A program made the translations under genes and the position numbers. A stretch of 64,000 nucleotides of DNA from Polaribacter sp. (GTDB taxonomy: Bacteria > Bacteroidota > Bacteroidia > Flavobacteriales > Flavobacteriaceae), in the NCBI RefSeq assembly GCF_965660385.1, contig NZ_CBFHZT010000009.1:8646-72645 (forward strand). Reading direction: 5' to 3'. Shown here one piece after another: positions 1 to 64,000 of this stretch. The notes below the pieces were generated by a model. That model saw nothing but the letters and a program-made list of their open reading frames with translations, made no database searches and was not told where the DNA came from. How positions within the stretch are numbered: position 1 is the stretch's first letter; every line of letters starts with the position of its first letter.

Positions 1-265
1 TAAAAATGATAAATATGGATACTGATTTTGATAATTTCATATATTATTTCGTTTTTTAAAAGTTAAAAATTGCACCTCAAATCTGCATCCTATTTTCGGT
101 GCAATTTTCGGAACTTTTAATTCGAACTAGATTATGAATTCGAACATTAAATAAGTCGTAAAATTACGAATCATTTTACAGATGTTTACAACTTTAGCAT
201 TTTGTTAAGAATTGAAGTTGTAGAAACCCAAACAGAATCTTATTTTTGTGAGATTAATTAGAACA

Positions 266-1348
266 ATGGAGCATTTTATAGTATCAGCACGTAAATACAG
301 ACCTCAAAATTTTGAGGATGTTGTTGGGCAGCAAGCCATAACAAATACGTTGTTGAACGCTATACAAAACAATCATTTAGCGCAAGCACTTTTATTTACA
401 GGGCCAAGAGGTGTAGGTAAAACCTCATGTGCTAGAATATTGGCAAAAAAAATAAATCAACAAGAAGCAAAGGTTTCTGATGATGAAGATTTTGCGTTTA
501 ATATTTTTGAGTTAGATGCTGCCTCTAACAATTCTGTTGATGACATTAGAAGTTTAACAGATCAAGTTCGTATACCTCCTCAAACTGGTAAATACAAAGT
601 TTACATTATTGATGAGGTTCACATGTTGTCTCAAGCTGCTTTTAATGCTTTTTTAAAAACATTAGAAGAACCACCTGCTCATGCCATTTTTATTTTAGCA
701 ACTACAGAAAAGCATAAAATAATTCCTACTATTTTATCTCGCTGTCAAATTTTTGATTTTAAAAGAATTGGAGTTTTAGATGCCAAAAATTATTTAAAAA
801 CCATTTGCGAAAAAGAAAATATTACAGCCGAAGATGATGCTTTGCATATTATTGCACAAAAGGCAGATGGTGCTATGCGCGATGCCTTATCTATTTTTGA
901 TAGAGTAGTTAGTTTTTCTGGTAAAAATTTAACAAGACAAGCTGTAACTGAAAATTTAAATGTATTAGATTACGAAACGTATTTTAATATGACGAATTTA
1001 TTGTTAGAGAATAAAATTCCTGAGGTTTTAAATGCGTTCAATACTATTTTAGGAAAAGGTTTTGAAGGGCATCATTTTATAAACGGATTAGCGAGCCATT
1101 TTAGAGATTTATTAGTAGCAAAAGATAAAGAAACGTTAGATTTACTTGAAGTTGGTGATGCAGCCAAAAAGAAATATTTAGAACAATCTACCAAAGCAAG
1201 TATTCCTTTTTTAATGCAAGCTATTGACAAGGCTAATGATTGCGATTTGAATTACAGAGCTAGTAAAAATCAGCGATTGGTGGTCGAATTAACTTTAATG
1301 CAGATTGCCTCTATCACTTTTGATGGAGAAAAAAAAAAAACCAGCTAA
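266..1348 (+). CDS. dnaX: DNA polymerase III gamma/tau subunit, N-terminal (gamma-length) frame
   Basis: ARKYRPQ start motif, Walker A GPRGVGKT, DEVHML, SRC motif. ATG at 266 preferred over GTG at 248. The frame ends 2 codons after a 12-A run (1329-1340). Confidence 0.96.
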   Translation: MEHFIVSARKYRPQNFEDVVGQQAITNTLLNAIQNNHLAQALLFTGPRGVGKTSCARILAKKINQQEAKVSDDEDFAFNIFELDAASNNSVDDIRSLTDQVRIPPQTGKYKVYIIDEVHMLSQAAFNAFLKTLEEPPAHAIFILATTEKHKIIPTILSRCQIFDFKRIGVLDAKNYLKTICEKENITAEDDALHIIAQKADGAMRDALSIFDRVVSFSGKNLTRQAVTENLNVLDYETYFNMTNLLLENKIPEVLNAFNTILGKGFEGHHFINGLASHFRDLLVAKDKETLDLLEVGDAAKKKYLEQSTKASIPFLMQAIDKANDCDLNYRASKNQRLVVELTLMQIASITFDGEKKKTS

Positions 1349-1955
1349 CTACATAATTCCTGCTACATTTTTCCAAGCGCTTTCTCCTGTCAAAAAAAAT
1401 GTGGTAAAACCTGTACAAAAAACGGTTATTACTAATCAACCTAAAAAAGTTGAAGCACCTAAACCGAAACTAAAAACTCCTATATTAAAAACTGCCCAAA
1501 GAAGAACCTCATCACTTTCTTTAAAAAGCATCCATCAGAAAAAAGAAATTAAAAAAACGCAGGTTGAAGAAAATTATGATAATCACCCAAAAGACAGTTT
1601 TACCGAAGAAAAATTACAAACCCTTTGGGCATCTTATGCAAGTTTACTTCAAAAAAAAGGACAACGAAGCATGGCTTCAATCGTTGCTACAGATGTACCC
1701 AAATTAGAAGAAAATTTTAAAATTTCTTTTTCTGTACCTAACAAATTAATGCTAGATCAGTTTCAAAAAGGAAGACCAAAATTATTAGGTTTTTTGAGAG
1801 AACAATTAAATAATTACGGTATAGAAATCATACTAAAATTAAACGAAAAGGTAGAAAAGAAGTTTGCGTACACCAATCAAGAAAAATTTCTTAAACTGAA
1901 AGAGAAAAATCCTTTATTAGAAAAATTACGACAAACTTTTGAGTTAGATTTGTAA
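1305..1955 (+). CDS. dnaX: C-terminal (tau-specific) part of DnaX in the +1 frame, probably joined at the A-run
   Basis: Overlaps the dnaX end across the A12 run. Has a Pro/Lys-rich linker, then a domain ending KEKNPLLEKLRQTFELDL, typical of Bacteroidota DnaX C-termini. Confidence 0.75.
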   Translation: MPLSLLMEKKKKPANYIIPATFFQALSPVKKNVVKPVQKTVITNQPKKVEAPKPKLKTPILKTAQRRTSSLSLKSIHQKKEIKKTQVEENYDNHPKDSFTEEKLQTLWASYASLLQKKGQRSMASIVATDVPKLEENFKISFSVPNKLMLDQFQKGRPKLLGFLREQLNNYGIEIILKLNEKVEKKFAYTNQEKFLKLKEKNPLLEKLRQTFELDL

Positions 1956-2009
1956 CAAACTTAGAATTTAGACTACTTATTTTAGCTTAGTAATAAACAA
2001 AACTAACTT

Positions 2010-3659
2010 ATGAATTACTTTTTAGGAATTGCTTTTATTGCGGTTATTTGGTTCTTAATTAGTAATGAAGTCAAAAAAAAGAAGCGTAAAAAATTTAAAG
2101 CAACTCTTTTTGAAAATTGGGGTAAATACCAAAAAAAAGCATATTACAATTTTTTTGTAATTGGTAAATATTTTAACAATAATATTCATAAAGAAGAAGC
2201 GTTTCACATTATATCTGAAAAAAGCAAAAACGATTTTGATATTGATGAAATCTTTCAATTATTAGACAGAACTTGTTCTAAAATTGGGCAACAATATTTG
2301 TACTTTAAATTAAGAACTATTGATTCTTTACAAAATTTACTAAAATTTGATGAACTTGTTACTCTATTTCAAAAAGACAAAGTACTCAGCATCAACTGCC
2401 AAATACAACTATCTACATTAAATAATAATGATGCTTATTATTTGGAAGAATTGATAAACGGTAAACAATTAGAAAAGCCCACATACTTGTGGTTAATTAA
2501 ACTGCTTACGATTTTGTCTATTTTATCGATAGGTTTATCATTTTATCATCCTGCTTTTGGACTTTTGTTGATTCCTATTGGAGCCACAAATATGGTATTT
2601 CACTATAAAAACAAACATAGTGTAAGTTATTATTTAAATGGTGTTACACAATTGTCTAAAGCTTTAAAAGTTAGTGAGAAACTCATTAAAAATGAAAAAA
2701 TCAAACAACATTTTACAGATGTATCATTCATTGGGCGCATTAAATCCATCAAATATAAAACCGAATTTATTTCTTTTGAAAAAAACATAAGCAACGAATT
2801 TTTATTTGCAATCTGGTTTGTTTTTGAACTTATTAAAGCATTATTTAATATAGAATATTTGATGTTTAATAGCTTTTTAAACTCCATTACTAAAGAAAAA
2901 GGAAATATAGAAAAATTGTTTCTTTTTATTGGTGAAATTGACACTGCTATTTCTACAGCTTCCCTAAAATCAGGAAATTTAAATATTTGTACACCAAGTT
3001 TTACTAATGATTTTAGTTTTAAGGCCGAAGAAATACATCATCCTTTAATAGATGATTGCATTGAAAATACTCTAAATTTAAAAAGTAAAAGCTTATTACT
3101 AACTGGCTCTAACATGTCTGGTAAAACTACCTTTATTAGAACTGTTGCCATAAACAGTATTTTGGCACAAACGCTACATATTTGCTTTGCAAAAAATTAT
3201 TCAGCTCCTTTTTACAAACTTTATTCTTCTATTCAAATTTCGGATAATTTATTAGATCAAACAAGCTATTATTTACAAGAAGTATTGACCGTAAAAGAAT
3301 TAATTGAAGCCTCAAAACAAACTACACCTTGTTTATTTGTGCTCGATGAAATTTTTAAAGGCACTAATACTATAGAAAGAATTTCTGGTGGGAAAGCAAT
3401 ACTTTCTTACCTCAACAAAAAACAGCATACAGTTTTAGTTTCCACGCACGACATTGAACTTACAGCGCTTTTACAAAAAGAAAATTACGAATTATACCAC
3501 TTTAGCGAACACATAAATAATAACGAACTTATTTTTGATCACAAATTAAAGTCAGGAAAGCTAAAAACCCGAAACGCAATTAAAATTTTAGAAATTTATA
3601 ATTATCCAAAAGAAGTAGTCAAAAATGCTAAACAGATAGAAAACAATTATTTTTCTTGA
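2010..3659 (+). CDS. Membrane-anchored MutS-related protein (MutS domain V ATPase only)
   Basis: N-terminal and internal hydrophobic helices, Walker A GSNMSGKTT, Walker B FVLDEIFKGTN, VSTHD motif. No mismatch-binding domain is evident. Confidence 0.85.
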   Translation: MNYFLGIAFIAVIWFLISNEVKKKKRKKFKATLFENWGKYQKKAYYNFFVIGKYFNNNIHKEEAFHIISEKSKNDFDIDEIFQLLDRTCSKIGQQYLYFKLRTIDSLQNLLKFDELVTLFQKDKVLSINCQIQLSTLNNNDAYYLEELINGKQLEKPTYLWLIKLLTILSILSIGLSFYHPAFGLLLIPIGATNMVFHYKNKHSVSYYLNGVTQLSKALKVSEKLIKNEKIKQHFTDVSFIGRIKSIKYKTEFISFEKNISNEFLFAIWFVFELIKALFNIEYLMFNSFLNSITKEKGNIEKLFLFIGEIDTAISTASLKSGNLNICTPSFTNDFSFKAEEIHHPLIDDCIENTLNLKSKSLLLTGSNMSGKTTFIRTVAINSILAQTLHICFAKNYSAPFYKLYSSIQISDNLLDQTSYYLQEVLTVKELIEASKQTTPCLFVLDEIFKGTNTIERISGGKAILSYLNKKQHTVLVSTHDIELTALLQKENYELYHFSEHINNNELIFDHKLKSGKLKTRNAIKILEIYNYPKEVVKNAKQIENNYFS

Positions 3660-3674
3660 TTTTTGAGTTTTAAA

Positions 3675-5528
3675 TTAAACCTCATCTGCAACAATTTTTT
3701 CTTTGTAAGAATTGCTAATTTCTTTACCTAAGTAAGATAATACCAAGTTTTTCTTTTCCATTTTTTCTTTTTCAACCTCTGCAATTAAGTACAAACCTTT
3801 TTCATTTTCAATAAACAAAGGAATCGATTTTTCTTCTTTAGCTAATAAAGCTAAAATAGCATCATACTCTTTTTCGTTATTAATTTTAACTTCCTTAATG
3901 GTTGGGTTTTCTCTAAACGCCTCACTTAAATTAATATAATCATCATTAGGCGTAAAAAAACCTAAACGCTCTTTTTCTTTAGCATTAACAACCTCTAAAG
4001 AAGAAGCCAATCTAAAAGAACCATGCTCTCCAAAAATATCAGAAAATGTAGATAATGCATATTTATTTACGGCATCGTTTCCTGTCATAGCAATTAAATA
4101 GCCCACATCACTCAACTCTATATTGCTGCCCAAATCATCATCATAAATATTTACTGCAATCGCCTCAAAATCATCTTCTTGCGCTTGATCAATAAAGTTT
4201 TTATTAGAATCTATCAAAACCACTCTTTTCCCTTTATCTCTTAAATATGAAGCAATTAATCTTGATGGATTAGAAGCACCAACAATTAAAATTGCATTTG
4301 AACTCTTTAAAAAAACACCCACCATTTTAGAAAATAATCTTGCTGTTGTTGCATTTAACAAAACAGTACCTAACACAATCATAAACACTAAAGGTGTTAT
4401 GTATTCTGCACCTTCAACACCTTGTTTTAACAGTTTACTACCAAATAAAGAGGCAATACCTGCTGCTACAATACCTCTTGGTCCTACCCAACTTATAAAA
4501 AGTTTTTCATTAAACTTCAATTTTGAGTTTAAGGTGCTTGCAAAAACGGCTAAAGGCCTTATTACAAAGACTACAATAGCAAATAAAGATGCTGTTTTCC
4601 ATGTATAGAGCAACATTAAATCTTGCATATTAATATTTGCAGCAAGCAAAATAAATAAAATTGAGATGAGTAAAACACTCAAAGATTCTTTGAAGTATAG
4701 CAATTCTTTTATATTATTTAGTTTTCCATTTCCTAAAACCATACCCATAACTACTACTGCCAAAAGTCCAGATTCATGAGCAAACATTTCTGATTCTACA
4801 AAAACCAGCAAAACCGTAGATAAAGACACTACATTTAATAAATAATGTGGAATTAGTTTTTTGTTAACTGCATAAGCAAGTGCATGGGCAAAAGTAAAAC
4901 CGAAAGTTGTACCAAAAAGTAGAATTTTACCAAATTCAATCAATGCAGTTTTGGTAAAACCACCACCACCACCAACACTAATAAATTCGAAAACCAATAC
5001 AGCTACTAAAGCTCCAATTGGGTCTATTAAAATCCCTTCCCATTTTAAAACGGTAGAAATATCTCTTTTTAAAGGGATGTTTCTTAAAATTGGAGTAATT
5101 ACAGTTGGCCCAGTAACAATAATTAAACCAGAAAAAAGAAAAGACAAATCCCAACTTAAATTAAATACGTAATGCGCAACTATACCTGCACCTAAAAAAG
5201 TTATCGCAGAACCTAAAGTGATTAATTTGGTTATTACTGGCCCTACGTGTTTAATTTCACTCCTTTTTAAAGTTAAACCACCTTCAAACAGAATAATACT
5301 TATGGCCAAAGACACAAAATAATACAAACTTTCACCTGGAAACAAGCCTTTTTCTCCATTCCAAACGGGTTCAATCCATTTTGTACCATCTTCACTCAAA
5401 TAGGTTGCTGCAATTGGCCCAACTAATAAACCTACTAAAATTAAAGGCAATATAGCAGGGATTTTAAATTTCCAAGCCACCCATTGTGCCAATATTCCTA
5501 AAATAATAATTCCTGCTAATTCTAACAT
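3675..5528 (-). CDS. CPA1/NhaP-type cation:proton antiporter with C-terminal TrkA-N-like domain
   Basis: About 12 TM helices, LFEGGL, TGPTV, EGILIDP and GPRGIVAA motifs, C-terminal Rossmann-like ILIVGAS. Confidence 0.9.
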   Translation of the reverse strand: MLELAGIIILGILAQWVAWKFKIPAILPLILVGLLVGPIAATYLSEDGTKWIEPVWNGEKGLFPGESLYYFVSLAISIILFEGGLTLKRSEIKHVGPVITKLITLGSAITFLGAGIVAHYVFNLSWDLSFLFSGLIIVTGPTVITPILRNIPLKRDISTVLKWEGILIDPIGALVAVLVFEFISVGGGGGFTKTALIEFGKILLFGTTFGFTFAHALAYAVNKKLIPHYLLNVVSLSTVLLVFVESEMFAHESGLLAVVVMGMVLGNGKLNNIKELLYFKESLSVLLISILFILLAANINMQDLMLLYTWKTASLFAIVVFVIRPLAVFASTLNSKLKFNEKLFISWVGPRGIVAAGIASLFGSKLLKQGVEGAEYITPLVFMIVLGTVLLNATTARLFSKMVGVFLKSSNAILIVGASNPSRLIASYLRDKGKRVVLIDSNKNFIDQAQEDDFEAIAVNIYDDDLGSNIELSDVGYLIAMTGNDAVNKYALSTFSDIFGEHGSFRLASSLEVVNAKEKERLGFFTPNDDYINLSEAFRENPTIKEVKINNEKEYDAILALLAKEEKSIPLFIENEKGLYLIAEVEKEKMEKKNLVLSYLGKEISNSYKEKIVADEV

Positions 5529-5658
5529 AGTTTAATTAATCTGATGAATGAGTAAATTTAAGAATGTTTAGGCATCATTAAAATAAAAATTATAGTTTTT
5601 TTTCTTTCCTATAAAGTTTGGTATCTTGTGCAAATAACTCAATCTCTAAATCTTTTTT

Positions 5659-6492
5659 TTGCCTAATTTTAATAAAATCTTAATTGGAATCGCTTTTTCT
5701 CCAAACCTAAAACCCAACCTTTTTGAAGCCATTCGTTTAGCAAACTTGTTTAATGCTGACTTAATTGGTGTACATGTTGGTGATCAATCAAAAGAAAAAG
5801 AAGACAAGCTAAATGTAATTTTAGATAAAGCCGAAGATTTACAAACCAATTTTACAATCATTTGGCAAAGAGGTAAACCTGTAGATGTTATTCTAGAAAT
5901 TTGTAAAAACAAGCAAATAGATTTATTAATTTTAGGTGCCTTACAACAAGAAAAACGATATAAATATTATGTTGGGCCAGTTGCTCAAAAAATAACAAGA
6001 AAAGTACCATGCTCTATACTTTTATTAATTAAACCATCTATAATAAGGGTGCCTTGTAAACACATTGTTGTAAATGGTTTAGAGGATGAAAGAACCGAAG
6101 AAACAATTAAAACTGCTTTTGTAGTTTCTGATTATCTAAACTGTAAAAAAATAACTATTGTTGAAGAAATAAAACCACAAGATTTACAAGTTCATATAGA
6201 TGATGACAAATCGTTACGAAAAGCAACCATTGCAAAAAAACGGATAGAACTCAGAGAAAACAGGCGTGTACAAAATATTTTAAAAGAAATAGACAGTACT
6301 GATTTAACCATAAAAACTCAAAGTATTTTCGGGAAAAGAGGGTATTCTATTGGGCATTATGCAAAAATTAAAAGAGCAGATTTATTGATCATGAATGCCC
6401 CAAAAAAATTAAGATTTATACACCGTATTTTTCCAGATGATATTGAATATATTTTATCAGAATTACCAGCAGATGTTTTAATTGTAAAATAA
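5659..6492 (+). CDS. Universal stress protein (tandem UspA domains)
   Basis: KILIGIAFS start, IDLLILG and ADLLIM motifs, PCSILLL and PADVLIVK domain ends. TTG start. Confidence 0.8.
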   Translation: MPNFNKILIGIAFSPNLKPNLFEAIRLANLFNADLIGVHVGDQSKEKEDKLNVILDKAEDLQTNFTIIWQRGKPVDVILEICKNKQIDLLILGALQQEKRYKYYVGPVAQKITRKVPCSILLLIKPSIIRVPCKHIVVNGLEDERTEETIKTAFVVSDYLNCKKITIVEEIKPQDLQVHIDDDKSLRKATIAKKRIELRENRRVQNILKEIDSTDLTIKTQSIFGKRGYSIGHYAKIKRADLLIMNAPKKLRFIHRIFPDDIEYILSELPADVLIVK

Positions 6493-8685
6493 ATGAAAAA
6501 ACAAAGTACATTTAAAACCTTCTTGTCAGAAATTCCTCAAAATTTATTTTCTGGTTTTGTGGTCTCTTTAATTGCCTTGCCTTTAGGTTTAGGTTTGGCT
6601 TTGGCATCTGGTGCTCCACCAATTTCTGGGGTTATTGCAGCCATTGTTGGTGGTATTGTTGTTTCACTTATTGGAGGCTCTAACGTAACAATTACAGGAC
6701 CTGGAAATGGTTTAGTGGTGGTAATTTTAGCTGCAATAACTACCTTAGGAAATGGCGATATGCAACAAGGTTTTTTGTACACCTTGGCTGCAATTGTTAT
6801 TTCTGGTGTTTTAATGATTATGCTTGGTTTTTTAAGAATGGGTAGCCTTGGAGACTTCTTTCCTTCTTCTGCAATACAAGGTATGTTAGCAGCTATTGGT
6901 ATTGGTATTTTTGCCAAGCAATTTCACGTAATGTTGGGGAATACAGAAGCTAAAGGTAGTATAATTCAATTGTTGATACAAGTACCAGAAGGAATTATCA
7001 GTTTTATGAAAGCTGATAATTCTAGTACTTTTTACGCAGGTTTAGTTGGTATTTTTAGTTTATTGATTATGATTTTTTACCCCAAAATTAGAAATCGATA
7101 TTTAAAATTAATTCCTGCGCCCATGTGGATTGTTTTATTAAGTGTAGGAATGTATTTTTATTTTGATAAATTTTCTGCGTTAAATTATCCAATTGAGAAA
7201 AATTTACTCATTAATTTACCTGACGATATTTTATCAAATTTTGCTTTTCCTGATTTTGGAAAAATTTACAAAATCGACTTTATAAGTGCTGTAATTAGCA
7301 TCACCTTAATTGCTAGTATAGAAAGTTTATTGAGTATTAAAGCAGTAGATAAATTAGATGCTTTAAAAAGAAGATCTAACATAAATAAGGATATTAAAGC
7401 TTTGGGAATTGCTACTGTAATTAGCGGATTTTTAGGCGGTTTAAATGTAGTAACTGTAATTGCCAGAAGTTCTGTAAACGTAAACAATAAAGGTAGTAAT
7501 CGATCATCGAACTTTTTTCATGCATGTTTTTTAGTGTTATTTATCCTTTTATTTGCTGCAGAATTGCGTAAAATTCCTTTACCTGCTTTGGCTGCGATAT
7601 TAGTGTTTACGGGCTATAAACTGGCCTCTCCTCAAAACATAAAAAAAGTGTTTGATGTAGGTAAAGAGCAATTGTTAATTTTTTTAATTACGCTTATCAT
7701 TACAATTAGTACAAATTTAATTACTGGAATTTTATCAGGTATTTTTGCCACATTTATCATTCATAGTATCATTACAAAAAATGTTCGATTATTTTTAAAA
7801 AATGCTTTAAAGCCCAATGTTTTAATGTTTAAACAAGATGATAAATATTATGTGAGTGTTAAAAATTTTTCGAGCTTTTTAAACTATACCAAACTTAAAG
7901 ATAAAATAAATCAAATTCCAGAAACAGAGGAAGCCATTATAGATTTTACACTTTGCGATTTTGTAGACGTTTCTGTAATGGAAAATTTAAGCAATTATGC
8001 AGAGAGTTTTACAAGAAAAGGTGGGCATTTTGAGGTTATTGGTTTAGATGAAGCTAAATCTGAAAATAATCATCCTTTTGCTTTGCGAAAAATTATTCCA
8101 AAACAGATGCAATCTTCAAACTATTTTTTAACCAGAAGACAAAAATCCATTGAAAATATTAGTAAAGAAATTCAATGGAAATATGATGCTTTTTCTGATG
8201 TTGAAATGAAAGAATTACCCTCTTTTGGATATTTTAAAACAAGAAGAATTGAAAAAATTTCCAACGTACTTTCTAACGATTCTTGTACACTTTTTGACGC
8301 GCATTTCTCTGAAGGTGAGTTAATTGCCAAGCAATTGATTAAAATTACCATGTTACACATTCATACAGATAAGGATATTCCTGATTTTACTTTAGATAAA
8401 GAAGGCTTTTTTGAACATTTTCTACATTTTGTAGGATATAAAGACATTGATATTGACAACCATGCAGACTTTAGCAAACGATTTTATTTATCAGGAAAAA
8501 ATGAAGAAGAAATAAGGACCTTTTTTACAAACGAATTAATTCTCTTTTTTGAAAGTAATAGACAATATCATATTGAAGCCTCAGAAAACGGATTACTAAT
8601 TATTGGAAATGAACGTTTAAAAAGTGTAAAAGAAATAAAAGCACTCGCCTATTTTGGTATGGGTTTGCAGAAAATTATTCAATAA
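6493..8685 (+). CDS. SulP family anion transporter with STAS-like domain and C-terminal extension
   Basis: ALPLGLGLALASG, GPGNG, ESLLS and VIARSSVN SulP motifs. ATG directly follows the uspA stop. Confidence 0.9.
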   Translation: MKKQSTFKTFLSEIPQNLFSGFVVSLIALPLGLGLALASGAPPISGVIAAIVGGIVVSLIGGSNVTITGPGNGLVVVILAAITTLGNGDMQQGFLYTLAAIVISGVLMIMLGFLRMGSLGDFFPSSAIQGMLAAIGIGIFAKQFHVMLGNTEAKGSIIQLLIQVPEGIISFMKADNSSTFYAGLVGIFSLLIMIFYPKIRNRYLKLIPAPMWIVLLSVGMYFYFDKFSALNYPIEKNLLINLPDDILSNFAFPDFGKIYKIDFISAVISITLIASIESLLSIKAVDKLDALKRRSNINKDIKALGIATVISGFLGGLNVVTVIARSSVNVNNKGSNRSSNFFHACFLVLFILLFAAELRKIPLPALAAILVFTGYKLASPQNIKKVFDVGKEQLLIFLITLIITISTNLITGILSGIFATFIIHSIITKNVRLFLKNALKPNVLMFKQDDKYYVSVKNFSSFLNYTKLKDKINQIPETEEAIIDFTLCDFVDVSVMENLSNYAESFTRKGGHFEVIGLDEAKSENNHPFALRKIIPKQMQSSNYFLTRRQKSIENISKEIQWKYDAFSDVEMKELPSFGYFKTRRIEKISNVLSNDSCTLFDAHFSEGELIAKQLIKITMLHIHTDKDIPDFTLDKEGFFEHFLHFVGYKDIDIDNHADFSKRFYLSGKNEEEIRTFFTNELILFFESNRQYHIEASENGLLIIGNERLKSVKEIKALAYFGMGLQKIIQ

Positions 8686-8686
8686 A

Positions 8687-10000
8687 CTAAATACTTATAA
8701 CTCGAACCTTTTTATTTTTTAATCTTACATTATTTAAATCCTCAACCAATCTCTTGGCTTCAGAAACTGGTACAGCAACAAAAGCACAATCTTGTTTTAA
8801 TTCGATTACGCCTAATTGATCTTTGTTTAAATTTCCTTTTTTAAAGAATAAACCAGCAATATCCCCTTTAGAAATTTTATCTTTTCTACCTCCAGAAATA
8901 AATAAAGTTTCCCAAAAAACAGGCTTAATTTGCTGTTTATTACTAATATTTGCATTGGTTGCACCTTTTATAAAATCTGGTAAATGTTCTTTATCCCATT
9001 TTAAAACATAAGCAGTTCCTTTGGCATTTACCCTTGCTGTTCTTCCATTTCTATGGGTAAATTCCTCAATTCTTTCTGGCAATTCATAATGAATAATATA
9101 TTTCATTTCTGGAATATCTATTCCTCTTGCAGCCAAATCTGTAGCTACTAAAATTTGGCTCGTTCCATTTCTAAACTTAATTAAAGAACGTTCTCTGTCT
9201 CTTTGCTCCATGCCTCCAGAAAAACAACTGTGTGCTAGTTTATTTTTTGTTAAAAATTCGCTTACGCTATCTATACTACTTTTTAGATTACAAAAAATAA
9301 TTCCAGGTTGATTACCAATATGTTTTACTAAATCTACTAAAGTTTGATTTTTATTTTTTGATGGGGAAGCAACAATTTTAATAGCTAATTTCTTTGATTT
9401 TTTTCCTGTTAAATAATTGATAACCTTTGGATTGTTTAACTTAACAAAGTCAGGAATTTCAGCATCTTGAGTTGCAGATGTTAGGATACGCTTGTTGATG
9501 TTTGGCAGTTGATTAATAATGCCTCTCATTTCATATTCAAAGCCAACTTCTAAAGATTTATCAAACTCATCTAAAATTAAAGTTTTGATGCTTTCTTTAG
9601 AAAAGCGATCGTTAGCAAAATGGTCAGAAATTCTACCTGGAGTTCCAATTAAAATACTCGGTGTATGTTTAATTTCTATTTTATCTTTTGCCATAGAGCG
9701 CCCTCCATACACTGCATTTACTTTAAAACCAGTGCCCATTTCGCGAATAACTTGTTCTATTTGAATAGCTAATTCTCTTGAAGGGACTAAAATTAAAACT
9801 TGAATTTCCTGATTCTCAGCATCAATTAATTGTAAAGTTGGCAATAAAAAAGCCAAAGTTTTACCTGTACCTGTTGGCGAAAGTATCACTGTATTGTTAT
9901 TTGAATCTACTACAGAAATGGCTTCGTTTTGCATTTCGTTTAACTCGTAAATATTTAGCTTTGCTAAAATTTCTTCTTGATTTTTAATTGTATTTGCCAT
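8687..10000 (-). CDS. DEAD-box RNA helicase with DbpA-type C-terminal RNA-binding domain
   Basis: SPTGTGKT, PSRELA, TPGR, DEFD, SAT, ARGID and HRNGRTAR motifs, C-terminal GGRKDKISKGDI. Confidence 0.93.
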   Translation of the reverse strand: MANTIKNQEEILAKLNIYELNEMQNEAISVVDSNNNTVILSPTGTGKTLAFLLPTLQLIDAENQEIQVLILVPSRELAIQIEQVIREMGTGFKVNAVYGGRSMAKDKIEIKHTPSILIGTPGRISDHFANDRFSKESIKTLILDEFDKSLEVGFEYEMRGIINQLPNINKRILTSATQDAEIPDFVKLNNPKVINYLTGKKSKKLAIKIVASPSKNKNQTLVDLVKHIGNQPGIIFCNLKSSIDSVSEFLTKNKLAHSCFSGGMEQRDRERSLIKFRNGTSQILVATDLAARGIDIPEMKYIIHYELPERIEEFTHRNGRTARVNAKGTAYVLKWDKEHLPDFIKGATNANISNKQQIKPVFWETLFISGGRKDKISKGDIAGLFFKKGNLNKDQLGVIELKQDCAFVAVPVSEAKRLVEDLNNVRLKNKKVRVISI

Positions 10001-10055
10001 AACTATTGTAATATCTTAAGCTCTTTAATAAAAGCCAATCTGCTTAAATTTTTGC

Positions 10056-10063
10056 CAAAGATA
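10056..10063 (-). promoter_or_regulatory. Bacteroidota -7 promoter element (TATCTTTG) for the helicase
   Basis: Matches TAnnTTTG on the minus strand, about 55 nt upstream of the ATG at 10000. Confidence 0.55.
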
Positions 10064-10097
10064 GTTCGTCTTTTGCTATAAAAGACGTTATATTCTT

Positions 10098-10105
10098 TAC
10101 TTTTG
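10098..10105 (+). promoter_or_regulatory. Bacteroidota -7 promoter element (TACTTTTG) for miaE
   Basis: TAnnTTTG match 18 nt before ATG 10124, with TTTG at 10072-10075 as a possible -33 element. Confidence 0.55.
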
Positions 10106-10123
10106 CACTATCAAATAAAAACA

Positions 10124-10705
10124 ATGTTAGGATTACAGTTCGAAACAGAAACGTCTTGGGCAGAAATTGCCAAAGTAAACTTGCAACAGATATTAACAGA
10201 CCATGCTTTTTTAGAGCAAAAAGCGGCATCAAATGCAGTATCTATTATCATAAATTATTCAGAAGAAACTGAATTAGTAAAAGAAATGAGTAATATTGCT
10301 ATTGAGGAAATGCAACATTTTAAAATGGTACATTTATTAATGGTAAAACGTGGAATGGTTTTAGGACGCGAACAGAAAAATGATTATGCTGTTCGATTAC
10401 AAAAATTCTTTCCGAAAACAAAAGACAGAACTAACGCTTTAATTCAACGTTTGTTGGTAGCTGCTTTAATTGAAGCAAGAAGTTGTGAACGCTTTAAGGT
10501 ATTTTCTGAAAATATGGAAGATGAAGAATTGCAAAAATTCTATAAGAATTTAATGATTTCTGAAGCCAATCATTATACTACTTTTTTACAATTTGCAAGG
10601 CAATATCAAGATAGAACCATTGTAGATGAAAAATGGAATGCATTGTTAGCTTTTGAAGCTGAAATGATGAAAGAGCGTGGAAAATTAGCTAAAATTCACG
10701 GGTAA
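10124..10705 (+). CDS. miaE: tRNA-(ms2io6A) hydroxylase MiaE-like ferritin-fold protein
   Basis: DHAFLEQKAA, EEMQHF, LIEARSCERF and SEANHY di-iron motifs. ATG at 10124 preferred. Confidence 0.88.
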   Translation: MLGLQFETETSWAEIAKVNLQQILTDHAFLEQKAASNAVSIIINYSEETELVKEMSNIAIEEMQHFKMVHLLMVKRGMVLGREQKNDYAVRLQKFFPKTKDRTNALIQRLLVAALIEARSCERFKVFSENMEDEELQKFYKNLMISEANHYTTFLQFARQYQDRTIVDEKWNALLAFEAEMMKERGKLAKIHG

Positions 10706-10795
10706 AACTATTTAGCTAATTTAGAATAACAACCTTATAAAGTTAAATAGTTCAATTAATTATTAGGCAATAGTGCTAAAATAGTTGGTAATTTT

Positions 10796-10820
10796 GATTT
10801 CTACTCAAGGTCGAAATGAT
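10796..10820. repeat. Possible degenerate REP-like unit (GATTTCTACTCAAGGTCGAAATGA)
   Basis: Short ATTTC...GAAAT palindrome between convergent genes. It resembles, from memory only, flavobacterial intergenic repeats. Single copy in this window. Confidence 0.3.
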
Positions 10821-10906
10821 AAATTTTTGACTTAGAGAAGCTTACCTATACCATAAAAAGAGTCGAACATCGATTATTTACAAGTATTAATTAATTAATC
10901 AATTAT

Positions 10907-11326
10907 TTATTTAACCAACTCAATTCTGTCTTCTTTCAGTACGATTATTTTTTGGCGGTATAAATTCCCAACAGCTTTTTTAAAGGCTTTTTTGCTCATT
11001 TTTAAATGAAACTTAATCGATTCTGGAGAGCTCTTATCTGTTAATAATAAAAAACCTTCGCTACTATTTTTTAATTTATGTAGTACTTTGTCTACATCAG
11101 TTTCAATAACATTTCTAAACCCTTGTGGTCGTAATGAAACATCAATTTTTCCATCTTCTCGAATATTTTTAATGAAACCATCTACTTCCATATCAATTTC
11201 AACATCTTCAAAAACCTCATTTCTGTATAATAGCCCTTCAAATTCTTCATTTATCAAAACAACATAACCTAATGCAGTTTCTGTTTCTATTACTAATTCT
11301 ACTTTATCACCTACTTGTAAATCCAT
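10907..11326 (-). CDS. S1-like RNA-binding protein (short CvfB-like, S1 + winged helix)
   Basis: LGYVVLINEEFEGLLY, IREDGKIDVSL and MSKKAFKKAVGNLY motifs. Confidence 0.85.
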   Translation of the reverse strand: MDLQVGDKVELVIETETALGYVVLINEEFEGLLYRNEVFEDVEIDMEVDGFIKNIREDGKIDVSLRPQGFRNVIETDVDKVLHKLKNSSEGFLLLTDKSSPESIKFHLKMSKKAFKKAVGNLYRQKIIVLKEDRIELVK

Positions 11327-12984
11327 TATTGTATATATTTAAAATAATCTTTTAGTATTTTGTCGTTTTCTGCACTTGGTGTAAAAATTTCTAAGATTTT
11401 TGGTTGTTTTGACGATGTATAAAATCCTTTTAAAGCTTCTTCAACAGTTGCTATAGAATATGCTTTTTGATACTCAAAAGCATACATATTGCACAAATGT
11501 TCGGCTGTTAAACAATGTGGCGTTTCAAAATATTTAGACGCATTTGTTGTTGACGGACCAGGAATAATTTTAAAAATTCCTCCACCTGAATTATTGATTA
11601 AAATAATTCTAAAACTATTAGGAATATTTTTGTTCCAAAGGGCATTAGAATCATAAAAAAAACTCAAATCTCCAGTAATGCATATGGTTTGTTTGTTATT
11701 AGTAAAAGCCGCTCCAATTGCTGTAGATGTGGTGCCATCAATTCCGCTAGTACCTCTATTACAATACACCTCTACAGTTTTGTTGATGGTAAACAATTGT
11801 GCATATCTAATAACAGCACTATTACTAATTTGCAATTGGCTGTCATTTGGCACGCTTTGCAAAATCTGCTCAAAAACCTTAAAATCTGAATGTTCTATTT
11901 TCGATAAATATTCAGCATGTTTTATTCTTCTTTTATCTCTAATGGTTAACCATTTTGATTGATAATTGCTCTCTGATTTTAAAATTTTAGCATTAAAATT
12001 GCTAAAAAAATTATTAGGATTCGTTTGAATAAAATCAGTTAAACAAAAATAGGTATTGGTTGCTTTTCGCTCATCAATATCCCAATGATGTTTTGGTGGA
12101 TATTCTCTTAAAAATTTTTTAACTCTTTTAGAAATAATCATTCCTCCAAAAGTGATGAGAATATCTGGCTGTAAATCTTGAAAACCTTCTTCTTGTAAAG
12201 AAAAAATCAGCTGATCTATAGAATCTATTGCTTTTTCATGATGCAAATTAGAGGTTGTTTCTGTAAAAATTAATACAGCATTGTCATCAGCATACAAATC
12301 CATTAATTGGTGTAATGCTGCATCAGGATAATTTACACCAACCAAAATCATTTTTTTGGGTAACGTATTCCAAATATTGGCAAACTTGTTATAATCTATA
12401 TTAGCATTATCTAAAAAACTTGACGATATTCTAGGAAAATGAAAGCTTTTCAATTCCTCTACAGTTTCGTACAAAGGCTCATCAAAAGGTACATTAATAT
12501 GAACTGGCCCTTTCTGAGAAGTTGCCACTTGCAAGGCTTCGCCAATTAACTGAGCGTTTCTTGGATTAAATTTTGGATTTTCGATTAAGTTTGCAGAGCA
12601 TAAAATATGATTTTCAAATACGTTTTCTTGACGAATAGTTTGCCCATCACCAATATCAATTAAATGTTTTGGTCTATCTGCAGAAATAACAACCAAAGGA
12701 ATATTACTATAAAATGCCTCTGCCACTGCAGGATAATAGTTTAAAAGAGCAGAACCAGAAGTGCATAAAACAGCCACTGGTTTTTGTTTTTGTTGGGCAA
12801 TGCCTAATGCAAAAAAAGCGGCACATCTTTCGTCTACAATACTTAAGGTTTCTATTGCTGCATGATTAGAAAAGCCAATGGTTAAAGGTGCATTTCTTGA
12901 ACCAGGAGAAATAACAACAGTATCAACATCAAATTGATGACAAGCTGAAATTACTAACTGTGCGAGTTCTTTTTTAGGATACAT
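11326..12984 (-). CDS. menD: SEPHCHC synthase MenD
   Basis: ISPGSRNAPL, DERCAAFFALG, TSGSA, NRGTSGIDG and GDLSFFYD. ATG at 12984 preferred; the ORF-track extension to 13080 runs through repeat DNA. Confidence 0.95.
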   Translation of the reverse strand: MYPKKELAQLVISACHQFDVDTVVISPGSRNAPLTIGFSNHAAIETLSIVDERCAAFFALGIAQQKQKPVAVLCTSGSALLNYYPAVAEAFYSNIPLVVISADRPKHLIDIGDGQTIRQENVFENHILCSANLIENPKFNPRNAQLIGEALQVATSQKGPVHINVPFDEPLYETVEELKSFHFPRISSSFLDNANIDYNKFANIWNTLPKKMILVGVNYPDAALHQLMDLYADDNAVLIFTETTSNLHHEKAIDSIDQLIFSLQEEGFQDLQPDILITFGGMIISKRVKKFLREYPPKHHWDIDERKATNTYFCLTDFIQTNPNNFFSNFNAKILKSESNYQSKWLTIRDKRRIKHAEYLSKIEHSDFKVFEQILQSVPNDSQLQISNSAVIRYAQLFTINKTVEVYCNRGTSGIDGTTSTAIGAAFTNNKQTICITGDLSFFYDSNALWNKNIPNSFRIILINNSGGGIFKIIPGPSTTNASKYFETPHCLTAEHLCNMYAFEYQKAYSIATVEEALKGFYTSSKQPKILEIFTPSAENDKILKDYFKYIQ

Positions 12985-12990
12985 TAAAAA

Positions 12991-13023
12991 AGCCCATCCT
13001 AACCTTCCCAAAAGAAAGGAACT
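12991..13023. repeat. Possible REP-like GC-rich unit upstream of menD
   Basis: AGCCCATCCTAACCTTCCCAAAAGAAAGGAAC contains an imperfect CCTTCCC/AGAAAGG hairpin and is GC-rich for this AT-rich spacer. Single copy. Confidence 0.3.
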
Positions 13024-13077
13024 CCAAACTGGGTAAATTTGAGAGTTTTTATTATTTATTTTATGGCTATTTGCTTC

Positions 13078-13178
13078 CAAACAAGTTTAGCCCTGATTGC
13101 AACGACATCCTTTTTTCTGGTTCTTGAATTTAATTCAGGATCTAGAAAAAAGATATAGTGGAAAGCAGGAAATAGCTT
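13078..13178. repeat. Structured intergenic repeat, copy 1 of 3
   Basis: Left end CAAACAAGTTTAGCCCTGATTG, right end GAAAGCAGGAAATAGCT, internal 21-bp hairpin (18/21 paired). Homologous to 28211-28316 and 55730-55822. Confidence 0.85.
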
Positions 13179-13262
13179 CTAATTATATTTCATAATTTAG
13201 TTGTTGGTTTTAAGTAACAAGTGATTATTAAAAACTATATACCAACAACCAAAACCCATTTT

Positions 13263-13916
13263 TTAATTTCCTTTTTGATAATCTGCCAAAAATTTAGCCA
13301 AACCACTATCTGTTAAAGGATGTTTTAACAAACCTTCGATTGCGCTTAAAGGGCCTGTCATTACATCAGATCCTAATTTTGCACAATCTACAATATGCAT
13401 GGTGTGACGTATAGAAGCTGCTAAAATTTGAGTTTGAAAATTATAGTTGTCATAAACCGTTCTAATTTCCGAAATTAGGTTTAATCCGTCTGTAGAAATA
13501 TCATCTAAACGTCCTAAAAAAGGAGACACATAAGTAGCACCAGCTTTTGCAGCCAATAATGCTTGACCAACAGAAAACACCAAAGTAACGTTTGTTTTTA
13601 TACCTTTAGATGAAAAATATTTACAAGCCTTAATTCCGTCTTTTATCATCGGTAATTTTACCACAATCTGAGGGTTTAAAGCGGCTAATGCTTCACCTTC
13701 TTTAACCATACCATCAAAATCTGTAGCAATAACCTCTGCAGAAACATCACCATCCACAACATCACAAATGGTTTTGTAATGATTAATAATATTTTCTTGT
13801 CCAGTAATACCTTCTTTAGCCATTAAAGATGGGTTTGTAGTTACACCATCTAAAATACCTAAAGCTTGTGCTTCTTTAATTTGTGCTAAATTTGCAGTAT
13901 CTATAAAAAATTTCAT
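13263..13916 (-). CDS. fsa: Fructose-6-phosphate aldolase / short-type transaldolase
   Basis: MKFFIDTAN, GVTTNPSL, VVKLP Schiff-base Lys, YVSPFLGRLDD. Confidence 0.93.
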   Translation of the reverse strand: MKFFIDTANLAQIKEAQALGILDGVTTNPSLMAKEGITGQENIINHYKTICDVVDGDVSAEVIATDFDGMVKEGEALAALNPQIVVKLPMIKDGIKACKYFSSKGIKTNVTLVFSVGQALLAAKAGATYVSPFLGRLDDISTDGLNLISEIRTVYDNYNFQTQILAASIRHTMHIVDCAKLGSDVMTGPLSAIEGLLKHPLTDSGLAKFLADYQKGN

Positions 13917-13940
13917 TTTTATTATATTATAATTTATTTA

Positions 13941-13948
13941 CAAAGATA
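13941..13948 (-). promoter_or_regulatory. Bacteroidota -7 promoter element (TATCTTTG) for fsa
   Basis: TAnnTTTG on the minus strand, 24 nt upstream of the start. Confidence 0.6.
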
Positions 13949-14102
13949 GAAACAAAGATGATTTTTAAATAAAATAAACACGTCAAGTTTTAAAATTAAT
14001 GTATAATAGAATAGTTTTGTTCACTAAAAATTAAGAAAAATTATTTGACACATAATTGGTCTTAAATTATTTGATAATTTTTAAATTTAACCTTTAATCT
14101 CA

Positions 14103-15143
14103 ATGAAAATTTACCAATACATATGCTTACTTTTATTTTCTTTAATCTTTTCATCTTGTGAAGGAGAGGTTGGAACAGAAGGGATTGAAGGAACAGTTAT
14201 TTGCAATTTTTCTAATCTTTCTATTTCTGAAGCGGATAACATTGTAATAGCGAATGAAAATAAACCGGTTTTATGGCAAGGGAATTATACAGATGATACT
14301 GTTACAATACATTTTACCAAACCATTAGATGATGATGGTTTATCTGAGACGCTTAATTTTGTTTTTATAAAAATTGACAGTTGTTTGCAAATAGATCGTG
14401 GATATGAATTTTATAACGGAGGCACAGGAGATATTAGTGCCTTAACCGAGGTTAAAGTTTTAGAATTTTATCTTAATGAATGGGAAATCGATAAAAAACT
14501 TGCAGGACGGATTGTGTACAGAGATCATCATGATAAATTGATTAAGACACTAAATTTTTGGATAGAATTTACCCCTGATGATTATCTTGTTGAAGATACT
14601 AATTTCACCTATTTTTCAGATTGTTTTGGTGACAAACTTCCAATAGCCATCGATTTAGATAATGATGGTACTACCGATTATAATATTTTAGCTGAAGAAG
14701 TGGTTGACTTTGCAAATAGACCAAACTTTGTTTCTTATAACATTAAGTTAGTTTCTACAGATGAAAGTATTAACGAAATTCTCTCACCAAAAGGAGTTGG
14801 CATTCCTTTTCCTGTTTTGTTTGAACCTCCATTTTCTACAGAAAACACGAGAAGTTATGCCGCAAACAAATTCAATTCAGAAGATGTTAAAAATTCTTTA
14901 GATGTTTTTTATGAATTTAGTCCACCTTATGAAAGTTATAACTTTTTTCTTCAAAATAATTTAACCTACAAAAAAGAGTTATCTAATGATAAGGATGATT
15001 ATTATGCAGTAAGATTAATCAGGAATAATAAAAATTTCTATGGATGGATAAAAATTGAATTTAATGCTTTAGATTGTAAAATAGCAGTTTTGGAAACCTA
15101 TGTAAACCCTAATGCAGAGGAACACATCAACATAGAAAATTAA
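14103..15143 (+). CDS. Hypothetical lipoprotein
   Basis: Signal peptide with lipobox IFSS-C, short Gly-X-X stretch (GEVGTEGIEG), DLDNDG Ca-binding-like motif. 4-bp convergent overlap with the SDR gene. Confidence 0.7.
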   Translation: MKIYQYICLLLFSLIFSSCEGEVGTEGIEGTVICNFSNLSISEADNIVIANENKPVLWQGNYTDDTVTIHFTKPLDDDGLSETLNFVFIKIDSCLQIDRGYEFYNGGTGDISALTEVKVLEFYLNEWEIDKKLAGRIVYRDHHDKLIKTLNFWIEFTPDDYLVEDTNFTYFSDCFGDKLPIAIDLDNDGTTDYNILAEEVVDFANRPNFVSYNIKLVSTDESINEILSPKGVGIPFPVLFEPPFSTENTRSYAANKFNSEDVKNSLDVFYEFSPPYESYNFFLQNNLTYKKELSNDKDDYYAVRLIRNNKNFYGWIKIEFNALDCKIAVLETYVNPNAEEHINIEN

Positions 15144-15943
15144 AGTTTATAATGATTCATTAATAACTTTTCATATATTCTGTCTGGTAAAATTCGCTTT
15201 AGAATAATAGAAAACTTTTGCATAAAATCGCCAACTTTATAATGTAGTTTTGGTTGCTTAGTATTGATAATTTTATAAACAGCTTTCGCCATTTCTAGAG
15301 GTGGCATTCCTTGATCTACATGAGCATCCATCAAATCTAAATTTTCTTGATACTTTTCTCTGTAGGCCGAATTTTCTAAAACAGGTGTATGATATCTACC
15401 AGCAGCAATATTTGTAGCAAAATCTCCAGGAGCAATATTAGTAACATCAATCCCTAAATTTTTAACCTCCATACTTAGAGCTTCTGTAATTAACTCTAAA
15501 GCGCCTTTTGATGCTGAATAAACTCCTCTAAAAGGCAAGCCCATATATCCTGCAATTGAAGTTACATTAATAATAATGCCAGATTTTTGTTTGCGCATTT
15601 GTGGTAAAACAGCTTTCATAACATCAATAGCACCAAAAAAATTGGTGTTAAAAACTGCGCGCATTTCATCTGTAGGTGTATCTTCTAAAGGTCCAGTAAT
15701 TCCCATTCCTGCGTTATTGACTAACACATCCAATCTACCCTCTTTTTGTATGATGCTTTCTACTGCACTTTTAATAGTATCAACATTCAAAACATCCAAA
15801 GCTATCAATTCAAAAGAATAATTTTTAGGGTTTTTAGGATTTCTACTAGTTCCATAAACCTGATAACCTTTTTGTTGTAAAAAAGTTGCAATTGCTTTTC
15901 CTATCCCTGATGATGCACCAGTAACTAAAACTGTTTTAGACAT
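15140..15943 (-). CDS. SDR family oxidoreductase
   Basis: TGASSGIG, NNAG and YSASK catalytic motif. Confidence 0.93.
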   Translation of the reverse strand: MSKTVLVTGASSGIGKAIATFLQQKGYQVYGTSRNPKNPKNYSFELIALDVLNVDTIKSAVESIIQKEGRLDVLVNNAGMGITGPLEDTPTDEMRAVFNTNFFGAIDVMKAVLPQMRKQKSGIIINVTSIAGYMGLPFRGVYSASKGALELITEALSMEVKNLGIDVTNIAPGDFATNIAAGRYHTPVLENSAYREKYQENLDLMDAHVDQGMPPLEMAKAVYKIINTKQPKLHYKVGDFMQKFSIILKRILPDRIYEKLLMNHYKL

Positions 15944-16025
15944 TTAAAATAAAAGTTTATGAAGTTTCGAATCATACAAATATGCTAAAAGATTATGAAG
16001 ATATCTAAATTTAGCGCACAAAAAA

Positions 16026-16121
16026 TGGCAAGCTATCTACATCACACTGCTACAACCTAATACCCTTGCTGTGTTCCCACCCTGGGGGATTCAAAGGGAG
16101 CTAGTTGTGTAGGACTTGCCA
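16026..16121 (-). ncRNA. ffs: Signal recognition particle RNA (4.5S)
   Basis: Termini TGGCAAG/CTTGCCA pair into a long hairpin. The apical CAGGGTGGGAACACAGCAAG matches the SRP domain IV layout. A TAAATTTG promoter lies immediately upstream. Confidence 0.88.
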
Positions 16122-16124
16122 CTG

Positions 16125-16132
16125 CAAATTTA
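16125..16132 (-). promoter_or_regulatory. -7 promoter element (TAAATTTG) for SRP RNA
   Basis: TAnnTTTG ending 3-4 nt before the predicted RNA 5' end. Confidence 0.7.
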
Positions 16133-16251
16133 CAATCTATTTTTATTTAAACAATTAAAAAAATAAGAATTTTTATGTAACATTATTAAAGTATTGATTA
16201 CTAATAATATGTTTTTGGATTGTAAAAATTATAATACCAAAATGAAAAACA

Positions 16252-16259
16252 TATATTTG
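16252..16259 (+). promoter_or_regulatory. -7 promoter element (TATATTTG)
   Basis: TAnnTTTG 25 nt upstream of ATG 16285. Confidence 0.6.
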
Positions 16260-16284
16260 TATCACTAACTAAATTTTAAAAACA

Positions 16285-16812
16285 ATGGAAAATCAAGCAG
16301 ATAGTAAAGGTATCATTTTAAATAATGGATTATATTTTGGTTTGTTATTAGTTGTAGCAAGTCTAGTGCCTTATGCCTTAGGCATGCACTTAGAGCCAAC
16401 AGCCGGTTATATCAATTTCGGAGTAATTCTATTAGGAATTATTTTATTCCCAATTCTTGGGATGAACAAATTCAAAAATACCAATGAAGGATTTATGAGT
16501 TGGGGACAAGGTGTTAAAATAGGTGTAGGTATTGTACTAATTGGTACAATCATAAGTACTTTATACCAATTGGTTTTTACCTCTGTAATAGAACCAGATT
16601 TTTATGCTCAGGTTGAAGAAGTAACAAGATTAGCATTGGTAGATGCTGGTCTTACAGAAGAACAAATTGAAATGCAATTAGAAATGCAAGGTAAGTTTCA
16701 AGGAACGGCTGTTGGGTATGGAATGGGTCTTTTGTTTATGACATTTATAGGCTTTATTTCTTCTGCAATTATTGCTGCTGTTAAGAAAAAATCTGAAGAA
16801 GATACTTACTAA
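16285..16812 (+). CDS. DUF4199-like 4-TM membrane protein
   Basis: Four hydrophobic helices, FMSWGQGVKIG and IEPDF motifs, conserved position before a GT2 and pgm. Confidence 0.8.
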   Translation: MENQADSKGIILNNGLYFGLLLVVASLVPYALGMHLEPTAGYINFGVILLGIILFPILGMNKFKNTNEGFMSWGQGVKIGVGIVLIGTIISTLYQLVFTSVIEPDFYAQVEEVTRLALVDAGLTEEQIEMQLEMQGKFQGTAVGYGMGLLFMTFIGFISSAIIAAVKKKSEEDTY

Positions 16813-16887
16813 AATCTAAAGTTTAGCGTTCTATATTTTATAAAATTGTAACTTTGATTTTTAGAATATCAAAATTTGAACCTAAAT

Positions 16888-17844
16888 ATGCAAATTTCGG
16901 TAGTAATACCACTTCTTAACGAAGAAGAATCTTTACTAGAATTACACGATTGGATTGTATCTGTGATGCAATCCAATCGTTATTTATATGAAATTATTTT
17001 TATCGATGATGGTAGTACAGATCATTCATGGAAAGTTATAAAGAATTTATCTTCAAAAAATACTGCTGTTAAAGGAATTCGTTTTCAAAAAAACTACGGT
17101 AAATCACAAGCTTTAGATGCTGGTTTTCAAATGGCTCAAGGTAATGTTGTCATTACAATGGATGCTGATTTACAAGATAATCCAGAAGAAATTCCTGAAT
17201 TATACGATTTAATTATTGATAAAAAATTAGATTTAGTTTCTGGTTGGAAAAAGAAACGTTACGATAATATCATCACCAAAAATATACCTTCTAAATTATT
17301 TAATGCAGCCGCTAGAAAAACTTCTGGTTTACAATTACATGACTTTAACTGCGGATTAAAAGCGTATAGAAATGAAGTTATCAAAACTGTAAAAGTTAGT
17401 GGAGAAATGCACAGGTATATTCCTGTTTTAGCAAAAAACGCTGGCTTTAACAATATAGATGAAAAAGTAGTACAACATCAAGCAAGAAAATATGGCGAAA
17501 CAAAATTTGGTATGGAAAGATTTATAAACGGCTTTCTAGATTTAATTACCATTTCTTTTTTATCAAAATTTGGTAAAAGACCTATGCATTTTTTTGGCCT
17601 TTGGGGTACATTTATGTTTTTGTTTGGTACTACATCTGCCTTTTACATTGGCGCCTACAAGCTTTATAAACTTTATAATGGCATAAAAACTATATTAGTT
17701 ACAGACAATCCTTGGTTTTATATTGCATTAACCTCTATGATTCTTGGTACGCTTTTATTCTTAGCAGGATTTCTTGGAGAACTCATTATTAAAACAAAAA
17801 GTGATGAAAAACACTATACAATCAAAGAAAAACTAAATTTGTAA
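16888..17844 (+). CDS. GT2 glycosyltransferase (polyprenol-phosphate sugar transferase type)
   Basis: ISVVIPLLNEE, DDGSTD, DADLQD, HDFNCGLKAY, two C-terminal TMs. TAACTTTG promoter-like element at 16849-16856. Confidence 0.9.
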   Translation: MQISVVIPLLNEEESLLELHDWIVSVMQSNRYLYEIIFIDDGSTDHSWKVIKNLSSKNTAVKGIRFQKNYGKSQALDAGFQMAQGNVVITMDADLQDNPEEIPELYDLIIDKKLDLVSGWKKKRYDNIITKNIPSKLFNAAARKTSGLQLHDFNCGLKAYRNEVIKTVKVSGEMHRYIPVLAKNAGFNNIDEKVVQHQARKYGETKFGMERFINGFLDLITISFLSKFGKRPMHFFGLWGTFMFLFGTTSAFYIGAYKLYKLYNGIKTILVTDNPWFYIALTSMILGTLLFLAGFLGELIIKTKSDEKHYTIKEKLNL

Positions 17845-17903
17845 ATGTATATTTGTATTTCAAAAGTATTTAATTAACTTATTAAACTTAACTTTATCAA
17901 ACT

Positions 17904-19619
17904 ATGAATGATATTTTAGAAAAAGCAAAACAATGGTTAACTCCAATTTTTGATGCCGAAACTCAAACTGAAATTCAAGAATTAATTACTAATAATCCTG
18001 ATGATTTAGCAGACAGATTCTATAAAGATATGGAATTTGGTACTGGTGGAATGCGAGGCACTATGGGTGCTGGAACCAACAGAATCAATAAATATACGTT
18101 AGGGCGAGCAACACAAGGATTATCAAATTATTTGATTGAAAACGTAGATAAAGAACAATTAAGTGTTGTAATTGCTTACGATTGTAGGCACAATAGTAAA
18201 AAGTTTGCTAAAGTTGTAGCCGATGTTTTATCAGCAAATAATATTAAAGTTTTTCTATTTGAAGATTTAAGACCTACACCAGAATTATCATTTGCTGTGC
18301 GTCATTTAGATTGTGATGCAGGTATTGTTTTAACAGCGTCTCATAATCCGCCTGAATATAATGGTTACAAAGTATATTGGGCAGATGGTGGTCAGATTGT
18401 ACCCCCAAATGATAGTGGAATTATCAATAAAGTAAACGCATTAGAGTTTTCAGAAATCAATTTTGATGCTAATGAAGAATTGATTGAAATGATTGGTGCT
18501 GATGTAGATAAAGTTTTTATTGAGAATTCTGTAAAAAATGGTTCTTTATCCCCTAATATTGACAGAAAAAATTTAAAAATAGTTTTTACATCTTTGCATG
18601 GTACCTCAATAATGTCTGTGCCTGATGCATTGTCTGAAGCTGGTTATACAGATGTTCATATTGTAGAAGAGCAAAGAAAACCAGATGGCGATTTCCCAAC
18701 CGTAAAATCACCAAACCCTGAAGAACCTGAAGCTCTAGAAATGGCTACAAATTTAGCTAATGAAATTGGCGCTGATATTGTAATTGGTACAGACCCAGAT
18801 TGCGATAGATTAGGTGTTGCTGTAAGAGATATGGATGGTAGTATGAAGTTGATGAATGGTAACCAAACTATGGTTGTTATGACAGACTTTTTACTACGTA
18901 AATGGAAAGAGGAAGGAAAATTAAATGGAAAACAATTTGTAGGTTCTACAATTGTATCTACAGAGTTGGTAAATGACGTTGCTGCCAGTTTTGGTGTTGG
19001 TACCAAAGTTGGTTTAACTGGTTTTAAATGGATTGCCAAAATGGTAAAAGATTTTCCAGAACTTAATTTTATTGGTGGTGGTGAAGAAAGTTTTGGTTAT
19101 ATGGTTGGCGATTTTGTAAGAGATAAAGATGCAGTTACAGCCACACTTTTAGCTTGTGAAGTTGCAGCTTTAGCAAAACAAAACGGAAGTTCTTTCTATA
19201 AAGAATTATTAGATATTTATGTAAGAGAAAGTTTTTACAAAGAACACTTAATTTCTATCACAAAAAAAGGAATGGATGGGGCTGCTGAAATTCAGCAAAT
19301 GTTAAGTGATATGCGTAACAACCCAATTACTGAGGTTGATGGAGAAAAAATAGAATCGCTTTGCGACTACCAAGCATCAACCAAAAAGAATTTAATTACT
19401 GGTGATGTTACCGAAATTGATATGCCAAAATCTAATGTGTTGATTTATCAAACTGCTTCAGGCACCAGAATTGCAGCAAGACCAAGTGGAACAGAACCTA
19501 AAATAAAATTTTATTTTAGTGTTAATGCACCTTTAGATGCAGCTGAAAATGCTGAAAAAGTAGAAGCTGAACTAGATGCAAAAATTCAACGCATTATAAA
19601 AGAGATGAAGTTAAATTAA
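17904..19619 (+). CDS. Phosphoglucomutase/phosphomannomutase
   Basis: FGTGGMRG, TASHNP phosphoserine loop, DPDCDR metal loop, RPSGTEPKIK. TATATTTG at 17848-17855. Confidence 0.95.
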   Translation: MNDILEKAKQWLTPIFDAETQTEIQELITNNPDDLADRFYKDMEFGTGGMRGTMGAGTNRINKYTLGRATQGLSNYLIENVDKEQLSVVIAYDCRHNSKKFAKVVADVLSANNIKVFLFEDLRPTPELSFAVRHLDCDAGIVLTASHNPPEYNGYKVYWADGGQIVPPNDSGIINKVNALEFSEINFDANEELIEMIGADVDKVFIENSVKNGSLSPNIDRKNLKIVFTSLHGTSIMSVPDALSEAGYTDVHIVEEQRKPDGDFPTVKSPNPEEPEALEMATNLANEIGADIVIGTDPDCDRLGVAVRDMDGSMKLMNGNQTMVVMTDFLLRKWKEEGKLNGKQFVGSTIVSTELVNDVAASFGVGTKVGLTGFKWIAKMVKDFPELNFIGGGEESFGYMVGDFVRDKDAVTATLLACEVAALAKQNGSSFYKELLDIYVRESFYKEHLISITKKGMDGAAEIQQMLSDMRNNPITEVDGEKIESLCDYQASTKKNLITGDVTEIDMPKSNVLIYQTASGTRIAARPSGTEPKIKFYFSVNAPLDAAENAEKVEAELDAKIQRIIKEMKLN

Positions 19620-21448
19620 TGAGTCACTTTAAGGACATTCTTAAATATGAAAGAGAATATAGAAAGTTTACACTTTTAAATATTCTCTTTAATATTTTTT
19701 ACGCCATTTTTAATGTTTTATCGGTTTTAGCTTTTATACCTGTACTCAATATTTTATTTGGTGTAAAAAAAGCAATTATAGAAAAACCTGTTTACGAAGG
19801 TATAGCCAATTTAGGTTCTTATTTAGAAGGGAGTTTCAATTATTACATTTCCAACAAAATTACTGAAGAAGGGCAAGTAAAAGTGTTATTATTTATATGT
19901 TTACTATCGCTTTCTTTATTCTTTTTCAAAAATCTCTTTCGATATTTAGCATCTTATGTCATTACTTTTTTAAGAACTGGTATTGTTAAAGACTTAAGAG
20001 ACAATTTATACCGCAAAATTGTAGAATTGCCCATCTCCTATTTTACAGAAAAAAGAAAAGGAGACATTATTGCAAGAATGACTGCTGATGTACAAGAAGT
20101 TGAAAACTCGATTTTAACATCAATTGAAACCTTGGTTAGAGAACCACTAACCGTGGTTATTTCTATTGGAATAATGCTTTTTATCAGTTTAAAATTAACA
20201 CTATTTGTTTTTATTTTATTGCCAGTTTCTGGTTTTATCATTTCATCCATCAGTAAAAAATTAAAATCGCAATCTGTAAAAGCTCAAAAAGAAACCGGTA
20301 CATTTTTGTCTTTTATTGAAGAAACGTTAACGGGTTTACGCGTTATAAAAGGATTTAACTCAGAAAAAATTATTGAACGTAAGTTTAACGAATCGACTGC
20401 TACATTTAGAAAATTAATGACTAGTGTTTTTCATAGGCAAACTTTAGCTTCACCTATGAGTGAATTTTTAGGCTCTGCCACCATTATTACCATTCTTTGG
20501 TATGGAGGTACAGAGGTGTTGGAAAATACAAGTAGTTTAGAAGCTGGTAAATTTATGGGTTATATTGTACTGTTCTACACGGTTTTAAATCCTATAAAAT
20601 TAATTACCACTACTTTTTATAATATTAAAAAAGGTGAAGCTTCTGCACAAAGAATTATGCAAGTTTTACAGACAGAAAATAGTATTAAAGACAAACCAGA
20701 TGCTTTGGTTAAAAACGGATTTAATCATAAAATTGAATTTAAAAACATTTCTTTTAAATATAAAGATGAGTATGTTTTACAAGATTTTTCTTTAACCATA
20801 AACAAAGGAGAAACGGTTGCTTTGGTAGGGCAATCAGGAAGTGGAAAATCTACCTTAGCGAATTTAATAACTCGTTTTTACGATGTAAATAAGGGTGATA
20901 TTTGTATTGATGACATCAACATAAAAGATATTACTAAAAAATCTTTACGAGATTTAATGGGTATTGTAACGCAAGACTCAATTTTATTTAACGATACTGT
21001 AGAAAACAATATTAAATTAGGAACAGAAAATGCTACTGATAAAGCAATCTTAGAAGCCTCTGAAATTGCCAATGCTAATGAGTTTATTCAGAATTTACCT
21101 GATAAATTTCAAACAAATATTGGTGATAGTGGAGGAACACTTTCTGGCGGACAAAAACAACGTTTATCGATTGCAAGAGCTGTTTTAAAAAACCCACCAA
21201 TTATGATTTTAGACGAAGCTACTTCTGCTCTAGATACAGAGTCTGAACAATTGGTACAAATTGCTTTAGAAAAAATGATGCAAAACAGAACATCTATGGT
21301 TATTGCACATAGATTATCTACCATACAAAAAGCAGATAAAATTGTAGTGCTACGAAAAGGTAAAATTGTTGAGCAAGGCAAACACGAAGCGTTACTTTTA
21401 CAAAAAGGCGAGTATTTTAAATTGGTAACCATGCAAAGTTTAAGTTAA
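19619..21448 (+). CDS. ABC transporter permease/ATP-binding protein (MsbA-like)
   Basis: TM domain plus GQSGSGKS, LSGGQKQR and ILDEATSALD. Confidence 0.93.
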   Translation: MSHFKDILKYEREYRKFTLLNILFNIFYAIFNVLSVLAFIPVLNILFGVKKAIIEKPVYEGIANLGSYLEGSFNYYISNKITEEGQVKVLLFICLLSLSLFFFKNLFRYLASYVITFLRTGIVKDLRDNLYRKIVELPISYFTEKRKGDIIARMTADVQEVENSILTSIETLVREPLTVVISIGIMLFISLKLTLFVFILLPVSGFIISSISKKLKSQSVKAQKETGTFLSFIEETLTGLRVIKGFNSEKIIERKFNESTATFRKLMTSVFHRQTLASPMSEFLGSATIITILWYGGTEVLENTSSLEAGKFMGYIVLFYTVLNPIKLITTTFYNIKKGEASAQRIMQVLQTENSIKDKPDALVKNGFNHKIEFKNISFKYKDEYVLQDFSLTINKGETVALVGQSGSGKSTLANLITRFYDVNKGDICIDDINIKDITKKSLRDLMGIVTQDSILFNDTVENNIKLGTENATDKAILEASEIANANEFIQNLPDKFQTNIGDSGGTLSGGQKQRLSIARAVLKNPPIMILDEATSALDTESEQLVQIALEKMMQNRTSMVIAHRLSTIQKADKIVVLRKGKIVEQGKHEALLLQKGEYFKLVTMQSLS

Positions 21449-21459
21449 AATGAATACAG

Positions 21460-21486
21460 TTTTAAACAAGCTAAAAACGTTTAAAA
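21460..21486. terminator. Weak possible bidirectional terminator between the convergent ABC and pyc genes
   Basis: TTTTAAAC / GTTTAAAA 8-bp inverted repeat with 11-nt loop. AT-only stem, so weak. Confidence 0.25.
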
Positions 21487-21524
21487 ATAATTATCATCAT
21501 CAAAAAATAACTTAATTAAAAGTT

Positions 21525-24500
21525 TTAAGCTAACTCAATTACTAAATCGTCAGAATTTACCATAGTACCTTCTTTTAAAACAATTTTTTTAATGGTTGCA
21601 TCGTTATTTGCAGTTATTGTGGTTTCCATTTTCATAGCTTCAATAATAAACAAAGGTTGATTTTTAGTGATTTTATCACCATTTTTCACCAAAATCGTTG
21701 ATAATAACCCTTGTAAAGGAGCGCCAATTTGAGAGGCATCATCTTTATCTATTTTTGTATTCTGAATGGTATTTACTTTAATAGATTCATCCTTAATTAA
21801 CACTGTTCTTCCTTGTCCATTTACTTTAAAATAAATTGTAACTAAACCTTTATTATTTGGTTTACTGATGGAATCTAATGTAATTAACAAGGTTTTTCCA
21901 CGATCTAAATCTACTGTAATTTCTTCGCCAATTTCTATACCATAAAAGAAATTTTTTGTTGGTAAATTAGTTAGGTTATCATATTTTAAATGTTTATTGT
22001 AAGCATCTGTAAAAACTTTAGGGTACAATTTGTAAGATAAAAAATCGGTAAAATCAATTTTTCTACTTAAATCATTTTCAAATATTTTTTTGAACTCTGC
22101 ATATTCAACTTCAAAATCTATTGGAGCCAAATGCGCATTGGGTCTTTCATTGTATGGTTTTTGATCTTTTAAAATAATTTTCTGTAATTTTTCTGGAAAA
22201 CCACCTACAGGTTGCCCTAAATCTCCCTTAAAAAGACTCACTACAGATTGTGGAAAAGAGATGGTCTCCCCTCTTTCTAAAACATCATTTATGGTTAAAT
22301 TGTTACTCACTAAATACTGAGCCATATCTCCCACTACTTTAGAGCTTGGTGTAACTTTGGTAATATTACCAAACAACGTATTTACCTCTCCATACATTTT
22401 TGTGATTTCGTGAAAACGACTTTCCAAGCCAAGTGCCTGTGCTTGTGGTTTTAAATTTGAATACTGTCCTCCAGGAATTTCATGTTGAAACACCTCTCCT
22501 GAACCAGCTTTTAAACCAGATTCAAAAGGATAATAATATTCTCTTACAGTTTCCCAATAATTAGAATATTCATTTAATGAAGTTATATTTATTGGATTTT
22601 CTCTTTCGTGAAACTTCATCATCTCTACAACTGAATTAAAATTCGGTTGTGATGTTAAGCCAGATAAACCACTTAAAGCAACATCAACTACATCCACACC
22701 TGCTTCAATGGCTTTTAAATACGTGGCAGATTGTATAGATGATGTATCGTGCGTATGCAAATGAATTGGAATACTCAATTCTGATTTTAATGCAGTAACC
22801 AATTCTGATGCTGCATAAGGTTTTAATAAACCAGCCATATCTTTAATAGCTAAAATATGCGCACCCGCATTTTCTATTTCTTTGGCTAATTCCAGGTAAT
22901 ATTTTAAATTATATTTTGTGTTATTTACGTCTAAAATATCACCTGTATAACAAATTGCACCTTCTGCCAAACCTTTGGTTTTTGTACGTACATGTTCTAT
23001 GCAAGGCGCTATGGATTTCATCCAATTAAGAGAATCGAAAATTCTAAATAAATCGACTCCATTTTCCCAAGATTGCTCAACAAACTTACCAATTAAGTTA
23101 TCAGGATAAGCTGTATAACCTACTCCATTTGAGCCTCTAATTAACATCTGTAGTAATACATTTGGCATTTTGGCTCTTAGTAAACGTAACCTTTCCCAAG
23201 GGTTTTCTTGTAAAAAACGCAAACAAACATCAAAAGTGGCTCCTCCCCAAACTTCCATACTAAAAATATTAGGATGATTTTTTGCATATCCTTCTGCAAC
23301 TTTTAGCATATCAAAAGTCCGCATTCTTGTAGCTAATAAACTTTGATGAGCATCACGCATTGTGGTATCTGTAAAATGAATTTTCTTTTCATTTTTTAAC
23401 CATTTAGAAAATCCTTCAGGGCCTAATTCTGTTAACAAATCTTTTGTCCCTTTTGGATAAGCAGCATGTCTATCAAAAGCAGGAACTTTTGGTTTTATAA
23501 AAGTTTTAGATGCATCTATTTTTTTAACGTCTTTATTACCATTCACAGTAATATCTCCCAAATAGGTAATAAGTTTATTAGCTCTATTTCTTGGTGCTTT
23601 AAAAGCAAACAAACTTGGTGTTGATTTTATGAAATTTACTGTAATTTCTCCTTTTCTAAAAGAGTCATGTTGCAAAATATTGTCTAAAAAAGGCATATTT
23701 GTTTTTACACCTCGAATTCTAAATTCGCTTAATGCTCTTCTAATTTTTCTAGAAGCACCATCTAAAGTTCTGCCATGTGCAGTAACTTTAACCAACATTG
23801 AATCGAAAAAAGGTGAAATTTTAACCCCTTGATAAATACTTCCTGCATCTAAACGAATTCCGAAACCAGAAGCACTTCTGTACGTTGTTATGGAACCAAA
23901 ATCTGGTTTAAAATCATTTTGAGGATCTTCTGTAGTTATTCTACATTGTAATGCATACCCATTAATTGATATCGCTTCTTGACTGCTAATTTTTATTTGT
24001 TGATCTGATAATTTATAACCTCCAGCAATAAATAATTGTGTTTTTACCAAATCGATATTGGTAATTACTTCTGTAACTGTATGTTCTACTTGTATTCTTG
24101 GATTAACTTCTATAAAGTAAATAGATCCATCACTATCTACCAAAAACTCTACTGTACCAATATTGTTATATTGAACCGCTTTACAAATTTTGATGGCATA
24201 AATATACAACGCATCTTTTGTTTCTTGCGATAAACCATAAGAAGGCGCAAACTCAATTACTTTTTGATAACGTCTTTGTACAGAACAATCTCTTTCAAAT
24301 AAATGTACAGTATTGCCATAATTATCTGCAACAATCTGAATTTCAATATGTTTAGGATTTTCCACAAATTTTTCTAAAAAAACCGTGTCATCTCCAAAAG
24401 CATTTAAGGCTTCTCTTTTACTTTCTCCATAGGCTTTTTTCAATTCGCTTTCTTCACGAATTACACGCATTCCACGACCACCACCACCAGAAGCAGCTTT

Positions 24501-24977
24501 TAACATTACAGGATAACCAATTTCTTGAGCTTCGGTTAACGCAATTTCTAAATTATCTAAAGCGTTTTGATTACTTTGAATAATTGGAATATTATTTTCT
24601 ATGGCTACTGTTTTAGCGGTAATTTTATCACCCAAAGATTTTAAAACAGATACTTTAGGCCCAACAAAAATGATGTTATTTTCCTCACACTTTTGGGCAA
24701 AGTTTGCATTTTCGGATAAAAAACCATAACCAGGATGTATAGCATCTACATCATTTTCTTTAGCAATCTTAATTATGGCATCAATATCTAAATAAGGTTT
24801 TAGTGGCTGACTATCCTCGCCAATTTGGTAAGATTCATCGGATTTATATCGATGTAAAGAATACCGATCTTCATAGGTATAAATACCTACCGTTTTTACA
24901 TTTATTTCTGTACAGGCTCTAAATATTCTTATGGCAATTTCTCCTCTATTGGCAACTAAAACTTTATTAATTTTCAT
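21525..24977 (-). CDS. pyc: Pyruvate carboxylase
   Basis: Biotin carboxylase (VANRGEIA, GGGGRG, EVNPR), carboxyltransferase (RDAHQSL, HLHTHDT) and biotin carrier EAMKM. ATG at 24977 preferred. Confidence 0.96.
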   Translation of the reverse strand: MKINKVLVANRGEIAIRIFRACTEINVKTVGIYTYEDRYSLHRYKSDESYQIGEDSQPLKPYLDIDAIIKIAKENDVDAIHPGYGFLSENANFAQKCEENNIIFVGPKVSVLKSLGDKITAKTVAIENNIPIIQSNQNALDNLEIALTEAQEIGYPVMLKAASGGGGRGMRVIREESELKKAYGESKREALNAFGDDTVFLEKFVENPKHIEIQIVADNYGNTVHLFERDCSVQRRYQKVIEFAPSYGLSQETKDALYIYAIKICKAVQYNNIGTVEFLVDSDGSIYFIEVNPRIQVEHTVTEVITNIDLVKTQLFIAGGYKLSDQQIKISSQEAISINGYALQCRITTEDPQNDFKPDFGSITTYRSASGFGIRLDAGSIYQGVKISPFFDSMLVKVTAHGRTLDGASRKIRRALSEFRIRGVKTNMPFLDNILQHDSFRKGEITVNFIKSTPSLFAFKAPRNRANKLITYLGDITVNGNKDVKKIDASKTFIKPKVPAFDRHAAYPKGTKDLLTELGPEGFSKWLKNEKKIHFTDTTMRDAHQSLLATRMRTFDMLKVAEGYAKNHPNIFSMEVWGGATFDVCLRFLQENPWERLRLLRAKMPNVLLQMLIRGSNGVGYTAYPDNLIGKFVEQSWENGVDLFRIFDSLNWMKSIAPCIEHVRTKTKGLAEGAICYTGDILDVNNTKYNLKYYLELAKEIENAGAHILAIKDMAGLLKPYAASELVTALKSELSIPIHLHTHDTSSIQSATYLKAIEAGVDVVDVALSGLSGLTSQPNFNSVVEMMKFHERENPINITSLNEYSNYWETVREYYYPFESGLKAGSGEVFQHEIPGGQYSNLKPQAQALGLESRFHEITKMYGEVNTLFGNITKVTPSSKVVGDMAQYLVSNNLTINDVLERGETISFPQSVVSLFKGDLGQPVGGFPEKLQKIILKDQKPYNERPNAHLAPIDFEVEYAEFKKIFENDLSRKIDFTDFLSYKLYPKVFTDAYNKHLKYDNLTNLPTKNFFYGIEIGEEITVDLDRGKTLLITLDSISKPNNKGLVTIYFKVNGQGRTVLIKDESIKVNTIQNTKIDKDDASQIGAPLQGLLSTILVKNGDKITKNQPLFIIEAMKMETTITANNDATIKKIVLKEGTMVNSDDLVIELA

Positions 24978-25095
24978 ATTTCTTTTGGTTAATTGATGCA
25001 TTGCTTTAAAGATACAACAGTACAATCAATTTAAGAAATGAAAAATAAACCTATTTGTTTCAACAATGAAATTTCTAGTACTAAAACCAGATAAC

Positions 25096-26508
25096 CTATG
25101 ATTGTACTAAGCCTAGACTTAAGCCTTTTTGTAACATAAAATCGTATGAAGCTTGATGTTCGTTAGGTATTTTACCATCTAAAATAGCTTCTTTAATGGC
25201 TTCTTTAATAACCCCAATTTCTCTGCAAGGTTTTAAGTTAAAGGCTTGCATAATTTCTTCACCCGTAATTGGTGGTTGAAAATTTCTTACTCTGTCACGT
25301 TCTTCTACTTCTTTAATTTTGGTTCTTACCAATTCAAAGTTATTATGATAGCGTTTAAACTTTCTAGGGTTTTTTGTGGTAATATCTGCTTCACAAAGTG
25401 TCATTAAAGCATTAATTTCATCACCTGCATCGAAAACTAAACGTCTTACAGCAGAATCATTAACATCGGATGCTAAAACAATAGGTCTTGAACTTAATAA
25501 CACCATTTTTTGTACAAATTTCATTTTGGCATTCAATGGCATTTTTAATCGTTTAAAAATTTTATAAACCATTTTTGCACCCACAAATTCGTGGCTATGA
25601 AACGTCCAACCTACTTTTTTAGAAAATCTTTTTGTTGGTGCTTTACCAATATCGTGTAACAATGCAGCCCATCTTAACCAAACATCATTTGTATGTTGTG
25701 CAATATTATCTACAACCTCTAAGGTATGGTAAAAGTTATCTTTATGTTTTTGTCCCTCAACCTCTTCTACTCCTTTTAAAGCAATGAGTTCTGGTAAAAT
25801 TTGAGACAATAACTTGGTTTGCTCTAATAACAAAAACCCTATTGAAGGTTTTGGTGATGCCAATATTTTATTAAGTTCATCAACAATACGTTCTCTTGTA
25901 ATAATTTTAAGTCGATGTGCATTTTTTGTTATGGCAGCTAAAGATGATGGTTCAATTTCAAAATTAAGTTGTGTTGCAAAACGTATAGCACGCATCATTC
26001 TTAATGGATCATCAGAATAGGTAATATCAGGATTTAAAGGTGTTCTGATACATTTATCTGTTAAATCTTGTATGCCATTAAAAGGATCTAACAATTCACC
26101 AAAATTATGTTCATTTAAACTTAAAGCCAATGCATTTATGGTAAAATCTCTTCTGTTTTGATCGTCTTGTAAAGTACCAAGAGTAACCTCAGGATTTCTA
26201 GTATCCTCAGAATAGGATTCTTTTCTTGCACCAACAAACTCAATTTCTACCTCTTTATAACGCAACATTGCTGTACCATAGGTTTTAAAAACTTGTACTT
26301 TTGGTTTATTGGGTAGTAATTTTGAAACCTGTAATGCCAAATCAATTCCACTACCCACAGCAACAACATCAATATCTTTGGCTGTACCTCTTTTTAGAAA
26401 AAAATCACGCACAAAACCACCAATTACATAAGCATCGAGATGTATTTCTTTGGCAGCTTTAGAGATAATTTGAAAAATTTCTGATGAAATTGCTTCTGTG
26501 TACTTCAT
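25096..26508 (-). CDS. cca: CCA-adding tRNA nucleotidyltransferase with HD domain
   Basis: GGFVRD, DIDV, RRDFTINAL, DDPLRMMRA and LLHDIGK. TAAATTTG minus-strand promoter at 26531-26538. Confidence 0.92.
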   Translation of the reverse strand: MKYTEAISSEIFQIISKAAKEIHLDAYVIGGFVRDFFLKRGTAKDIDVVAVGSGIDLALQVSKLLPNKPKVQVFKTYGTAMLRYKEVEIEFVGARKESYSEDTRNPEVTLGTLQDDQNRRDFTINALALSLNEHNFGELLDPFNGIQDLTDKCIRTPLNPDITYSDDPLRMMRAIRFATQLNFEIEPSSLAAITKNAHRLKIITRERIVDELNKILASPKPSIGFLLLEQTKLLSQILPELIALKGVEEVEGQKHKDNFYHTLEVVDNIAQHTNDVWLRWAALLHDIGKAPTKRFSKKVGWTFHSHEFVGAKMVYKIFKRLKMPLNAKMKFVQKMVLLSSRPIVLASDVNDSAVRRLVFDAGDEINALMTLCEADITTKNPRKFKRYHNNFELVRTKIKEVEERDRVRNFQPPITGEEIMQAFNLKPCREIGVIKEAIKEAILDGKIPNEHQASYDFMLQKGLSLGLVQS

Positions 26509-26621
26509 AATTTTATTTGCAGTAAAAGCGCAAATTTATTGTTTTACAGACTTTAAAAGAAGAAAAAGTGTGATAACATTTGTATTTTTGCCTCAACTTC
26601 ATTTATCAAATTGATAATTAA

Positions 26622-27425
26622 ATGATTATTGTTAGAATTGTTGGTGGCCTTGGAAATCAAATGTTTCAATATGCGTATGCAAAAGCTTTGCAAGCAAGAG
26701 GCTTTGAGGTACAGATTGATATTTCAAAATTTAAAACTTACAAATTACATGGTGGTTATCAATTAGATAAATATAAAATTGATTTAGAAATTCCTAACGA
26801 TTTTAATTTGATATTATCAAAACTATATTTGAAAAAAAATCTAAAAGAAAAGAGTTTATTATTTGATGAAAATTTAATGCAATTGAATGGAAACGAATAT
26901 GTAAAAGGCTATTTTCAAACAGAAAAGTATTTTTTAAATATTAGACCTACTTTATTGCAACAGTTTACTTTAGAAAATTCATTTTCTGAAACTACTATAA
27001 GGTATCAAACAGAGATTAAAAATCAACAAAATTCTTGTGCCATTCACATAAGAAGAGGCGATTATATTTCTGATAAAAAAGCAAATAGTATTCATGGCAC
27101 TTGCGATTTATCTTATTATCAAAACGCAATTAAGCATGTACATAATCAATATAAAAACATTCATTTTTTTGTGTTTTCTGATGACATTTCTTGGACTAGA
27201 AATAATTTAAGAATTAACAACGCAACCTACATTAATCATAAAGTCATACCACATGAAGATCTGTATTTAATGAGTTTATGCAAAAATAATATTACTGCAA
27301 ACAGTAGTTTTTCTTGGTGGGGAGCTTGGTTAAATACAAATGAACAAAAAATGGTTATTTCACCCAAAAAATGGTTTAACCAAAAAGAAAATGAAGTGGC
27401 TTGTAAAAACTGGATTCAACTATGA
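26622..27425 (+). CDS. Alpha-1,2-fucosyltransferase (GT11)
   Basis: GGLGNQMFQYA, GYFQ, HIRRGDY and NSSFSWW motifs. TATTTTTG promoter-like element at 26583-26590. Confidence 0.9.
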   Translation: MIIVRIVGGLGNQMFQYAYAKALQARGFEVQIDISKFKTYKLHGGYQLDKYKIDLEIPNDFNLILSKLYLKKNLKEKSLLFDENLMQLNGNEYVKGYFQTEKYFLNIRPTLLQQFTLENSFSETTIRYQTEIKNQQNSCAIHIRRGDYISDKKANSIHGTCDLSYYQNAIKHVHNQYKNIHFFVFSDDISWTRNNLRINNATYINHKVIPHEDLYLMSLCKNNITANSSFSWWGAWLNTNEQKMVISPKKWFNQKENEVACKNWIQL

Positions 27426-28171
27426 TGTCTTATAAAGTATATTACATCAACTTAGACAAAAGCACAGAGAGACGTGCCTTTATGGAAAATCAGTTTAAAC
27501 AACTGAATATTCCCATTACAAGAATTGCTGCCATTTATGGAAAAGCGTTAGATGCTGACATTCTAAAAAAAGAAAAGAAAAAACACAACCTCTTAGCCCA
27601 TTTTCCTTATCCAAATGATGGTGAAATTGGTATTTGTTTAACACATTTTAAGTTGTGGAAGTTTTTATCAAAACAACCGGAAGAATTTTCCATAATTTTA
27701 GAAGATGATGCACTTGTTCAAGAAGATTTCTTTAAAGATTTAGAACAACTCTTATCACAAATTACTACTAATGATTTTTTAGACATTTCTGGGAAAAAAG
27801 GGTTTTATCCAATAGAAAAAAATGAGCTTCTTACAAAATTTTTAATGCCTCCTGTTTTAATGATTGGGCAAATTATAGGTAAAAATGCAACAAAAAAGTT
27901 ATCTAATAATTTAAGTGATTACTATGCCCCTATTGATGTAATGAAGCAGGATGTTTATAAGCATAGCGTACCTTTATATTCTACCAACAAAAAATATGTG
28001 GTTAGTGTTGATAAGAAAATGGGAGGAAGTACGATACAACAAAACAATATGATTGTTTGGAAAAAAGTGATTCGTGAAATTCTACGTCCTGTTTGGCAAT
28101 TTTTTAGTTTAATAACCTACAAATTACAAAGATGTATTAGAAACTACCTGTTTTATAAATCTTTAAGCTAA
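27422..28171 (+). CDS. GT25 glycosyltransferase (Lex2B/LgtB-like)
   Basis: YYINLDKSTERR, GEIGICLTH and ILEDD motifs. 4-bp overlap with the GT11 gene. Confidence 0.85.
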   Translation: MMSYKVYYINLDKSTERRAFMENQFKQLNIPITRIAAIYGKALDADILKKEKKKHNLLAHFPYPNDGEIGICLTHFKLWKFLSKQPEEFSIILEDDALVQEDFFKDLEQLLSQITTNDFLDISGKKGFYPIEKNELLTKFLMPPVLMIGQIIGKNATKKLSNNLSDYYAPIDVMKQDVYKHSVPLYSTNKKYVVSVDKKMGGSTIQQNNMIVWKKVIREILRPVWQFFSLITYKLQRCIRNYLFYKSLS

Positions 28172-28210
28172 TTATAGTTTTGTACCATTACCTTAAATCA
28201 AAAAAGCCAA

Positions 28211-28316
28211 CAAACAAGTTTAGCCCAGATTGAAATGGCATCCTTTTTCTTTTTGAGATTCCGGCCTTTGCAGGAATCTTAAAAGAAAAAGATATAATGG
28301 AAAGCTGGAAATAGCT
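28211..28316. repeat. Structured intergenic repeat, copy 2 of 3
   Basis: CAAACAAGTTTAGCCCAGATTG ... GAAAGCTGGAAATAGCT with an internal ~19-bp hairpin. Confidence 0.85.
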
Positions 28317-28359
28317 ACAAAAAACCAATACAGGTGCTGAAACTAGTTCAGCATAAACA

Positions 28360-30039
28360 CTACTTGTTCATTTTAATAGAATCTATTCGTTTTTGCAGTC
28401 GTTTTATTTCTTCTAACTTTTTTTGTTGGTTAGATAAGAGCTGAATGGAATCTAAAATTGCTCGGTTTTGCTCTAAAATGGTTTTCTCTTTTTCGAAATA
28501 AATATTTTGGTTTTCACTGGTTCTCCAGGCTTCATTAAGTTGCAAATATACTTGTTCATTCCATTTGCTGGGGTGTTTGGCATCAATCCAAATTACATCT
28601 CTATATTCTGCATCAATTAGCGCCAAATCTGGAGTTGCAGCACCATCAAATTGTGCATTTTCTTTTTTTATCGCAGAAATGGTACTGAGAAAAAACATAC
28701 GTTTACGACCTGCAATTTCCTTAATATAAGGTCTAAATTCTACAGGTTTGTTTACAGACCAATCGTATTCTTTACGAGATTCAATGACCTTTAATGGCAT
28801 TGCAGAAACGCCTGCATAACCTTCTTTTTTAGCAGCATGATCGTAAAAATACAACGCATTTGTACCATCTGCAGGAATAAAAACGCTGAAGGTTAAACTG
28901 GTTCTTTCTGCACCCACAGGTTCTAAACCAAACCAATGGTATAAACCACTGTAAGCACCAGTTTTGGTATCAGAAAAATCGAAATCGGTTACATAAGGTT
29001 GTTGGTTTTGATCGTCTGGTAATTGTGGAATTTTAACTGCAGTTTTCATATTCCAAGGCAAAGGATCTGAAAATCCACCTAAAAATTTTAAACTTTCAGC
29101 CTGTAATTTAGATACTTTTTCTGATAAGGTATTTTGTTTGGTTAAATAAGCATAGTTTTGCATTGCTGAAGGCGCAATGTACTTTCCAATACCAATGGTT
29201 ATTCTTTCAAAATAATTATGATCTCCATTATCAATAACCATTACACCACCAAAAGTTGGATATGGAAAAAAGAAACCTTTCCATTTTATCAAGCTCACCA
29301 CTTGTACCCAAGCTCCTTTATCGTTTTTCATATAATAGGTATCGCTTGGTTCGTAGTTGAACAACTGCCAAAGGTTAAAACGCTGTACAACTGCATTGTA
29401 AGTGTTTCTGCTAAATTTTAAAGATTCTCCGATTGTGAATTTAACCGGAATTCTATTTTCATTAGAAAACCTTGGAAAAGGTGTGGTACTAGAAACCGAA
29501 AAAACTTCTTCAGTATCGTCTTTAATGCCTTGCCAAGTATATTTTTCGGTAGGTTGAATAGCCATTGTCCATTGATTGTTATTATCTACTCTTACCAAGT
29601 GTGGTAAGGAAACATCTTTGGTTTCGCCTACAGATTCATTTGCCATAGAAAAGATATTTCTTAAAGGCTGAATTCTTTCGTTTTGGGTTAAAGGCAACTC
29701 TACAATTTCTATGCGATTTAAGTCGTTGAACACATTATAAGTCTGCATATAATTGTACATTTTGGAATGGAATCCAATATAATATATCAATCCGAAAAAA
29801 AGCGCTAAAAGACCTAATACACCAATGCGTTTGCCTGTACTCGCTAATTTCCTGAATTTTCGTAGGCCAAAAAACAAGACCATAAAGCACAATAAAATAA
29901 TGAAAATATATTTTCTGAAAAATAATAATGCTGGTTGATAATCATCTCTTAAAAAGAAGAGTAACCCAATTATCAATAATGATAAAAGAATGATGTTTCT
30001 TTTTTGTTTTGCTCCTTTTTGCCAATATGTTTTGATCAT
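28360..30039 (-). CDS. Hypothetical membrane protein (about 3 N-terminal TMs plus a large soluble domain)
   Basis: 559-aa ORF with hydrophobic N-terminal helices and a C-terminal coiled coil. No family recognised. Confidence 0.75.
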   Translation of the reverse strand: MIKTYWQKGAKQKRNIILLSLLIIGLLFFLRDDYQPALLFFRKYIFIILLCFMVLFFGLRKFRKLASTGKRIGVLGLLALFFGLIYYIGFHSKMYNYMQTYNVFNDLNRIEIVELPLTQNERIQPLRNIFSMANESVGETKDVSLPHLVRVDNNNQWTMAIQPTEKYTWQGIKDDTEEVFSVSSTTPFPRFSNENRIPVKFTIGESLKFSRNTYNAVVQRFNLWQLFNYEPSDTYYMKNDKGAWVQVVSLIKWKGFFFPYPTFGGVMVIDNGDHNYFERITIGIGKYIAPSAMQNYAYLTKQNTLSEKVSKLQAESLKFLGGFSDPLPWNMKTAVKIPQLPDDQNQQPYVTDFDFSDTKTGAYSGLYHWFGLEPVGAERTSLTFSVFIPADGTNALYFYDHAAKKEGYAGVSAMPLKVIESRKEYDWSVNKPVEFRPYIKEIAGRKRMFFLSTISAIKKENAQFDGAATPDLALIDAEYRDVIWIDAKHPSKWNEQVYLQLNEAWRTSENQNIYFEKEKTILEQNRAILDSIQLLSNQQKKLEEIKRLQKRIDSIKMNK

Positions 30040-30062
30040 TTTTCTTTTAATGTTTGGTTTAA

Positions 30063-30139
30063 GATGTTTGAGGTTTGAGGTTTGAGGTTTGATGCTTGAT
30101 GCTTGATGTTTGATGTTTGATGTTTGATGTTTGATGTTT
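30063..30139. repeat. Tandem heptamer array, 11 units of GAKGYTT
   Basis: Counted GATGTTT, 3x GAGGTTT, 2x GATGCTT, 5x GATGTTT. An inverted degenerate partner lies at 30203-30230. Confidence 0.95.
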
Positions 30140-30229
30140 ATAACTCAAAACAATTTATTTTAAATTTTAACTATTTATTGTTGGAATCCTAAACTAACAT
30201 GTTACATCCAGCATCAAGCTTCCAACTCC

Positions 30230-30751
30230 CTACAACAATCCTTTATCTTTTAAACGCTCTCTTGCACTTTTTTCATTTGGTTTAGGTGCTTCTTTTTTCT
30301 CCTCAATTTCTTCTATTTCTTTAACATCTGTAGTTTGTAAATCTTCAATAAAATCTTTTCCCTTTTCAATGACATCTTGAAATTTGTCTTCTAAAGATTC
30401 TGATTTTTGATCAATAACTGTGGATGACTTAAAAATGAATCCTGCAACATAAGTACCTATTAATGTTCCAAAAATCATAGAAGTAAATAAAGAAATGGTT
30501 GCCAAATCTATAGGAATTAAAAAACGAGTAATTATAATTGCGATTAAAAAAAATGCTGTAATAAATACCAAACGTAATAAAAAAGATTGTTGATAAACAA
30601 AGCCTTTTTTATCTGTTGCTTCCATTTGCAATTCTTTGGAATTCATCAATTTATTAAAAAAACGGTATACTTTATTTCCTTGAGATTCTCTCCAGAAAAT
30701 AACTGCTCCTAATAAAATGGAGGCTATAAATATGATAAGTTCTAGTGTCAT
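30230..30751 (-). CDS. Hypothetical 3-TM membrane protein with charged C-terminal tail
   Basis: 173-aa ORF, three hydrophobic helices, tail ending KSARERLKDKGLL. Confidence 0.75.
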   Translation of the reverse strand: MTLELIIFIASILLGAVIFWRESQGNKVYRFFNKLMNSKELQMEATDKKGFVYQQSFLLRLVFITAFFLIAIIITRFLIPIDLATISLFTSMIFGTLIGTYVAGFIFKSSTVIDQKSESLEDKFQDVIEKGKDFIEDLQTTDVKEIEEIEEKKEAPKPNEKSARERLKDKGLL

Positions 30752-30873
30752 AATTGGTAAATTGATGTACTCTATAAAATTAGTCTATTTTTATTAGAAT
30801 TTGTTACGTAACATATCAAACTAATTTATTTCGTAAATAAACTTACAAAATTTTGAAACTCTGCAGGAGTATG

Positions 30874-32388
30874 TTAATTCTTAAAAATTGAACTAACACT
30901 CTTAAAAAAGCCACGGATTCGAGAAGAAACTGAACCTACAAAACCTTTATCTTTCTCTTTCACATACTTTTCTCTATGCGTTTCTTTGTAATTATAAGTC
31001 CCTAAAATTTTAGCAACGCGTTCTTTATAAAAAGCTCCTTTGGTTTTATCGATTTGATAAATAAAATTCGCAAAACCATCTATTTCTGCCAAAACATTTG
31101 AGCCTCCATTCCAAGATTTGCCTTGAATTCCGTCTTTTTCAATATGATGTAATAATGCTCTAAAACGTTTTAATGATTTCTTATTTACATTCGGTTTCTC
31201 ATTTACAACTACTCCTGTAACCTCTTGTCTTTGATGAGGTTTCATGATACGAAGTTTATCAGGATGCAACACAAAATTTTCATCTTCTACAATTTTCTTA
31301 GAATATTTTAAAATTGCAGGAATTTTTTTAACCTGTTCTTTATGCGAAGAAAACGTAAGATCATCTACATATCTAGAATAATTGAATCCGTATTTTTTGG
31401 CTAATCCATCTAAACGAAAATCCATTTTTTTACACAATATATTGGTAATTGCAGGACTACAAGGAGATCCTTGAGGTAAAAATCGTTCGCCCCTTTGTGC
31501 AAAATAATTTTCGCCTAATAATGATATGTCTAAAATTTTAGGTTCAGAACACAATAACGCAAAAATAACAGCCACTTGTTCTGAATATCCAAAGGACTTA
31601 AATACGCCTTTTATTCTTTTGTACGTTATGGTTGGAAAAAAGTTTTTTAAATCTTGATTGATAACCACAGCTTTGTTTACATGAGGTTCTGCATTCGTTA
31701 AAATAGATTTTCCAATTACACAACCATTGGCTTTTGGATGCGTTTCAACTTTATTTAAAATTGCTTCTAAAATAAAATGTTGTGCCTTTTTTAATCTTGG
31801 CATTGGCGCAGAAATCAATCGAAAACCACCCGTTTTTTTAGCGACTTTAAAACGTTTAAAATGATTTATTTTAGCATTTTTTCTTGAAAAAGTTAAGAAT
31901 CTAAGTTCGCTTAAGGTAATTTTCATTGCATCTGCGACATCTTTGGCAGATTCTAAAATGGGTAAATTTAAAGATTTAAGCCTGTTTTTATCAGTCTTTT
32001 TATCATTTAATTGATGCGAAAAACCCTCACCCAAATAAACAATTTCTTGTTCTTTTTGCAAGCGCCATTTTTCAGCTTTTTCTTTTTTAAGTAAAGCTCT
32101 TTTTTCTTTGGTTTCTTTTTGTTTTTCTTTGGATAAGCGCTTGCGTTCTTTGTGTTTATTGACAATAAAAGCATCAATATCTTCAATGCTTTTTTCCTTT
32201 TTTAAAAGAGTATTGAGCTCGTTAGAAAGTGTACGTTCTTCTTTAAAAAAAGTATTTACTTCTTCAAAATCAAGGTTTTCATCTGTCCAAAAACCCAAAC
32301 GTCTCATTTCTGAGAGGATGTATTCCTGTTTAGACGATCCTTTAATTTTATCGTAAATTTCTTGTCTTCTCTCTGTTGAATTGCTCAT
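30874..32388 (-). CDS. Retron-type reverse transcriptase with N-terminal charged extension
   Basis: KKTGGFRLISAP, retron region X NAEPH, DLKNFFP, LPQGSPCSP, catalytic YVDD, region Y EVTG. ATG at 32388 preferred (504 aa). Confidence 0.95.
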   Translation of the reverse strand: MSNSTERRQEIYDKIKGSSKQEYILSEMRRLGFWTDENLDFEEVNTFFKEERTLSNELNTLLKKEKSIEDIDAFIVNKHKERKRLSKEKQKETKEKRALLKKEKAEKWRLQKEQEIVYLGEGFSHQLNDKKTDKNRLKSLNLPILESAKDVADAMKITLSELRFLTFSRKNAKINHFKRFKVAKKTGGFRLISAPMPRLKKAQHFILEAILNKVETHPKANGCVIGKSILTNAEPHVNKAVVINQDLKNFFPTITYKRIKGVFKSFGYSEQVAVIFALLCSEPKILDISLLGENYFAQRGERFLPQGSPCSPAITNILCKKMDFRLDGLAKKYGFNYSRYVDDLTFSSHKEQVKKIPAILKYSKKIVEDENFVLHPDKLRIMKPHQRQEVTGVVVNEKPNVNKKSLKRFRALLHHIEKDGIQGKSWNGGSNVLAEIDGFANFIYQIDKTKGAFYKERVAKILGTYNYKETHREKYVKEKDKGFVGSVSSRIRGFFKSVSSIFKN

Positions 32389-32399
32389 AAAACAAAAAA

Positions 32400-32628
32400 G
32401 GCAACAATAAGATGTATTTTTTTTCCCTTCGTACTCTCTAATGACTGAATTGAACAACTCCAGTGAAATACGTACTGGTGTATTATTTCACTTCGCAGAA
32501 GTTTAACCGGAAATAGTACACCAGTACGTATTTCACAAGTTAAGTTCGAGTCAGTGACGCGTTCGTTGTCTAGTTACAAGATTGGCGATCCACCAATCGA
32601 AATGCAAGGTTTTTATCTTATTGTTACC
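32400..32628 (-). ncRNA. Retron msr-msd ncRNA (predicted)
   Basis: Terminal inverted repeats 32615-32628 / 32400-32413 (14 bp, one G-U), 8-bp stem-loop at 32580-32598, and a long hairpin with a perfect 20-bp core (32463-32482 / 32517-32536). Ends 11 nt before the RT ATG. Confidence 0.85.
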
Positions 32629-32646
32629 AAGTTTTAAATATATTAA

Positions 32647-34275
32647 TTAATTTTTATCAAAAGCCAATCTTGTTGCTAAAATATGCGCACAAGGCCCTTT
32701 TGTCATTTTATTTTTATAATAGTCATTACATGTGCATTTTCCATCTACAATTTTTAAATCGCTGTTGATGACAACACTTGAATTGTATTTATTTTTTACC
32801 AAAGCTGACAACTCAGCCTTTTGGTTTAATGAATTCGATTTTAAATTGGAAACTGCACCATTTTCCATCAATTGATAAGCTTCTTTATCAGTTTCGCTAG
32901 AAAAACGTAACGCTTCTATATCAATTCCTTCTCTTTTTAATTCTCGAATTCGATACACATTATTCTTTAAATCGTAAATTACTTTCCCTGCTTGCGTAAA
33001 AGTTACCAAAGATTGCTGCACAGTTTGCTCATCAATCTTTAAATTTTGAGCAATTTTTGATGCTGTATTCAACCAATCTTTTCGCAACTCTAAATACACA
33101 GATTGCATTGTTGTTGCTGGTACTTTTGTTCTTGGCATTAGCAAATCTAATTGCGTTGATTGTGCCCAATCATTGGCTGTCCAACCAGATAAACCTAAAG
33201 TAAAATACATTTCATTAGTTAAATGAGCTGTGTAAAATGATGGCAATCCAGAGCCTAATAAATGAACTGTGAATTTAGTGGTTATTGGCAACAAACGTTC
33301 TAATAACGTGATTCTTCTTCTTCCCCAAACTCTAATTTCTTGTGCTTTATTTCCTTGATAAATAGACTGTAAACATTCAATTTCTATATTCCAAGGTTCA
33401 AAAACGGCGATAATCGGTTTGCCTGGTTTTAAAATATATTTTATGGCTCTTGGACCCGTTTTTTCTTTATTTCGTTTTAAAACAGATATAAAATTCGCAA
33501 TATCTATAGGATGCAAATCAAAGGAAACTTTATCACTTGTCATTGCTGTAGAAACTTGTAAAAACCCACGAACCCAACTATCAGGTAAATCAATTTTTAC
33601 TTCTCTGTAGGTTTCTTCTCCTGTTGTCTTTACATCAAATCCTTTAGGATTTATTTTAAATTCGGTGTTTTTATAGGTTCTTATTTTTTGAAATTCGTCA
33701 TATAATTTCTTAGAATAATCAATATTTGTGGTGCCGCATTTAAATTCGTCAACATTATTAAAAACCTCATAACCACAAGATAATTTGCCGTAAACGGATT
33801 CATCCTTACTAAAACATTCAAAAAACACTTGATCTGGATGCACTGTAATTACTGGATCTAACACAAACCAAGCTGCATAATCTCTTTTGTATAAATATTG
33901 AAAATAGGCTCTTTGCGCTTTATAATAAGGAGCTGTAATTTTTTCTCTTTTAGAACGAACAATTTTTAACTTGCTTTGTAAACGATTAATTTCGTCTTTT
34001 AACTTTGATAATTCTCCTGTAGCTTCTGCGACCCAAACATCTTCCTGACTTTTTAGCCAAGTTAAATAGGCTGTATTGTCTTTTGGCTGAAAATTAAAAT
34101 CGGCAGTAACAACATTATGCAGTGCTGAAATGGCTTCACGAAATGGAATTTTATTGTCTAAATTCCCCACAAAATACGTAGGTTCTCGTAAAACATCTGG
34201 TGCAAAATTAACGCCAGTTGCAGACGAACTGTTTTCTACTTTACTATTTCCACTATATTTAAAATTAAACTTCAT
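32647..34275 (-). CDS. SWIM zinc-finger domain protein (retron-associated)
   Basis: C-terminal CTC...CAH (CxC-xn-CxH) SWIM motif, DPVITVHPD and PDSWVRGFLQV conserved-looking blocks. 11-bp overlap with the upstream gene. Confidence 0.85.
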   Translation of the reverse strand: MKFNFKYSGNSKVENSSSATGVNFAPDVLREPTYFVGNLDNKIPFREAISALHNVVTADFNFQPKDNTAYLTWLKSQEDVWVAEATGELSKLKDEINRLQSKLKIVRSKREKITAPYYKAQRAYFQYLYKRDYAAWFVLDPVITVHPDQVFFECFSKDESVYGKLSCGYEVFNNVDEFKCGTTNIDYSKKLYDEFQKIRTYKNTEFKINPKGFDVKTTGEETYREVKIDLPDSWVRGFLQVSTAMTSDKVSFDLHPIDIANFISVLKRNKEKTGPRAIKYILKPGKPIIAVFEPWNIEIECLQSIYQGNKAQEIRVWGRRRITLLERLLPITTKFTVHLLGSGLPSFYTAHLTNEMYFTLGLSGWTANDWAQSTQLDLLMPRTKVPATTMQSVYLELRKDWLNTASKIAQNLKIDEQTVQQSLVTFTQAGKVIYDLKNNVYRIRELKREGIDIEALRFSSETDKEAYQLMENGAVSNLKSNSLNQKAELSALVKNKYNSSVVINSDLKIVDGKCTCNDYYKNKMTKGPCAHILATRLAFDKN

Positions 34276-37200
34276 CAGCTACATCTTTAATTAATAGTGG
34301 AATTTCTAAATTCGGGAATTGTGTTGCAATGGTTAGTAAAATATCTATATTTTTACTTCTATCAATTATGGTTTTTGTGTCTAAAATTGAATGAATTAAA
34401 CCAATTGTCATTTTTGCAACAGCTTTATTTTTAACAGATTCCTGCTCTAAAAACTGGTATACTCTTGTTTTTGTGGCTCTATTCGTATTGATAGTAAACA
34501 AACTTGTTCTAAAATAATTTTCTAATTTTAAAATTACATTTTGATTATCTTTTGCAAAAGAATTCAAATAATTGGTTACAAAAAATTGCATTTCTTTGCT
34601 TGGATGTTCTTGTAGTTTTTCTAACAAAGGCAATCCTTTTTCATTAGAAAAATGTTTTGTCATCATTTTAATCGCAAATTGCTGAACTTCTATTTTTACG
34701 TTATCCGAAATGTATAACAATACATCTGCTGTCCATTTTTCTGGCTGTATGTGTTTATCAAAATAAACACAAGCCCAATCAATTACATCTTGCCAATTTG
34801 CATTAAAAATAGACAAAGCTACTTCTAATTCATAATTAATTTTGGTTGTATTCTTCTCAAAATAATCTTGTACTTTTTTACGAATCGCAAAAATGGCACT
34901 ATCTGCTAATTGGATTACTTTTTCAATAGGCATGGTAGCCAATTGAATTCTTTTCTCAAATAAAGGCAATCCTAAATTCTGCGCAAACTCATAATCTGAA
35001 AGAACAAAAGCAAATATTTGTTCTTCGGATAAAAATGCCAAATCGTCTTTAAAATAAGTAGTTAACAGCTGATAACTGTTTTCGTGCAAACCTTCGTAAA
35101 CTTCTGATTCTGTAAGTACTTGCAAAAGCTTATCTAATAAACTTTGTTTGAAATTACGATCTAACTTTACCAACCTTTCTATGGTTGGCTGAATGGCTTC
35201 GCGAACTTCTTTGTATTCTGAAAAACAGAAACCAACAATTTCTTGTTTATTTTCTAATAAAAAAGAATCTGGAAAATGCGATAAAATTTCAATTCCTGCT
35301 TTGCGCAACAACTCATCATCTGCATTAATATACGCTTCAAAAGAGTCTTTAAATAATTTGTAAGCAGGAGTTGTATTGTGTTTTGCTAAATTGATCGCAA
35401 ACAATTTATTGCTTACTAAAGTTGAATTTGATAATTCTGTGATTTTATTTGCTGATGTTCCTTTTAGCAATTCACCAAACTTCGTATTTCCAATTAAATT
35501 AGCGATTGCAATTAAAAACTCTTTGGTAAAATGTGTGTTTTTTTGAAATAATGGCCCTAATTGATGAATATCAATTTTATGATTGTAGATAATTTCTTCT
35601 TTATACAATTCACTTAAAAAAGCAATAACCTCAACTTGATTGGTAAACAACAAACTCGAAATAAACTCTTGGTTATTGAATAAATTTATTTCGTATTTCT
35701 TTAACCAATAAAAACCTAATTCTAAGGCTTTTTCGTTTCCAGAATTTAAAAGTCCGATTACGATATCTTGTTCTGGTTGTGAGTTTTCGTATTTTGTTTT
35801 TAGAATATCAACAATTAAGGCGATTACTTTTGGGTGATAATGATTCGCTAATTTTGAGATTATTTCAGTTGATAAATCTTCTAAAAACTGCGGATTTTCA
35901 TCGATAATTTTTAATGCAAAATCTATGGCAACATCACTTTTAGCATTGGCCAAAATTTGTAAAACTGCTTTAGAACTAGTATTCCAAATTGTAGATAAAG
36001 CTTCTTCTCTTTTACTAACTTTTTTATCATCTATAACATAAAACCACTTGTCTTTTTGTTGCGTAAATCTTGTAGATGCACCATATAAAACATACATTAA
36101 AGCTGTATAATTGGCATATTTAGGAAAACATCTTTGTTCATTATTATAGGTTTGAGTTTCCCAATTGTAATTATAATTATACACAATTTCTTCTTTTACA
36201 TCATCTTCTTTATCATTTAAAGAAAGTAGCATTTGAGTTGCATATTTTACATATGTTTCTGTATCATTTATACTTAAATCATACATTTTTTTGTAAATAG
36301 AATGATTAAAATACGACTTCGTTTTTCTAGAAAATGCAACTGAAGGATTTGGTTTTGCCATTTCTTTTAGCACAGAAACCCAATTTCCTTTTTCATCATA
36401 AAAGTAATCCGAAGTAAATCCTGGTTTATTTAATGCCAAACGTTTGGAAAGTATCGCAAAAAACGCAACATCATTGGTGATTTGCGCTGTTCTAAAAATA
36501 TATCTAATCGATTTAAAAGTATTCGCTTTAAAAGGAATTCTTTCAATTATTTCGAGAATTTTTCCACGAAGCTGTTCATCATCAAAAGCAAAAATATACG
36601 CATAATATAAAAGTGATGCTTTAGTAGCATCAGCATTTAAAAACTGAATGGCTAGCGATGTAAAAGTATCTTTAGTAATGTAGTTTTCTACCTCTTTTTT
36701 AATTTCTTTTTTATCAGTTTCATTTCCGAATTTTAAGAGAAATGCACAGGCTGCTCTACCACCAATTGTACTAAATTTAGCAGTTTTAAAAACTTCTAAA
36801 ATCTTGTTTTTGTATTCTGTAATATTAAAAGAAGCCAAAACTGTAATGGCATTATATTGCTCAAATTGGTCTTTAGAGTCAATAAATTCAGCAATTAAAG
36901 CTGAAGCCTGAATCATTTTTAAATTGCCTGCTCTTAAAATAATTCTTGAGACTTTCCAGTTCCTGGCATAAGTGTTTTTTACAGCTTGTTCTAAATATTT
37001 TAGGATTGTTTTTTCTCGAACTGTATTTATATGAACTTTTGGTGTAGCTTTTTTTTCTAGTTCTAAATTTTCAGAATATCCCTTCTTTTCTTTGCTTTCA
37101 ATTAATTTATCGAAGATTTTTACAGCTTCTTCATACCCAACAGGAAAAACTGTTTTTGTGCCTTCTCTTAAATTGGCACCTCTTCTTCCATATCTAAAAT

Positions 37201-37300
37201 TTACGACAAATAAATCTTGATTTTCACAAATATCAACTTCATAAACCTTATCAGATTTGCCTTCAAAAAAATAGAGTGTTTTTTGTTTTACTAGTTTCAA
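34265..37300 (-). CDS. WGR-domain protein with HEAT/ARM-like helical repeats (retron-associated)
   Basis: N-terminal SDKVYEV...VNFRYGRRG...EAVKIFDKLIESKEKKGY WGR-type domain, then about 900 aa of helical repeat-like sequence. TTG start. Confidence 0.82.
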   Translation of the reverse strand: MKLVKQKTLYFFEGKSDKVYEVDICENQDLFVVNFRYGRRGANLREGTKTVFPVGYEEAVKIFDKLIESKEKKGYSENLELEKKATPKVHINTVREKTILKYLEQAVKNTYARNWKVSRIILRAGNLKMIQASALIAEFIDSKDQFEQYNAITVLASFNITEYKNKILEVFKTAKFSTIGGRAACAFLLKFGNETDKKEIKKEVENYITKDTFTSLAIQFLNADATKASLLYYAYIFAFDDEQLRGKILEIIERIPFKANTFKSIRYIFRTAQITNDVAFFAILSKRLALNKPGFTSDYFYDEKGNWVSVLKEMAKPNPSVAFSRKTKSYFNHSIYKKMYDLSINDTETYVKYATQMLLSLNDKEDDVKEEIVYNYNYNWETQTYNNEQRCFPKYANYTALMYVLYGASTRFTQQKDKWFYVIDDKKVSKREEALSTIWNTSSKAVLQILANAKSDVAIDFALKIIDENPQFLEDLSTEIISKLANHYHPKVIALIVDILKTKYENSQPEQDIVIGLLNSGNEKALELGFYWLKKYEINLFNNQEFISSLLFTNQVEVIAFLSELYKEEIIYNHKIDIHQLGPLFQKNTHFTKEFLIAIANLIGNTKFGELLKGTSANKITELSNSTLVSNKLFAINLAKHNTTPAYKLFKDSFEAYINADDELLRKAGIEILSHFPDSFLLENKQEIVGFCFSEYKEVREAIQPTIERLVKLDRNFKQSLLDKLLQVLTESEVYEGLHENSYQLLTTYFKDDLAFLSEEQIFAFVLSDYEFAQNLGLPLFEKRIQLATMPIEKVIQLADSAIFAIRKKVQDYFEKNTTKINYELEVALSIFNANWQDVIDWACVYFDKHIQPEKWTADVLLYISDNVKIEVQQFAIKMMTKHFSNEKGLPLLEKLQEHPSKEMQFFVTNYLNSFAKDNQNVILKLENYFRTSLFTINTNRATKTRVYQFLEQESVKNKAVAKMTIGLIHSILDTKTIIDRSKNIDILLTIATQFPNLEIPLLIKDVADEV

Positions 37301-37355
37301 TTTGCTAATTTTTGTTTTAAAAATAAGGAATGTTGATTACAATTCAGTGATTTTC

Positions 37356-38591
37356 TTAAAAATTATTTCTTATCGTTTCAACAACCCAATCTTTTTTAGA
37401 ATCTTGCCAAGTTTTGAAATTTTCGTAAAAATCTTCTTTATCATACCAATACCAAAACAGCACATCTTTTGGAGCAATATTTATGAGTAATTTCCAGATT
37501 AAATCTTGATGATGTGGTCGTAAAGAAGAATGTGGTTTGTGCAAGGCAAAATAAAATTCTTGATCTACAAAATCCTTGATTTTTGTATCGCTATTTGTTG
37601 TTTTTTTCTCTAAATAACGTTCAACACTCATTACTTTTTTACGATTATTGATATCGAGTTTGTTCAAGTAACTTTTGAAAAGCATTTTATCTTCTAAAAT
37701 TTCATTTACAGGATGTTGTGTTTCCTGAAGCGCTTCTCCGAAAATAAATTTTTTAATGCGTTCATATCGTTTTGTAGTAACTTCTTTTGCCAAATCACAC
37801 TCAATAATAAAATGATCTTTTAATTGCATTATCAACTCAGGTTGTAAAATATGAAACATTAAAACATCATAAGCAGTGTCATCAATCGCTTCTTGATACG
37901 CTTCCCAGTTTTCGAAAACTAAAATTGGTGTGATAAAATTTCTTAATAAATATATTCCTCCAAATGCTTTGGTATAAAAAGAATCTGAGGTATAAATAAT
38001 AGAATCTAAAGTGATGTTTCTATTTCTTAAATCGCCATATTTTTTTGCTGATGTTAATAATTGTTGATGAATGTTTTCATCGATAAAATTATTACCTCTT
38101 TTAAAAATTTCTATCAGTTTTAATTGTTCTTCCTTTGCTTTTTTTAAATTATCTATCAAATGAAACCTGATTGTAACCTCTTCATATTTTAAAACTTCTA
38201 ACGGTTCGTAAAACACATCAATATTCTGATCAAAATCGATACAAATGGCTGAATCTCTAGTAATATCTTGAATTTTTTGTTGATGCGTTCTAAATACCAA
38301 CTTCATTAATTCTGTATCAAAAGAATGAAATGGATTGTAAATTGGTAAGCCTTTTTGCAAAGGTGTAATTAAAATTGCATGCGGATTTGCTTCACCATTG
38401 TTTAAATAGAATATTTCGTTTTTTTCTTCAGCAATTTCTGGACTCCAACCAATTCCATCAATAGAAAATGAGGTCAATTTGGTTTTAGTAAAACCCAATT
38501 TCACCAAACATTTATTGTAACGTTCAACTAATTTTCCACTGATGGGAATTAGTTCGCTTCTGTATAAATTTGCTTGTTTTAGTTTGTTCAT
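37356..38591 (-). CDS. Conserved hypothetical protein (DUF6638-like)
   Basis: LVERYNKCL, IDGIGWSPEIA and FYTKAFGG blocks recalled as DUF6638. Family assignment unverified. Confidence 0.6.
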   Translation of the reverse strand: MNKLKQANLYRSELIPISGKLVERYNKCLVKLGFTKTKLTSFSIDGIGWSPEIAEEKNEIFYLNNGEANPHAILITPLQKGLPIYNPFHSFDTELMKLVFRTHQQKIQDITRDSAICIDFDQNIDVFYEPLEVLKYEEVTIRFHLIDNLKKAKEEQLKLIEIFKRGNNFIDENIHQQLLTSAKKYGDLRNRNITLDSIIYTSDSFYTKAFGGIYLLRNFITPILVFENWEAYQEAIDDTAYDVLMFHILQPELIMQLKDHFIIECDLAKEVTTKRYERIKKFIFGEALQETQHPVNEILEDKMLFKSYLNKLDINNRKKVMSVERYLEKKTTNSDTKIKDFVDQEFYFALHKPHSSLRPHHQDLIWKLLINIAPKDVLFWYWYDKEDFYENFKTWQDSKKDWVVETIRNNF

Positions 38592-38725
38592 AAGGCCTAT
38601 CCTAAATCCATTTCAAAAGAAAGGACTTTTATGCTTTTGATTTAATTATTTGAATGATTCTTAATGAAACATTTATTGCCGTATTTAATTTTCTGAGTCT
38701 TTTTATTTCAATTCAAAATAATCTA

Positions 38726-38758
38726 AGACCTCACAGGTTTTAAAAACCTGTAAGGTCT
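38726..38758. repeat. REP-like palindrome / hairpin downstream of the NUDIX gene
   Basis: AGACCTCACAGGTTTT-A-AAAACCTGTAAGGTCT: 16-bp arms with one mismatch, 2 nt after the stop codon. Confidence 0.75.
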
Positions 38759-38760
38759 AC

Positions 38761-39354
38761 TTAATTTATTAACTTATTTATCTGCAAGTACTGTAGCAAC
38801 ATAATTGTTCTTGCATCTACAATTTCTTCATTTTCAATCATTTTTAGAGCATCAGAAAAATTAGTTTCTAAAACTTCAATTTCTTCTCCTTCTTCAATTA
38901 ATCCTTCACCTTTTTCCTCTTTATCATTCTCAGAATATTCTGCGACATAAATATGCACTTGCTCCCACATTAAACCAGGTGATAAAAACACTTTAGCAAC
39001 TTTTTTTAAGTTTTTAATATGATACCCAACTTCTTCTTTCGTTTCACGAATTGCGGTTTCTTCTGCTGTTTCATTTTTATCAATTGCACCACCCACCACT
39101 TCAACACAAAAACCATCAGCAACACCAGCAACATACATTGGTGTTCGAAATTGCTTTGAAAGCACTACTTTTTTAGTTGATGGATTATATAATAGCACTC
39201 CAACTCCGTCATTTTTGCCAAAAACCTCGTGCGTTAAACGTGCGGTTTTTCCATTTTTAAAAGTAAAATCGAAACTAACTTGTTCTAATTTTGCCCAAAT
39301 GTTGGAAATTACTTTTGAGCTAACATTTTGTATTTTATTTTTAATTTGCATCAT
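38761..39354 (-). CDS. NUDIX hydrolase (NudK / ADP-ribose pyrophosphatase-like)
   Basis: Nudix box GAIDKNETAEETAIRETKEEVG, KQFR and IVDARTI. Start at 39354 or 39351 overlaps the ATPase stop. Confidence 0.88.
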   Translation of the reverse strand: MMQIKNKIQNVSSKVISNIWAKLEQVSFDFTFKNGKTARLTHEVFGKNDGVGVLLYNPSTKKVVLSKQFRTPMYVAGVADGFCVEVVGGAIDKNETAEETAIRETKEEVGYHIKNLKKVAKVFLSPGLMWEQVHIYVAEYSENDKEEKGEGLIEEGEEIEVLETNFSDALKMIENEEIVDARTIMLLQYLQINKLIN

Positions 39355-41302
39355 TAAAATTCTTTCTTGCTTCCAAATCAATATTTAATTGATTCACTCT
39401 TGCATCCACTTTTCGTTTAAAATCGGTATCTGCAATCGTGGCAACATTGTCTAAATACCTTACTACTTCTTGTCTTCTAATTTCAGAAAAATCCAATCCT
39501 CTCATATTGCTTTTCATCAATTCTTGCAACATATTCAACTTTGTTTTGTAATCTTTTTTGAAGTAGATTTCTGGATTTTCAAACCAATCTTTTTCCAAAT
39601 CAAAATCTGTTAATCGCAATGAAATTGCAGATTGAATGTTTCTAACATCTCTGGAAGAAAAGAATGGAAAAATCTTTTGAATCTCTTTGTATAAACTAGC
39701 AAAAAACAAATGTTCGTTGGTTTTATGTTTTTGAGTGGCTTTGTCATACGCTTGTAACACCCTTTCTTCTGATGGTTTTTCTACGGAATTTAAAACGTCT
39801 CCCATATTTTTTACAAAACCTTGATCTTTTAAGAAATGATAATTCTGCGGATTTTGCATATTCACAAAATCTGGAATGGTTTTTTCAAACTTTTTCCACC
39901 ATATATAATCTTGATCTAAAAAGTCATGTGCGGTTCTTGCTCCATCAATTTTAAATCTACCTTGCACTCTAGAAATTACAGCTTTATCGAGCATTTCTGG
40001 CAAGTTTGTAAATAAACCCACTGAAGAATTTCCGTAATTTACTGCGTAAGCACCTTCTGTATAACGTAAGAAAACACCAATCACTTCTTTAACTCCAGCA
40101 GAAACCCCTTGTGCAGTTCTTTCTTGTAAGTTATTTTCTGCATCATCAATGGGCGCAAAAATAATTTTTGTTGGGTCTTGCATTGGTTTCATCCATGCTA
40201 CCATTTTTTCTGCTGATCCTCCTTGAAAAGTAGAAATCAACGTATCTGGCATTGGGTGAAATAAAAACGGAATGTCTAAATGATCACAATGTTCTTTTAA
40301 ACGAGTAGCAATGGCTGCAATTAACATCGATTTTCCTGTTCCTGGAATTCCATATCCCATAAAAACAGGCATAAATCCACCTAATTCTTGAAACGGATTT
40401 TTCTGCGCCTCAAAATCGTAACTCAACATTCTTTCTGTTAATCTACGTGCAAAATGTTTGGCATCTTTATTTCCAACAATTTGTTCGAACTGAATTTTAT
40501 TGAAGGCTACACTTTTTGCGTTTCCTTGAAAAACATTCTCCCAACCTGAAATTGAAAAATCGGAATTTTCTAATTTATAAGTTCTATCTGTAATGGTTTC
40601 TATGTATTCTAAACTGCTTTTGCGTAACTGAATTTCATCAATTAAAGCCTCAAAATAGACTACTGTAAAATCTACTACATCTTTGTCTGTTTTAATGATT
40701 TCTGGGTGATCTAAATATTTATCATAATAAAACAAAGCACAAGCAATTCCTTTTAAAGGTGATAAAAAAGATACTTCTGGAATGCCAGCAAATTTTTGTT
40801 TCATCACAGACAAATCATTACTAACAAACGGTTTTAAATCGTGTAGAATTTTATAGGATAATGCAAATAATTGAAAAGCTGTCGCAGTTTGTAATTTACT
40901 CTCAAATTCTCTTTTTTGGGATGAATTTAACGCTGATTTTCGCTCATTTAAAGATGATAAACCTGAGGCATCATAATAAGCATCTTTAATCCAAATACCC
41001 AAAGTTAAGCCTTCTTGAACCGCGAATAAGGTTTGATTTAAATGTACAGGAATTGCAATGGAATTTGGTAATAATCGCTTTTTTAAGGCTAGAATAGTTT
41101 TGGAAACTGAAGTAACTTCAATATTGCTTCCATTATTTGCTCTTGACAAATAGAATAAAATTGATTCATCTTTTGCATCTTTTTCCCTGCTTTTTGCTTT
41201 ATTACCTTGCTCCCATTGAACAGATTTAATATAATCTGTTGCTTCATCACGAAGTACATCTAATTCGTTTAGTTTTATTGGAAAAGTTGAAGTGTGTTCC
41301 AT
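39341..41302 (-). CDS. AAA+ ATPase (classic AAA clade-like) with long N-terminal domain
   Basis: Walker A GIPGTGKS, Walker B variant APIDDAE, SRH-like TNLPEMLDKAVISR. Confidence 0.85.
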   Translation of the reverse strand: MEHTSTFPIKLNELDVLRDEATDYIKSVQWEQGNKAKSREKDAKDESILFYLSRANNGSNIEVTSVSKTILALKKRLLPNSIAIPVHLNQTLFAVQEGLTLGIWIKDAYYDASGLSSLNERKSALNSSQKREFESKLQTATAFQLFALSYKILHDLKPFVSNDLSVMKQKFAGIPEVSFLSPLKGIACALFYYDKYLDHPEIIKTDKDVVDFTVVYFEALIDEIQLRKSSLEYIETITDRTYKLENSDFSISGWENVFQGNAKSVAFNKIQFEQIVGNKDAKHFARRLTERMLSYDFEAQKNPFQELGGFMPVFMGYGIPGTGKSMLIAAIATRLKEHCDHLDIPFLFHPMPDTLISTFQGGSAEKMVAWMKPMQDPTKIIFAPIDDAENNLQERTAQGVSAGVKEVIGVFLRYTEGAYAVNYGNSSVGLFTNLPEMLDKAVISRVQGRFKIDGARTAHDFLDQDYIWWKKFEKTIPDFVNMQNPQNYHFLKDQGFVKNMGDVLNSVEKPSEERVLQAYDKATQKHKTNEHLFFASLYKEIQKIFPFFSSRDVRNIQSAISLRLTDFDLEKDWFENPEIYFKKDYKTKLNMLQELMKSNMRGLDFSEIRRQEVVRYLDNVATIADTDFKRKVDARVNQLNIDLEARKNFNDAN

Positions 41303-41306
41303 TTTA

Positions 41307-41469
41307 GTTAGCAGTTTTTCAGTTTGCAGTAAGCAGTCATCATCTGACTTTTCTTATTGTAATTTTTTTGTATATCTCTTTTCTTCTAATATTTAATATT
41401 AAAAATATTTTTTTTATTGGTTTACTTTTGAGTATTGACTGCTGACTGAATACTGTTTTACTGCCAACT
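41307..41469. repeat. Heptamer-periodic inverted-repeat intergenic element
   Basis: AGT recurs at 41306/13/21/28/35 and ACT at 41438/45/52/60/67 (mirror spacing). Arms pair at about 25 of 34 positions. Confidence 0.8.
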
Positions 41470-41479
41470 AACTAATATC

Positions 41480-41839
41480 TCACCTAAATTTACCAGGGTT
41501 ATTTATCATATAATTTAGAAGTTTTCCAACTTCTTCACTTTTGGCTTGTAAATCTAATTTCTTTTCTTCTGTTATATATTCACAAGCTAAAGCAAAATCT
41601 AACCATAATTGAGTTTCAGAGTTTTCGCTATCAGCATCAGACATTTTACTTTTAAAATGTTTTTCATATTGTCTTTTTCTATATCCTTCAGAAATATTAG
41701 AACAAACAGACCTACTAGAACGAATAATTTGAGAGGTTAAACTAAATAGTTCTGATTTAGGAAATATTTTTGTTAAATGAAAAATTTCCATTGCTAAACT
41801 AAACCCTTTTTGATATACTAATAATGATTTAAAACTCAT
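41480..41839 (-). CDS. Four-helix-bundle protein (23S rRNA-IVP / Avd-like family)
   Basis: FKSLLVYQK, FPKSELFSLTSQIIRSSRSVCSNISEG and SETQLWL motifs. Confidence 0.92.
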   Translation of the reverse strand: MSFKSLLVYQKGFSLAMEIFHLTKIFPKSELFSLTSQIIRSSRSVCSNISEGYRKRQYEKHFKSKMSDADSENSETQLWLDFALACEYITEEKKLDLQAKSEEVGKLLNYMINNPGKFR

Positions 41840-41847
41840 CTTTTTTT

Positions 41848-41968
41848 AGTCTAAAGTCTAAAGTTATCTATTCATTTTACTACTCTTTGTTAACTTAATA
41901 TTTTATTTTTTTTACTTTTATTTCACAAACAAGCTGACTGAATACTGGCTACTGAAATACTGTTTACT
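41848..41968. repeat. Heptamer-periodic intergenic element upstream of the four-helix-bundle gene
   Basis: AGT at 41848/55/62 and ACT at 41937/44/51/59/66. Shares the 15-bp GCTGACTGAATACTG with 41441-41455. Confidence 0.7.
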
Positions 41969-43001
41969 TAATCTCGCTCATTAAAATTGGCTCTTTTTCA
42001 AGTGTATCTAATGCTCTAGGTACTTGATTGTACAATAATTGTATAATTCTATGAGGCGCAAAAAGGTATTTTTTATTTTCCACTTCACTCCATTTTTGCA
42101 TGGTTTGTTTGGTAAAGAACCCACCTTCTGTAAACGTATTTCCTGAGAAAACTTCATCAATTTTTAGCGATAAAGCATACGAATCTAAAGACACCGTTTT
42201 TTCAGCTATTGCTTTTAAAATAGTATGTGTTATTTGGTTTTCATCTTTAGCAAAAACATTATGTAATGGCCCTAAATCGATTCTTTTGATATGTTTAGGA
42301 CGAATTTCCTCTAACTTACGATCAATATTATACGCCATTGTATCTAATGGCATTTCTCTATCAGCACTTTCTTTTAGTACTTTATAAATGGTTTCTTTAT
42401 CTTTTATGGCATCTTTTTTATCATAATCGAAATACATAAAACACACAAAAGGCCTATTATGACTTACATCATAAAAACTCCAACTTGTCATATATTCATA
42501 ATTTGCATTTTCTGGACCTTCTAAAATTTTTCCTTGTACAAAACGATTAAAAATTAAATTTTTATCGACAGAAGTATAGTAAATAATTGATGATGCCTTT
42601 TGTAATTCTCTATTTTTTATGGGTTGTTTTTTACGCAGAAGTGTATTTAAAAACTGTGATTTTAAAGTATCTGTATCTACTAAATCGTCAATATAATTTT
42701 CACGTAATTCTAAATCGTTATATAAAAAACGAAATTCTAAATAATTTGGAAAACCAGAATCCGTTAAATCAATTTTCAGGTCATCTTCTTCATCATACAT
42801 ATACTTAATACGCATTGCATCAATAGAATATAATAATAAATCTGAATATTGTTTAAAGAAAATCAACTCTTGTTGAGTGCATAAATGTTCTTGTTGCATG
42901 CTTACAATTAATTCTTTCAACACAAAATCTACCATTTTATGATAAAAAATGTATTGTTCTTTGGAATTTAAAACGGCAGAGTCTAAAGGAGTTGGAATCA
43001 T
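41964..43001 (-). CDS. Conserved hypothetical protein
   Basis: 345-aa ORF, co-oriented within the run. No family recognised. Confidence 0.75.
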   Translation of the reverse strand: MIPTPLDSAVLNSKEQYIFYHKMVDFVLKELIVSMQQEHLCTQQELIFFKQYSDLLLYSIDAMRIKYMYDEEDDLKIDLTDSGFPNYLEFRFLYNDLELRENYIDDLVDTDTLKSQFLNTLLRKKQPIKNRELQKASSIIYYTSVDKNLIFNRFVQGKILEGPENANYEYMTSWSFYDVSHNRPFVCFMYFDYDKKDAIKDKETIYKVLKESADREMPLDTMAYNIDRKLEEIRPKHIKRIDLGPLHNVFAKDENQITHTILKAIAEKTVSLDSYALSLKIDEVFSGNTFTEGGFFTKQTMQKWSEVENKKYLFAPHRIIQLLYNQVPRALDTLEKEPILMSEIK

Positions 43002-43006
43002 AGTTT

Positions 43007-43063
43007 AGTTAACAGTTGATAGTCATCAGTCTAAAGTTTACAGTAAAATACTGACTGCATACT
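43007..43063. repeat. Heptamer-periodic intergenic element
   Basis: AGT at 43007/14/21/28/35/42 (exact period 7), followed by ACT at 43050/54/61. Confidence 0.65.
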
Positions 43064-43067
43064 TATT

Positions 43068-44411
43068 TTAAGATAACATATCATCATTAGAAACATTTTT
43101 CTTTGGTGCTACTGTATTTTCAGCATCATCTAAAGTTGGTGTTTCTTTATCAGCTTTATAATAATCTTCAAAGATTTCTTTCATATCAATTCCATATCTG
43201 TCTGCAAAGTTTTTCTGAATATCTTGGTCTTTTCCTCTAATTTCCTGAAGCGCTTCTGCATAAGTACTGTACACACCTTTCATTACTTTTTCATGAACAG
43301 GAATATTATCCATCATTTCTTGACGAGCTCTAGCACTTGCAGAATGCATTGATGCTAAAGTAGCACCAATATGCTCATCTGTTTTAACACCTAAATGTTC
43401 TAAAATCGCAGCAAATTCTTGATCTGTTCTTGCCTTTAATGCAACAACATAACCATCATAATACTTTAACCTTTCTTCAGTATCTGATTTTAGTTTAGCT
43501 CTATGCGTTTGTAAATTTGATCTTAAAGAAGTTAACACTTTAATCGTTAAATTATGCTTGTGTACAAAACTATCTTTACTGGCAGCTAACGTTGTATAGG
43601 CATTTTTTAAACCTTCTAATTCCTCTACTTTTTGCTCAATTGAGGTCATTTTTCCAATCGCCTCAGAATATGCTGTAGATTGTTTGTCTGCAATTTCATC
43701 TAACTCTTGACGAGATTGTTTTAATAAGGCATATTGCTCCTCTAATTGATCTTCAATTGCTTTCTTTTTTTCTAATGCTTTTGTGTGATTTTTAGAAGCC
43801 TCAACAATGGCTGTTTTTAATTTTTCTTCTACTTCTTTAATTTCGACCTCCCTATTCTTTAAACGCGTTACAGCAGCTTGAGATTTATAAGAAAGTTCGC
43901 TTAATAAAGTTTCTACATCTGCACTTTCTATACGCTCTTGAAACATTGCTTTTGCCTTATTATCTGCACTTGCCCTTATTTTTTCAGCTTCAGCAAATTC
44001 TTGTTCTTCTTTTTTAATTTTACTTTTTCTTCCCCAAAGGTTATTCCACCAAGTATCTGGTTTATTTTGCGCATCTTCTAACTCAATTCTTGCACGTTCT
44101 AACTCTTTTTGAGCGTCATCAATAACTTTTTGTTCTTTAGCATTTAGTGATGAAAACTTTTCAAATAAAATTCCAACTTCATCTTGATAATCGGTTAGGT
44201 CTTTTATGGCATCTAATAGTGTAGTTCTATCTTTTTCTGCCATATGTACAACATCATCTAAAGTGGCATTCAATATTTTTTGACGCTGTTGAGGGTCATC
44301 TTCTTGCGCTAATTTAGATTTCATGGTATCTACAGCTTTACCCCAATTTACTTCTACTTTTTCAGTTTTTTCATTAGAGTTTGTTTCTAATAAATCAAAT
44401 TCTTCTGCCAT
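43068..44411 (-). CDS. Long coiled-coil protein
   Basis: 447 aa rich in Glu/Lys/Ala heptads, a WWNNLWG amphipathic motif and acidic termini. Confidence 0.8.
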   Translation of the reverse strand: MAEEFDLLETNSNEKTEKVEVNWGKAVDTMKSKLAQEDDPQQRQKILNATLDDVVHMAEKDRTTLLDAIKDLTDYQDEVGILFEKFSSLNAKEQKVIDDAQKELERARIELEDAQNKPDTWWNNLWGRKSKIKKEEQEFAEAEKIRASADNKAKAMFQERIESADVETLLSELSYKSQAAVTRLKNREVEIKEVEEKLKTAIVEASKNHTKALEKKKAIEDQLEEQYALLKQSRQELDEIADKQSTAYSEAIGKMTSIEQKVEELEGLKNAYTTLAASKDSFVHKHNLTIKVLTSLRSNLQTHRAKLKSDTEERLKYYDGYVVALKARTDQEFAAILEHLGVKTDEHIGATLASMHSASARARQEMMDNIPVHEKVMKGVYSTYAEALQEIRGKDQDIQKNFADRYGIDMKEIFEDYYKADKETPTLDDAENTVAPKKNVSNDDMLS

Positions 44412-44594
44412 ATAGTTTAGTTTTTTAGTTTAACAATTTTTAAATAAGCAATTTCGTTATTTTTTTTAAGTATATAAAACATAACTTCATTTATATGTAG
44501 CTTGAATTACAGAATTGTTACAAGTTTTTCATTTTTTCATTAATATTATTAATTTAATCTATGTTAAAAAAAATGAGTTACGATAGTTTTTAAA

Positions 44595-44602
44595 TATCTT
44601 TG
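44595..44602 (+). promoter_or_regulatory. -7 promoter element (TATCTTTG) for the T9SS cargo gene
   Basis: TAnnTTTG 17 nt before ATG 44620. Confidence 0.55.
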
Positions 44603-44619
44603 AGACTTTTTGAATTTAA

Positions 44620-47600
44620 ATGCGCTTAATGAATAAATATATCACCTTTTTAGTTCTGTTTTGTACATTACATCTATTTGCACAAAAAGAAGCTAACTTT
44701 TGGTATTTTGGCGAAAATGCAGGAATAAAATTTGAAACTAACACACCCGAAAGTATTAATGGAGTATTACAGACAGATGAAGGTTCTGCTTCAATATCTG
44801 ACGCAAATGGTGTTTTACAATTTTATACTGATGGAACAACAGTATTTGACAGAAATAATACTGTAATGCAAAATGGCACAAATTTATTAGGTAATTCTTC
44901 AAGCACACAATCAGCCATTATTATACCAAAACCTCTAGATGATAAAAAGTATTACATTTTTACAGTAGGAAATCAAACCAACAATGGAGGAAATGGTGTT
45001 GCCTACTCTGAAGTTGACATGCAGCTAAACAATAATTTAGGAGCTATTACTACAAAAAATAACTTTTTAAAAGGTTCTAGCAACGCTAGAGAAAAAATTA
45101 CTTCTGTAATTGGCAAAGAATGTAATACTTACTGGGTAATTACAACAGACCTTAGTAATTTTTATGCCTATAAAATAACTAAAGATGGTGTTGATAATAA
45201 TCCTGTTATATCAAATCATAGCTTTTTTTCAGGTCTTAGAGGGTATTTAAAATTATCGCCCAATGGAAAAAAATTAGTGAGCGCAACTCAAAATGGAGGT
45301 TGTTATATTTATGATTTTGACAATAGCAGTGGAATTATAACCAATGAAAGAGGTTTTGATTTTTCCCCACTTGCTTATGGAGTTGAGTTTTCAAGAGATA
45401 GTAAAAAGTTGTATATTAGTTATGGCGATTTTAGTCAATTTAATTTTCAAGGAGAAAGAAATCCCCCAAGCGATGCAAGTATAGTTCAATTCAATTTAGA
45501 TGCTAATAATGATAATATTACAGATAGTATAGATGACATCTCAAATAGTCGTAAAACAATTTACGAAACAATTTCAGGTTACAGAGGTGCCTTACAATTA
45601 GCAACTAATGGAAAAATTTATTATGCTAGAAGTCGTACCAATTTTTTGGGTGTGATAAACGCTCCAGAAAGAGATGCTAATCAGGTTAATTTTAATGAAA
45701 ATGGGGTAGATTTGGGTCAAGGTATAAGCACTGAAGGTTTACCACCATTTATCCAATCTTTTTTCTTACCCATAGAAGTTAGAGATTCTGATACAAATGA
45801 GGTAATCAACGATAAAAATTTAAAGTATTGTATTGGAGACTCTAAAATAATTATTCCTGAGCCAGTCACTGGTAACAATGTTCAATACGAATGGAGTTTT
45901 CTCAATGGAATAAACACTGTCTTCTTACAATCTTCAGAAACTTTAACTCTATCCAATTTAGATTTAAATGATTCAGGTTTATATTTATTAAAAATCACAT
46001 TAACAAATGAATGTGGAATAACTACTGAATTAAACGCCAAATTTAGTATTCAAGTTTTCGAACCTGCAAGCGCTACAAAACCTGTTGATATTTTTTTCTG
46101 TGATACAGATAGAGATGGTTTTCATCAATTTAACTTACAAGATTTAAAAAGTGCTGAAGTTTTAAATGGATTGGATACTAATGTTTTTGAAGTTTTATAT
46201 TTTAATAATATTAATGATGCTAATACAGGCAACAATGCTTTAGACAATCTTTTCACGAACCCTAATGAGTTTAGTTCACAAACTATTTATGCTAGAGTTC
46301 AAAATAAAAATGCACCAAATGCTTGTTTTGCAATTACCGATTTTATCTTAGAAGTTAATAATTTACCTAGTCCTGTTGAGCCAACACCTTATCGAATTTG
46401 TGATGACAATGAAAGCGGAAGTGATACTGATGGCGTTGTAAATACTTTTATTTTAAATACAAAAGATGATGAAATTCTTGGCACACTCAATAAGCAACAA
46501 TACGATATTACTTATCACACCTCTCAACTTGGTGCAGAAACAAATGATTCTACAACATTAATCGATAAAAATGCTAACTTCAGTGTTACCAATTCAAGAA
46601 CTGTTTTTGTAAGAATTGAAAACAAGGACAATACAGATTGTTACGATGCCAATACAACTTTAGAATTAACAGTTGATTCGTTACCGGTTTTAAAGGCTAA
46701 TCCTTTATTAGAACAATGTATAGCCGAAGGAAACACCAACCCAACCGTAAACTTAACTTTGGCCGAATTTAGCATTTCAGAAACTCCAAACGTTATTTTT
46801 ACTTATTTTGAAGATGCTGCAACTACAGTTCAAATTAGCAATCCAACATCATTCCCTGTTCAAGTAAATACTACCCAGTCAGTTTATGTTATTGTTACAA
46901 CCGAAAATAATTGTAGTAGAGATGTTATTGAGTTGAAAATTAATGTTGGTCAAACTCCAGATAACGCCTTCAACACCCTACAACCTCCAGTTTGTGATGA
47001 CTTTTTAGATGCTGATGGTAATGATACTGATGCTAATTCTGATACGGATAATATCACCAATTTTTCTTTGGATAAAGATGCAATTCTCAATAGTATCAAC
47101 TCTCCTGTAAACACCGAAGTTTTCTTCTATGAAAACGAAAGTGATAGAAATAATTCTTTAAATGCTATTGATATTACCAATTTTAGAAATGACATTTCTA
47201 AAAATGATGTAACTAATGTTCCTGAGGGAATTCAATTTCCTATTTATTATAAAATTTTAAGTACTATTAATAATGATTGTCAAGGTTTAGGGCAATTTTT
47301 CTTACAGATAAATGCAGTACCTTCTGCTGCTAATGTGCCTGATTTAGAACAATGTGATGATGTACTTGATGGTGATAATACAAACGGAATTGTACAAAAC
47401 TTCGACTTAGCAGCTCAAACTTTAGCCATTTTAAATGGGCAAAATCCTAATGATTTTACAGTTACTTATCACGATTCTGCTGCCAATGCAAATACTGGCA
47501 TGGCTCCTTTGCCTTCTCCATATGCAAATACTACTCCTAATTTGCAGACTATTTTTGTTCGTGTTACCAACAATGCAACTGGCTGTTTTACAGATCATAC

Positions 47601-49050
47601 TTCGTTTCATCTTATTGTAAATTCAGTTCCTTTTGCCAATTTTGTGCAGGATTTAGAAATTTGTGATGATACTTCTGATGGTTCTGCAAGAAACGGATTT
47701 TCACAAGCTATTGATTTAAGTTCCCAAACTAATGACATTCTTGGTACGCAAGACCCAAGTGTACATAATGTTAGCTATCATCGTTCTTTTGCTGATGCGC
47801 AAAATGGAAATAACCCTTTGGTTTCTCCCTATTCTAACGAAACTCCAAACAGAGAAACCATTTATATAAGAATCGAAAACACAGCTACAGGTTGTGTAAA
47901 TAGTATTTCTAATTTCGATGTCATTGTAAATCCAGAACCTACTTTTGTGGCACCTACAAACTTAGCGTATTGTGATGATGCTTTAGATGGAGATGATGCC
48001 AATGGAATCATTCAAACTATAGATTTGGATAGTAAAATCCCTGAAATTTTGGGAGCCACTCAAAGTATCAATGATTTTAATGTTACCTTTCATAAATCGC
48101 AAGCGGATGCTACTTCTGGTGATGACCCTGTAGCTTCTCCTTACGAAAATACAAGCCCAACTGAAACCTTTTTTGTGCGCATTCAAAACAAGCAAACGCT
48201 TTGTATTAATGATGATGTTTCTTTTCAATTGATTGTAAATCCATTACCTGATTTTGAAGTAACAACTCCTCAAATTTTATGTTTAAATGATTTGCCTTTA
48301 AATATTGCTGTAGAAAATGCAAGAGATATCTATTCGTATCAATGGAGAGGGCCTAATGGAAACCCTATCAACACCACTTCTGTTGATAATATTGATGTAA
48401 CTGTGGCTGGAAAATATACAGTTACTGCAACCGCAACAAATGGAACGCTTTGTGAAAGAACGGAAACCATAGCTATCAATGCATCAAATATTGCCATTTT
48501 AGAACGGAGTTTTATCACCATAATTGATGAAGCTAACAATATTGGGAGTGAAGCAAATATTTCTATTGCCATTGATACCATCAATAATAATTTAGGCCCT
48601 GGAGACTATCAATTTGCAATTTTTAATCAAGATGAAAACCAAAGAATACCAAGTATTGGTTTTCAAGATGAACCTCTTTTTGAAAATTTAGAAGGTGGAA
48701 TTTACACCATTATTGTAAACGATAAAAATGGATGTTCTCCTGATACTACTTTAGAGGTTTCTGTAATTCAGTTTCCAAAATTCTTTACGCCAAATGCAGA
48801 TGGAAAAAACGATACTTGGATTGTAAAAGGAGCTAATGAAGAGTTTTATCCAAATTCAAGCATCAATATTTTTAACAGATATGGAAAATTAGTAGCGCAA
48901 GTGCCTATTGATAGCCAAGGTTGGAATGGAATTTATCAAGGAAACTTACTTCCTGCTGATGATTACTGGTTTAATATCACTTTAATTCCACCTGAAAATT
49001 CCAACAAACCTGTCATCAATAAAAAAGGAAATTTCTCGTTGTTGAGGTAA
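44620..49050 (+). CDS. Large T9SS type-B CTD surface protein (beta-propeller-like N-terminus, repeated Ig-like modules)
   Basis: Signal peptide, ANFWYFG start, repeated CDD..DG..FDL modules, and C-terminal PKFFTPNADGKNDTW...IFNRYGKL...DYWF...GNFSLLR. Confidence 0.9.
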   Translation: MRLMNKYITFLVLFCTLHLFAQKEANFWYFGENAGIKFETNTPESINGVLQTDEGSASISDANGVLQFYTDGTTVFDRNNTVMQNGTNLLGNSSSTQSAIIIPKPLDDKKYYIFTVGNQTNNGGNGVAYSEVDMQLNNNLGAITTKNNFLKGSSNAREKITSVIGKECNTYWVITTDLSNFYAYKITKDGVDNNPVISNHSFFSGLRGYLKLSPNGKKLVSATQNGGCYIYDFDNSSGIITNERGFDFSPLAYGVEFSRDSKKLYISYGDFSQFNFQGERNPPSDASIVQFNLDANNDNITDSIDDISNSRKTIYETISGYRGALQLATNGKIYYARSRTNFLGVINAPERDANQVNFNENGVDLGQGISTEGLPPFIQSFFLPIEVRDSDTNEVINDKNLKYCIGDSKIIIPEPVTGNNVQYEWSFLNGINTVFLQSSETLTLSNLDLNDSGLYLLKITLTNECGITTELNAKFSIQVFEPASATKPVDIFFCDTDRDGFHQFNLQDLKSAEVLNGLDTNVFEVLYFNNINDANTGNNALDNLFTNPNEFSSQTIYARVQNKNAPNACFAITDFILEVNNLPSPVEPTPYRICDDNESGSDTDGVVNTFILNTKDDEILGTLNKQQYDITYHTSQLGAETNDSTTLIDKNANFSVTNSRTVFVRIENKDNTDCYDANTTLELTVDSLPVLKANPLLEQCIAEGNTNPTVNLTLAEFSISETPNVIFTYFEDAATTVQISNPTSFPVQVNTTQSVYVIVTTENNCSRDVIELKINVGQTPDNAFNTLQPPVCDDFLDADGNDTDANSDTDNITNFSLDKDAILNSINSPVNTEVFFYENESDRNNSLNAIDITNFRNDISKNDVTNVPEGIQFPIYYKILSTINNDCQGLGQFFLQINAVPSAANVPDLEQCDDVLDGDNTNGIVQNFDLAAQTLAILNGQNPNDFTVTYHDSAANANTGMAPLPSPYANTTPNLQTIFVRVTNNATGCFTDHTSFHLIVNSVPFANFVQDLEICDDTSDGSARNGFSQAIDLSSQTNDILGTQDPSVHNVSYHRSFADAQNGNNPLVSPYSNETPNRETIYIRIENTATGCVNSISNFDVIVNPEPTFVAPTNLAYCDDALDGDDANGIIQTIDLDSKIPEILGATQSINDFNVTFHKSQADATSGDDPVASPYENTSPTETFFVRIQNKQTLCINDDVSFQLIVNPLPDFEVTTPQILCLNDLPLNIAVENARDIYSYQWRGPNGNPINTTSVDNIDVTVAGKYTVTATATNGTLCERTETIAINASNIAILERSFITIIDEANNIGSEANISIAIDTINNNLGPGDYQFAIFNQDENQRIPSIGFQDEPLFENLEGGIYTIIVNDKNGCSPDTTLEVSVIQFPKFFTPNADGKNDTWIVKGANEEFYPNSSINIFNRYGKLVAQVPIDSQGWNGIYQGNLLPADDYWFNITLIPPENSNKPVINKKGNFSLLR

Positions 49051-49128
49051 TAACAGGAACTAAAATTTTATAAAAAGTTTCACAGTATAATTTCTTAATT
49101 TAGCCTAAACTTAAGAAATCATATTTCT

Positions 49129-50772
49129 ATGGATATCAACTTCAACAAAAACGAAGATTACAATAAACTTTTAGTATCAGATTTAAAAAGACGTTTTGCT
49201 AAGGTAAAATTAGGAGGTGGTCAAAAAAGGATAGACAAACATCACGAAAAAGGCAAAATGACTGCTCGTGAACGTATAGAATATTTGCTTGATGCTGATA
49301 AAAAATCAATAGAAATTGGTGCTTTTGCAGGCGAAGATATGTATGATGAACATGGAGGCTGTCCTTCTGGAGGTGTCGTTGTAAAAATTGGCTATATCAA
49401 AAACAAACAATGTATTGTTGTAGCAAATGATGCTACTGTAAAAGCTGGTGCTTGGTTTCCTATAACCGGTAAAAAGAATTTACGTGCTCAAGAAATATCC
49501 ATAGAAAATAAAATCCCAATTATCTATTTGGTAGATTCTGCTGGAGTGTACCTACCCATGCAAGATGAAATTTTTCCAGATAAAGAACATTTTGGTCGTA
49601 TTTTTAGAAATAATGCGGTTATGAGTAGTATGGGCATCACACAAATATCTGCAATAATGGGTAGTTGTGTAGCTGGTGGTGCTTATTTACCAATTATGAG
49701 TGATGAAGCCCTAATTGTTGATAAAACAGCAAGTATTTTTTTAGCGGGTAGTTATTTGGTAAAAGCTGCAATAGGTGAAAGTATTGACAATGAAACCTTA
49801 GGAGGCGCAACTACACATTGTGAAATATCTGGAGTAACCGATTACAAAGCAAAAAACGACAAGGATGCTTTAGATAAAATAAAATTTATAGTCGATAAAA
49901 TTGGCGATTATGAGAAAGCTGGTTTTAGCAAAACCGAATCTTTTTCGCCAAAAGAAAACGAAGATGATATTTTCGGGATTTTACCAAAAGAACGAAATGC
50001 ACAATATGATATGTTAGAAATTATAAAGCGCTTGGTAGACAAGTCTGAATTTGAACAATACAAAGAAGGTTATGGACAAACCATACTTACTGGTTATGCT
50101 AGAATTGATGGTTGGGCAGTTGGTATTGTAGCCAATCAAAGAAAATTAGTAAAAACTACAGCTTCTAAAACGAAACCTACAGAAATGCAATTTGGTGGCG
50201 TAATTTATAATGATTCTGCTGATAAAGCGACTCGTTTTATTGCCAATTGTAATCAAAAGAAAATACCTTTAGTTTTTTTACAAGATGTTACTGGTTTTAT
50301 GGTAGGCTCAAAATCTGAACATGGAGGAATCATAAAAGATGGCGCTAAAATGGTAAATGCAGTAAGTAATTCTGTAGTGCCAAAATTTACTGTTATAATT
50401 GGCAATTCTTATGGAGCAGGTAATTATGCTATGTGTGGTAAGGCTTATGATCCTAGATTAATTTTAGCTTGGCCAAGTGCTGAGCTAGCTGTAATGAGTG
50501 GTAATTCTGCTGCAAAAGTATTGCTACAGATAGAAACTGCATCCTTAAAAAAGAAAGGAGAAGAAATCACTCCAGAAAAAGAAGCTGAACTTTTCGATAA
50601 AATAAAGTCAAAATACGATAAGCAAATATCACCTTATTATGCAGCTGCAAGAATCTGGACAGATGCTGTTATAAATCCTCTTGATACAAGAACTTGGATT
50701 TCTATGGGAATTGAAGCAGCAAATCACAGCCCTATTGAAAAACCATTTAATATGGGAGTTTTACAAGTATAA
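49129..50772 (+). CDS. Acyl-CoA carboxylase carboxyltransferase (beta) subunit
   Basis: GKMTARERI, ANDATVKAG, DSAG, GSCVAGGAY, QDVTGFMVG and GAGNYAMCG. Confidence 0.93.
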   Translation: MDINFNKNEDYNKLLVSDLKRRFAKVKLGGGQKRIDKHHEKGKMTARERIEYLLDADKKSIEIGAFAGEDMYDEHGGCPSGGVVVKIGYIKNKQCIVVANDATVKAGAWFPITGKKNLRAQEISIENKIPIIYLVDSAGVYLPMQDEIFPDKEHFGRIFRNNAVMSSMGITQISAIMGSCVAGGAYLPIMSDEALIVDKTASIFLAGSYLVKAAIGESIDNETLGGATTHCEISGVTDYKAKNDKDALDKIKFIVDKIGDYEKAGFSKTESFSPKENEDDIFGILPKERNAQYDMLEIIKRLVDKSEFEQYKEGYGQTILTGYARIDGWAVGIVANQRKLVKTTASKTKPTEMQFGGVIYNDSADKATRFIANCNQKKIPLVFLQDVTGFMVGSKSEHGGIIKDGAKMVNAVSNSVVPKFTVIIGNSYGAGNYAMCGKAYDPRLILAWPSAELAVMSGNSAAKVLLQIETASLKKKGEEITPEKEAELFDKIKSKYDKQISPYYAAARIWTDAVINPLDTRTWISMGIEAANHSPIEKPFNMGVLQV

Positions 50773-50820
50773 ATATACATGGAAAAAATCACCTAAAACT
50801 TGGTAATTCTTTCAAACTTA

Positions 50821-50864
50821 AAAAACCATAAAGTTTTCAATACCTTGAAAGCTTTATGGTTTTT
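50821..50864. terminator. Bidirectional intrinsic terminator
   Basis: 20-bp arms (AAAAACCATAAAGTTTTCAA / TTGAAAGCTTTATGGTTTTT, one G-T) with a 4-nt loop and A/T tails, between convergent genes. Confidence 0.8.
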
Positions 50865-50911
50865 AAATATTTACGTTATATAATTCAAAAAAAATGAATT
50901 TTCAGCGTAGT

Positions 50912-53281
50912 TTATAAGCCTAATATTCTTTTATACAACGGTTTTTTATCTTGCTCAACATAACCATATCCATAACCATAACCTCCTTTTGTATTTGTAT
51001 CATTTAGTACCATTGCCATATTAGGTAATTTCTTTTCTTTATACAATGTTTTAGGCACAACTAACATTCGCTTGTCTATGTAATTTGCTCTGGCAACATA
51101 CAAAACTACATCTGCCATTTCAGCTATTAACAAAGTATCAGTTACTAAACTTACTGGGGCTGTATCTGCAATAACATAATCGTAATCATTTTTTACTGTA
51201 TTCAAAAGTTCTTCAACTCTAGGGTTTAATAATAGCTCTGATGGATTTGGTGGAATTAAACCAGAAGATATAAAATCTACATTAGGAATTTCTGGAATAT
51301 TAAATTTAATATCATCTAAACCAAGTTTATCATCTAAAATGTAATTAGTTACCCCTTTACGATCTTCTATTTCTAAATAGTCAGTAATTTTTGGCGCTCT
51401 TAAATCTAACCCAACTAATAAGACTTTTTTATTGGTTAAAGCTAAAGTTGCTGCCAAATTTAATGACACAAAAGACTTCCCTTCTCCACTAGTTGTAGAC
51501 GTAATAAATATAACTTTAGCCCTAACATCTTTATTAGATTTAGCCAGAACAAAATTTAAATTTGTTCTTAGCAATCTAAAAGCTTCAGCAGAACTTGTTC
51601 TTGTTTCTTTTTTTACTATTACCTTCTCAGTAAATTCTGTATGCGGAATATCACCCAAATAAGGAATATCTAAATTATCTTCTATATCTTTTCTATTATG
51701 CAGCTTGGTATCTAAACTCATTTTAATAAAAATGAGAGCAAATGGAATAAATATTCCTAAACCGAAAGCAATTAAGTAAACAATTTTTTTATCTGGTGAT
51801 ACAGGGTTGTCAGAACTAAAAGCTACGTCTATCACTTTTGCATTTGGAACCGTTATCGCCAAAGAAATAGAGGTTTCTTCTTTTTTCTTTAACAAATATG
51901 AATATAATTCTGAGTAGATTAATTTTTGCCTGTAGGTATCTATTATTCCTCTTTCAATATTAGGTATGCTATTAACTGTTTGTTGAAGTTTTTTCAACTC
52001 AACATTGGTTTCGTTTAAACGAATCTCTATTGATTTTTTTAAGTTTTTTAAATTAGATAATAAGTTTTGTTGTAAATCTTTTATTTGATTATTTAAGGTG
52101 ATTATACTAGGATTTTTTTTACCTGAAAATCTTAATAACTTTTTTCTTTCAAGAAGTAAGGTATTGATTTGGTCTATACCTTGAGAGATACTTTCATCAG
52201 AAAAACCAAGATTAGCTGGTAGAATATCATTTTTTATTAATAGCTGTTTAACTTCTTCTTCAGCCCAGTTAATAATGGTAAGCTCTGTAATTAATTGATT
52301 TTTTTTCTTATTATTTTCAGAGTTGGTTTCTAAGGCAATTTCATTTTCTAATGGGTTTCCTGAAATACCATATTCAATTTTGTAAGTTTTTAAACTATCT
52401 TGAATGATTCCCAACCTATTCCCTAATTTTTTTAACCTTGACTCAATGAAGGCTATCGTTTTCTGCGAAACAATATTTTTATCAATTACAGCATCAAGAT
52501 TGTACTGTCGAATTAATTCATCTAAAATATGTTCTGCCTTAAATTTATTATAGTCTACAACTTCTAAATGCAAAATACTTGAAAAGTCACTTATGGGTGT
52601 AATTTTAATCCTGGAGGCATAAGAACTGATAACACTTTTTCGAGGTTTAATAACTATCAAAATAGGACTATCTAAATTTTCTGTATTTTTTTGAATTTTA
52701 AAATCTCCTAACTCCTGACTTTTAATAATTTCATTATTTCTAGAATATTGTAGGGTATCACCTTCTATACTTTTTATTACCAACTTATTTTTAGGCAAAA
52801 AATTAACAACAAAAGCCGTATCAATTGATTGATGCATAGCAGTTTGTGATGTATTTATAAAACTTAATTTAATACCACTATTTTTAAAGGATTCTCCTTT
52901 ACTAATATCAGCATCCTTAAAATAACTAATGTTTAAGTTTAGAGAATCTACCATTTTACCAACAATCTTTCTAGATTTTATAATAAAAATTTCATTCTCT
53001 GGATTATTTGTAGAGCTATTTCCTACAATACCTAAATCTGAAACAGCCTTAAACTCATCTGAAATACCTGATTTCAAATTGTCTTTTATCATTATATACG
53101 CTGAGGCACTGTATTGCTTAGGTGTATGTTTTAAATACAAAAAAGCTGCAACAAAAGCAAAACATAAGCCAATTAAAAACCAACCCCAGTAGCTTAAATA
53201 CTTTTCAATTTGTTCTCTTAAATCAATATTATCAATATCTTCTAAAAATTCAAATTGATCGTATTCTTGAGATTTTTTCAT
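50912..53281 (-). CDS. wzc: Wzc/GumC-type polysaccharide co-polymerase tyrosine kinase
   Basis: Two TMs around a periplasmic coiled region, Walker A STTSGEGKS, DLRAP, DTAP and a C-terminal GGYGYGYGY tyrosine cluster. Confidence 0.9.
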   Translation of the reverse strand: MKKSQEYDQFEFLEDIDNIDLREQIEKYLSYWGWFLIGLCFAFVAAFLYLKHTPKQYSASAYIMIKDNLKSGISDEFKAVSDLGIVGNSSTNNPENEIFIIKSRKIVGKMVDSLNLNISYFKDADISKGESFKNSGIKLSFINTSQTAMHQSIDTAFVVNFLPKNKLVIKSIEGDTLQYSRNNEIIKSQELGDFKIQKNTENLDSPILIVIKPRKSVISSYASRIKITPISDFSSILHLEVVDYNKFKAEHILDELIRQYNLDAVIDKNIVSQKTIAFIESRLKKLGNRLGIIQDSLKTYKIEYGISGNPLENEIALETNSENNKKKNQLITELTIINWAEEEVKQLLIKNDILPANLGFSDESISQGIDQINTLLLERKKLLRFSGKKNPSIITLNNQIKDLQQNLLSNLKNLKKSIEIRLNETNVELKKLQQTVNSIPNIERGIIDTYRQKLIYSELYSYLLKKKEETSISLAITVPNAKVIDVAFSSDNPVSPDKKIVYLIAFGLGIFIPFALIFIKMSLDTKLHNRKDIEDNLDIPYLGDIPHTEFTEKVIVKKETRTSSAEAFRLLRTNLNFVLAKSNKDVRAKVIFITSTTSGEGKSFVSLNLAATLALTNKKVLLVGLDLRAPKITDYLEIEDRKGVTNYILDDKLGLDDIKFNIPEIPNVDFISSGLIPPNPSELLLNPRVEELLNTVKNDYDYVIADTAPVSLVTDTLLIAEMADVVLYVARANYIDKRMLVVPKTLYKEKKLPNMAMVLNDTNTKGGYGYGYGYVEQDKKPLYKRILGL

Positions 53282-53605
53282 ACTATTTTATTTGTTGGGG
53301 AAAACACAAAGTATTCTATTTTCATTCTAATCTTTTAACCAATTCTTTCGAAAGAAACAATTTACTTTATCCTTTTAATATTGTCAATTTACATTATCAG
53401 ATAATCATTTCTTATATTTAAAGGCTTAATAATTTCATAGTAACCATTGAATTAATTTTTTATATCAATAATTTATTGGGTTATTATGCAAGAATCCTTA
53501 ATTAATATACCTTTTTTTAAAAAAATCAAATATATTATTCTTTTTGAGGTTGAAAAAGAAAAATTCGCTTTATATCTTAATTTTAATTACTTAAGCGAGT
53601 ATTAA

Positions 53606-54559
53606 TTATTTTTTACCAAATTGACTTTTTAAAAAGCCTAATCCGTAGCCAAAAAACTGAGTAAAAGAGGTGATGATACTTAAAAAAGCAACATTTAATT
53701 TATGAGTTCTTAAAAAAGCATCGAATAGTAATAATAAAGTATAAAATATATAGCACTGTAAGAAAAATATTATTCCTAAAAAAAGTGATAAAATACTAAT
53801 GAATAGCCCTAAAATAAAAATACTGGGAAACCAAAATGTAATTTTTGCACTTTGTGGATACTTTTTATTCAAAATAGGTCTTGCTGTACCAAAAGCAAAG
53901 GTTTGCTTAAAAAACTGTTTTAATGTACTTTTTCTTTTGTGATACACAAAGGCAGTTGTAACCAATTGAGTGGTAAAACCCTTTTGCCACAATCGAAAAG
54001 TGAGATCGATGTCTTCTCCTGTTTTCATATTAGAGAATCCTTTTGTTATTTCAAAGGCTTTTTTTGAGAGTCCTAAATTATAACTTCGCAATTGAAATTT
54101 ACCTACTCCATTTTTTTTTCCGCGAATTCCACCTGTAGTCAAAAAACTAGTCATTGCATAATTCATGGCTTTTTGCAAAGCTGTAAAGCTTTGGTGTGCT
54201 GCATCTGGACCACCAAAAGCATCTGTATAATTTGTTTGAAGTTCCTTTTTTACTTCGGATAAATACTGTTCTGGAAGAATGACATCTGAATCTAAAACGA
54301 TAAAATAATTCCCAATTGCTTGTTGCATTCCGAAATTTCGGCTTGCTCCTGCTCCACTATTTTCTTTAAAAAAGTACTTTACGTTTAATTTAGATTGATA
54401 GTTGTTTACAATATGTTGACTTTTATTGGCAGATCCGTCTTCGATAATTAAAATTTCAAAATCATCCTTGAAATCTTGTTTGGTAAGACTTGCTAGTAAT
54501 TCGTCTATTTCTTTAGGACGATTATACACTGGAATGATAATTGAAAAATTTAGGTTCAA
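53606..54559 (-). CDS. GT2 glycosyltransferase
   Basis: FSIIIPVYNRP, EDGS, GAGASRNFG, LDSD, GEDIDL, C-terminal TMs. Confidence 0.9.
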   Translation of the reverse strand: MNLNFSIIIPVYNRPKEIDELLASLTKQDFKDDFEILIIEDGSANKSQHIVNNYQSKLNVKYFFKENSGAGASRNFGMQQAIGNYFIVLDSDVILPEQYLSEVKKELQTNYTDAFGGPDAAHQSFTALQKAMNYAMTSFLTTGGIRGKKNGVGKFQLRSYNLGLSKKAFEITKGFSNMKTGEDIDLTFRLWQKGFTTQLVTTAFVYHKRKSTLKQFFKQTFAFGTARPILNKKYPQSAKITFWFPSIFILGLFISILSLFLGIIFFLQCYIFYTLLLLFDAFLRTHKLNVAFLSIITSFTQFFGYGLGFLKSQFGKK

Positions 54560-54560
54560 A

Positions 54561-55613
54561 TTATTTATCTTTAAATTGAATTTCTAAAGTGTATGAAGGA
54601 GATAAGAATAAATTTTCTTTACCCAAAACTTGCATCCCAAAATTAATGATCTTTTTTGGGAAATTTAAAATTTTATTATTGGAGTAACTGTAAAAACTAT
54701 TGGTAAATTTCACTGTTGTATTAATATCCTTAATGCTATTTTTTAGAGGTTTTAAGTCGATAATGTGTTCTGCCCAATTACCAGTTAATGGATCGCAAGT
54801 ATTGGTTGGATGCTTCTCAATACTCCTAAAATCTGAAGTTTTTAATTGATATGCTACTTCTTGTAAAATGTCCTCGCCAAATAAACCTCTAGTGTTTTTA
54901 GCAAGCAAATTTATTTTTTCGGTATTTATATTTTTAAAGTTTTCGGAAATGATTTTTTCTCTAATTTTTAAAAAAGGCAAATTTGAATCTCTTTCTTTCC
55001 AACCCTTTTTTCTCTTAGAACCCATAAATTCTGCTTGACGATGTATTTTTTTTAATTTATAATTAATGTATGGATTACTTGAATTTGCACTAGTCATAAA
55101 ACATAATGAAAAAGGTCGTTGAATTTCCTTTATTTTTTTAAACCAATCTTCTAAATTGTAGATATGTTCTAAAACATCAAAAGAGCAAATATGATCAATT
55201 TTTATATTATTACTTTTTATTGTATTGATAAATTGTTCGATATCTCCTGTGATAAAATCATCTACTTTTAGACCAATTGCAGATGATATTACTTTTACAT
55301 CTTCTGTTGAAACCTCATAAATATCATTATAAATTACTCTTTTGAAGCCTAACTCTACTGCTAAAAAGGTTAAAATTCCACAACCACCTCCATAATCTAC
55401 AAAGCTACTTTCAGAAATAGGCTTCTGTAAATTCTGTATCACTTTTTTTAAAAGTGTTTTATACAAGGGCATAAAGAAGTCTAGATTGTCTTTATACTCT
55501 TTTAGATACCTTTTGTTATAATCTGAAATTAAAAGATCTTCACAATCTAAAAGTCGTATTTTTTTTGATAAACCGTGAATTGCTTTATCGATTAAAACTT
55601 CTGAGTTATTCAT
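54561..55613 (-). CDS. Class I SAM-dependent methyltransferase
   Basis: Motif I FVDYGGGCG and ICSFDVLEHIY. One-base gap to the GT2 gene. Confidence 0.8.
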   Translation of the reverse strand: MNNSEVLIDKAIHGLSKKIRLLDCEDLLISDYNKRYLKEYKDNLDFFMPLYKTLLKKVIQNLQKPISESSFVDYGGGCGILTFLAVELGFKRVIYNDIYEVSTEDVKVISSAIGLKVDDFITGDIEQFINTIKSNNIKIDHICSFDVLEHIYNLEDWFKKIKEIQRPFSLCFMTSANSSNPYINYKLKKIHRQAEFMGSKRKKGWKERDSNLPFLKIREKIISENFKNINTEKINLLAKNTRGLFGEDILQEVAYQLKTSDFRSIEKHPTNTCDPLTGNWAEHIIDLKPLKNSIKDINTTVKFTNSFYSYSNNKILNFPKKIINFGMQVLGKENLFLSPSYTLEIQFKDK

Positions 55614-55729
55614 AATTATGAATTAAATAGCAATTTACAAAAAGGATTTAACAAAAAAATATAAACATAAATTGATTCTGTTTTTTATTTTATTGAAAAT
55701 CGATTTGTTTTAAGTTTTCTAAAAATTGG

Positions 55730-55822
55730 CAAACTAGTATAGCCCTGATTGAGCGACTTGTTTGAAATCTTTTTTGTTCTGAAAGACAAAAAAATTGAGT
55801 AGCGAAAGCAGGAAATAGCTTC
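55730..55822. repeat. Structured intergenic repeat, copy 3 of 3
   Basis: CAAACTAGTATAGCCCTGATTG ... GAAAGCAGGAAATAGCTTC with a T-rich/A-rich internal hairpin. Confidence 0.8.
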
Positions 55823-55830
55823 AAATAAAA

Positions 55831-56637
55831 CTACTCGAACTTTTCCATTACAGGATCACTAACGCCCATATTAGAGAATCCACCATCGTGAAACAAATTC
55901 TGTAAAGTAACTTTTTTAGTTAAATCTGAGAATAATGAAATTGTATAATCTGCACATTCTAAGGCTGTTGCATTTCCTAAAGGACTCATTTTTTCTGCAT
56001 ATTCTATAAAACCATCAAATCCTTTTACGCCACTACCTGCAGTGGTTGGTGTTGGCGATTGAGAAATGGTATTAACGCGTACTTTATGATCTCTACCAAA
56101 AAAATAGCCGAAACTACGTGCTATACTTTCTAAATAAGCTTTGTTATCTGCCATATCATTATAATCTGGAAAAACACGTTGTGCAGCCATATAAGTTAAA
56201 GCAACAATAGAACCCCACTCTGACATGGCATTTTTATTGTACAAAACGTTCATTACTTTATGGAATGAAACTGCTGAAATATCCCAACCTTTTGTAGTAA
56301 AATCGTATTTAGGATCTGTGTAATGTTTGCCTTTTCTAACATTTAAAGACATGCCAATGGAATGCAAAACAAAATCGATTTTACCTCCTAAAATCTCCAT
56401 TGATTTTTCTACCAAGTCTGACAAATCGTCCATAGAAGTAGCGTCTGCAGCAATAACTTGTGAACCAGTTTTTTCTGCTAAGGCATTCAATTCTCCCATT
56501 CTTAAGGCTATTGGTGCGTTAGTTAATACAAATTCTGCACCTTCTTCATGCGCTCTTTCTGCTACTTTCCAAGCAATTGAATGCTCGTTTAATGCGCCAA
56601 AAATAATTCCTTTTTTTCCTTTTAGTAAGTTGTACAT
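55831..56637 (-). CDS. fabI: Enoyl-ACP reductase
   Basis: GALNEHSIAW, HSIG, YNDMADNKA catalytic Tyr/Lys and RVNTISQSP. Confidence 0.92.
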   Translation of the reverse strand: MYNLLKGKKGIIFGALNEHSIAWKVAERAHEEGAEFVLTNAPIALRMGELNALAEKTGSQVIAADATSMDDLSDLVEKSMEILGGKIDFVLHSIGMSLNVRKGKHYTDPKYDFTTKGWDISAVSFHKVMNVLYNKNAMSEWGSIVALTYMAAQRVFPDYNDMADNKAYLESIARSFGYFFGRDHKVRVNTISQSPTPTTAGSGVKGFDGFIEYAEKMSPLGNATALECADYTISLFSDLTKKVTLQNLFHDGGFSNMGVSDPVMEKFE

Positions 56638-56641
56638 TGTG

Positions 56642-56669
56642 GTTATTGGTTTTTAGTTATTGGTTTTTA
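56642..56669. repeat. Tandem 14-mer (two alternating heptamers), 2 copies
   Basis: GTTATTGGTTTTTA repeated exactly twice, directly upstream of the fabI start. Confidence 0.75.
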
Positions 56670-56710
56670 GTGCTAGACTGCGCTCTAACTGACAATAAAA
56701 ATAGCAAAAG

Positions 56711-58363
56711 TTAATTTAGTAATTCTTTTGCATGTGTTAATGCAGATGCTGAAATGTCTTTTCCACTTAGCATTTCTGCTATTTCTACAATTCTTTCTTC
56801 ATTAGAAAGTTGTTTTAAATTGGTGGTAGTTAAACCTTTAACTTCTTTTTTAAATACTTTATAATGGTGTTTGCCTTTTGATGCTATTTGAGGCAAATGG
56901 GTTATGGCTATAACTTGCATATTAGCACTCATTTGCTGCATAATGGCCGCTATTTTATTGGATACTTCTCCAGAAACCCCTGTATCAATTTCATCAAAAA
57001 TAATGGTTGGTAGCTTTGTATTTTCTGATAATACTGTTTTTACTGATAGCATAATTCTTGATAATTCTCCACCTGAAGCTACTTTTTTCAGTTCGCCAAA
57101 ATTACCTCCCTTATTTGCTGAAAACAGAAATTCTAACGCATCTTTTCCGTTAGCAAAATAATTGGAAGTGGGTTTTATATTGATAGCAAAACGTGCATTT
57201 TGCATACCTAATTCTGCCAATAAATGTTGTAATTGCTTGGTTAATTTTGGTACAACTGCTGTTCTACTTTTGGTAATTAAGCCTGCTAAATTGTCTAATT
57301 TTTGCGTAACATCAGCAATCTCATTCTTTTTGTTAGTAATGGTTTCTTCTGCATTTTCTACTTGACTTACTTTTTCTGAGAGTTCTTCTAAAACCGCTAG
57401 TAATTCTTGATTTGTAGCTACTGTATGCTTTTTCTGTAAGTTGTAAATCAATTGCAAACGATCGTTTAATTCTTCGATTTCTGCTGGATTAAAATCTACA
57501 TTTTCGTTGGCATTTTCTAATTCTGTAACTACATCATCAATTTCAATTTTTACAGAGGTTACCCTTTCTGATAATTCTTGATAATGTTTAGAAAAAGCAG
57601 CTATTTTTAACAATCTATTTTCTAGTGTATTTAATAAATTTTGAACTCCTATTTCTTCGTTTATCGAAATTTCTAAGGCTTCAGATAAATTTAGTTTTAT
57701 ATCTTCTATATTATTTAATTGCTCTAACTTTTCCTCTAACTCTTCTTGTTCATCTACTTTTATATTGGCTTGCTCCAATTCATTAAACAAATGCAAATTG
57801 TATTCGTATTGCTGATTTGCTTCTTTTTGAGCAAACTCCAATGCTTGTAATTCTTTTTTAAGTTGATTTAATTTAGAAAATCCTCTTTTGTAAGATGCAA
57901 TTTTATCTTTATTTTTCGCTAAGGCATCTACAATAGAAAATTGAAAGCTATTGTCTGATAATGCTAAGGTTTCGTGCTGAGAATGCACATCAATCAACTT
58001 AGTTCTAAGTTGATTTAAGACAGAAAGCCTTACAGGTGTATCATTTACAAACGCTCTAGATTTACCTGAGGGTAGTATTTCTCGTCTAATTATGGTTTCT
58101 GCTTCATAATCTAAATCTACTTCTTCAAAAAAATCTTGCAAGTTGTAATTAGCAAGTGCCACTTTTGCTTCTACAATACATTTAGTGGTTGTATCTTTAA
58201 GAGAAGATAAATCTGCCCTGTTACCGAGTACTAAACCTAGAGCACCCAATAATATGGATTTTCCTGCGCAAGTTTCACCAGTTATTATGGATAACCCTTC
58301 TGAAAAATCAATAGTTAATTGATTGATTAAAGCGTAGTTATGTATAGAAAGTTGTGTTAGCAA
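56711..58363 (-). CDS. recN: DNA repair protein RecN
   Basis: SMC-like layout: N-terminal Walker A (TGETCAGKS, variant), coiled coil, ASGGELSR signature and IFDEID Walker B. Confidence 0.95.
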   Translation of the reverse strand: MLTQLSIHNYALINQLTIDFSEGLSIITGETCAGKSILLGALGLVLGNRADLSSLKDTTTKCIVEAKVALANYNLQDFFEEVDLDYEAETIIRREILPSGKSRAFVNDTPVRLSVLNQLRTKLIDVHSQHETLALSDNSFQFSIVDALAKNKDKIASYKRGFSKLNQLKKELQALEFAQKEANQQYEYNLHLFNELEQANIKVDEQEELEEKLEQLNNIEDIKLNLSEALEISINEEIGVQNLLNTLENRLLKIAAFSKHYQELSERVTSVKIEIDDVVTELENANENVDFNPAEIEELNDRLQLIYNLQKKHTVATNQELLAVLEELSEKVSQVENAEETITNKKNEIADVTQKLDNLAGLITKSRTAVVPKLTKQLQHLLAELGMQNARFAINIKPTSNYFANGKDALEFLFSANKGGNFGELKKVASGGELSRIMLSVKTVLSENTKLPTIIFDEIDTGVSGEVSNKIAAIMQQMSANMQVIAITHLPQIASKGKHHYKVFKKEVKGLTTTNLKQLSNEERIVEIAEMLSGKDISASALTHAKELLN

Positions 58364-58423
58364 ATTCTCTAATTTTTATAGGCTAAAATTAGTGAAATAA
58401 ATTTAGAAAGTTAAAAGAAAATA

Positions 58424-59314
58424 CTATTCAATATTTCTCCACTTCGAATTATTATTTGGAGAAATTTTACGCAAAGCAGTTGTTAAACGTACTGCATTTC
58501 TTGTTCTTGGTCCATCAGAATAAATATTAATGATTTCATCTGCTTTGGCATCAAAAAACAAACGAATTAAATAATTACCCACAGTTTTATTAAACAGGTT
58601 TTGCATTTTTAAAACACTATCTTCAATGGTTTGTTTTGCAAACTCTTTATTGTTGGCAAAATTATCTAACCCTTTTATATGATAATCATACATTACATCT
58701 CTATACAACTTTAATTTTGGCTCTAATAGATTATCAATCAACAAAAAACGATTTTGTTTGCCCACTACATTTTGCCAAGAAGATATGCCACTTTGTTGGG
58801 CTTGTAACATTACATTTTCCGCTTCTTTTAGTTCATAGTCGCCACCATATTTCTGAAAAGTATCAGCATCAACACCTAAAATTACATAGGCATAAAAAAC
58901 TATGGTAGAAATTAAATTACTATCAAAAGAGTTTCGATTGTAAAACAACGGATCAAATTCATTGTATCTAAATGTAAAATCGTTATCTCTTAAATTTAAA
59001 AGTGGTGTAGCATAAGATGAACCATAAACAGGTCTAGAAGATTGTACTTGTAGGGTTGCTGTAAAATTATTATTATCTCTAGATGTAATGATAATATTCA
59101 TTGCACAATCTACTTTCTCTTCGGTTTGTACAACTCTGTTTGTCCATTTTGTTTGATTGATAAATTCAGTTAGTGCAGTTTGTAATGTTGTAAACACTTG
59201 TCTGTTAGAACCTGCAACTTGCTCATAATTTATATTTACCAAGCAATTTAGTTCTTGCGAATTGATATTGCCTGCAAACAATGATAAAACAAAAAGAACA
59301 ACTAATTTACGCAT
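58424..59314 (-). CDS. DUF4835 family protein (T9SS-associated PorD-like)
   Basis: Signal peptide, QELNC, QVQSSRP and FDAKADEI motifs, conserved position between coaBC and recN. Confidence 0.8.
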   Translation of the reverse strand: MRKLVVLFVLSLFAGNINSQELNCLVNINYEQVAGSNRQVFTTLQTALTEFINQTKWTNRVVQTEEKVDCAMNIIITSRDNNNFTATLQVQSSRPVYGSSYATPLLNLRDNDFTFRYNEFDPLFYNRNSFDSNLISTIVFYAYVILGVDADTFQKYGGDYELKEAENVMLQAQQSGISSWQNVVGKQNRFLLIDNLLEPKLKLYRDVMYDYHIKGLDNFANNKEFAKQTIEDSVLKMQNLFNKTVGNYLIRLFFDAKADEIINIYSDGPRTRNAVRLTTALRKISPNNNSKWRNIE

Positions 59315-59427
59315 ATCTTTATTTTAGATTTTATTGAATCATGATTAAAAAAGATTCAGGAATCAAGGCTAAAAATTATATTATTAAAAACAAAACAGTG
59401 AAACTAAACATCTTTAGTCAAAAAATT

Positions 59428-60639
59428 CTAATTCCCAACTCGCAACACAATTTCGTTCAAAATATCTTTAGCAACTTCTGTTTTCGATTTTAATTCGAAT
59501 GGTTTTTCGTTAAAATATTTATCAATAATAGTAATTTTATTTGTGTTTGTGGCAAAACCTGCTCCTTTATCTTGCAAAGAATTTAAAACAATCGCGTCTA
59601 AATTTTTACGCTTAATTTTAGTTTTCGCATTTTCAATTTCATTATTCGTTTCTAATGCAAAACCAACTAAATATTGATGTGTTTTTATTTCGCCTAAAGA
59701 AGCTAAAATATCTTTTGTTGGTGCCAACTCTAATGTTAACGTAGCATCTTTCTTTTTTATTTTCTGAGAAGCAATATTTTTTGGTTTATAATCTGCAACT
59801 GCTGCAGAAAGAATAGCAATATCAACATGATTAAAATACTGATGAGCAGCTTTATACATATCATCTGCAGAAACCACATCTACCCTATTTATTAATGAAT
59901 GTTGTATTTGTTGATGACTTGGTCCAGAAATTAAAACAACCTCTGCACCTAAATCTGCAGCTGCTTTTGCAATAGCAAATCCCATTTTGCCTGAAGAATG
60001 ATTCCCAATAAAGCGAACAGGATCTATAGCCTCGTAAGTTGGTCCAGCAGTTATTAATACTTTTTTTCCCTTTAAAGGTAGTTTAGATAAGATATCGTTT
60101 TCTATAAATTTTACGATATCTTCTGGCTCTGCCATTCTTCCTTCACCCACTAAACCACTTGCTAATTCACCAGATGTAGCAGGAATCATAATATTACCAA
60201 AGCTTTGAAGTTTTTCTAAACTATTTTTGGTTGATTCGTGTTTATACATGTCTAAATCCATTGCTGGAGCAAAATAAACAGGACATTTTGCAGATAAATA
60301 GGTAGCCAACAATAAATTATTGCAAGTGCCATTTGCCATTTTAGACAAAGTATTAGCTGTAGCAGGAGCAATTATAAAATAATCTGCCCATAAACCGAAG
60401 TCAACATGATTGTTCCACAATTCGTTTTCATCTTCTTTTTCGTAAAAAGTAGAATGAACAGGGTTTTTAGAAAGTGTAGAGAGTGTAAGAGGTGTTATAA
60501 AATCTTTAGACGCAGGTGTCATAATTACCTTAACATCTGCGCCTAATTTTATAAATAAACGAACTAAAGAAGCCGTTTTGTATGCAGCAATTCCAGCAGT
60601 AATGCCCAATAGGATTTTTTTACCACTTAGAACAGACAT
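59428..60639 (-). CDS. coaBC: Bifunctional phosphopantothenoylcysteine decarboxylase / ligase
   Basis: GITAGIAAYK, APATAN, PAMD, TAGPTYEAIDPVRFIGNHSSGKMG and GFALET. Confidence 0.96.
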   Translation of the reverse strand: MSVLSGKKILLGITAGIAAYKTASLVRLFIKLGADVKVIMTPASKDFITPLTLSTLSKNPVHSTFYEKEDENELWNNHVDFGLWADYFIIAPATANTLSKMANGTCNNLLLATYLSAKCPVYFAPAMDLDMYKHESTKNSLEKLQSFGNIMIPATSGELASGLVGEGRMAEPEDIVKFIENDILSKLPLKGKKVLITAGPTYEAIDPVRFIGNHSSGKMGFAIAKAAADLGAEVVLISGPSHQQIQHSLINRVDVVSADDMYKAAHQYFNHVDIAILSAAVADYKPKNIASQKIKKKDATLTLELAPTKDILASLGEIKTHQYLVGFALETNNEIENAKTKIKRKNLDAIVLNSLQDKGAGFATNTNKITIIDKYFNEKPFELKSKTEVAKDILNEIVLRVGN

Positions 60640-60959
60640 TATTCTGCTTCTGGAGTTCTGAAATATACTTTATCGTTTAACCACTCTTCAACGGCAATTG
60701 CAGTTGGTTTTGGTAAACGCTCGTAAAATTTAGAAACTTCTATTTGTTCTTTATTTTCAAAAACTTCTTCTAAACTATCATTATAAGTAGCAAATTCATC
60801 TAATTTATCTACCAATTCTTTCTTTAAATCAGCATTAACTTGATTTGCTCTTTTAGCAATAATTGAAATAGCCTCATAAATATTTTGTGTAGGTGCTTCA
60901 ATTTCGTTTTTGTTATAAGTAATTGTACTTATAGCTGCTTCTGTATCTTTATAGTCCAT
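60639..60959 (-). CDS. rpoZ: RNA polymerase omega subunit
   Basis: NIYEAISIIAKRANQV and EQIEVSKFYERLPKP, in the typical Bacteroidota bamD-rpoZ-coaBC context. Confidence 0.9.
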   Translation of the reverse strand: MDYKDTEAAISTITYNKNEIEAPTQNIYEAISIIAKRANQVNADLKKELVDKLDEFATYNDSLEEVFENKEQIEVSKFYERLPKPTAIAVEEWLNDKVYFRTPEAE

Positions 60960-60966
60960 AATTTTA

Positions 60967-61845
60967 TTATTTCTCTTTTGAATTTTGCTCTGTATTCTTT
61001 TTTTCTAAGTCTTTCATCTTTTGAATAAGACCATCAATTCTTTTTTCCTCTTTTTTAAGCGTTGCTAACATTTCATTAGCTTCTTCCATAAATTGAGATT
61101 CTGGAAAATTTCTTTTTAGTTTTTCGTAAGCATCAATCGCATCTTTAATTCTGTTAAATTTTCTTCTATCCGTACTTTTTAAAACAAAATCGTGGGCTGC
61201 TTTTAATCGGTAATATAATGCTTCTTCTTTAAATTCAGAACCTAAATAATCTGATAACAAATTATCGAAAGCTTGAATAGCTGCTTTATAATTTCTTAAA
61301 TCGTAATCTGCAGTTGTGTAATATACTTTTGCAATCTCAAAATACTTTTTTTGCAACTTGTATCTTAAATCTTTGTAATGCTGATTTGCTTCATCAAGCT
61401 TGTCTGAGTTAGGATATGTTGTAATAAAATTTTGAAATGCTTCTAATGCTTTGTTGGTATCTGTAGGATCTTTACTGTATACAGGTGATGCTAATTTATA
61501 GCTGTAAGCTGATAAAAATGCAGCCTCCTCATTTTTGGAACTTTTTGGATAATTGTTTTTAAATCTTTCAAAATAATACGCTGCTTGTATATAATTTTTA
61601 GTATTAAAATTAGATTGGGCAACCATAAACTGAATACGCTCCATTTGAGGTTTACCTCTGTAAGCTGGAGTTATTTTTTCAAATAAACGTAAAGCTTTAG
61701 AGAATTTTTTAGTTTCGTAGAGTTTAGTAGCCATTTTATATTGCTCTTCTACACTACCTTTGTTTAGTACTTTTTGATACTCACCACAAGAGAATAAGCA
61801 TAGGCTAAACACTACTAAATACGCTAAATTTTTAATTTTTTGCAT
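60967..61845 (-). CDS. bamD: Outer membrane assembly lipoprotein BamD
   Basis: Lipobox LFS-C and TPR-like helices. TAATTTTG minus-strand promoter at 61850-61857. Confidence 0.9.
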   Translation of the reverse strand: MQKIKNLAYLVVFSLCLFSCGEYQKVLNKGSVEEQYKMATKLYETKKFSKALRLFEKITPAYRGKPQMERIQFMVAQSNFNTKNYIQAAYYFERFKNNYPKSSKNEEAAFLSAYSYKLASPVYSKDPTDTNKALEAFQNFITTYPNSDKLDEANQHYKDLRYKLQKKYFEIAKVYYTTADYDLRNYKAAIQAFDNLLSDYLGSEFKEEALYYRLKAAHDFVLKSTDRRKFNRIKDAIDAYEKLKRNFPESQFMEEANEMLATLKKEEKRIDGLIQKMKDLEKKNTEQNSKEK

Positions 61846-62070
61846 CGGGCAAAATTAGTAATTAATTATGGATAATAAAAGTATTTATTTTTCTCTAAAT
61901 AAATCTTTCGTTTTTGTGTTTTGAACCATTTTATTCTGATGGAAAAATCTAAAATAAAAAAACTCAATTTACTTTATATAACACTGCAATAATCCATAAA
62001 AAAGAATAAAACTTTAATAAAGCGATACTAAAAGATTGTTAAGAATTTCTAAAATATTTTTTATCAAAAA

Positions 62071-62946
62071 TTAAAATTCTTTTACAAATTTCGCAATTTT
62101 GCTTTGTAATGTGGCACTTGCTTTTACTAATGGTAAACGCACATGGTTTGCACAAATACTTAATTCTTGTAAAACTGTTTTAATGCCTGCTGGATTATTT
62201 TCTTCAAATATATAATCCACAATATCCATCATTTTAAAATGAATTTTGTAAGCTTCTTTATTTTTTCCTTCTAAACCTAATTGAATCATTTTAGAAAAAG
62301 CTTCTGGAAAAGCTTGTGCAATCACAGAAATAACACCTGCCCCACCTGCTAAAGCAACACCTAATGCTAAATCATCATCCCCAGAAATCACTAAAAAATC
62401 TTCTGGTTTATCTTTTAACAAAGCATTGTATTGTTGTTGATTGTTACCTGCTTCTTTAACACCTACAATATTACTAAAATCATTTGCCAAACGTATTGTG
62501 GTAGCTGGCTCCATATTTTTTGCTGTTCTACCAGGAACATTATACAAAATTATTGGTAAATCTGTTGCTTCTGCAATAGCTTTAAAATGTTGATAAAACC
62601 CTCCTTGTGTTGGTTTACTATAATAAGGTGCTACTGATAAAACACCATCAATCCCTGAAAAATCTCTTGTTTTTAGTTCTTTAACAACTTCTAAAGTATT
62701 GTTACCTCCAACACCAAGGACTAAAGGAACACGATTATTGTTTGTGTTGATAATAACATCAATAATCAATTGTTTTTCTTCTTTAGTTATGGTAGCACTT
62801 TCTGCTGTTGTACCATTTATTACTAAATAATTTGTTCCGTTTTCGATATTAAAATTTACCAATTTTACTAGTGCATCAACATCTACAGATAAATCTTCAT
62901 TAAAAGGAGTAACTAAAGCTACACCTGTACCAACAAATTTTTGCAT
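62071..62946 (-). CDS. dapA: 4-hydroxy-tetrahydrodipicolinate synthase
   Basis: [27 protein letters not shown] and GVKEA. Confidence 0.95.
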
Positions 62947-63044
62947 TATTTAATTTTTTAAGAGGGTAAAATTACAATTTTCAAATTGAATCTTTTCTAA
63001 AAAAAGACAATCACATAAAGAATACACAACTTTTAATGTAAAGT

Positions 63045-63551
63045 TTAATTTTTTAGTTTGTTTAATATGATTAAGTACTTCTTTAATTCAGATAAAAAGC
63101 TGTCTATTTTTGTAGGAACTTCTGCGATTTCAATATCATATAAAGATTGATTTACATTTGCAAAACCAACTTTAAATTTTGCTTGAGACCTTAACACAGC
63201 ATTTTCTAGATACAGGTTATTTTTATTAAAATAACCAATTAGCAAATCGTGAGGTTCTTCTATAAATGATTTAAAATATTTATTTTTAACCTCACCTTTC
63301 CAATTAAAATCTTTTTCGGTAAAAAATTTATAAGAAGGTACATCCATTTTGCTGTATGGTCTGTAATTATAAATTCTAACATTCCCTAAACCCAATATTT
63401 TTTCTACCTCATTTTCTATTTTAATCCATTTATATATTTCTCCAGACGCTATGACACCTACAGTATACACCTCTTCTTGAGATATTTCTCTTTGCTCTTC
63501 ATTTTGCTTTAAGAGCTTTTTGAAACTTTTTTTTATGAAAGACTTTTTCAA
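63045..63551 (-). CDS. Conserved hypothetical protein (DUF6913-like)
   Basis: FTEKDFNWKG, DLLIGYF and AKFKVGF blocks, upstream of dapA. Family name recalled, not verified. Confidence 0.65.
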   Translation of the reverse strand: MKKSFIKKSFKKLLKQNEEQREISQEEVYTVGVIASGEIYKWIKIENEVEKILGLGNVRIYNYRPYSKMDVPSYKFFTEKDFNWKGEVKNKYFKSFIEEPHDLLIGYFNKNNLYLENAVLRSQAKFKVGFANVNQSLYDIEIAEVPTKIDSFLSELKKYLIILNKLKN

Positions 63552-63799
63552 AGAATAAAATTAATAGGTGATTGAAATGTGTAAAAATACTATTTATTTT
63601 CGTTTCCTTTTAAAACAATTTATCACCTAAAATATTTTATCAACATAAATAAGTAATGAAATTGCACTTAAAGAATAACAAAAACACATACCTTAAAAAT
63701 AAACATTTAACATTATTAATGATCAAAAAATACACCAATTATTAGTATTTTTAAAAAGTTTTTCAGTCAAAAAATAACACCCACAAATAACAACTAAAA

Positions 63800-64000
63800 A
63801 TGATACAACCATTTCATATTGCGATTCCCGTTCAAAACCTAGAACCCTGTAGAACATTTTACAGAGACATTTTACAATGTGAAGAAGGTCGAAGCTCAGA
63901 ACATTGGGTAGATTTTAATTTCTTTGGACATCAACTCGTTATTCATCAAAAGGATGATTTTAAACCAGAAAGAATTTCAAATCCTGTTGATGGGCATGAT
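63800..64000 (+). CDS. VOC/glyoxalase family protein (partial, runs off the window end; absent from the ORF track)
   Basis: Manual translation MIQPFHIAIPVQNLEPCRTFYRDILQCEEGRSSEHWVDFNFFGHQLVIH... Confidence 0.85.
   Translation, partial: MIQPFHIAIPVQNLEPCRTFYRDILQCEEGRSSEHWVDFNFFGHQLVIHQKDDFKPERISNPVDGHD

Follow-up and report, generated by a model that had tools for sequence, protein, structure and literature searches.

A type XIII retron and a six-gene AAA/DUF6638 operon in a co-oriented gene run of Polaribacter

Gene content of the run

The window, a stretch of 64,000 nucleotides from Polaribacter sp., contains between positions 28360 and 44411 eleven minus-strand open reading frames (ORFs) without a single strand switch (447, 345, 119, 653, 206, 411, 1011, 542, 527, 173 and 559 aa; Table 1). 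Plus-strand ORFs in this interval are all short and nested within the reverse transcriptase (RT) gene and the gene for the 345-aa protein (hyp345). Plus-strand genes flank the block on both sides, those for glycosyltransferases at 26622–28171 and one for a T9SS cargo protein at 44620. The first-pass annotation had described eleven co-oriented genes together with a retron ncRNA, and the ORF list agrees; profile matches likewise leave standing its labels of four-helix bundle, AAA, NUDIX, DUF6638, WGR plus HEAT, SWIM and RT. The 173-aa and 559-aa proteins each have three hydrophobic segments on the basis of hydropathy.

Table 1. Features of the gene run and of its upstream region, in window coordinates
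Feature	Position	Strand	Basis
Upstream element TTGTAACA-N16-GCTACATAT	44523-44493	-	conserved 5' of cc447
Leader box AACGAAATTGCTT	44458-44446	-	conserved 5' of operon
Leader box AAATTGTTAAAC	44439-44428	-	conserved 5' of operon
Cassette gene 1, cc447, 447-aa all-helical coiled-coil protein	43068..44411	-	ORF, AF2 model
Cassette gene 2, hyp345, 345-aa protein	41964..43001	-	ORF
Four-helix-bundle gene, 119 aa, 23S rRNA IVS protein / bAvd-like	41480..41839	-	PF05635 1.5e-31
Cassette gene 3, 653-aa classical-clade AAA ATPase	39341..41302	-	PF00004
Nudix hydrolase, NudK/YffH/ADP-ribose pyrophosphatase subfamily, 206 aa	38761..39381	-	NUDIX 5.9e-13
Cassette gene 4, DUF6638 protein, 411 aa	37356..38591	-	PF20343 3.4e-34
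Inserted type XIII retron unit, ~6.5 kb	30869..37355	-	DUF6638 stop to REP-like palindrome
WGR + HEAT/ARM repeat accessory protein, 1011 aa	34265..37300	-	PADLOC WGR_XIII
SWIM-domain protein, 542 aa, retron effector candidate	32647..34275	-	PADLOC SWIM_XIII
Retron ncRNA (msr-msd)	32400..32628	-	between SWIM and RT genes
Retron reverse transcriptase, 504 aa from ATG 32388	30874..32388	-	PADLOC RT_XIII, RVT_1
Cassette gene 5, 173-aa 3-TM protein, acidic C-terminal tail	30230..30751	-	hydropathy
Heptamer array, 11 x GATGTTT on + strand	30063..30139	-	3-TM/559-aa spacer; TRF score 119
Cassette gene 6, 559-aa membrane protein	28360..30039	-	AF2 model, hydropathy

The retron and its insertion site

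The PADLOC search that the first-pass annotation had proposed returned full-length type XIII retron matches for the WGR-HEAT, SWIM and RT proteins. The model WGR_XIII covers residues 1–1008 of the 1011-aa protein (5.5e-293), which also matches Pfam WGR and HEAT_2, while SWIM_XIII covers residues 1–540 of the 542-aa protein (1.2e-222), with a Pfam SWIM domain at the C-terminus (residues 501–534). The two correspond to clusters 216 and 114, respectively, of Mestre et al. 2020 (PMC7736814), where members of the latter combine a DEDE motif, a winged helix and a SWIM domain. The RT matches RT_XIII (1.8e-177, 589 bits, against 291 bits for the runner-up RT model) and Pfam RVT_1 (8.4e-21); its longest ORF (527 aa) starts from a TTG at 32457 and overlaps the ncRNA, and the RT_XIII match begins at residue 24. 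The ncRNA is predicted to form a 14-bp a1/a2 stem, an msr hairpin and a long msd hairpin. When four Polaribacter type XIII retrons are aligned, compensatory changes appear at 9 of the 73 pairs predicted for it; most of these fall within the msd stem, and a single one within a1/a2. A search of Rfam returned no family match.

The locus thus presents an RT of type XIII (clade 10), a SWIM protein, a preceding WGR-HEAT/ARM protein and a contiguous ncRNA with a terminal inverted repeat, and judged from its sequence it is a complete retron of this published, putatively anti-phage class. It resembles the group that includes Mx162, Mx65, Ne144 and Sa163 in the type of its RT, in the full-length PADLOC matches of its SWIM/DEDE and WGR-HEAT/ARM proteins, and in its adjacent structured ncRNA with terminal a1/a2 stem and long msd hairpin. 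Type XIII retrons are already known from Bacteroidota and essential differences from them are none; this new member is notable only for its location in an operon and its apparent vertical inheritance there, and vertical inheritance of type XIII retrons has been noted earlier (PMC7736814). Because the WGR-HEAT and SWIM genes belong to the complete retron they are not host genes: the same trio of WGR-HEAT, SWIM and RT genes is found in G029 and G011, two further Polaribacter genomes, unaccompanied by the outer genes, and in G029 it sits behind a thiamine operon.

In the nine retron-free Polaribacter species first compared, the DUF6638 gene is followed by the 3-TM gene, either directly or after a short spacer, and 79 of a further 80 loci (the best genome matches) also lack the retron. 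The suggestion that the retron had inserted between these two genes is therefore upheld. The REP-like palindrome that borders the retron is found in the DUF6638/3-TM spacer of retron-free relatives as well. On the upstream side the WGR gene starts only 55 nt after the DUF6638 stop, and a search of this junction revealed no terminator-like site. The co-orientation of retron and operon, kept over a dS of about 0.8, also fits a retron that depends on transcription of the operon or shares its stress response.

One other genome, that of Polaribacter sp. R77954, carries a retron in the identical slot, and there the 55-nt upstream junction is 93% identical throughout. The cassette tree places this genome together with its closest sampled relative (L096), and R77954 outside the pair; L096 has an intact cassette and no retron. 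Between the two retron-bearing genomes, in both of which the cassette genes downstream of the retron are intact, dS is 0.63–0.91 for retron genes and 0.61–0.97 for flanking cassette genes, and dN/dS of the retron is 0.11–0.15. The matching dS values and the conserved junction point to a single old insertion, vertical inheritance and loss in the closest relative. The retron would have entered the DUF6638/3-TM spacer once, co-oriented, in an ancestor shared by this genome and R77954, and would thereafter have descended vertically under purifying selection, with loss in the closest sampled relative.

The operon and its accessory genes

With the retron removed, six genes remain: cc447, hyp345, the AAA gene, the DUF6638 gene, the 3-TM gene and the gene for the 559-aa membrane protein. 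Their order and strand are retained, without the retron, in 9 other Polaribacter species and, among 20 other genera of Flavobacteriaceae that were sampled, in 18; the order holds in the best 80 genome matches, all of them named genomes, and the layout recurs in a Patescibacteria MAG (locus L174/L176) and two further lineages. Of 37 congeners 10 carry the AAA gene, and precisely these 10 carry the DUF6638 gene. In Flavobacteriaceae the AAA gene is present as a single copy in 94 of 300 genera, at 68–85% identity, and a carboxyltransferase gene is a stable neighbor of the operon in several of them. The gene-neighborhood comparison that the first-pass annotation had called for thus found the six genes syntenic without the RT module in Polaribacter, in other genera and in Patescibacteria, and its view of the outer genes as a conserved multi-gene unit is sustained by their co-occurrence and common order. 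So is its statement that this unit matches no described system, as judged from Pfam, NCBIfam, PADLOC, the PDB and the searched literature. On this evidence the six-gene AAA/DUF6638 operon, defined here by synteny, is widely conserved and not previously described.

The first product, cc447, is 71–95% identical across Flavobacteriaceae; its AF2 model (pLDDT 68.5, a moderate value) is all-alpha with helices of 45–93 residues, and Pfam, the PDB and Foldseek yielded no assignment. In all cassettes compared, the gene for hyp345 follows cc447 and precedes the AAA gene; the protein has a counterpart of 29% identity in Patescibacteria and no match in Pfam, NCBIfam, PADLOC or the PDB. The AAA protein, from a family of 431 clusters at 50% identity, matches PF00004 at residues 317–452 (2.7e-9), between N-terminal (~300 aa) and C-terminal (~200 aa) domains, neither of which could be assigned to a type. 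Its Walker A motif is GIPGTGKS and its Walker B motif IFAPIDDAEN, in which DD replaces DE; across 25 diverse homologues N433, R445 and R551 never vary. The DUF6638 gene adjoins the AAA gene in Flavobacteriaceae, Patescibacteria and other metagenome lineages, with a Nudix gene intervening in some, and DUF6638 is absent from the 14 model genomes searched. The 3-TM gene is the next cassette gene in all cassettes compared; in remote cassettes its position is held by genes of similar size (168–233 aa). In its model (pLDDT 85.6, pTM 0.82) the 559-aa protein begins with three TM helices, continues into a beta-rich domain ~400 aa in length and ends in a long C-terminal helix; by the positive-inside rule we infer that the large domain lies outside the cytoplasm. 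It shares 25–36% identity with the product of the last gene in remote cassettes, that of Patescibacteria included. Sequence searches with it gave no match, and comparison of the model with the PDB gave no structural neighbor (best E 3.5e-3, TM about 0.2).

Upstream of the operon, TGTAAC is found at ~116 nt in 73 of 74 Flavobacteriaceae loci and CGAAATTGC at ~48 nt in 66 of 74. The combination of upstream elements has no second copy elsewhere in this genome, and the conserved elements constitute a putative promoter or operator.

A classical-clade AAA gene in the neighborhood of long helical and membrane proteins recalls Vps4/CdvC with ESCRT-III (CdvB, Snf7), and PspA/Vipp1. The best PDB relatives of the AAA protein are CdvC/Vps4, VAT and Rpt4, only at E values of 1e-3 to 1e-2. 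CdvC/Vps4 is its best match in both the PDB and NCBIfam, yet a marginal one: 17.8 bits against a cut-off of 650 in NCBIfam (1.2e-3), and ~80 residues of PDB entry 4lcb (1.4e-3). Unlike Vps4 its Walker B reads DD, and no MIT domain was detected in Pfam at E up to 10. Nor did cc447 match Snf7 or PspA in Pfam at the same threshold; a profile search of PDB sequences found nothing, and its 50 best Foldseek matches, obtained with the model of pLDDT 68.5, are generic coiled coils, none of them an ESCRT-III or PspA structure. The 345-aa, DUF6638 and 559-aa membrane proteins are without counterparts in ESCRT or Psp systems, and a survey of PSP systems (PMC11237479) does not describe the operon. The marginal CdvC match and the failure to find an MIT domain or a Snf7/PspA fold led us to reject an ESCRT-III/Vps4 (Cdv) identity. 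We also rejected identity with a known anti-phage system: in PADLOC-DB 2.0 the AAA protein matches IetA (1.4e-5) and cc447 matches JetC (0.007), both generic AAA and coiled-coil similarities, and the other four proteins have no match.

The comparison sets two further genes of the run apart from the host components. The Nudix gene, the start of which overlaps the AAA stop by 41 nt, occupies the AAA/DUF6638 slot in about 58–60 of the 80 nearest loci (median overlap 14 nt). Of 20 genera farther removed just two have it, and neither the Patescibacteria nor the other remote cassettes do; by this distribution it is an accessory of one flavobacterial sub-lineage. Its product resembles the NudK/YffH/ADP-ribose pyrophosphatase family (TIGR00052, 141.9 bits against a cut-off of 79.55), but falls under each of the equivalog cut-offs for NudK, NudF and NudE and differs from that family in its apparent translational coupling to the AAA gene and its restriction to one sub-lineage. 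The four-helix-bundle gene encodes a clear member of the 23S rRNA intervening-sequence protein/bAvd family (PF05635; TIGR02436, 1.4e-29). Of 80 related loci no more than 18 carry it, distributed over two slots (six of the 80 further loci have it in the DUF6638/3-TM slot); it is absent from L096 and stands without any RT in 17 other loci. This pattern identifies it as a roaming, mobile passenger. A diversity-generating (DGR) Avd with its RT was considered and rejected: the Avd equivalog (DivGenRetAVD) reaches 30.6 bits, with a cut-off of 80, and the RT lies 9 kb away and is of retron type.

At least one enlarged spacer is found in 59 of 80 loci. Passengers of other cassettes include a MazF/RHH pair, an RDD protein, amidohydrolase-SnoaL, an S26 peptidase, an acetyltransferase and a CheB-CheR-PAS protein; MazEF occupies a different operon spacer in three Polaribacter species. 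Two of the passengers seen, the retron and MazEF, are conflict systems, and some enrichment for such genes is possible. In the 3-TM/559-aa spacer of the present locus the heptamer array pairs with inverse heptamers at the 5' end; the spacer has a predicted folding energy of -34.1 kcal/mol (z = -3.84), and inverted heptamer arrays of similar kind flank four-helix-bundle genes.

Most probably the 16-kb run is not a single system but a four-layered mosaic (operon, Nudix accessory, four-helix passenger and retron), within which the host operon has been inherited vertically, with a gene order conserved from Flavobacteriaceae to Patescibacteria.

Alternative readings and possible roles

The first-pass annotation had raised the possibility that the retron guards its host cluster. 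A functional coupling, by which the retron would guard the AAA+ machine or rely on a stress-responsive promoter of the operon, is in keeping with its co-orientation, with the short junction and the failure to find a terminator-like site there, with its retention in place under purifying selection since the two species split, and with the presence of a second conflict module, MazEF, in another spacer. Such coupling is nonetheless quite unlikely, because the spacers of other genomes hold unrelated passengers, for the most part ordinary metabolic or membrane genes. Moreover, a retron is found in only 2 of about 110 cassettes examined, the closest relative has lost it while keeping the cassette, G029 and G011 carry theirs at unrelated sites, and Mestre et al. 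(PMC7736814) report that the partners with which the RT coevolves are its own WGR-HEAT and SWIM proteins rather than host genes. A different history, in which this genome and R77954 gained the retron independently at a spacer hot spot, or exchanged it by homologous recombination in the flanks, could draw on the palindromes of the relatives' spacer, on the other insertions that this spacer takes (the four-helix-bundle gene at six loci) and on the retron-free L096. We regard this as improbable: the whole junction is conserved, one gain and one loss suffice for the cassette tree, and the equality of retron and flank dS argues both against recent transfer and against unrelated donors.

The operon might itself be an undescribed anti-phage system and the whole 16 kb a defence island. 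The weak PADLOC matches to IetA and JetC, the retron and toxin-antitoxin pair within operons of this kind, and the patchy distribution (10 of 37 congeners, 94 of 300 genera) would all be consistent with this. The operon is, however, single-copy and stable both in order and, in several genera, in its carboxyltransferase neighbor; protein identity across the family (68–85%) lies near that of a housekeeping neighbor (76–93%); dN/dS of the cassette genes (0.04–0.10) is below that of the retron; the operon persists in reduced Patescibacteria genomes; and neither Pfam nor PADLOC detects a nuclease, methylase, TIR or other effector-type domain among its products. On balance we hold a defence role for the operon to be very unlikely.

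If the run is the mosaic that we favor, the retron would act alone and the operon spacer would be a neutral, transcribed landing site. By analogy with the retron literature, the RT would reverse-transcribe the msd segment of the ncRNA to yield msDNA, and the msDNA–RT complex would restrain the SWIM/DEDE nuclease-like protein together with the WGR-HEAT protein until phage infection disturbs the complex. The transcribed spacers of the operon could be a tolerated landing pad in Flavobacteriaceae, where elements such as the retron and MazEF settle and are then inherited vertically.

As to the operon, a hexameric AAA motor with two cytoplasmic partners would work at the inner face of the membrane, where it would remodel or disassemble the coiled-coil protein, while the 3-TM and 559-aa proteins would anchor the AAA assembly, with the beta-rich domain of the latter toward the periplasm. 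Domain type, predicted topology and analogy make a role in envelope maintenance, or as a trans-envelope AAA machine working in this way, a tentative and rather doubtful proposal. That the operon encodes a hitherto unrecognised, phylum-spanning envelope machine, in which a divergent AAA protein (Walker B DD) acts on a long coiled coil and is linked by way of the two membrane proteins to a large extracytoplasmic beta-rich domain, is possible, albeit with the odds somewhat against it. Were it true, the machine would include a beta-rich domain without a structural relative in the PDB and two cytoplasmic partners of unassigned fold.

A co-oriented block and its probable mosaic make-up

The eleven ORFs of the block all lie on the minus strand, without a single strand switch, and GC-content remains flat at ~30% across its whole length (Table). 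This is the run described by the first-pass annotation, whose domain labels also proved right: Pfam-type matches were obtained for the 4HB, AAA, Nudix, DUF6638, WGR+HEAT, SWIM and RVT_1 proteins, and hydropathy gives three hydrophobic segments apiece in the 3-TM protein and in mem559. Its assignment of the WGR-HEAT and SWIM genes to the host cluster did not hold, because the two match the PADLOC models WGR_XIII and SWIM_XIII over their full length and belong to the retron. The block is in all probability a mosaic, in which two things easily merged by a reader of the raw sequence can be told apart: a retron, and a host operon of six genes encoding cc447 (a coiled-coil protein of 447 aa), hyp345 (345 aa), an AAA protein (653 aa), a DUF6638 protein (411 aa), a 3-TM protein (173 aa) and mem559 (559 aa).

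Positions of features in the window and in cassette loci of relatives (L-numbers), with domain and profile matches
Feature	Position (strand)	Match or remark
Flank, glycosyltransferase genes	26622-28171 (+)	
Flavo-1 RNA motif (Rfam RF01705)	28218-28315 (+)	73.7 bits (gathering score 42), E 6e-15; between GT25 glycosyltransferase gene and end of mem559 gene
Run of eleven ORFs	28360-44411 (-)	
3-TM/mem559 spacer	30040-30229 (-)	
Eleven tandem heptamers	30063-30139	
REP-like palindrome	30842-30868 (-)	
RT, most likely start (ATG)	32388	
RT, start of longest ORF (TTG)	32457 (-)	overlap 32389-32457
Retron ncRNA	32400-32628	
REP-like palindrome	38726-38758 (-)	
Flank, T9SS cargo gene	44620-49050 (+)	
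4HB gene		PF05635, 1.5e-31
AAA protein		PF00004
Nudix protein		NudK/YffH subfamily
DUF6638 protein		3.4e-34
1011-aa protein		WGR+HEAT; WGR_XIII, 5.5e-293
542-aa protein		SWIM; SWIM_XIII, 1.2e-222
527-aa protein		RVT_1; RT_XIII, 1.8e-177
MazF and RHH genes, L035	6251-6828	
MazF and RHH genes, L036	9627-10204	
MazF and RHH genes, L038	6320-6895	
REP-like palindromes, L034	13517-13607	
REP-like palindrome, L096 spacer		
CheB-CheR-PAS fusion, L143	13445-18298	
CheB-CheR-PAS fusion, L157	13670-18139	
Second 4HB gene, R77954 (L100)	20330-20960	

The type XIII retron and its insertion

Type XIII retrons are defined by a clade-10 RT, a SWIM/DEDE protein (cluster 114) and an ncRNA of their own, a WGR-HEAT/ARM protein (cluster 216) usually preceding the SWIM/DEDE protein (Mestre et al. 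2020, PMC7736814); Bacteroidota are among the known carriers (PMC13712802). All three retron proteins give full-length PADLOC matches. We assign the retron to this type because it shares every feature of the type testable from sequence, and it is a further member, ordinary in kind. The ncRNA is kept in four Polaribacter retrons. Of its 73 predicted pairs, 9 carry compensatory changes; one of these belongs to the 14-bp a1/a2 stem, the other eight to the long msd hairpin. Rfam returned no retron family for the ncRNA, just chance miRNA-like matches on the hairpin. Two observations make the ATG 11 nt past the a2 repeat the most likely true start of the RT: the longest RT ORF covers the 3' portion of the ncRNA, and matching to the RT model sets in at residue 24. 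A DGR, with the 4HB gene as 'Avd' partner of the RT, was rejected: the Avd equivalog match falls under the cut-off, the RT is of the retron kind, and the 4HB gene roams without an RT. The 4HB gene of the window is thus no DGR Avd.

True type XIII RTs occur, among 37 Polaribacter species, in the window's genome and in two species that lack both AAA and DUF6638; tblastn located WGR, SWIM and RT genes without cassette genes in the Polaribacter genomes G029 and G011, the trio in G029 lying behind thiE-thiG-thiH-thiF. Going by its family, the retron would most likely act autonomously, as a tripartite defence module.

To compare synteny within the genus, every protein of the window was run by tblastn against stretches of 20 kb, and this proved decisive. 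Nine retron-free Polaribacter species carry cc447, hyp345, AAA, (Nudix), DUF6638, 3-TM and mem559, with order and strand unchanged; in these the 3-TM gene comes next after DUF6638, which bears out the earlier proposal that the retron inserted between the two. The retron occupies the same spacer in one other genome, that of Polaribacter sp. R77954 (NZ_CP138992.1), and the two genomes are 93% identical over the 55 nt of the DUF6638/WGR junction. At the 3' end, the RT stop is directly followed by a REP-like palindrome, which the DUF6638/3-TM spacer of retron-free relatives also contains. A tree of concatenated cassette proteins, (R77954,(L096, window's genome)), pairs the window's genome with a locus, L096, that has no retron. 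Separate acquisition by the two carriers, or transfer by recombination, would give such a pattern, and we hold either to be improbable. Synonymous divergence between the carriers is 0.63-0.91 for retron genes and 0.61-0.97 for flanking cassette genes, dN/dS is 0.11-0.15 and 0.045-0.09, respectively, and the cassette genes downstream of the retron are intact in both. The simplest account of these sequences is one insertion in a common ancestor, then vertical inheritance under purifying selection, with one loss.

Spread of the operon and the contents of its spacers

Within the genus and beyond it the outer genes behave as the conserved multi-gene unit that the first reading had supposed. AAA and DUF6638 genes occupy an identical set of ten among the 37 Polaribacter species sampled; of 300 genera of the family, 94 have one copy of the AAA gene (68-85% identity), and the six-gene order is kept in 18 of 20 further genera and all through 80 named genomes. 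These 80 loci are the best 80 found with an 11-sequence alignment and comprise Flavobacteriaceae only; carriers in other phyla were located from representative proteins and the contigs encoding them. When 1.84 billion representatives were searched exhaustively, only 431 clusters related to the AAA protein came up, one of them from a Patescibacteria MAG whose locus encodes proteins of 485 aa, 364 aa, 674 aa (AAA), 436 aa (DUF6638), 233 aa and 597 aa. Two further lineages have the same layout and others have variants of it; neither DUF6638 nor the operon was found in the 14 model genomes checked.

Upstream of cc447, TGTAAC is present at ~-116 in 73 of 74 Flavobacteriaceae loci and CGAAATTGC at ~-48 in 66 of 74, and within the genome the two elements are unique to this site. 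The arrangement fits one dedicated promoter and leader, which would serve the operon. Searched for across the whole genome to define a regulon, the conserved leader box gave just chance matches, and hence no functional clue; a sigma-70 scan, ill-suited to Bacteroidota, showed no enrichment (77 sites, 80.8 expected), and TAnnTTTG was found inside genes only.

At least one spacer exceeds 300 bp in 59 of the 80 loci. The Nudix gene is a lineage-specific accessory: it lies between AAA and DUF6638, usually overlapping the AAA stop, in ~58-60 of the nearest 80 loci, but just 2 of 20 genera farther off have it and the remote cassettes lack it. Among the 80 loci, 18 contain the 4HB gene, placed in one or other of two spacers. 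Other contents include MazF+RHH, an RDD membrane protein, amidohydrolase-SnoaL, an S26 signal peptidase, a hexapeptide acetyltransferase, a CarboxypepD_reg protein and a CheB-CheR-PAS giant. Plainly, co-oriented insertions are tolerated in the operon's spacers, which have taken up the retron as one among many. The functional tie to the retron suggested at first reading, for example guarding, loses its ground with these heterogeneous insertions, and we consider coupling of the two very improbable.

Several of these spacers have features of their own. Across loci L094-L173 the identity of the Nudix proteins to that of the window is split between two groups (~40-49% and ~55-93%), unlike the cassette proteins, which vary smoothly; either two lineages share one slot or the gene evolves much faster. 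Co-oriented MazF toxin and RHH antitoxin genes occupy the cc447/hyp345 spacer of three other Polaribacter species. In two loci of uncultured Tenacibaculum an 8-kb insertion separates Nudix from DUF6638; besides other genes it contains one for a fusion protein (1490-1618 aa) with CheB, CheR and multiple PAS domains. R77954 has a second 4HB gene between the RT and 3-TM genes, and inverted GAAGTTG-type heptamer arrays flank it; inverted arrays of heptamers also flank the 4HB gene of the window. Heptamers of this kind in the window's 3-TM/mem559 spacer form a long hairpin (z = -3.84) with inverse ones at its 5' end; the spacer looks like a 4HB-type cassette site minus its gene, or a processing stem. 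REP-like palindromes of type CCTGCAAGGTTTCAAAACCTTGCAGG recur in operon spacers of several Polaribacter genomes, that at the 3' end of the retron among them.

What the operon may encode

For five of the six operon proteins characterised relatives are wanting. The AAA protein, of the classical clade, has Walker A GIPGTGKS, Walker B IFAPIDDAEN (DD), an invariant sensor-1 Asn, arginines R445 and R551, and large N- and C-terminal domains that have no assignment; the PDB entries nearest to it, CdvC/Vps4, VAT and Rpt4, match at just E 1e-3 to 1e-2. Profile searches against PDB sequences returned nothing for cc447, hyp345, DUF6638 and mem559. The cc447 model (pLDDT 68.5) is all-helical with very long helices, and Foldseek returned generic coiled coils alone, with no significant neighbour. 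That of mem559 is confident (pLDDT 85.6, pTM 0.82): three TM helices are joined to a ~400-aa beta-rich domain, and a long helix forms the C terminus. It gave no structural neighbour (best E 3.5e-3, TM ~0.2); by the positive-inside rule the beta-rich domain would lie outside the cytoplasm. The searchable literature holds no paper mentioning DUF6638, and a search on Vps4-like AAA operons turned up no description of this cassette.

Membership of ESCRT-III/Vps4 was tested, and the operon lacks the defining features of that system as it does those of every PADLOC system; for this reason it fits no described system, in agreement with the first-pass annotation. Newness in kind, as the absent matches suggest, would apply to the operon and not to the retron, and its mechanism is one we can only infer. 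That the block is a defence island, or the cassette a defence system, is unlikely on conservation, copy number and dN/dS, and we judge a defence role of the operon itself most improbable. A tentative proposal is that the operon's products form an assembly at the cytoplasmic membrane driven by the AAA protein, and that one partner might reach the periplasm.

The retron illustrates that a defence element can settle within a conserved operon and then be passed on vertically, with the synonymous divergence of its host genes. The more valuable part is the host operon, a single-copy six-gene unit whose order is kept from marine Flavobacteria to Patescibacteria. Cultured, sequenced carriers (e.g., Polaribacter sp. 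R77954, P. porphyrae and Tenacibaculum ovolyticum) make it directly testable; if it truly is an envelope-crossing machine, it would be one that microbiology has yet to name.

Follow-up and report, generated by a model that had tools for sequence, protein, structure and literature searches.

The minus strand of the window (the whole stretch of 64,000 nucleotides of Polaribacter sp. DNA analysed here) carries three genes with intact reading frames, encoding a WGR-domain protein, a SWIM-domain protein and a reverse transcriptase (RT). The WGR and SWIM genes overlap by 11 bp, and a spacer of 258 nt on the same strand separates the stop codon of the SWIM gene (32649-32647) from the ATG of the RT gene (32388). 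The RT displays the signatures NAEPH (at 232), YVDD (at 340) and VTG (at 390), and thus both the NAxxH and VTG motifs required of retron RTs; its match to the PADLOC model RT_XIII (5e-177) is far better than that to the next-best model (4e-87). Type XIII retrons correspond to RT clade 10, which includes Mx162, Mx65, Sa163 and Ne144, and comprise a SWIM zinc-finger protein (cluster 114) and a WGR-like protein with HEAT/ARM repeats (cluster 216) (Mestre et al., 2020; PMC7736814). As RT_XIII, SWIM_XIII and WGR_XIII all match the genes flanking the spacer (Table 1), this locus is therefore a type XIII retron, with the RT, SWIM and WGR components by which these authors define the type. The order WGR-SWIM-ncRNA-RT is kept in approximately 40 homologous loci. 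Genes for a 173-aa protein with three TM segments and a 559-aa membrane protein (downstream), and for a DUF6638 protein (upstream), were also considered as parts of the retron and rejected, since they are kept only in the closest, Polaribacter-like loci. These flanking genes (window 28360-30751 and 37356-38591) represent local synteny outside of the conserved retron module.

Table 1. Features of the type XIII retron locus, in window coordinates and in the order of transcription.
Feature	Positions	Strand	Evidence or remark
WGR + HEAT/ARM accessory protein, 1011 aa	34265..37300	-	PADLOC WGR_XIII 5e-293; Pfam WGR 1e-6
SWIM-domain accessory protein, 542 aa	32647..34275	-	PADLOC SWIM_XIII 1e-222, full length; adjoins the ncRNA upstream
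TATATTTA, Bacteroidetes-type -7 box, 6 nt upstream of a1	32635..32642	-	TAnnTTT[GA] scored in 29/36 homologues
msr-msd ncRNA, 229 nt	32400..32628	-	fold z = -7.5; covariation in 36 homologues; 86% identity and same ends as Terminal 1687
a1, 5' arm of terminal stem, GGUAACAAUAAGAU	32615..32628	-	pairs with a2 32400-32413
CCUU, 5' half of inner 4-bp helix, beside the priming site	32606..32609	-	pairs with AAGG 32426-32429 in MFE and consensus folds
Predicted branching (priming) guanosine in UUGCA	32605	-	first unpaired G past CCUU, facing G32430
msr stem-loop GAUUGGUG-GAU-CGCCAAUC	32580..32598	-	8 bp, 4 compensatory, 100% of cells paired
msd, predicted reverse-transcribed, 139 nt	32431..32569	-	mapped from Terminal 1687 RT-DNA; msDNA would be the + strand, 32431 to 32569
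Long msd hairpin	32444..32555	-	44 pairs in consensus helices 5-7, 24 of them compensatory
Variable cassette, 5' arm, ACGUACUGGUGUACU	32515..32529	-	22 alleles among the 36 sequences, each matched by compensating changes in the 3' arm
Conserved apical element AUUUC[CGGUUAA]ACUUC-UGC-GAAGUGAAAU	32485..32514	-	most columns invariant in 36 sequences
Variable cassette, 3' arm, AAUACACCAGUACGU	32470..32484	-	partner of the 5' arm, alleles as there
G-AAGG: opposing G (32430) and 3' half of inner helix	32426..32430	-	CGAAGG block conserved
a2, 3' arm of terminal stem, AUCUUAUUGUUGCC	32400..32413	-	pairs with a1 32615-32628
U6 run directly past a2, 5 nt ahead of the RT ATG	32394..32399	-	at least 5 T after a2 in 35/36 homologues
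Retron reverse transcriptase, 504 aa	30874..32388	-	PADLOC RT_XIII 5e-177; Pfam RVT_1

The spacer folds with a minimum free energy (MFE) of -81.5 kcal/mol, versus -48.5 +/- 4.4 for 200 shuffled sequences, none of which was as stable (z = -7.5). The fold consists of a 14-bp terminal stem (a1/a2, with one U.G pair), an A-rich internal loop (AAAAA at 32614-32610 facing 12 nt at 32425-32414), the 4-bp CCUU/AAGG helix, one msr hairpin and a long msd hairpin. The latter has a perfect core of 21 bp (GUGAAAUACGUACUGGUGUAC and its exact reverse complement), a C.A mismatch and then 6 bp, and is capped by an ACUUC-UGC-GAAGU tip, with 7 nt (CGGUUAA) bulged out on the 5' side. An earlier note made from the sequence of this stretch had already drawn most of this architecture: the pairing of 32628-32615 with 32413-32400, the internal loop of 5 nt versus 12 nt leading to the CCUU/AAGG helix, an msr-like stem-loop at 32598-32580, and an apical ACTTC-GCA-GAAGT mini-hairpin, which we see as the tip described above. 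The start and end it had given to the RNA, 18 nt past the SWIM stop and 11 nt ahead of the RT ATG, agree with the positions of these codons. Its long hairpin (32553-32442, with a core of 20 bp and 6 bp after one mismatch) exists with that layout, but the consensus limits are 32555-32444 and the core has 21 bp, both trivial differences. An Rfam scan of the spacer at a permissive E-value returned nothing at gathering score, only sub-threshold chance hits (e.g., miRNA hairpins), and the description of the RNA as unannotated thus holds with regard to Rfam, but not with regard to the literature, where a near-identical RNA is already published (see below).

Homologous loci were collected by a genome scan with the RT (31 loci, mostly from Flavobacteriaceae and including the genera Polaribacter, Tenacibaculum, Flavivirga, Lacinutrix, Algibacter, and Aquimarina) and by a metagenome scan with the apical motif (14 more true loci, including the distant, GC-rich L040 and L043). 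An alignment of 36 distinct homologous spacers has a consensus fold with 98.2% of its cells paired and with both-sided changes at 36 of its 71 pairs, a level of covariation reached by none of 500 column shuffles, while slid registers are only 36-48% paired. The consensus fold recovers every helix that the earlier note had described, with covariation in the terminal stem, the msr stem-loop and the msd hairpin. In the terminal stem, 8 of the 13 scored pairs have changed on both sides, and G.U intermediates occur frequently. Other parts hardly vary: CCUU is near-invariant and common to other type XIII ncRNAs, UUGCA is invariant in the 36 homologues and in 9 published type XIII ncRNAs, the msr loop with its closing bases (GGUG-AUCGCC) is conserved across phyla, and the invariance of the apical element extends to L040 and L043. 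One homologue, L024, has UCUU with AAGA in its raw sequence, such that the pairing would persist; it was left out of the pair counts because MAFFT misaligned this row. The locus of a Hyphomicrobiales MAG (L025), with an RT 52% identical and with SWIM and WGR genes, has a spacer (upstream of 4001) that lacks the apical motif and retains only a GGTGGATCACC-like msr hairpin, and this spacer is probably a diverged ncRNA of the same type XIII family.

Outside of a variable cassette in the msd stem, the pairwise divergence of the ncRNA is 0.02-0.09 versus 0.45-0.65 at 4-fold sites of the RT gene. These flanks thus evolve approximately 10 times slower, and are therefore under strong purifying selection. 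This bears on the idea that the retron no longer works in this genome and survives only as a relic of vertical inheritance with a disused ncRNA. The type correlates moderately with host 16S, suggesting vertical inheritance (Mestre et al., 2020; PMC7736814), and our searches of the literature turned up no phenotype, anti-phage defence or other, for the type. Yet the constraint on the ncRNA flanks, the three intact reading frames and the RT motifs all argue for a retron in use, and we consider a relic very improbable.

The published RNA is that of Retron Terminal 1687 (Mestre-1687), a type XIII retron of Tenacibaculum dicentrarchi listed in the census supplement of Khan and colleagues. Its ncRNA is 230 nt long, it makes RT-DNA in E. 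coli (0.35x Eco1 by PAGE), this RT-DNA was sequenced as the reverse complement of ncRNA nt 60-199, and in human cells it supported 12.3% precise editing, 105x Eco1 (Khan et al., 2024; PMC10849725). The Terminal 1687 ncRNA is letter-identical to two of our homologues (L003/L004, at 3758-3987), and identical to window 32628-32400 at 199 of 232 positions (86%), with equal first and last bases. The spacer is the msr-msd ncRNA of a type XIII retron, as the earlier note had claimed of a retron ncRNA, and the ends first proposed there match those of the published, experimentally used ncRNA. The sequenced RT-DNA also agrees with the assignment of the long hairpin to the msd and of the short stem-loop to the msr. 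When moved to the window, its limits place the first template base at C32431 and the last near A32569, for a predicted msDNA of 139 nt that folds as DNA at -35 kcal/mol (z = -8.5). The termination point near A32569 derives from RT-DNA that an orthologue made in E. coli, and may differ by a few bases natively. In Terminal 1687, the RT-DNA begins at the template base immediately 5' of the opposing G. Judged from the sequence, G32605 and G32430 flank the CCUU/AAGG helix in the window as a priming guanosine and its opposing G would, and we infer from this and from the start mapped in Terminal 1687 that G32605 is the predicted branch point.

The pattern of substitutions differs between the two main stems. 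A G.U pair in an RNA becomes a C.A mismatch in the cDNA. Among changed cells of the msd stem, 2 are one-sided versus approximately 120 two-sided, while the terminal stem has 37 versus 22 (Fisher p = 1e-20); the one-sided changes in a1/a2 are often G.U intermediates, and G.U is nearly missing from the msd stem (columns 5-18 with 228-241 for a1/a2 and 87-125 with 146-183 for the msd in alignment A1). Such strict Watson-Crick pairing is expected if the msd must also fold as DNA, and the scarcity of G.U in this stem alone thus lends indirect support, of an independent kind, to the hairpin being copied into DNA. This near-exclusion of G.U is a signature, readable from sequence, that parts a reverse-transcribed stem from RNA-only stems.

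Putative signals for transcription frame the ncRNA on both sides. The -7 promoter consensus in Bacteroidetes is TAnnTTTG. In five of the homologues scored as lacking the corresponding box upstream of a1 (Table 1), our script had anchored at the wrong TTGCA, and inspection by eye shows the box; the two distant homologues L040 and L043 alone truly lack it. Essentially all Flavobacteriaceae homologues have it, including L009 where the preceding sequence is different. Two loci carry extra sequence between the SWIM gene and the ncRNA (L009, 2805-3757, ∼950 bp; L023, 3625-3753, ∼130 bp), and the -7 box is still attached to the ncRNA despite the insert. The U run past a2 might act as a terminator or attenuator. 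The conservation of both elements suggests that the ncRNA is transcribed from a promoter of its own, and that a leaky stop may precede the RT gene. The conserved U run just ahead of the RT start would also fit a structure that makes no DNA at all, but serves as a regulatory RNA or a terminator/attenuator between the SWIM and RT genes. The sequencing runs that contain the stretch are DNA assemblies only (X1 probably being the source sample, and X2 and X3 assemblies of relatives), and leave room for such a role. We nevertheless regard it as exceedingly improbable, given that the RT of Terminal 1687 copies a near-identical RNA into DNA in E. coli, that the strict Watson-Crick constraint is confined to the msd stem, and that the motifs of the priming site are common to other producers of RT-DNA.

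The best explanation is thus that this spacer encodes the msr-msd RNA of a type XIII retron, arranged in the order WGR/HEAT, SWIM, ncRNA and RT, with the RNA predicted to be copied to msDNA. We are highly confident of this reading. To judge from the sequence, transcription would start from the -7 box. As expected by homology with Terminal 1687, the RT would prime at the 2'-OH of G32605, begin copying at C32431 and halt near A32569. The product would be the 139-nt msDNA, folding back into the long hairpin. By analogy with other retron types, the complex of RT and msDNA might be read by the WGR/HEAT and SWIM proteins, or might restrain them.

The sole variable part of this nearly frozen ncRNA is a cassette of 14-15 bp in the middle of the msd stem, which is always Watson-Crick compensated. 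In a relative from run X2 that is 94% identical to the window, the differences lie mostly within the cassette. One allele, GGUACUAGUGUACC, was found in seven sequences of different lineages (Flavivirga, Aquimarina, and MAGs or metagenome contigs). The divergence of the cassette stays level at ∼0.28, without correlation to RT divergence (Mantel r = 0.03, p = 0.35), whereas that of the flanks tracks the RT (r = 0.36, p = 0.0005). We considered whether the cassette evolves faster than neutral, and rejected this as an overall excess, as its mean of ∼0.28 is below the 0.45-0.65 of 4-fold sites; close pairs in which the cassette exceeds 4-fold divergence are L019/L020 (0.40 versus 0.215) and the window with L001 (0.60 versus 0.48). 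No column of RT, SWIM or WGR shared significant mutual information with the cassette; the lowest family-wise p (0.077) came from a gappy C-terminal RT column. The arms are internally palindromic in several alleles (e.g., GGTACTATAGTACC), and the alleles are not mutually independent. At the junction of cassette and apical element, most alleles have a C.A mismatch (32515-32516 with 32483-32484; A1 columns 119-120 with 151-152), which would be G.T in the msDNA and is missing from a few (L005, L007, L024, L031, and L034).

The simplest reading is that the cassette is a spacer helix in which length and pairing matter and sequence does not. Alternatively, it could be a specificity module on the msDNA duplex, read by the retron's own WGR and SWIM proteins or by a phage trigger, with its diversity selected or swapped between lineages, but this appears rather unlikely to us. 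A literature search for a hypervariable msd segment found no relevant description, and this pattern of variability may be a new side observation. As a freely variable segment of 14 bp, the cassette is a probable site for inserting donor or barcode sequence; should its variation be selected, it would mark the part of the msDNA that carries specificity.

Retron biology as a whole is little changed by one more orthologue of a type XIII retron with published ncRNA and RT-DNA. The RNA itself is not new: it is an ordinary further member of a published, experimentally validated ncRNA family. The ncRNA of this genome is now firmly annotated, including its priming G and the boundaries of its msd, and the alignment of 36 sequences, with its strong covariation, could seed a covariance model for Flavobacteriaceae type XIII ncRNAs.

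Terminal 1687 and the window share gene order, the a1/a2 boundaries, UUGCA, the msr hairpin, the apical element and the ACGAAGG start site, and their RTs are ∼70% identical. They come from different genera, carry different cassette alleles (GGUACUAUAAUGCC versus CGUACUGGUGUACU) and are set apart by a few substitutions, located in a1/a2 and the linker. Other type XIII ncRNAs of the census, from Chitinophaga, Comamonadaceae, other Proteobacteria and Cyanobacteria, align with the window by a fixed order of motifs: a1, spacer, (C/U)CUU-G-CA, GGUG-UCGCC hairpin, GC-UCAC and long msd hairpin, followed by GAGU, GUC, CGA-G, spacer and a2. Five of them with sequenced RT-DNA of ∼135-150 nt (Terminals 1673, 1703, 1710, 1731, and 1732) have the same order of elements as the window, with a column identity of only ∼50%. 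Only the Flavobacteriaceae group, together with L040 and L043, has the apical element UUUCCGGU...ACUUC...GAAGUGAAA.

In every one of these aligned type XIII ncRNAs, unpaired spacers part the priming motif from a1 and the start-site motif from a2, and the inner CCUU/AAGG helix forms in the MFE folds of both the window and Terminal 1718. As these shared motifs are spaced from a1/a2, the split terminal stem around CCUU-G/G-AAGG appears to be a family trait of type XIII, and so does the long msd hairpin. The earlier note had contrasted the split stem with the continuous a1/a2 of model retrons and had called the msd hairpin unusually long; the contrast is true against Ec86-type models, but the novelty it implied falls away across the published type XIII ncRNAs, and the length is normal for a type with RT-DNAs of ∼135-150 nt. 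The myxobacterial Retron-Mxa1 (Mx162) and Retron-Sau1 (Sa163) have an RT of the same clade as well as SWIM and HEAT genes like those of the window (Mestre et al., 2020; PMC7736814). Their msDNAs are also long (162-163 nt). The Sa163 ncRNA, as given in the census, lacks the CCUUGCAA...ACGAAGG motifs of the window; a separate ncRNA structure family inside type XIII had been assigned to Sa163, and clade 10 was already noted for having its own ncRNA structure families (Mestre et al., 2020; PMC7736814). Finally, Retron-Eco1 (Ec86) resembles the window in its a1/a2 stem, branching G and opposing G, msr hairpins, msd hairpin and downstream RT, but differs from it by a continuous a1/a2 stem, an msDNA of 86 nt, other accessory proteins and an RT of another clade.

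Follow-up and report, generated by a model that had tools for sequence, protein, structure and literature searches.

At which nucleotide would reverse transcription be primed, and at which would copying begin, in the non-coding RNA (ncRNA) that precedes a reverse transcriptase (RT) gene in a 64,000-nucleotide stretch of Polaribacter DNA (the whole of which is here called the window)? An earlier note on this DNA had proposed G32605 as the branching guanosine of a retron and 32431 as the start of its msDNA. The analysis presented here arrives at the same two positions: 32400-32628 on the minus strand is probably the msr-msd of a type XIII retron in which G32605 would prime, C32431 would be copied first, giving a branched msDNA of ~125-142 nt, a reading built on sequence comparison and on analogy with characterized retrons. 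Type XIII is among the most widespread of the retron types and includes the first msDNAs found (Mx162). As a compact, AT-rich flavobacterial member with clear covariation, a predicted priming G and a predicted template start, it would lend itself well to studies of how type XIII makes long msDNA and of the roles of the SWIM and WGR/HEAT partners.

The genes at the locus, all on the minus strand, lie in the order WGR/HEAT, SWIM, ncRNA and RT, and were identified by PADLOC as a complete type XIII retron; their coordinates and those of the ncRNA elements are collected in Table 1. The WGR/HEAT gene (34265..37300) also matches the PADLOC profile HEAT-ARM_XIII (1.3e-27). Read in translation, the C-terminal motif of the SWIM protein is CTCNDYYKNKMTKGPCAH, that is CTC-x12-CAH, an exact CxCx12CxH finger as defined for the type XIII SWIM protein (PMC7736814). 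The RT_XIII match spans residues 2-479 of the RT, and the 504 aa translation contains NAEPH, YVDD and VTG, the hallmarks of retron RTs being an NAxxH motif and a VTG triplet (PMC7736814), next to the catalytic YxDD box. The best PDB matches of the RT were all retron RTs, the Ec86 RT being the nearest solved structure (5e-42), and the PDB search returned no type XIII entry and none for the SWIM protein. A 527-aa open reading frame from TTG 32457 was considered as the start of the RT and rejected, because it overlaps the ncRNA and because the homologues and the Nannocystis RT begin at the ATG; the true start is ATG 32388.

Type XIII, as described by Mestre et al. (2020; PMC7736814), combines a clade 10 RT with an extended N-terminus, a SWIM protein and a WGR-like protein with HEAT/ARM repeats (cluster 216), and includes the myxobacterial retrons Mx162, Mx65, Sa163 and Ne144. 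In the window the RT has an extended N-terminus, its partner is a SWIM protein and the preceding gene encodes WGR and HEAT/ARM regions; the general features of a retron, namely the RT motifs, an ncRNA closed by a1/a2 with an msr hairpin and a long msd, and a conserved G, were found as well. Judged from sequence, the locus 30874-37300 is a bona fide type XIII retron. An Rfam scan of 28000-38000 returned no retron family, giving just chance microRNA-like matches on the long hairpin and an unrelated Flavo-1 RNA, which lies downstream of the retron cluster (RF01705; 28218-28315) and exceeds its gathering score with 73.7 bits. No report of msDNA from a flavobacterium, or of any function for type XIII retrons, was found in the literature, and the retron census paper mentions neither type XIII nor flavobacteria.

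Table 1. Features of the retron locus, numbered from the first letter of the window.
Feature	Position	Strand	Basis or remark
WGR + HEAT/ARM-repeat protein, 1011 aa	34265..37300	-	PADLOC WGR_XIII 5.5e-293; Pfam WGR 1.2e-6
SWIM zinc-finger protein, 542 aa	32647..34275	-	PADLOC SWIM_XIII 1.2e-222
Retron ncRNA (msr-msd), a1 through a2	32400..32628	-	RNA fold, consensus fold, covariance model
a1, outer terminal stem 5' arm, GGUAACAAUAAGAU	32615..32628	-	Pairs with 32400-32413
Unpaired loop AAAAA	32610-32614	-	Between a1 and inner helix
Inner helix 5' arm CCUU	32606..32609	-	98.5% paired in the model-fitted alignment of 84 ncRNAs; two of four pairs covary
Predicted branching (priming) guanosine	32605	-	Invariant (84/84) in UUGC; directly 3' of inner helix
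msr hairpin, 8 bp, GAUUGGUG-GAU-CGCCAAUC	32580..32598	-	99.4% paired; 5/8 pairs changed on both sides
msr-msd linker, 24 nt	32556..32579	-	3' part ACGCGUC (32562-32556) strongly conserved
msd long stem-loop, 112 nt	32444..32555	-	Helices 90-99% paired; nearly all pairs compensated
Predicted first templated stretch, RNA CAUUAGAGAGUAC, ending at C32431	32431..32443	-	Ec86 geometry
Unpaired G facing predicted branching G	32430	-	G in 83/84
Inner helix 3' arm AAGG	32426..32429	-	Pairs with CCUU 32609-32606
A-rich loop, 12 nt	32414-32425	-	Between AAGG and a2
a2, outer terminal stem 3' arm, AUCUUAUUGUUGCC	32400..32413	-	Followed by U-run and RT start codon
Retron RT, 504 aa, N-terminal extension ~140 aa	30874..32388	-	PADLOC RT_XIII 5.3e-177; Pfam RVT_1 7.6e-21

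The intergenic stretch 32389-32646 sits between the minus-strand SWIM and RT genes. When folded as RNA, a 241-nt stretch reached -81.5 kcal/mol (z = -7.7), a value that none of 200 shuffled sequences equalled, and the outer stem and the CCUU/AAGG helix are both part of its minimum-energy fold. The terminal stem is split, consisting of a 14-bp outer helix (32628-32615 with 32413-32400, one pair being G-U), an asymmetric A-rich internal loop (5 nt/12 nt) and a 4-bp inner helix.

Sequences on either side of the ncRNA were also inspected for signals. Directly after a2, UUUUUUGUUUU occupies 32389-32399 and is followed by the RT start codon, and the closed stem with its U-run just before the RT gene therefore has the appearance of an intrinsic terminator, and most Bacteroidota loci have kept the U-run. 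Upstream of a1 (32630-32660, minus strand) a TAtaTTTA/G box is conserved at a distance of 6-9 nt; in flavobacterial loci this box and the SWIM gene's end overlap. The box resembles the Bacteroidetes -7 element, and no promoter is claimed because the nearest TTTG lies just 15 nt upstream of it. The Bacteroidetes promoter pattern TTTG-N17-23-TAnnTTTR had no match upstream of a1, and it was not enriched in the window (17 matches vs 25 expected).

A 4-bp helix in a single sequence is no proof of a structure, an objection that is answered by conservation and covariation in 84 ncRNAs. Two RT-based scans gave 86 related loci from Bacteroidota and Beta- and Gammaproteobacteria, nearly all of them with a conserved region ahead of the RT. 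Twenty-six sequences, whose consensus fold contained 28 compensated pairs, were used to build a covariance model (R1) into which the inner helix was written. Model R1 scored 277 bits on the window ncRNA and recovered 84 full-length homologues upstream of RT genes. In the resulting alignment 95.3% of the cells were paired, against 69.5% in shuffles and 36-46% when the partners were slid, covariation was 0.653 against 0.176 in shuffles, and 61 of the 73 pairs showed compensated changes, pair counts which lean towards the tested structure as the alignment was fitted to a model already containing the inner helix. Independent anchoring of the ncRNAs by nhmmer and regular expressions, which also carries some built-in bias, gave the same picture.

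Both parts of the terminal stem have changed in evolution without loss of pairing. All 14 pairs of a1/a2 had changed on both sides across the 84 sequences. The pair types of the inner helix, outermost first and counted in the same model-fitted alignment, were CG54/UA14/AU6/GC1, CG77/UA4, UA80 and UA83, the two beside the G being invariably U-A, and the helix occurred in five forms: CCUU/AAGG, UCUU/AAGA, ACUU/AAGU, CUUU/AAAG and UUUU/AAAA. Five distinct forms cannot, to judge from these homologues, be explained by the choice of alignment. The base 5' of the inner helix (-5) was A in 49 of 58 distinct contexts and was mostly unpaired with its counterpart (16/58 paired), and the distance from the priming G to the facing G was 174-179 nt in 78 of 88 copies.

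Around the inner helix the minus-strand RNA reads CCUU (32609-32606), G32605 and C32604 on the 5' side and C32431, G32430 and AAGG (32429-32426) on the 3' side, a direct reading that places each nucleotide where it had been proposed (plus strand: 32425-32431, ccctt-c-g; 32604-32609, g-c-aagg). Right after the helix G32605 faces G32430 and C32604 faces C32431. The UUGC core was present in 84/84 ncRNAs, the facing G in 83/84 and the following A in 84/84, and G32605 was the sole G between a1 and the msr hairpin to be invariant among the 84 homologues. The entropy of the primer and template-start core was 0.00 bits among close relatives, while the surrounding loops drift, and these core nucleotides show the strongest conservation in the whole ncRNA. 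By established retron biochemistry, the RT proceeds along the 3' arm in the direction of the RNA's 5' end, so that the primer must be on the 5' arm. Conservation, position and the location of the primer on the 5' arm thus make G32605 the natural candidate primer and C32431 the natural first template base, and the proposal of G32605 as the putative priming guanosine is backed by comparison with about 90 related copies.

In the retrons described by Simon et al. (2019; PMC6868368) the priming G is found where the terminal stem ends on its inner side, or directly beyond, and lies in TAGC, and reverse transcription of Ec86 starts at a cytosine. The canonical (T)AGC context does not occur here, the window and 84/84 relatives having UUGC. 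Validated retron priming contexts are TAGC, CAGC, GAGC, CAGA or ACGC, and the base before the G, which is U at G32605, is A (or C in Vc81) in all 15 validated msr sequences (PMC6868368). The AGC context is a tendency and no strict rule, because Vc81 already departs from it.

The UUGC around G32605, not being the canonical AGC, nevertheless speaks in favour of priming by another guanosine, for which the first base of the msr hairpin (G32598), a G of a1 (32617) and G32577 were considered. Two of them, G32598 and G32577 (columns 69 and 91), share the invariance of G32605, and in some retrons the priming G lies inside a stem (PMC6868368). Against this, G32598 is paired in a covarying hairpin, any helix that could place the template beside it lies 7 nt away, and the a1 G (column 24) varies (GC61/UA5/AU2/CG1/GU1). 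Priming from any of these three guanosines is regarded as highly improbable.

The inner helix beside G32605 is just 4 bp long and is followed by a large internal loop before a1/a2. In an alternative proposed by RNAalifold, the partners of G32605, C32604 and A32603 would be U32576, G32577 and U32578, at the base of the msr hairpin; the first of these pairs was G-C/G-U in 77/83, C-G was invariant and A-U was found in 61, with 3 compensated cells and 19 unpaired. Such pairing of 32576-32578 with 32603-32605 (UGU/UGC past the msr hairpin) would give a three-way junction at the priming site. It was rejected as the main structure because its support was weak and it showed little covariation.

The resemblance to Ec86 (CCCUUA-G-C ... 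C-G-UAAGGG) on which the original proposal drew holds at the sequence level. The Ec86 msr-msd matched 48 E. coli genomes at 100%, beside a gene annotated 'retron St85 family effector protein', and reads ...CCCTTA-G-CGAG ... CTGAC-G-TAAGGG... Retron-Eco1 (Ec86, type II-A) and the window ncRNA therefore share a 5' arm of stem-G-C facing a 3' arm of C-G-stem, with cytosine as the first template base, in the window by prediction. Ec86 differs in the base before the G, which is A (TAGC), in its continuous a1/a2 stem of 12 bp and in its 86-nt msDNA, and also in its nucleoside deoxyribosyltransferase-like effector and an RT without the N-terminal extension.

Closer relatives were sought in myxobacterial genomes, which were reached via MglA loci and then searched for RT_XIII. 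Nannocystis radixulma has the SWIM - ncRNA - RT order of the window, and its RT is 44% identical to the window RT over 468 aa, from residue 1 and with the N-terminal extension included. Its ncRNA was matched by model R1 (102 bits, E 2e-22) and resembles that of the window in its msr hairpin (GGCGGCG-GAU-CGCCG), its split terminal stem, a G facing G and a C facing C, and a G-to-G distance of 177 nt (175 nt in the window). The core of the N. radixulma ncRNA is CCUA-G-CA ... UUC-G-UAGC, so that the G aligned with G32605 belongs to a canonical UAGC; the -1/+1 pair there is A-U where the window has U-A (UUGC/CGAA), a compensated flip. The invariant U before G32605, together with the compensated A in Nannocystis, suggests that the RT may need the pairing at this position and not the identity of the base. 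YUUGC was read in six further copies from Myxococcota. An experimentally validated type XIII retron with an 'Ne144-like' ncRNA, Retron-Nex2 (Ne144), comes from the same genus (Nannocystis exedens), and the N. radixulma ncRNA was assumed to be its orthologue. By elimination from the exceptions given in Simon et al. (PMC6868368), Ne144 has TAGC.

Retron-Mxa1 (Mx162) and Retron-Sau1 (Sa163) belong with the window RT to the clade with N-terminal extensions and have SWIM and HEAT/WGR partners (PMC7736814), and they also have, as is predicted for the window, a long msDNA with a long hairpin and a priming G directly after the terminal stem. They are unlike the window in their CAGC motif, their continuous ~26-34 bp terminal stem and their msDNA of 162-163 nt. 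In Mx162-like Corallococcus ncRNA the corresponding G lies in CAGC next to a continuous stem and is faced by a G, as G32605 is faced by G32430 in the window. Model R1 gave no match in five Mx162-like Corallococcus loci, and the window ncRNA is therefore not directly alignable to Mx162. Published models of type XIII ncRNAs cover Firmicutes, Ne144 and Mx162/Mx65 (Mestre et al., 2020; PMC7736814). Our own model R1 links the window ncRNA to one from Nannocystis and not to the Mx162-like ncRNAs.

The Corallococcus sequences also bear on the position of the first templated base. If G32605 is the branch point, copying could begin at a base other than C32431, for example with dC at 32430, or at 32432; the start has been assigned solely by analogy with Ec86, and the Mx162-like Corallococcus ncRNA appears, in an ambiguous repeat, to have G and not C beside the facing G, in which case type XIII would have no universal first base. 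The column of C32431 nevertheless holds C in 80/84 (A in 4/84) and that of G32430 holds G in 83/84, in the same C-G order as Ec86, where C is the documented start (PMC6868368). A start shifted in this way is considered improbable, and the earlier placing of the msDNA start at 32431, made by analogy with Ec86, fits the C found there.

With G32605 as primer and C32431 as first template base, the following course of synthesis would be expected. The inner helix would serve as the primer-template duplex for the RT, as in Ec86 and other retrons, and the 2'-OH of G32605 would accept the first deoxynucleotide, dG, opposite C32431. The 5' end of the msDNA would accordingly be a dG at 32431 (plus strand GTACTCTCTAATG), reading GTACTCTCT..., and copying of the msd would proceed to the left along the RNA (to the right along the plus strand), crossing a 13-nt leader and then the 112-nt hairpin. 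Copying would stop in the conserved linker, at about 32556 to 32572. Alignment columns A75-G85 of the linker are invariant and its 3' part, ACGCGUC, is by analogy the likely zone of termination and of RNA-DNA overlap, such an overlap being of 8 bases in Mx162 (PMC6868368).

Such synthesis would yield a branched msDNA, roughly 125-142 nt long, whose DNA is the plus strand beginning GTACTCTCTAATGACTG, which is what the plus strand reads from 32431, as the note had stated. A stop just outside the hairpin, as the overlap in Mx162 suggests, would give DNA of about 125-134 nt, and a stop homologous to that of the 144-nt product in the 177-nt Nannocystis frame would give about 142 nt; an msDNA running at least to about 32553, as predicted, would be consistent with both estimates. 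Folded as DNA, plus strand 32431-32565 forms a long hairpin (-33.9 kcal/mol, z = -7.9), and the computed fold agrees with the earlier expectation that the msDNA folds in this way.

A conserved retron ncRNA need not yield a stable branched msDNA: the retron could be silent, the DNA could be cleaved off, as in Ec83, or the RNA alone could act. Both cleavage after synthesis and a retron in which no priming G is apparent (Se72) have been described (PMC6868368), and type XIII is without a demonstrated function. The catalytic and retron-specific motifs of the RT are intact, however, the primer and template-start nucleotides are the most conserved of all, and the type XIII members Mx162, Mx65, Sa163 and Ne144 do make msDNA (PMC7736814). 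We consider a locus without stable msDNA to be quite improbable. Like a shifted first base and another priming guanosine, it is possible and is less well supported than priming from G32605 with copying from C32431.

The part of the ncRNA that varies most is the middle of the msd stem. In the Flavobacteriaceae orthologues the mid-stem 32470-32484/32515-32529 had 0.63-0.64 bits, against 0.05-0.12 in the remaining stem, and every change in it was compensated; the base of the msd stem and the apical element AUUUCC...GAAAU were fixed. In several loci two to four tandem ncRNA copies precede a single RT (L067:68-1221; L072:2036-2882; L082:2038-2883; L058:127-913), and tandem copies were found in L050, L025, L079 and L080 as well. 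The copies have a common scaffold (UUGC core, msr hairpin, and base and apex of the msd). They differ from one another in a1/a2, which is compensated in each, and in the mid-stem segment of the msd. We know of no description of such tandem ncRNA arrays.

One reading of these arrays, which we put forward tentatively and consider rather unlikely, is that UUGC is the priming context of a whole ncRNA subfamily, with >90 copies in Bacteroidota, Proteobacteria and Myxococcota, and that the subfamily's mid-stem is a dedicated, rapidly diversifying specificity cassette. If this were true, one RT would serve a small set of msDNA 'sensors' in each tandem array, and UUGC would be a priming context used by no validated retron. 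For the window, the prediction of a priming site is itself ordinary annotation inside a known system, and what is new is modest: an invariant UUGC context and a split terminal stem in a known retron type.

Some further observations concern individual loci. In Aquimarina sp. 2201CG5-10 (L014:3001-4503) the RT frame contains an internal stop codon and the ncRNA is intact. Loci labelled as Hyphomicrobiales, Methyloligellaceae and Alphaproteobacteria MAGs (L025, L052 and L060) carry the retron with Bacteroidota-like sequence, which could be due to horizontal transfer or to a binning error. In the window, 37356-41302, upstream of the retron and on the same strand, encodes a DUF6638 protein and an AAA+ ATPase with a weak IetA-like match.
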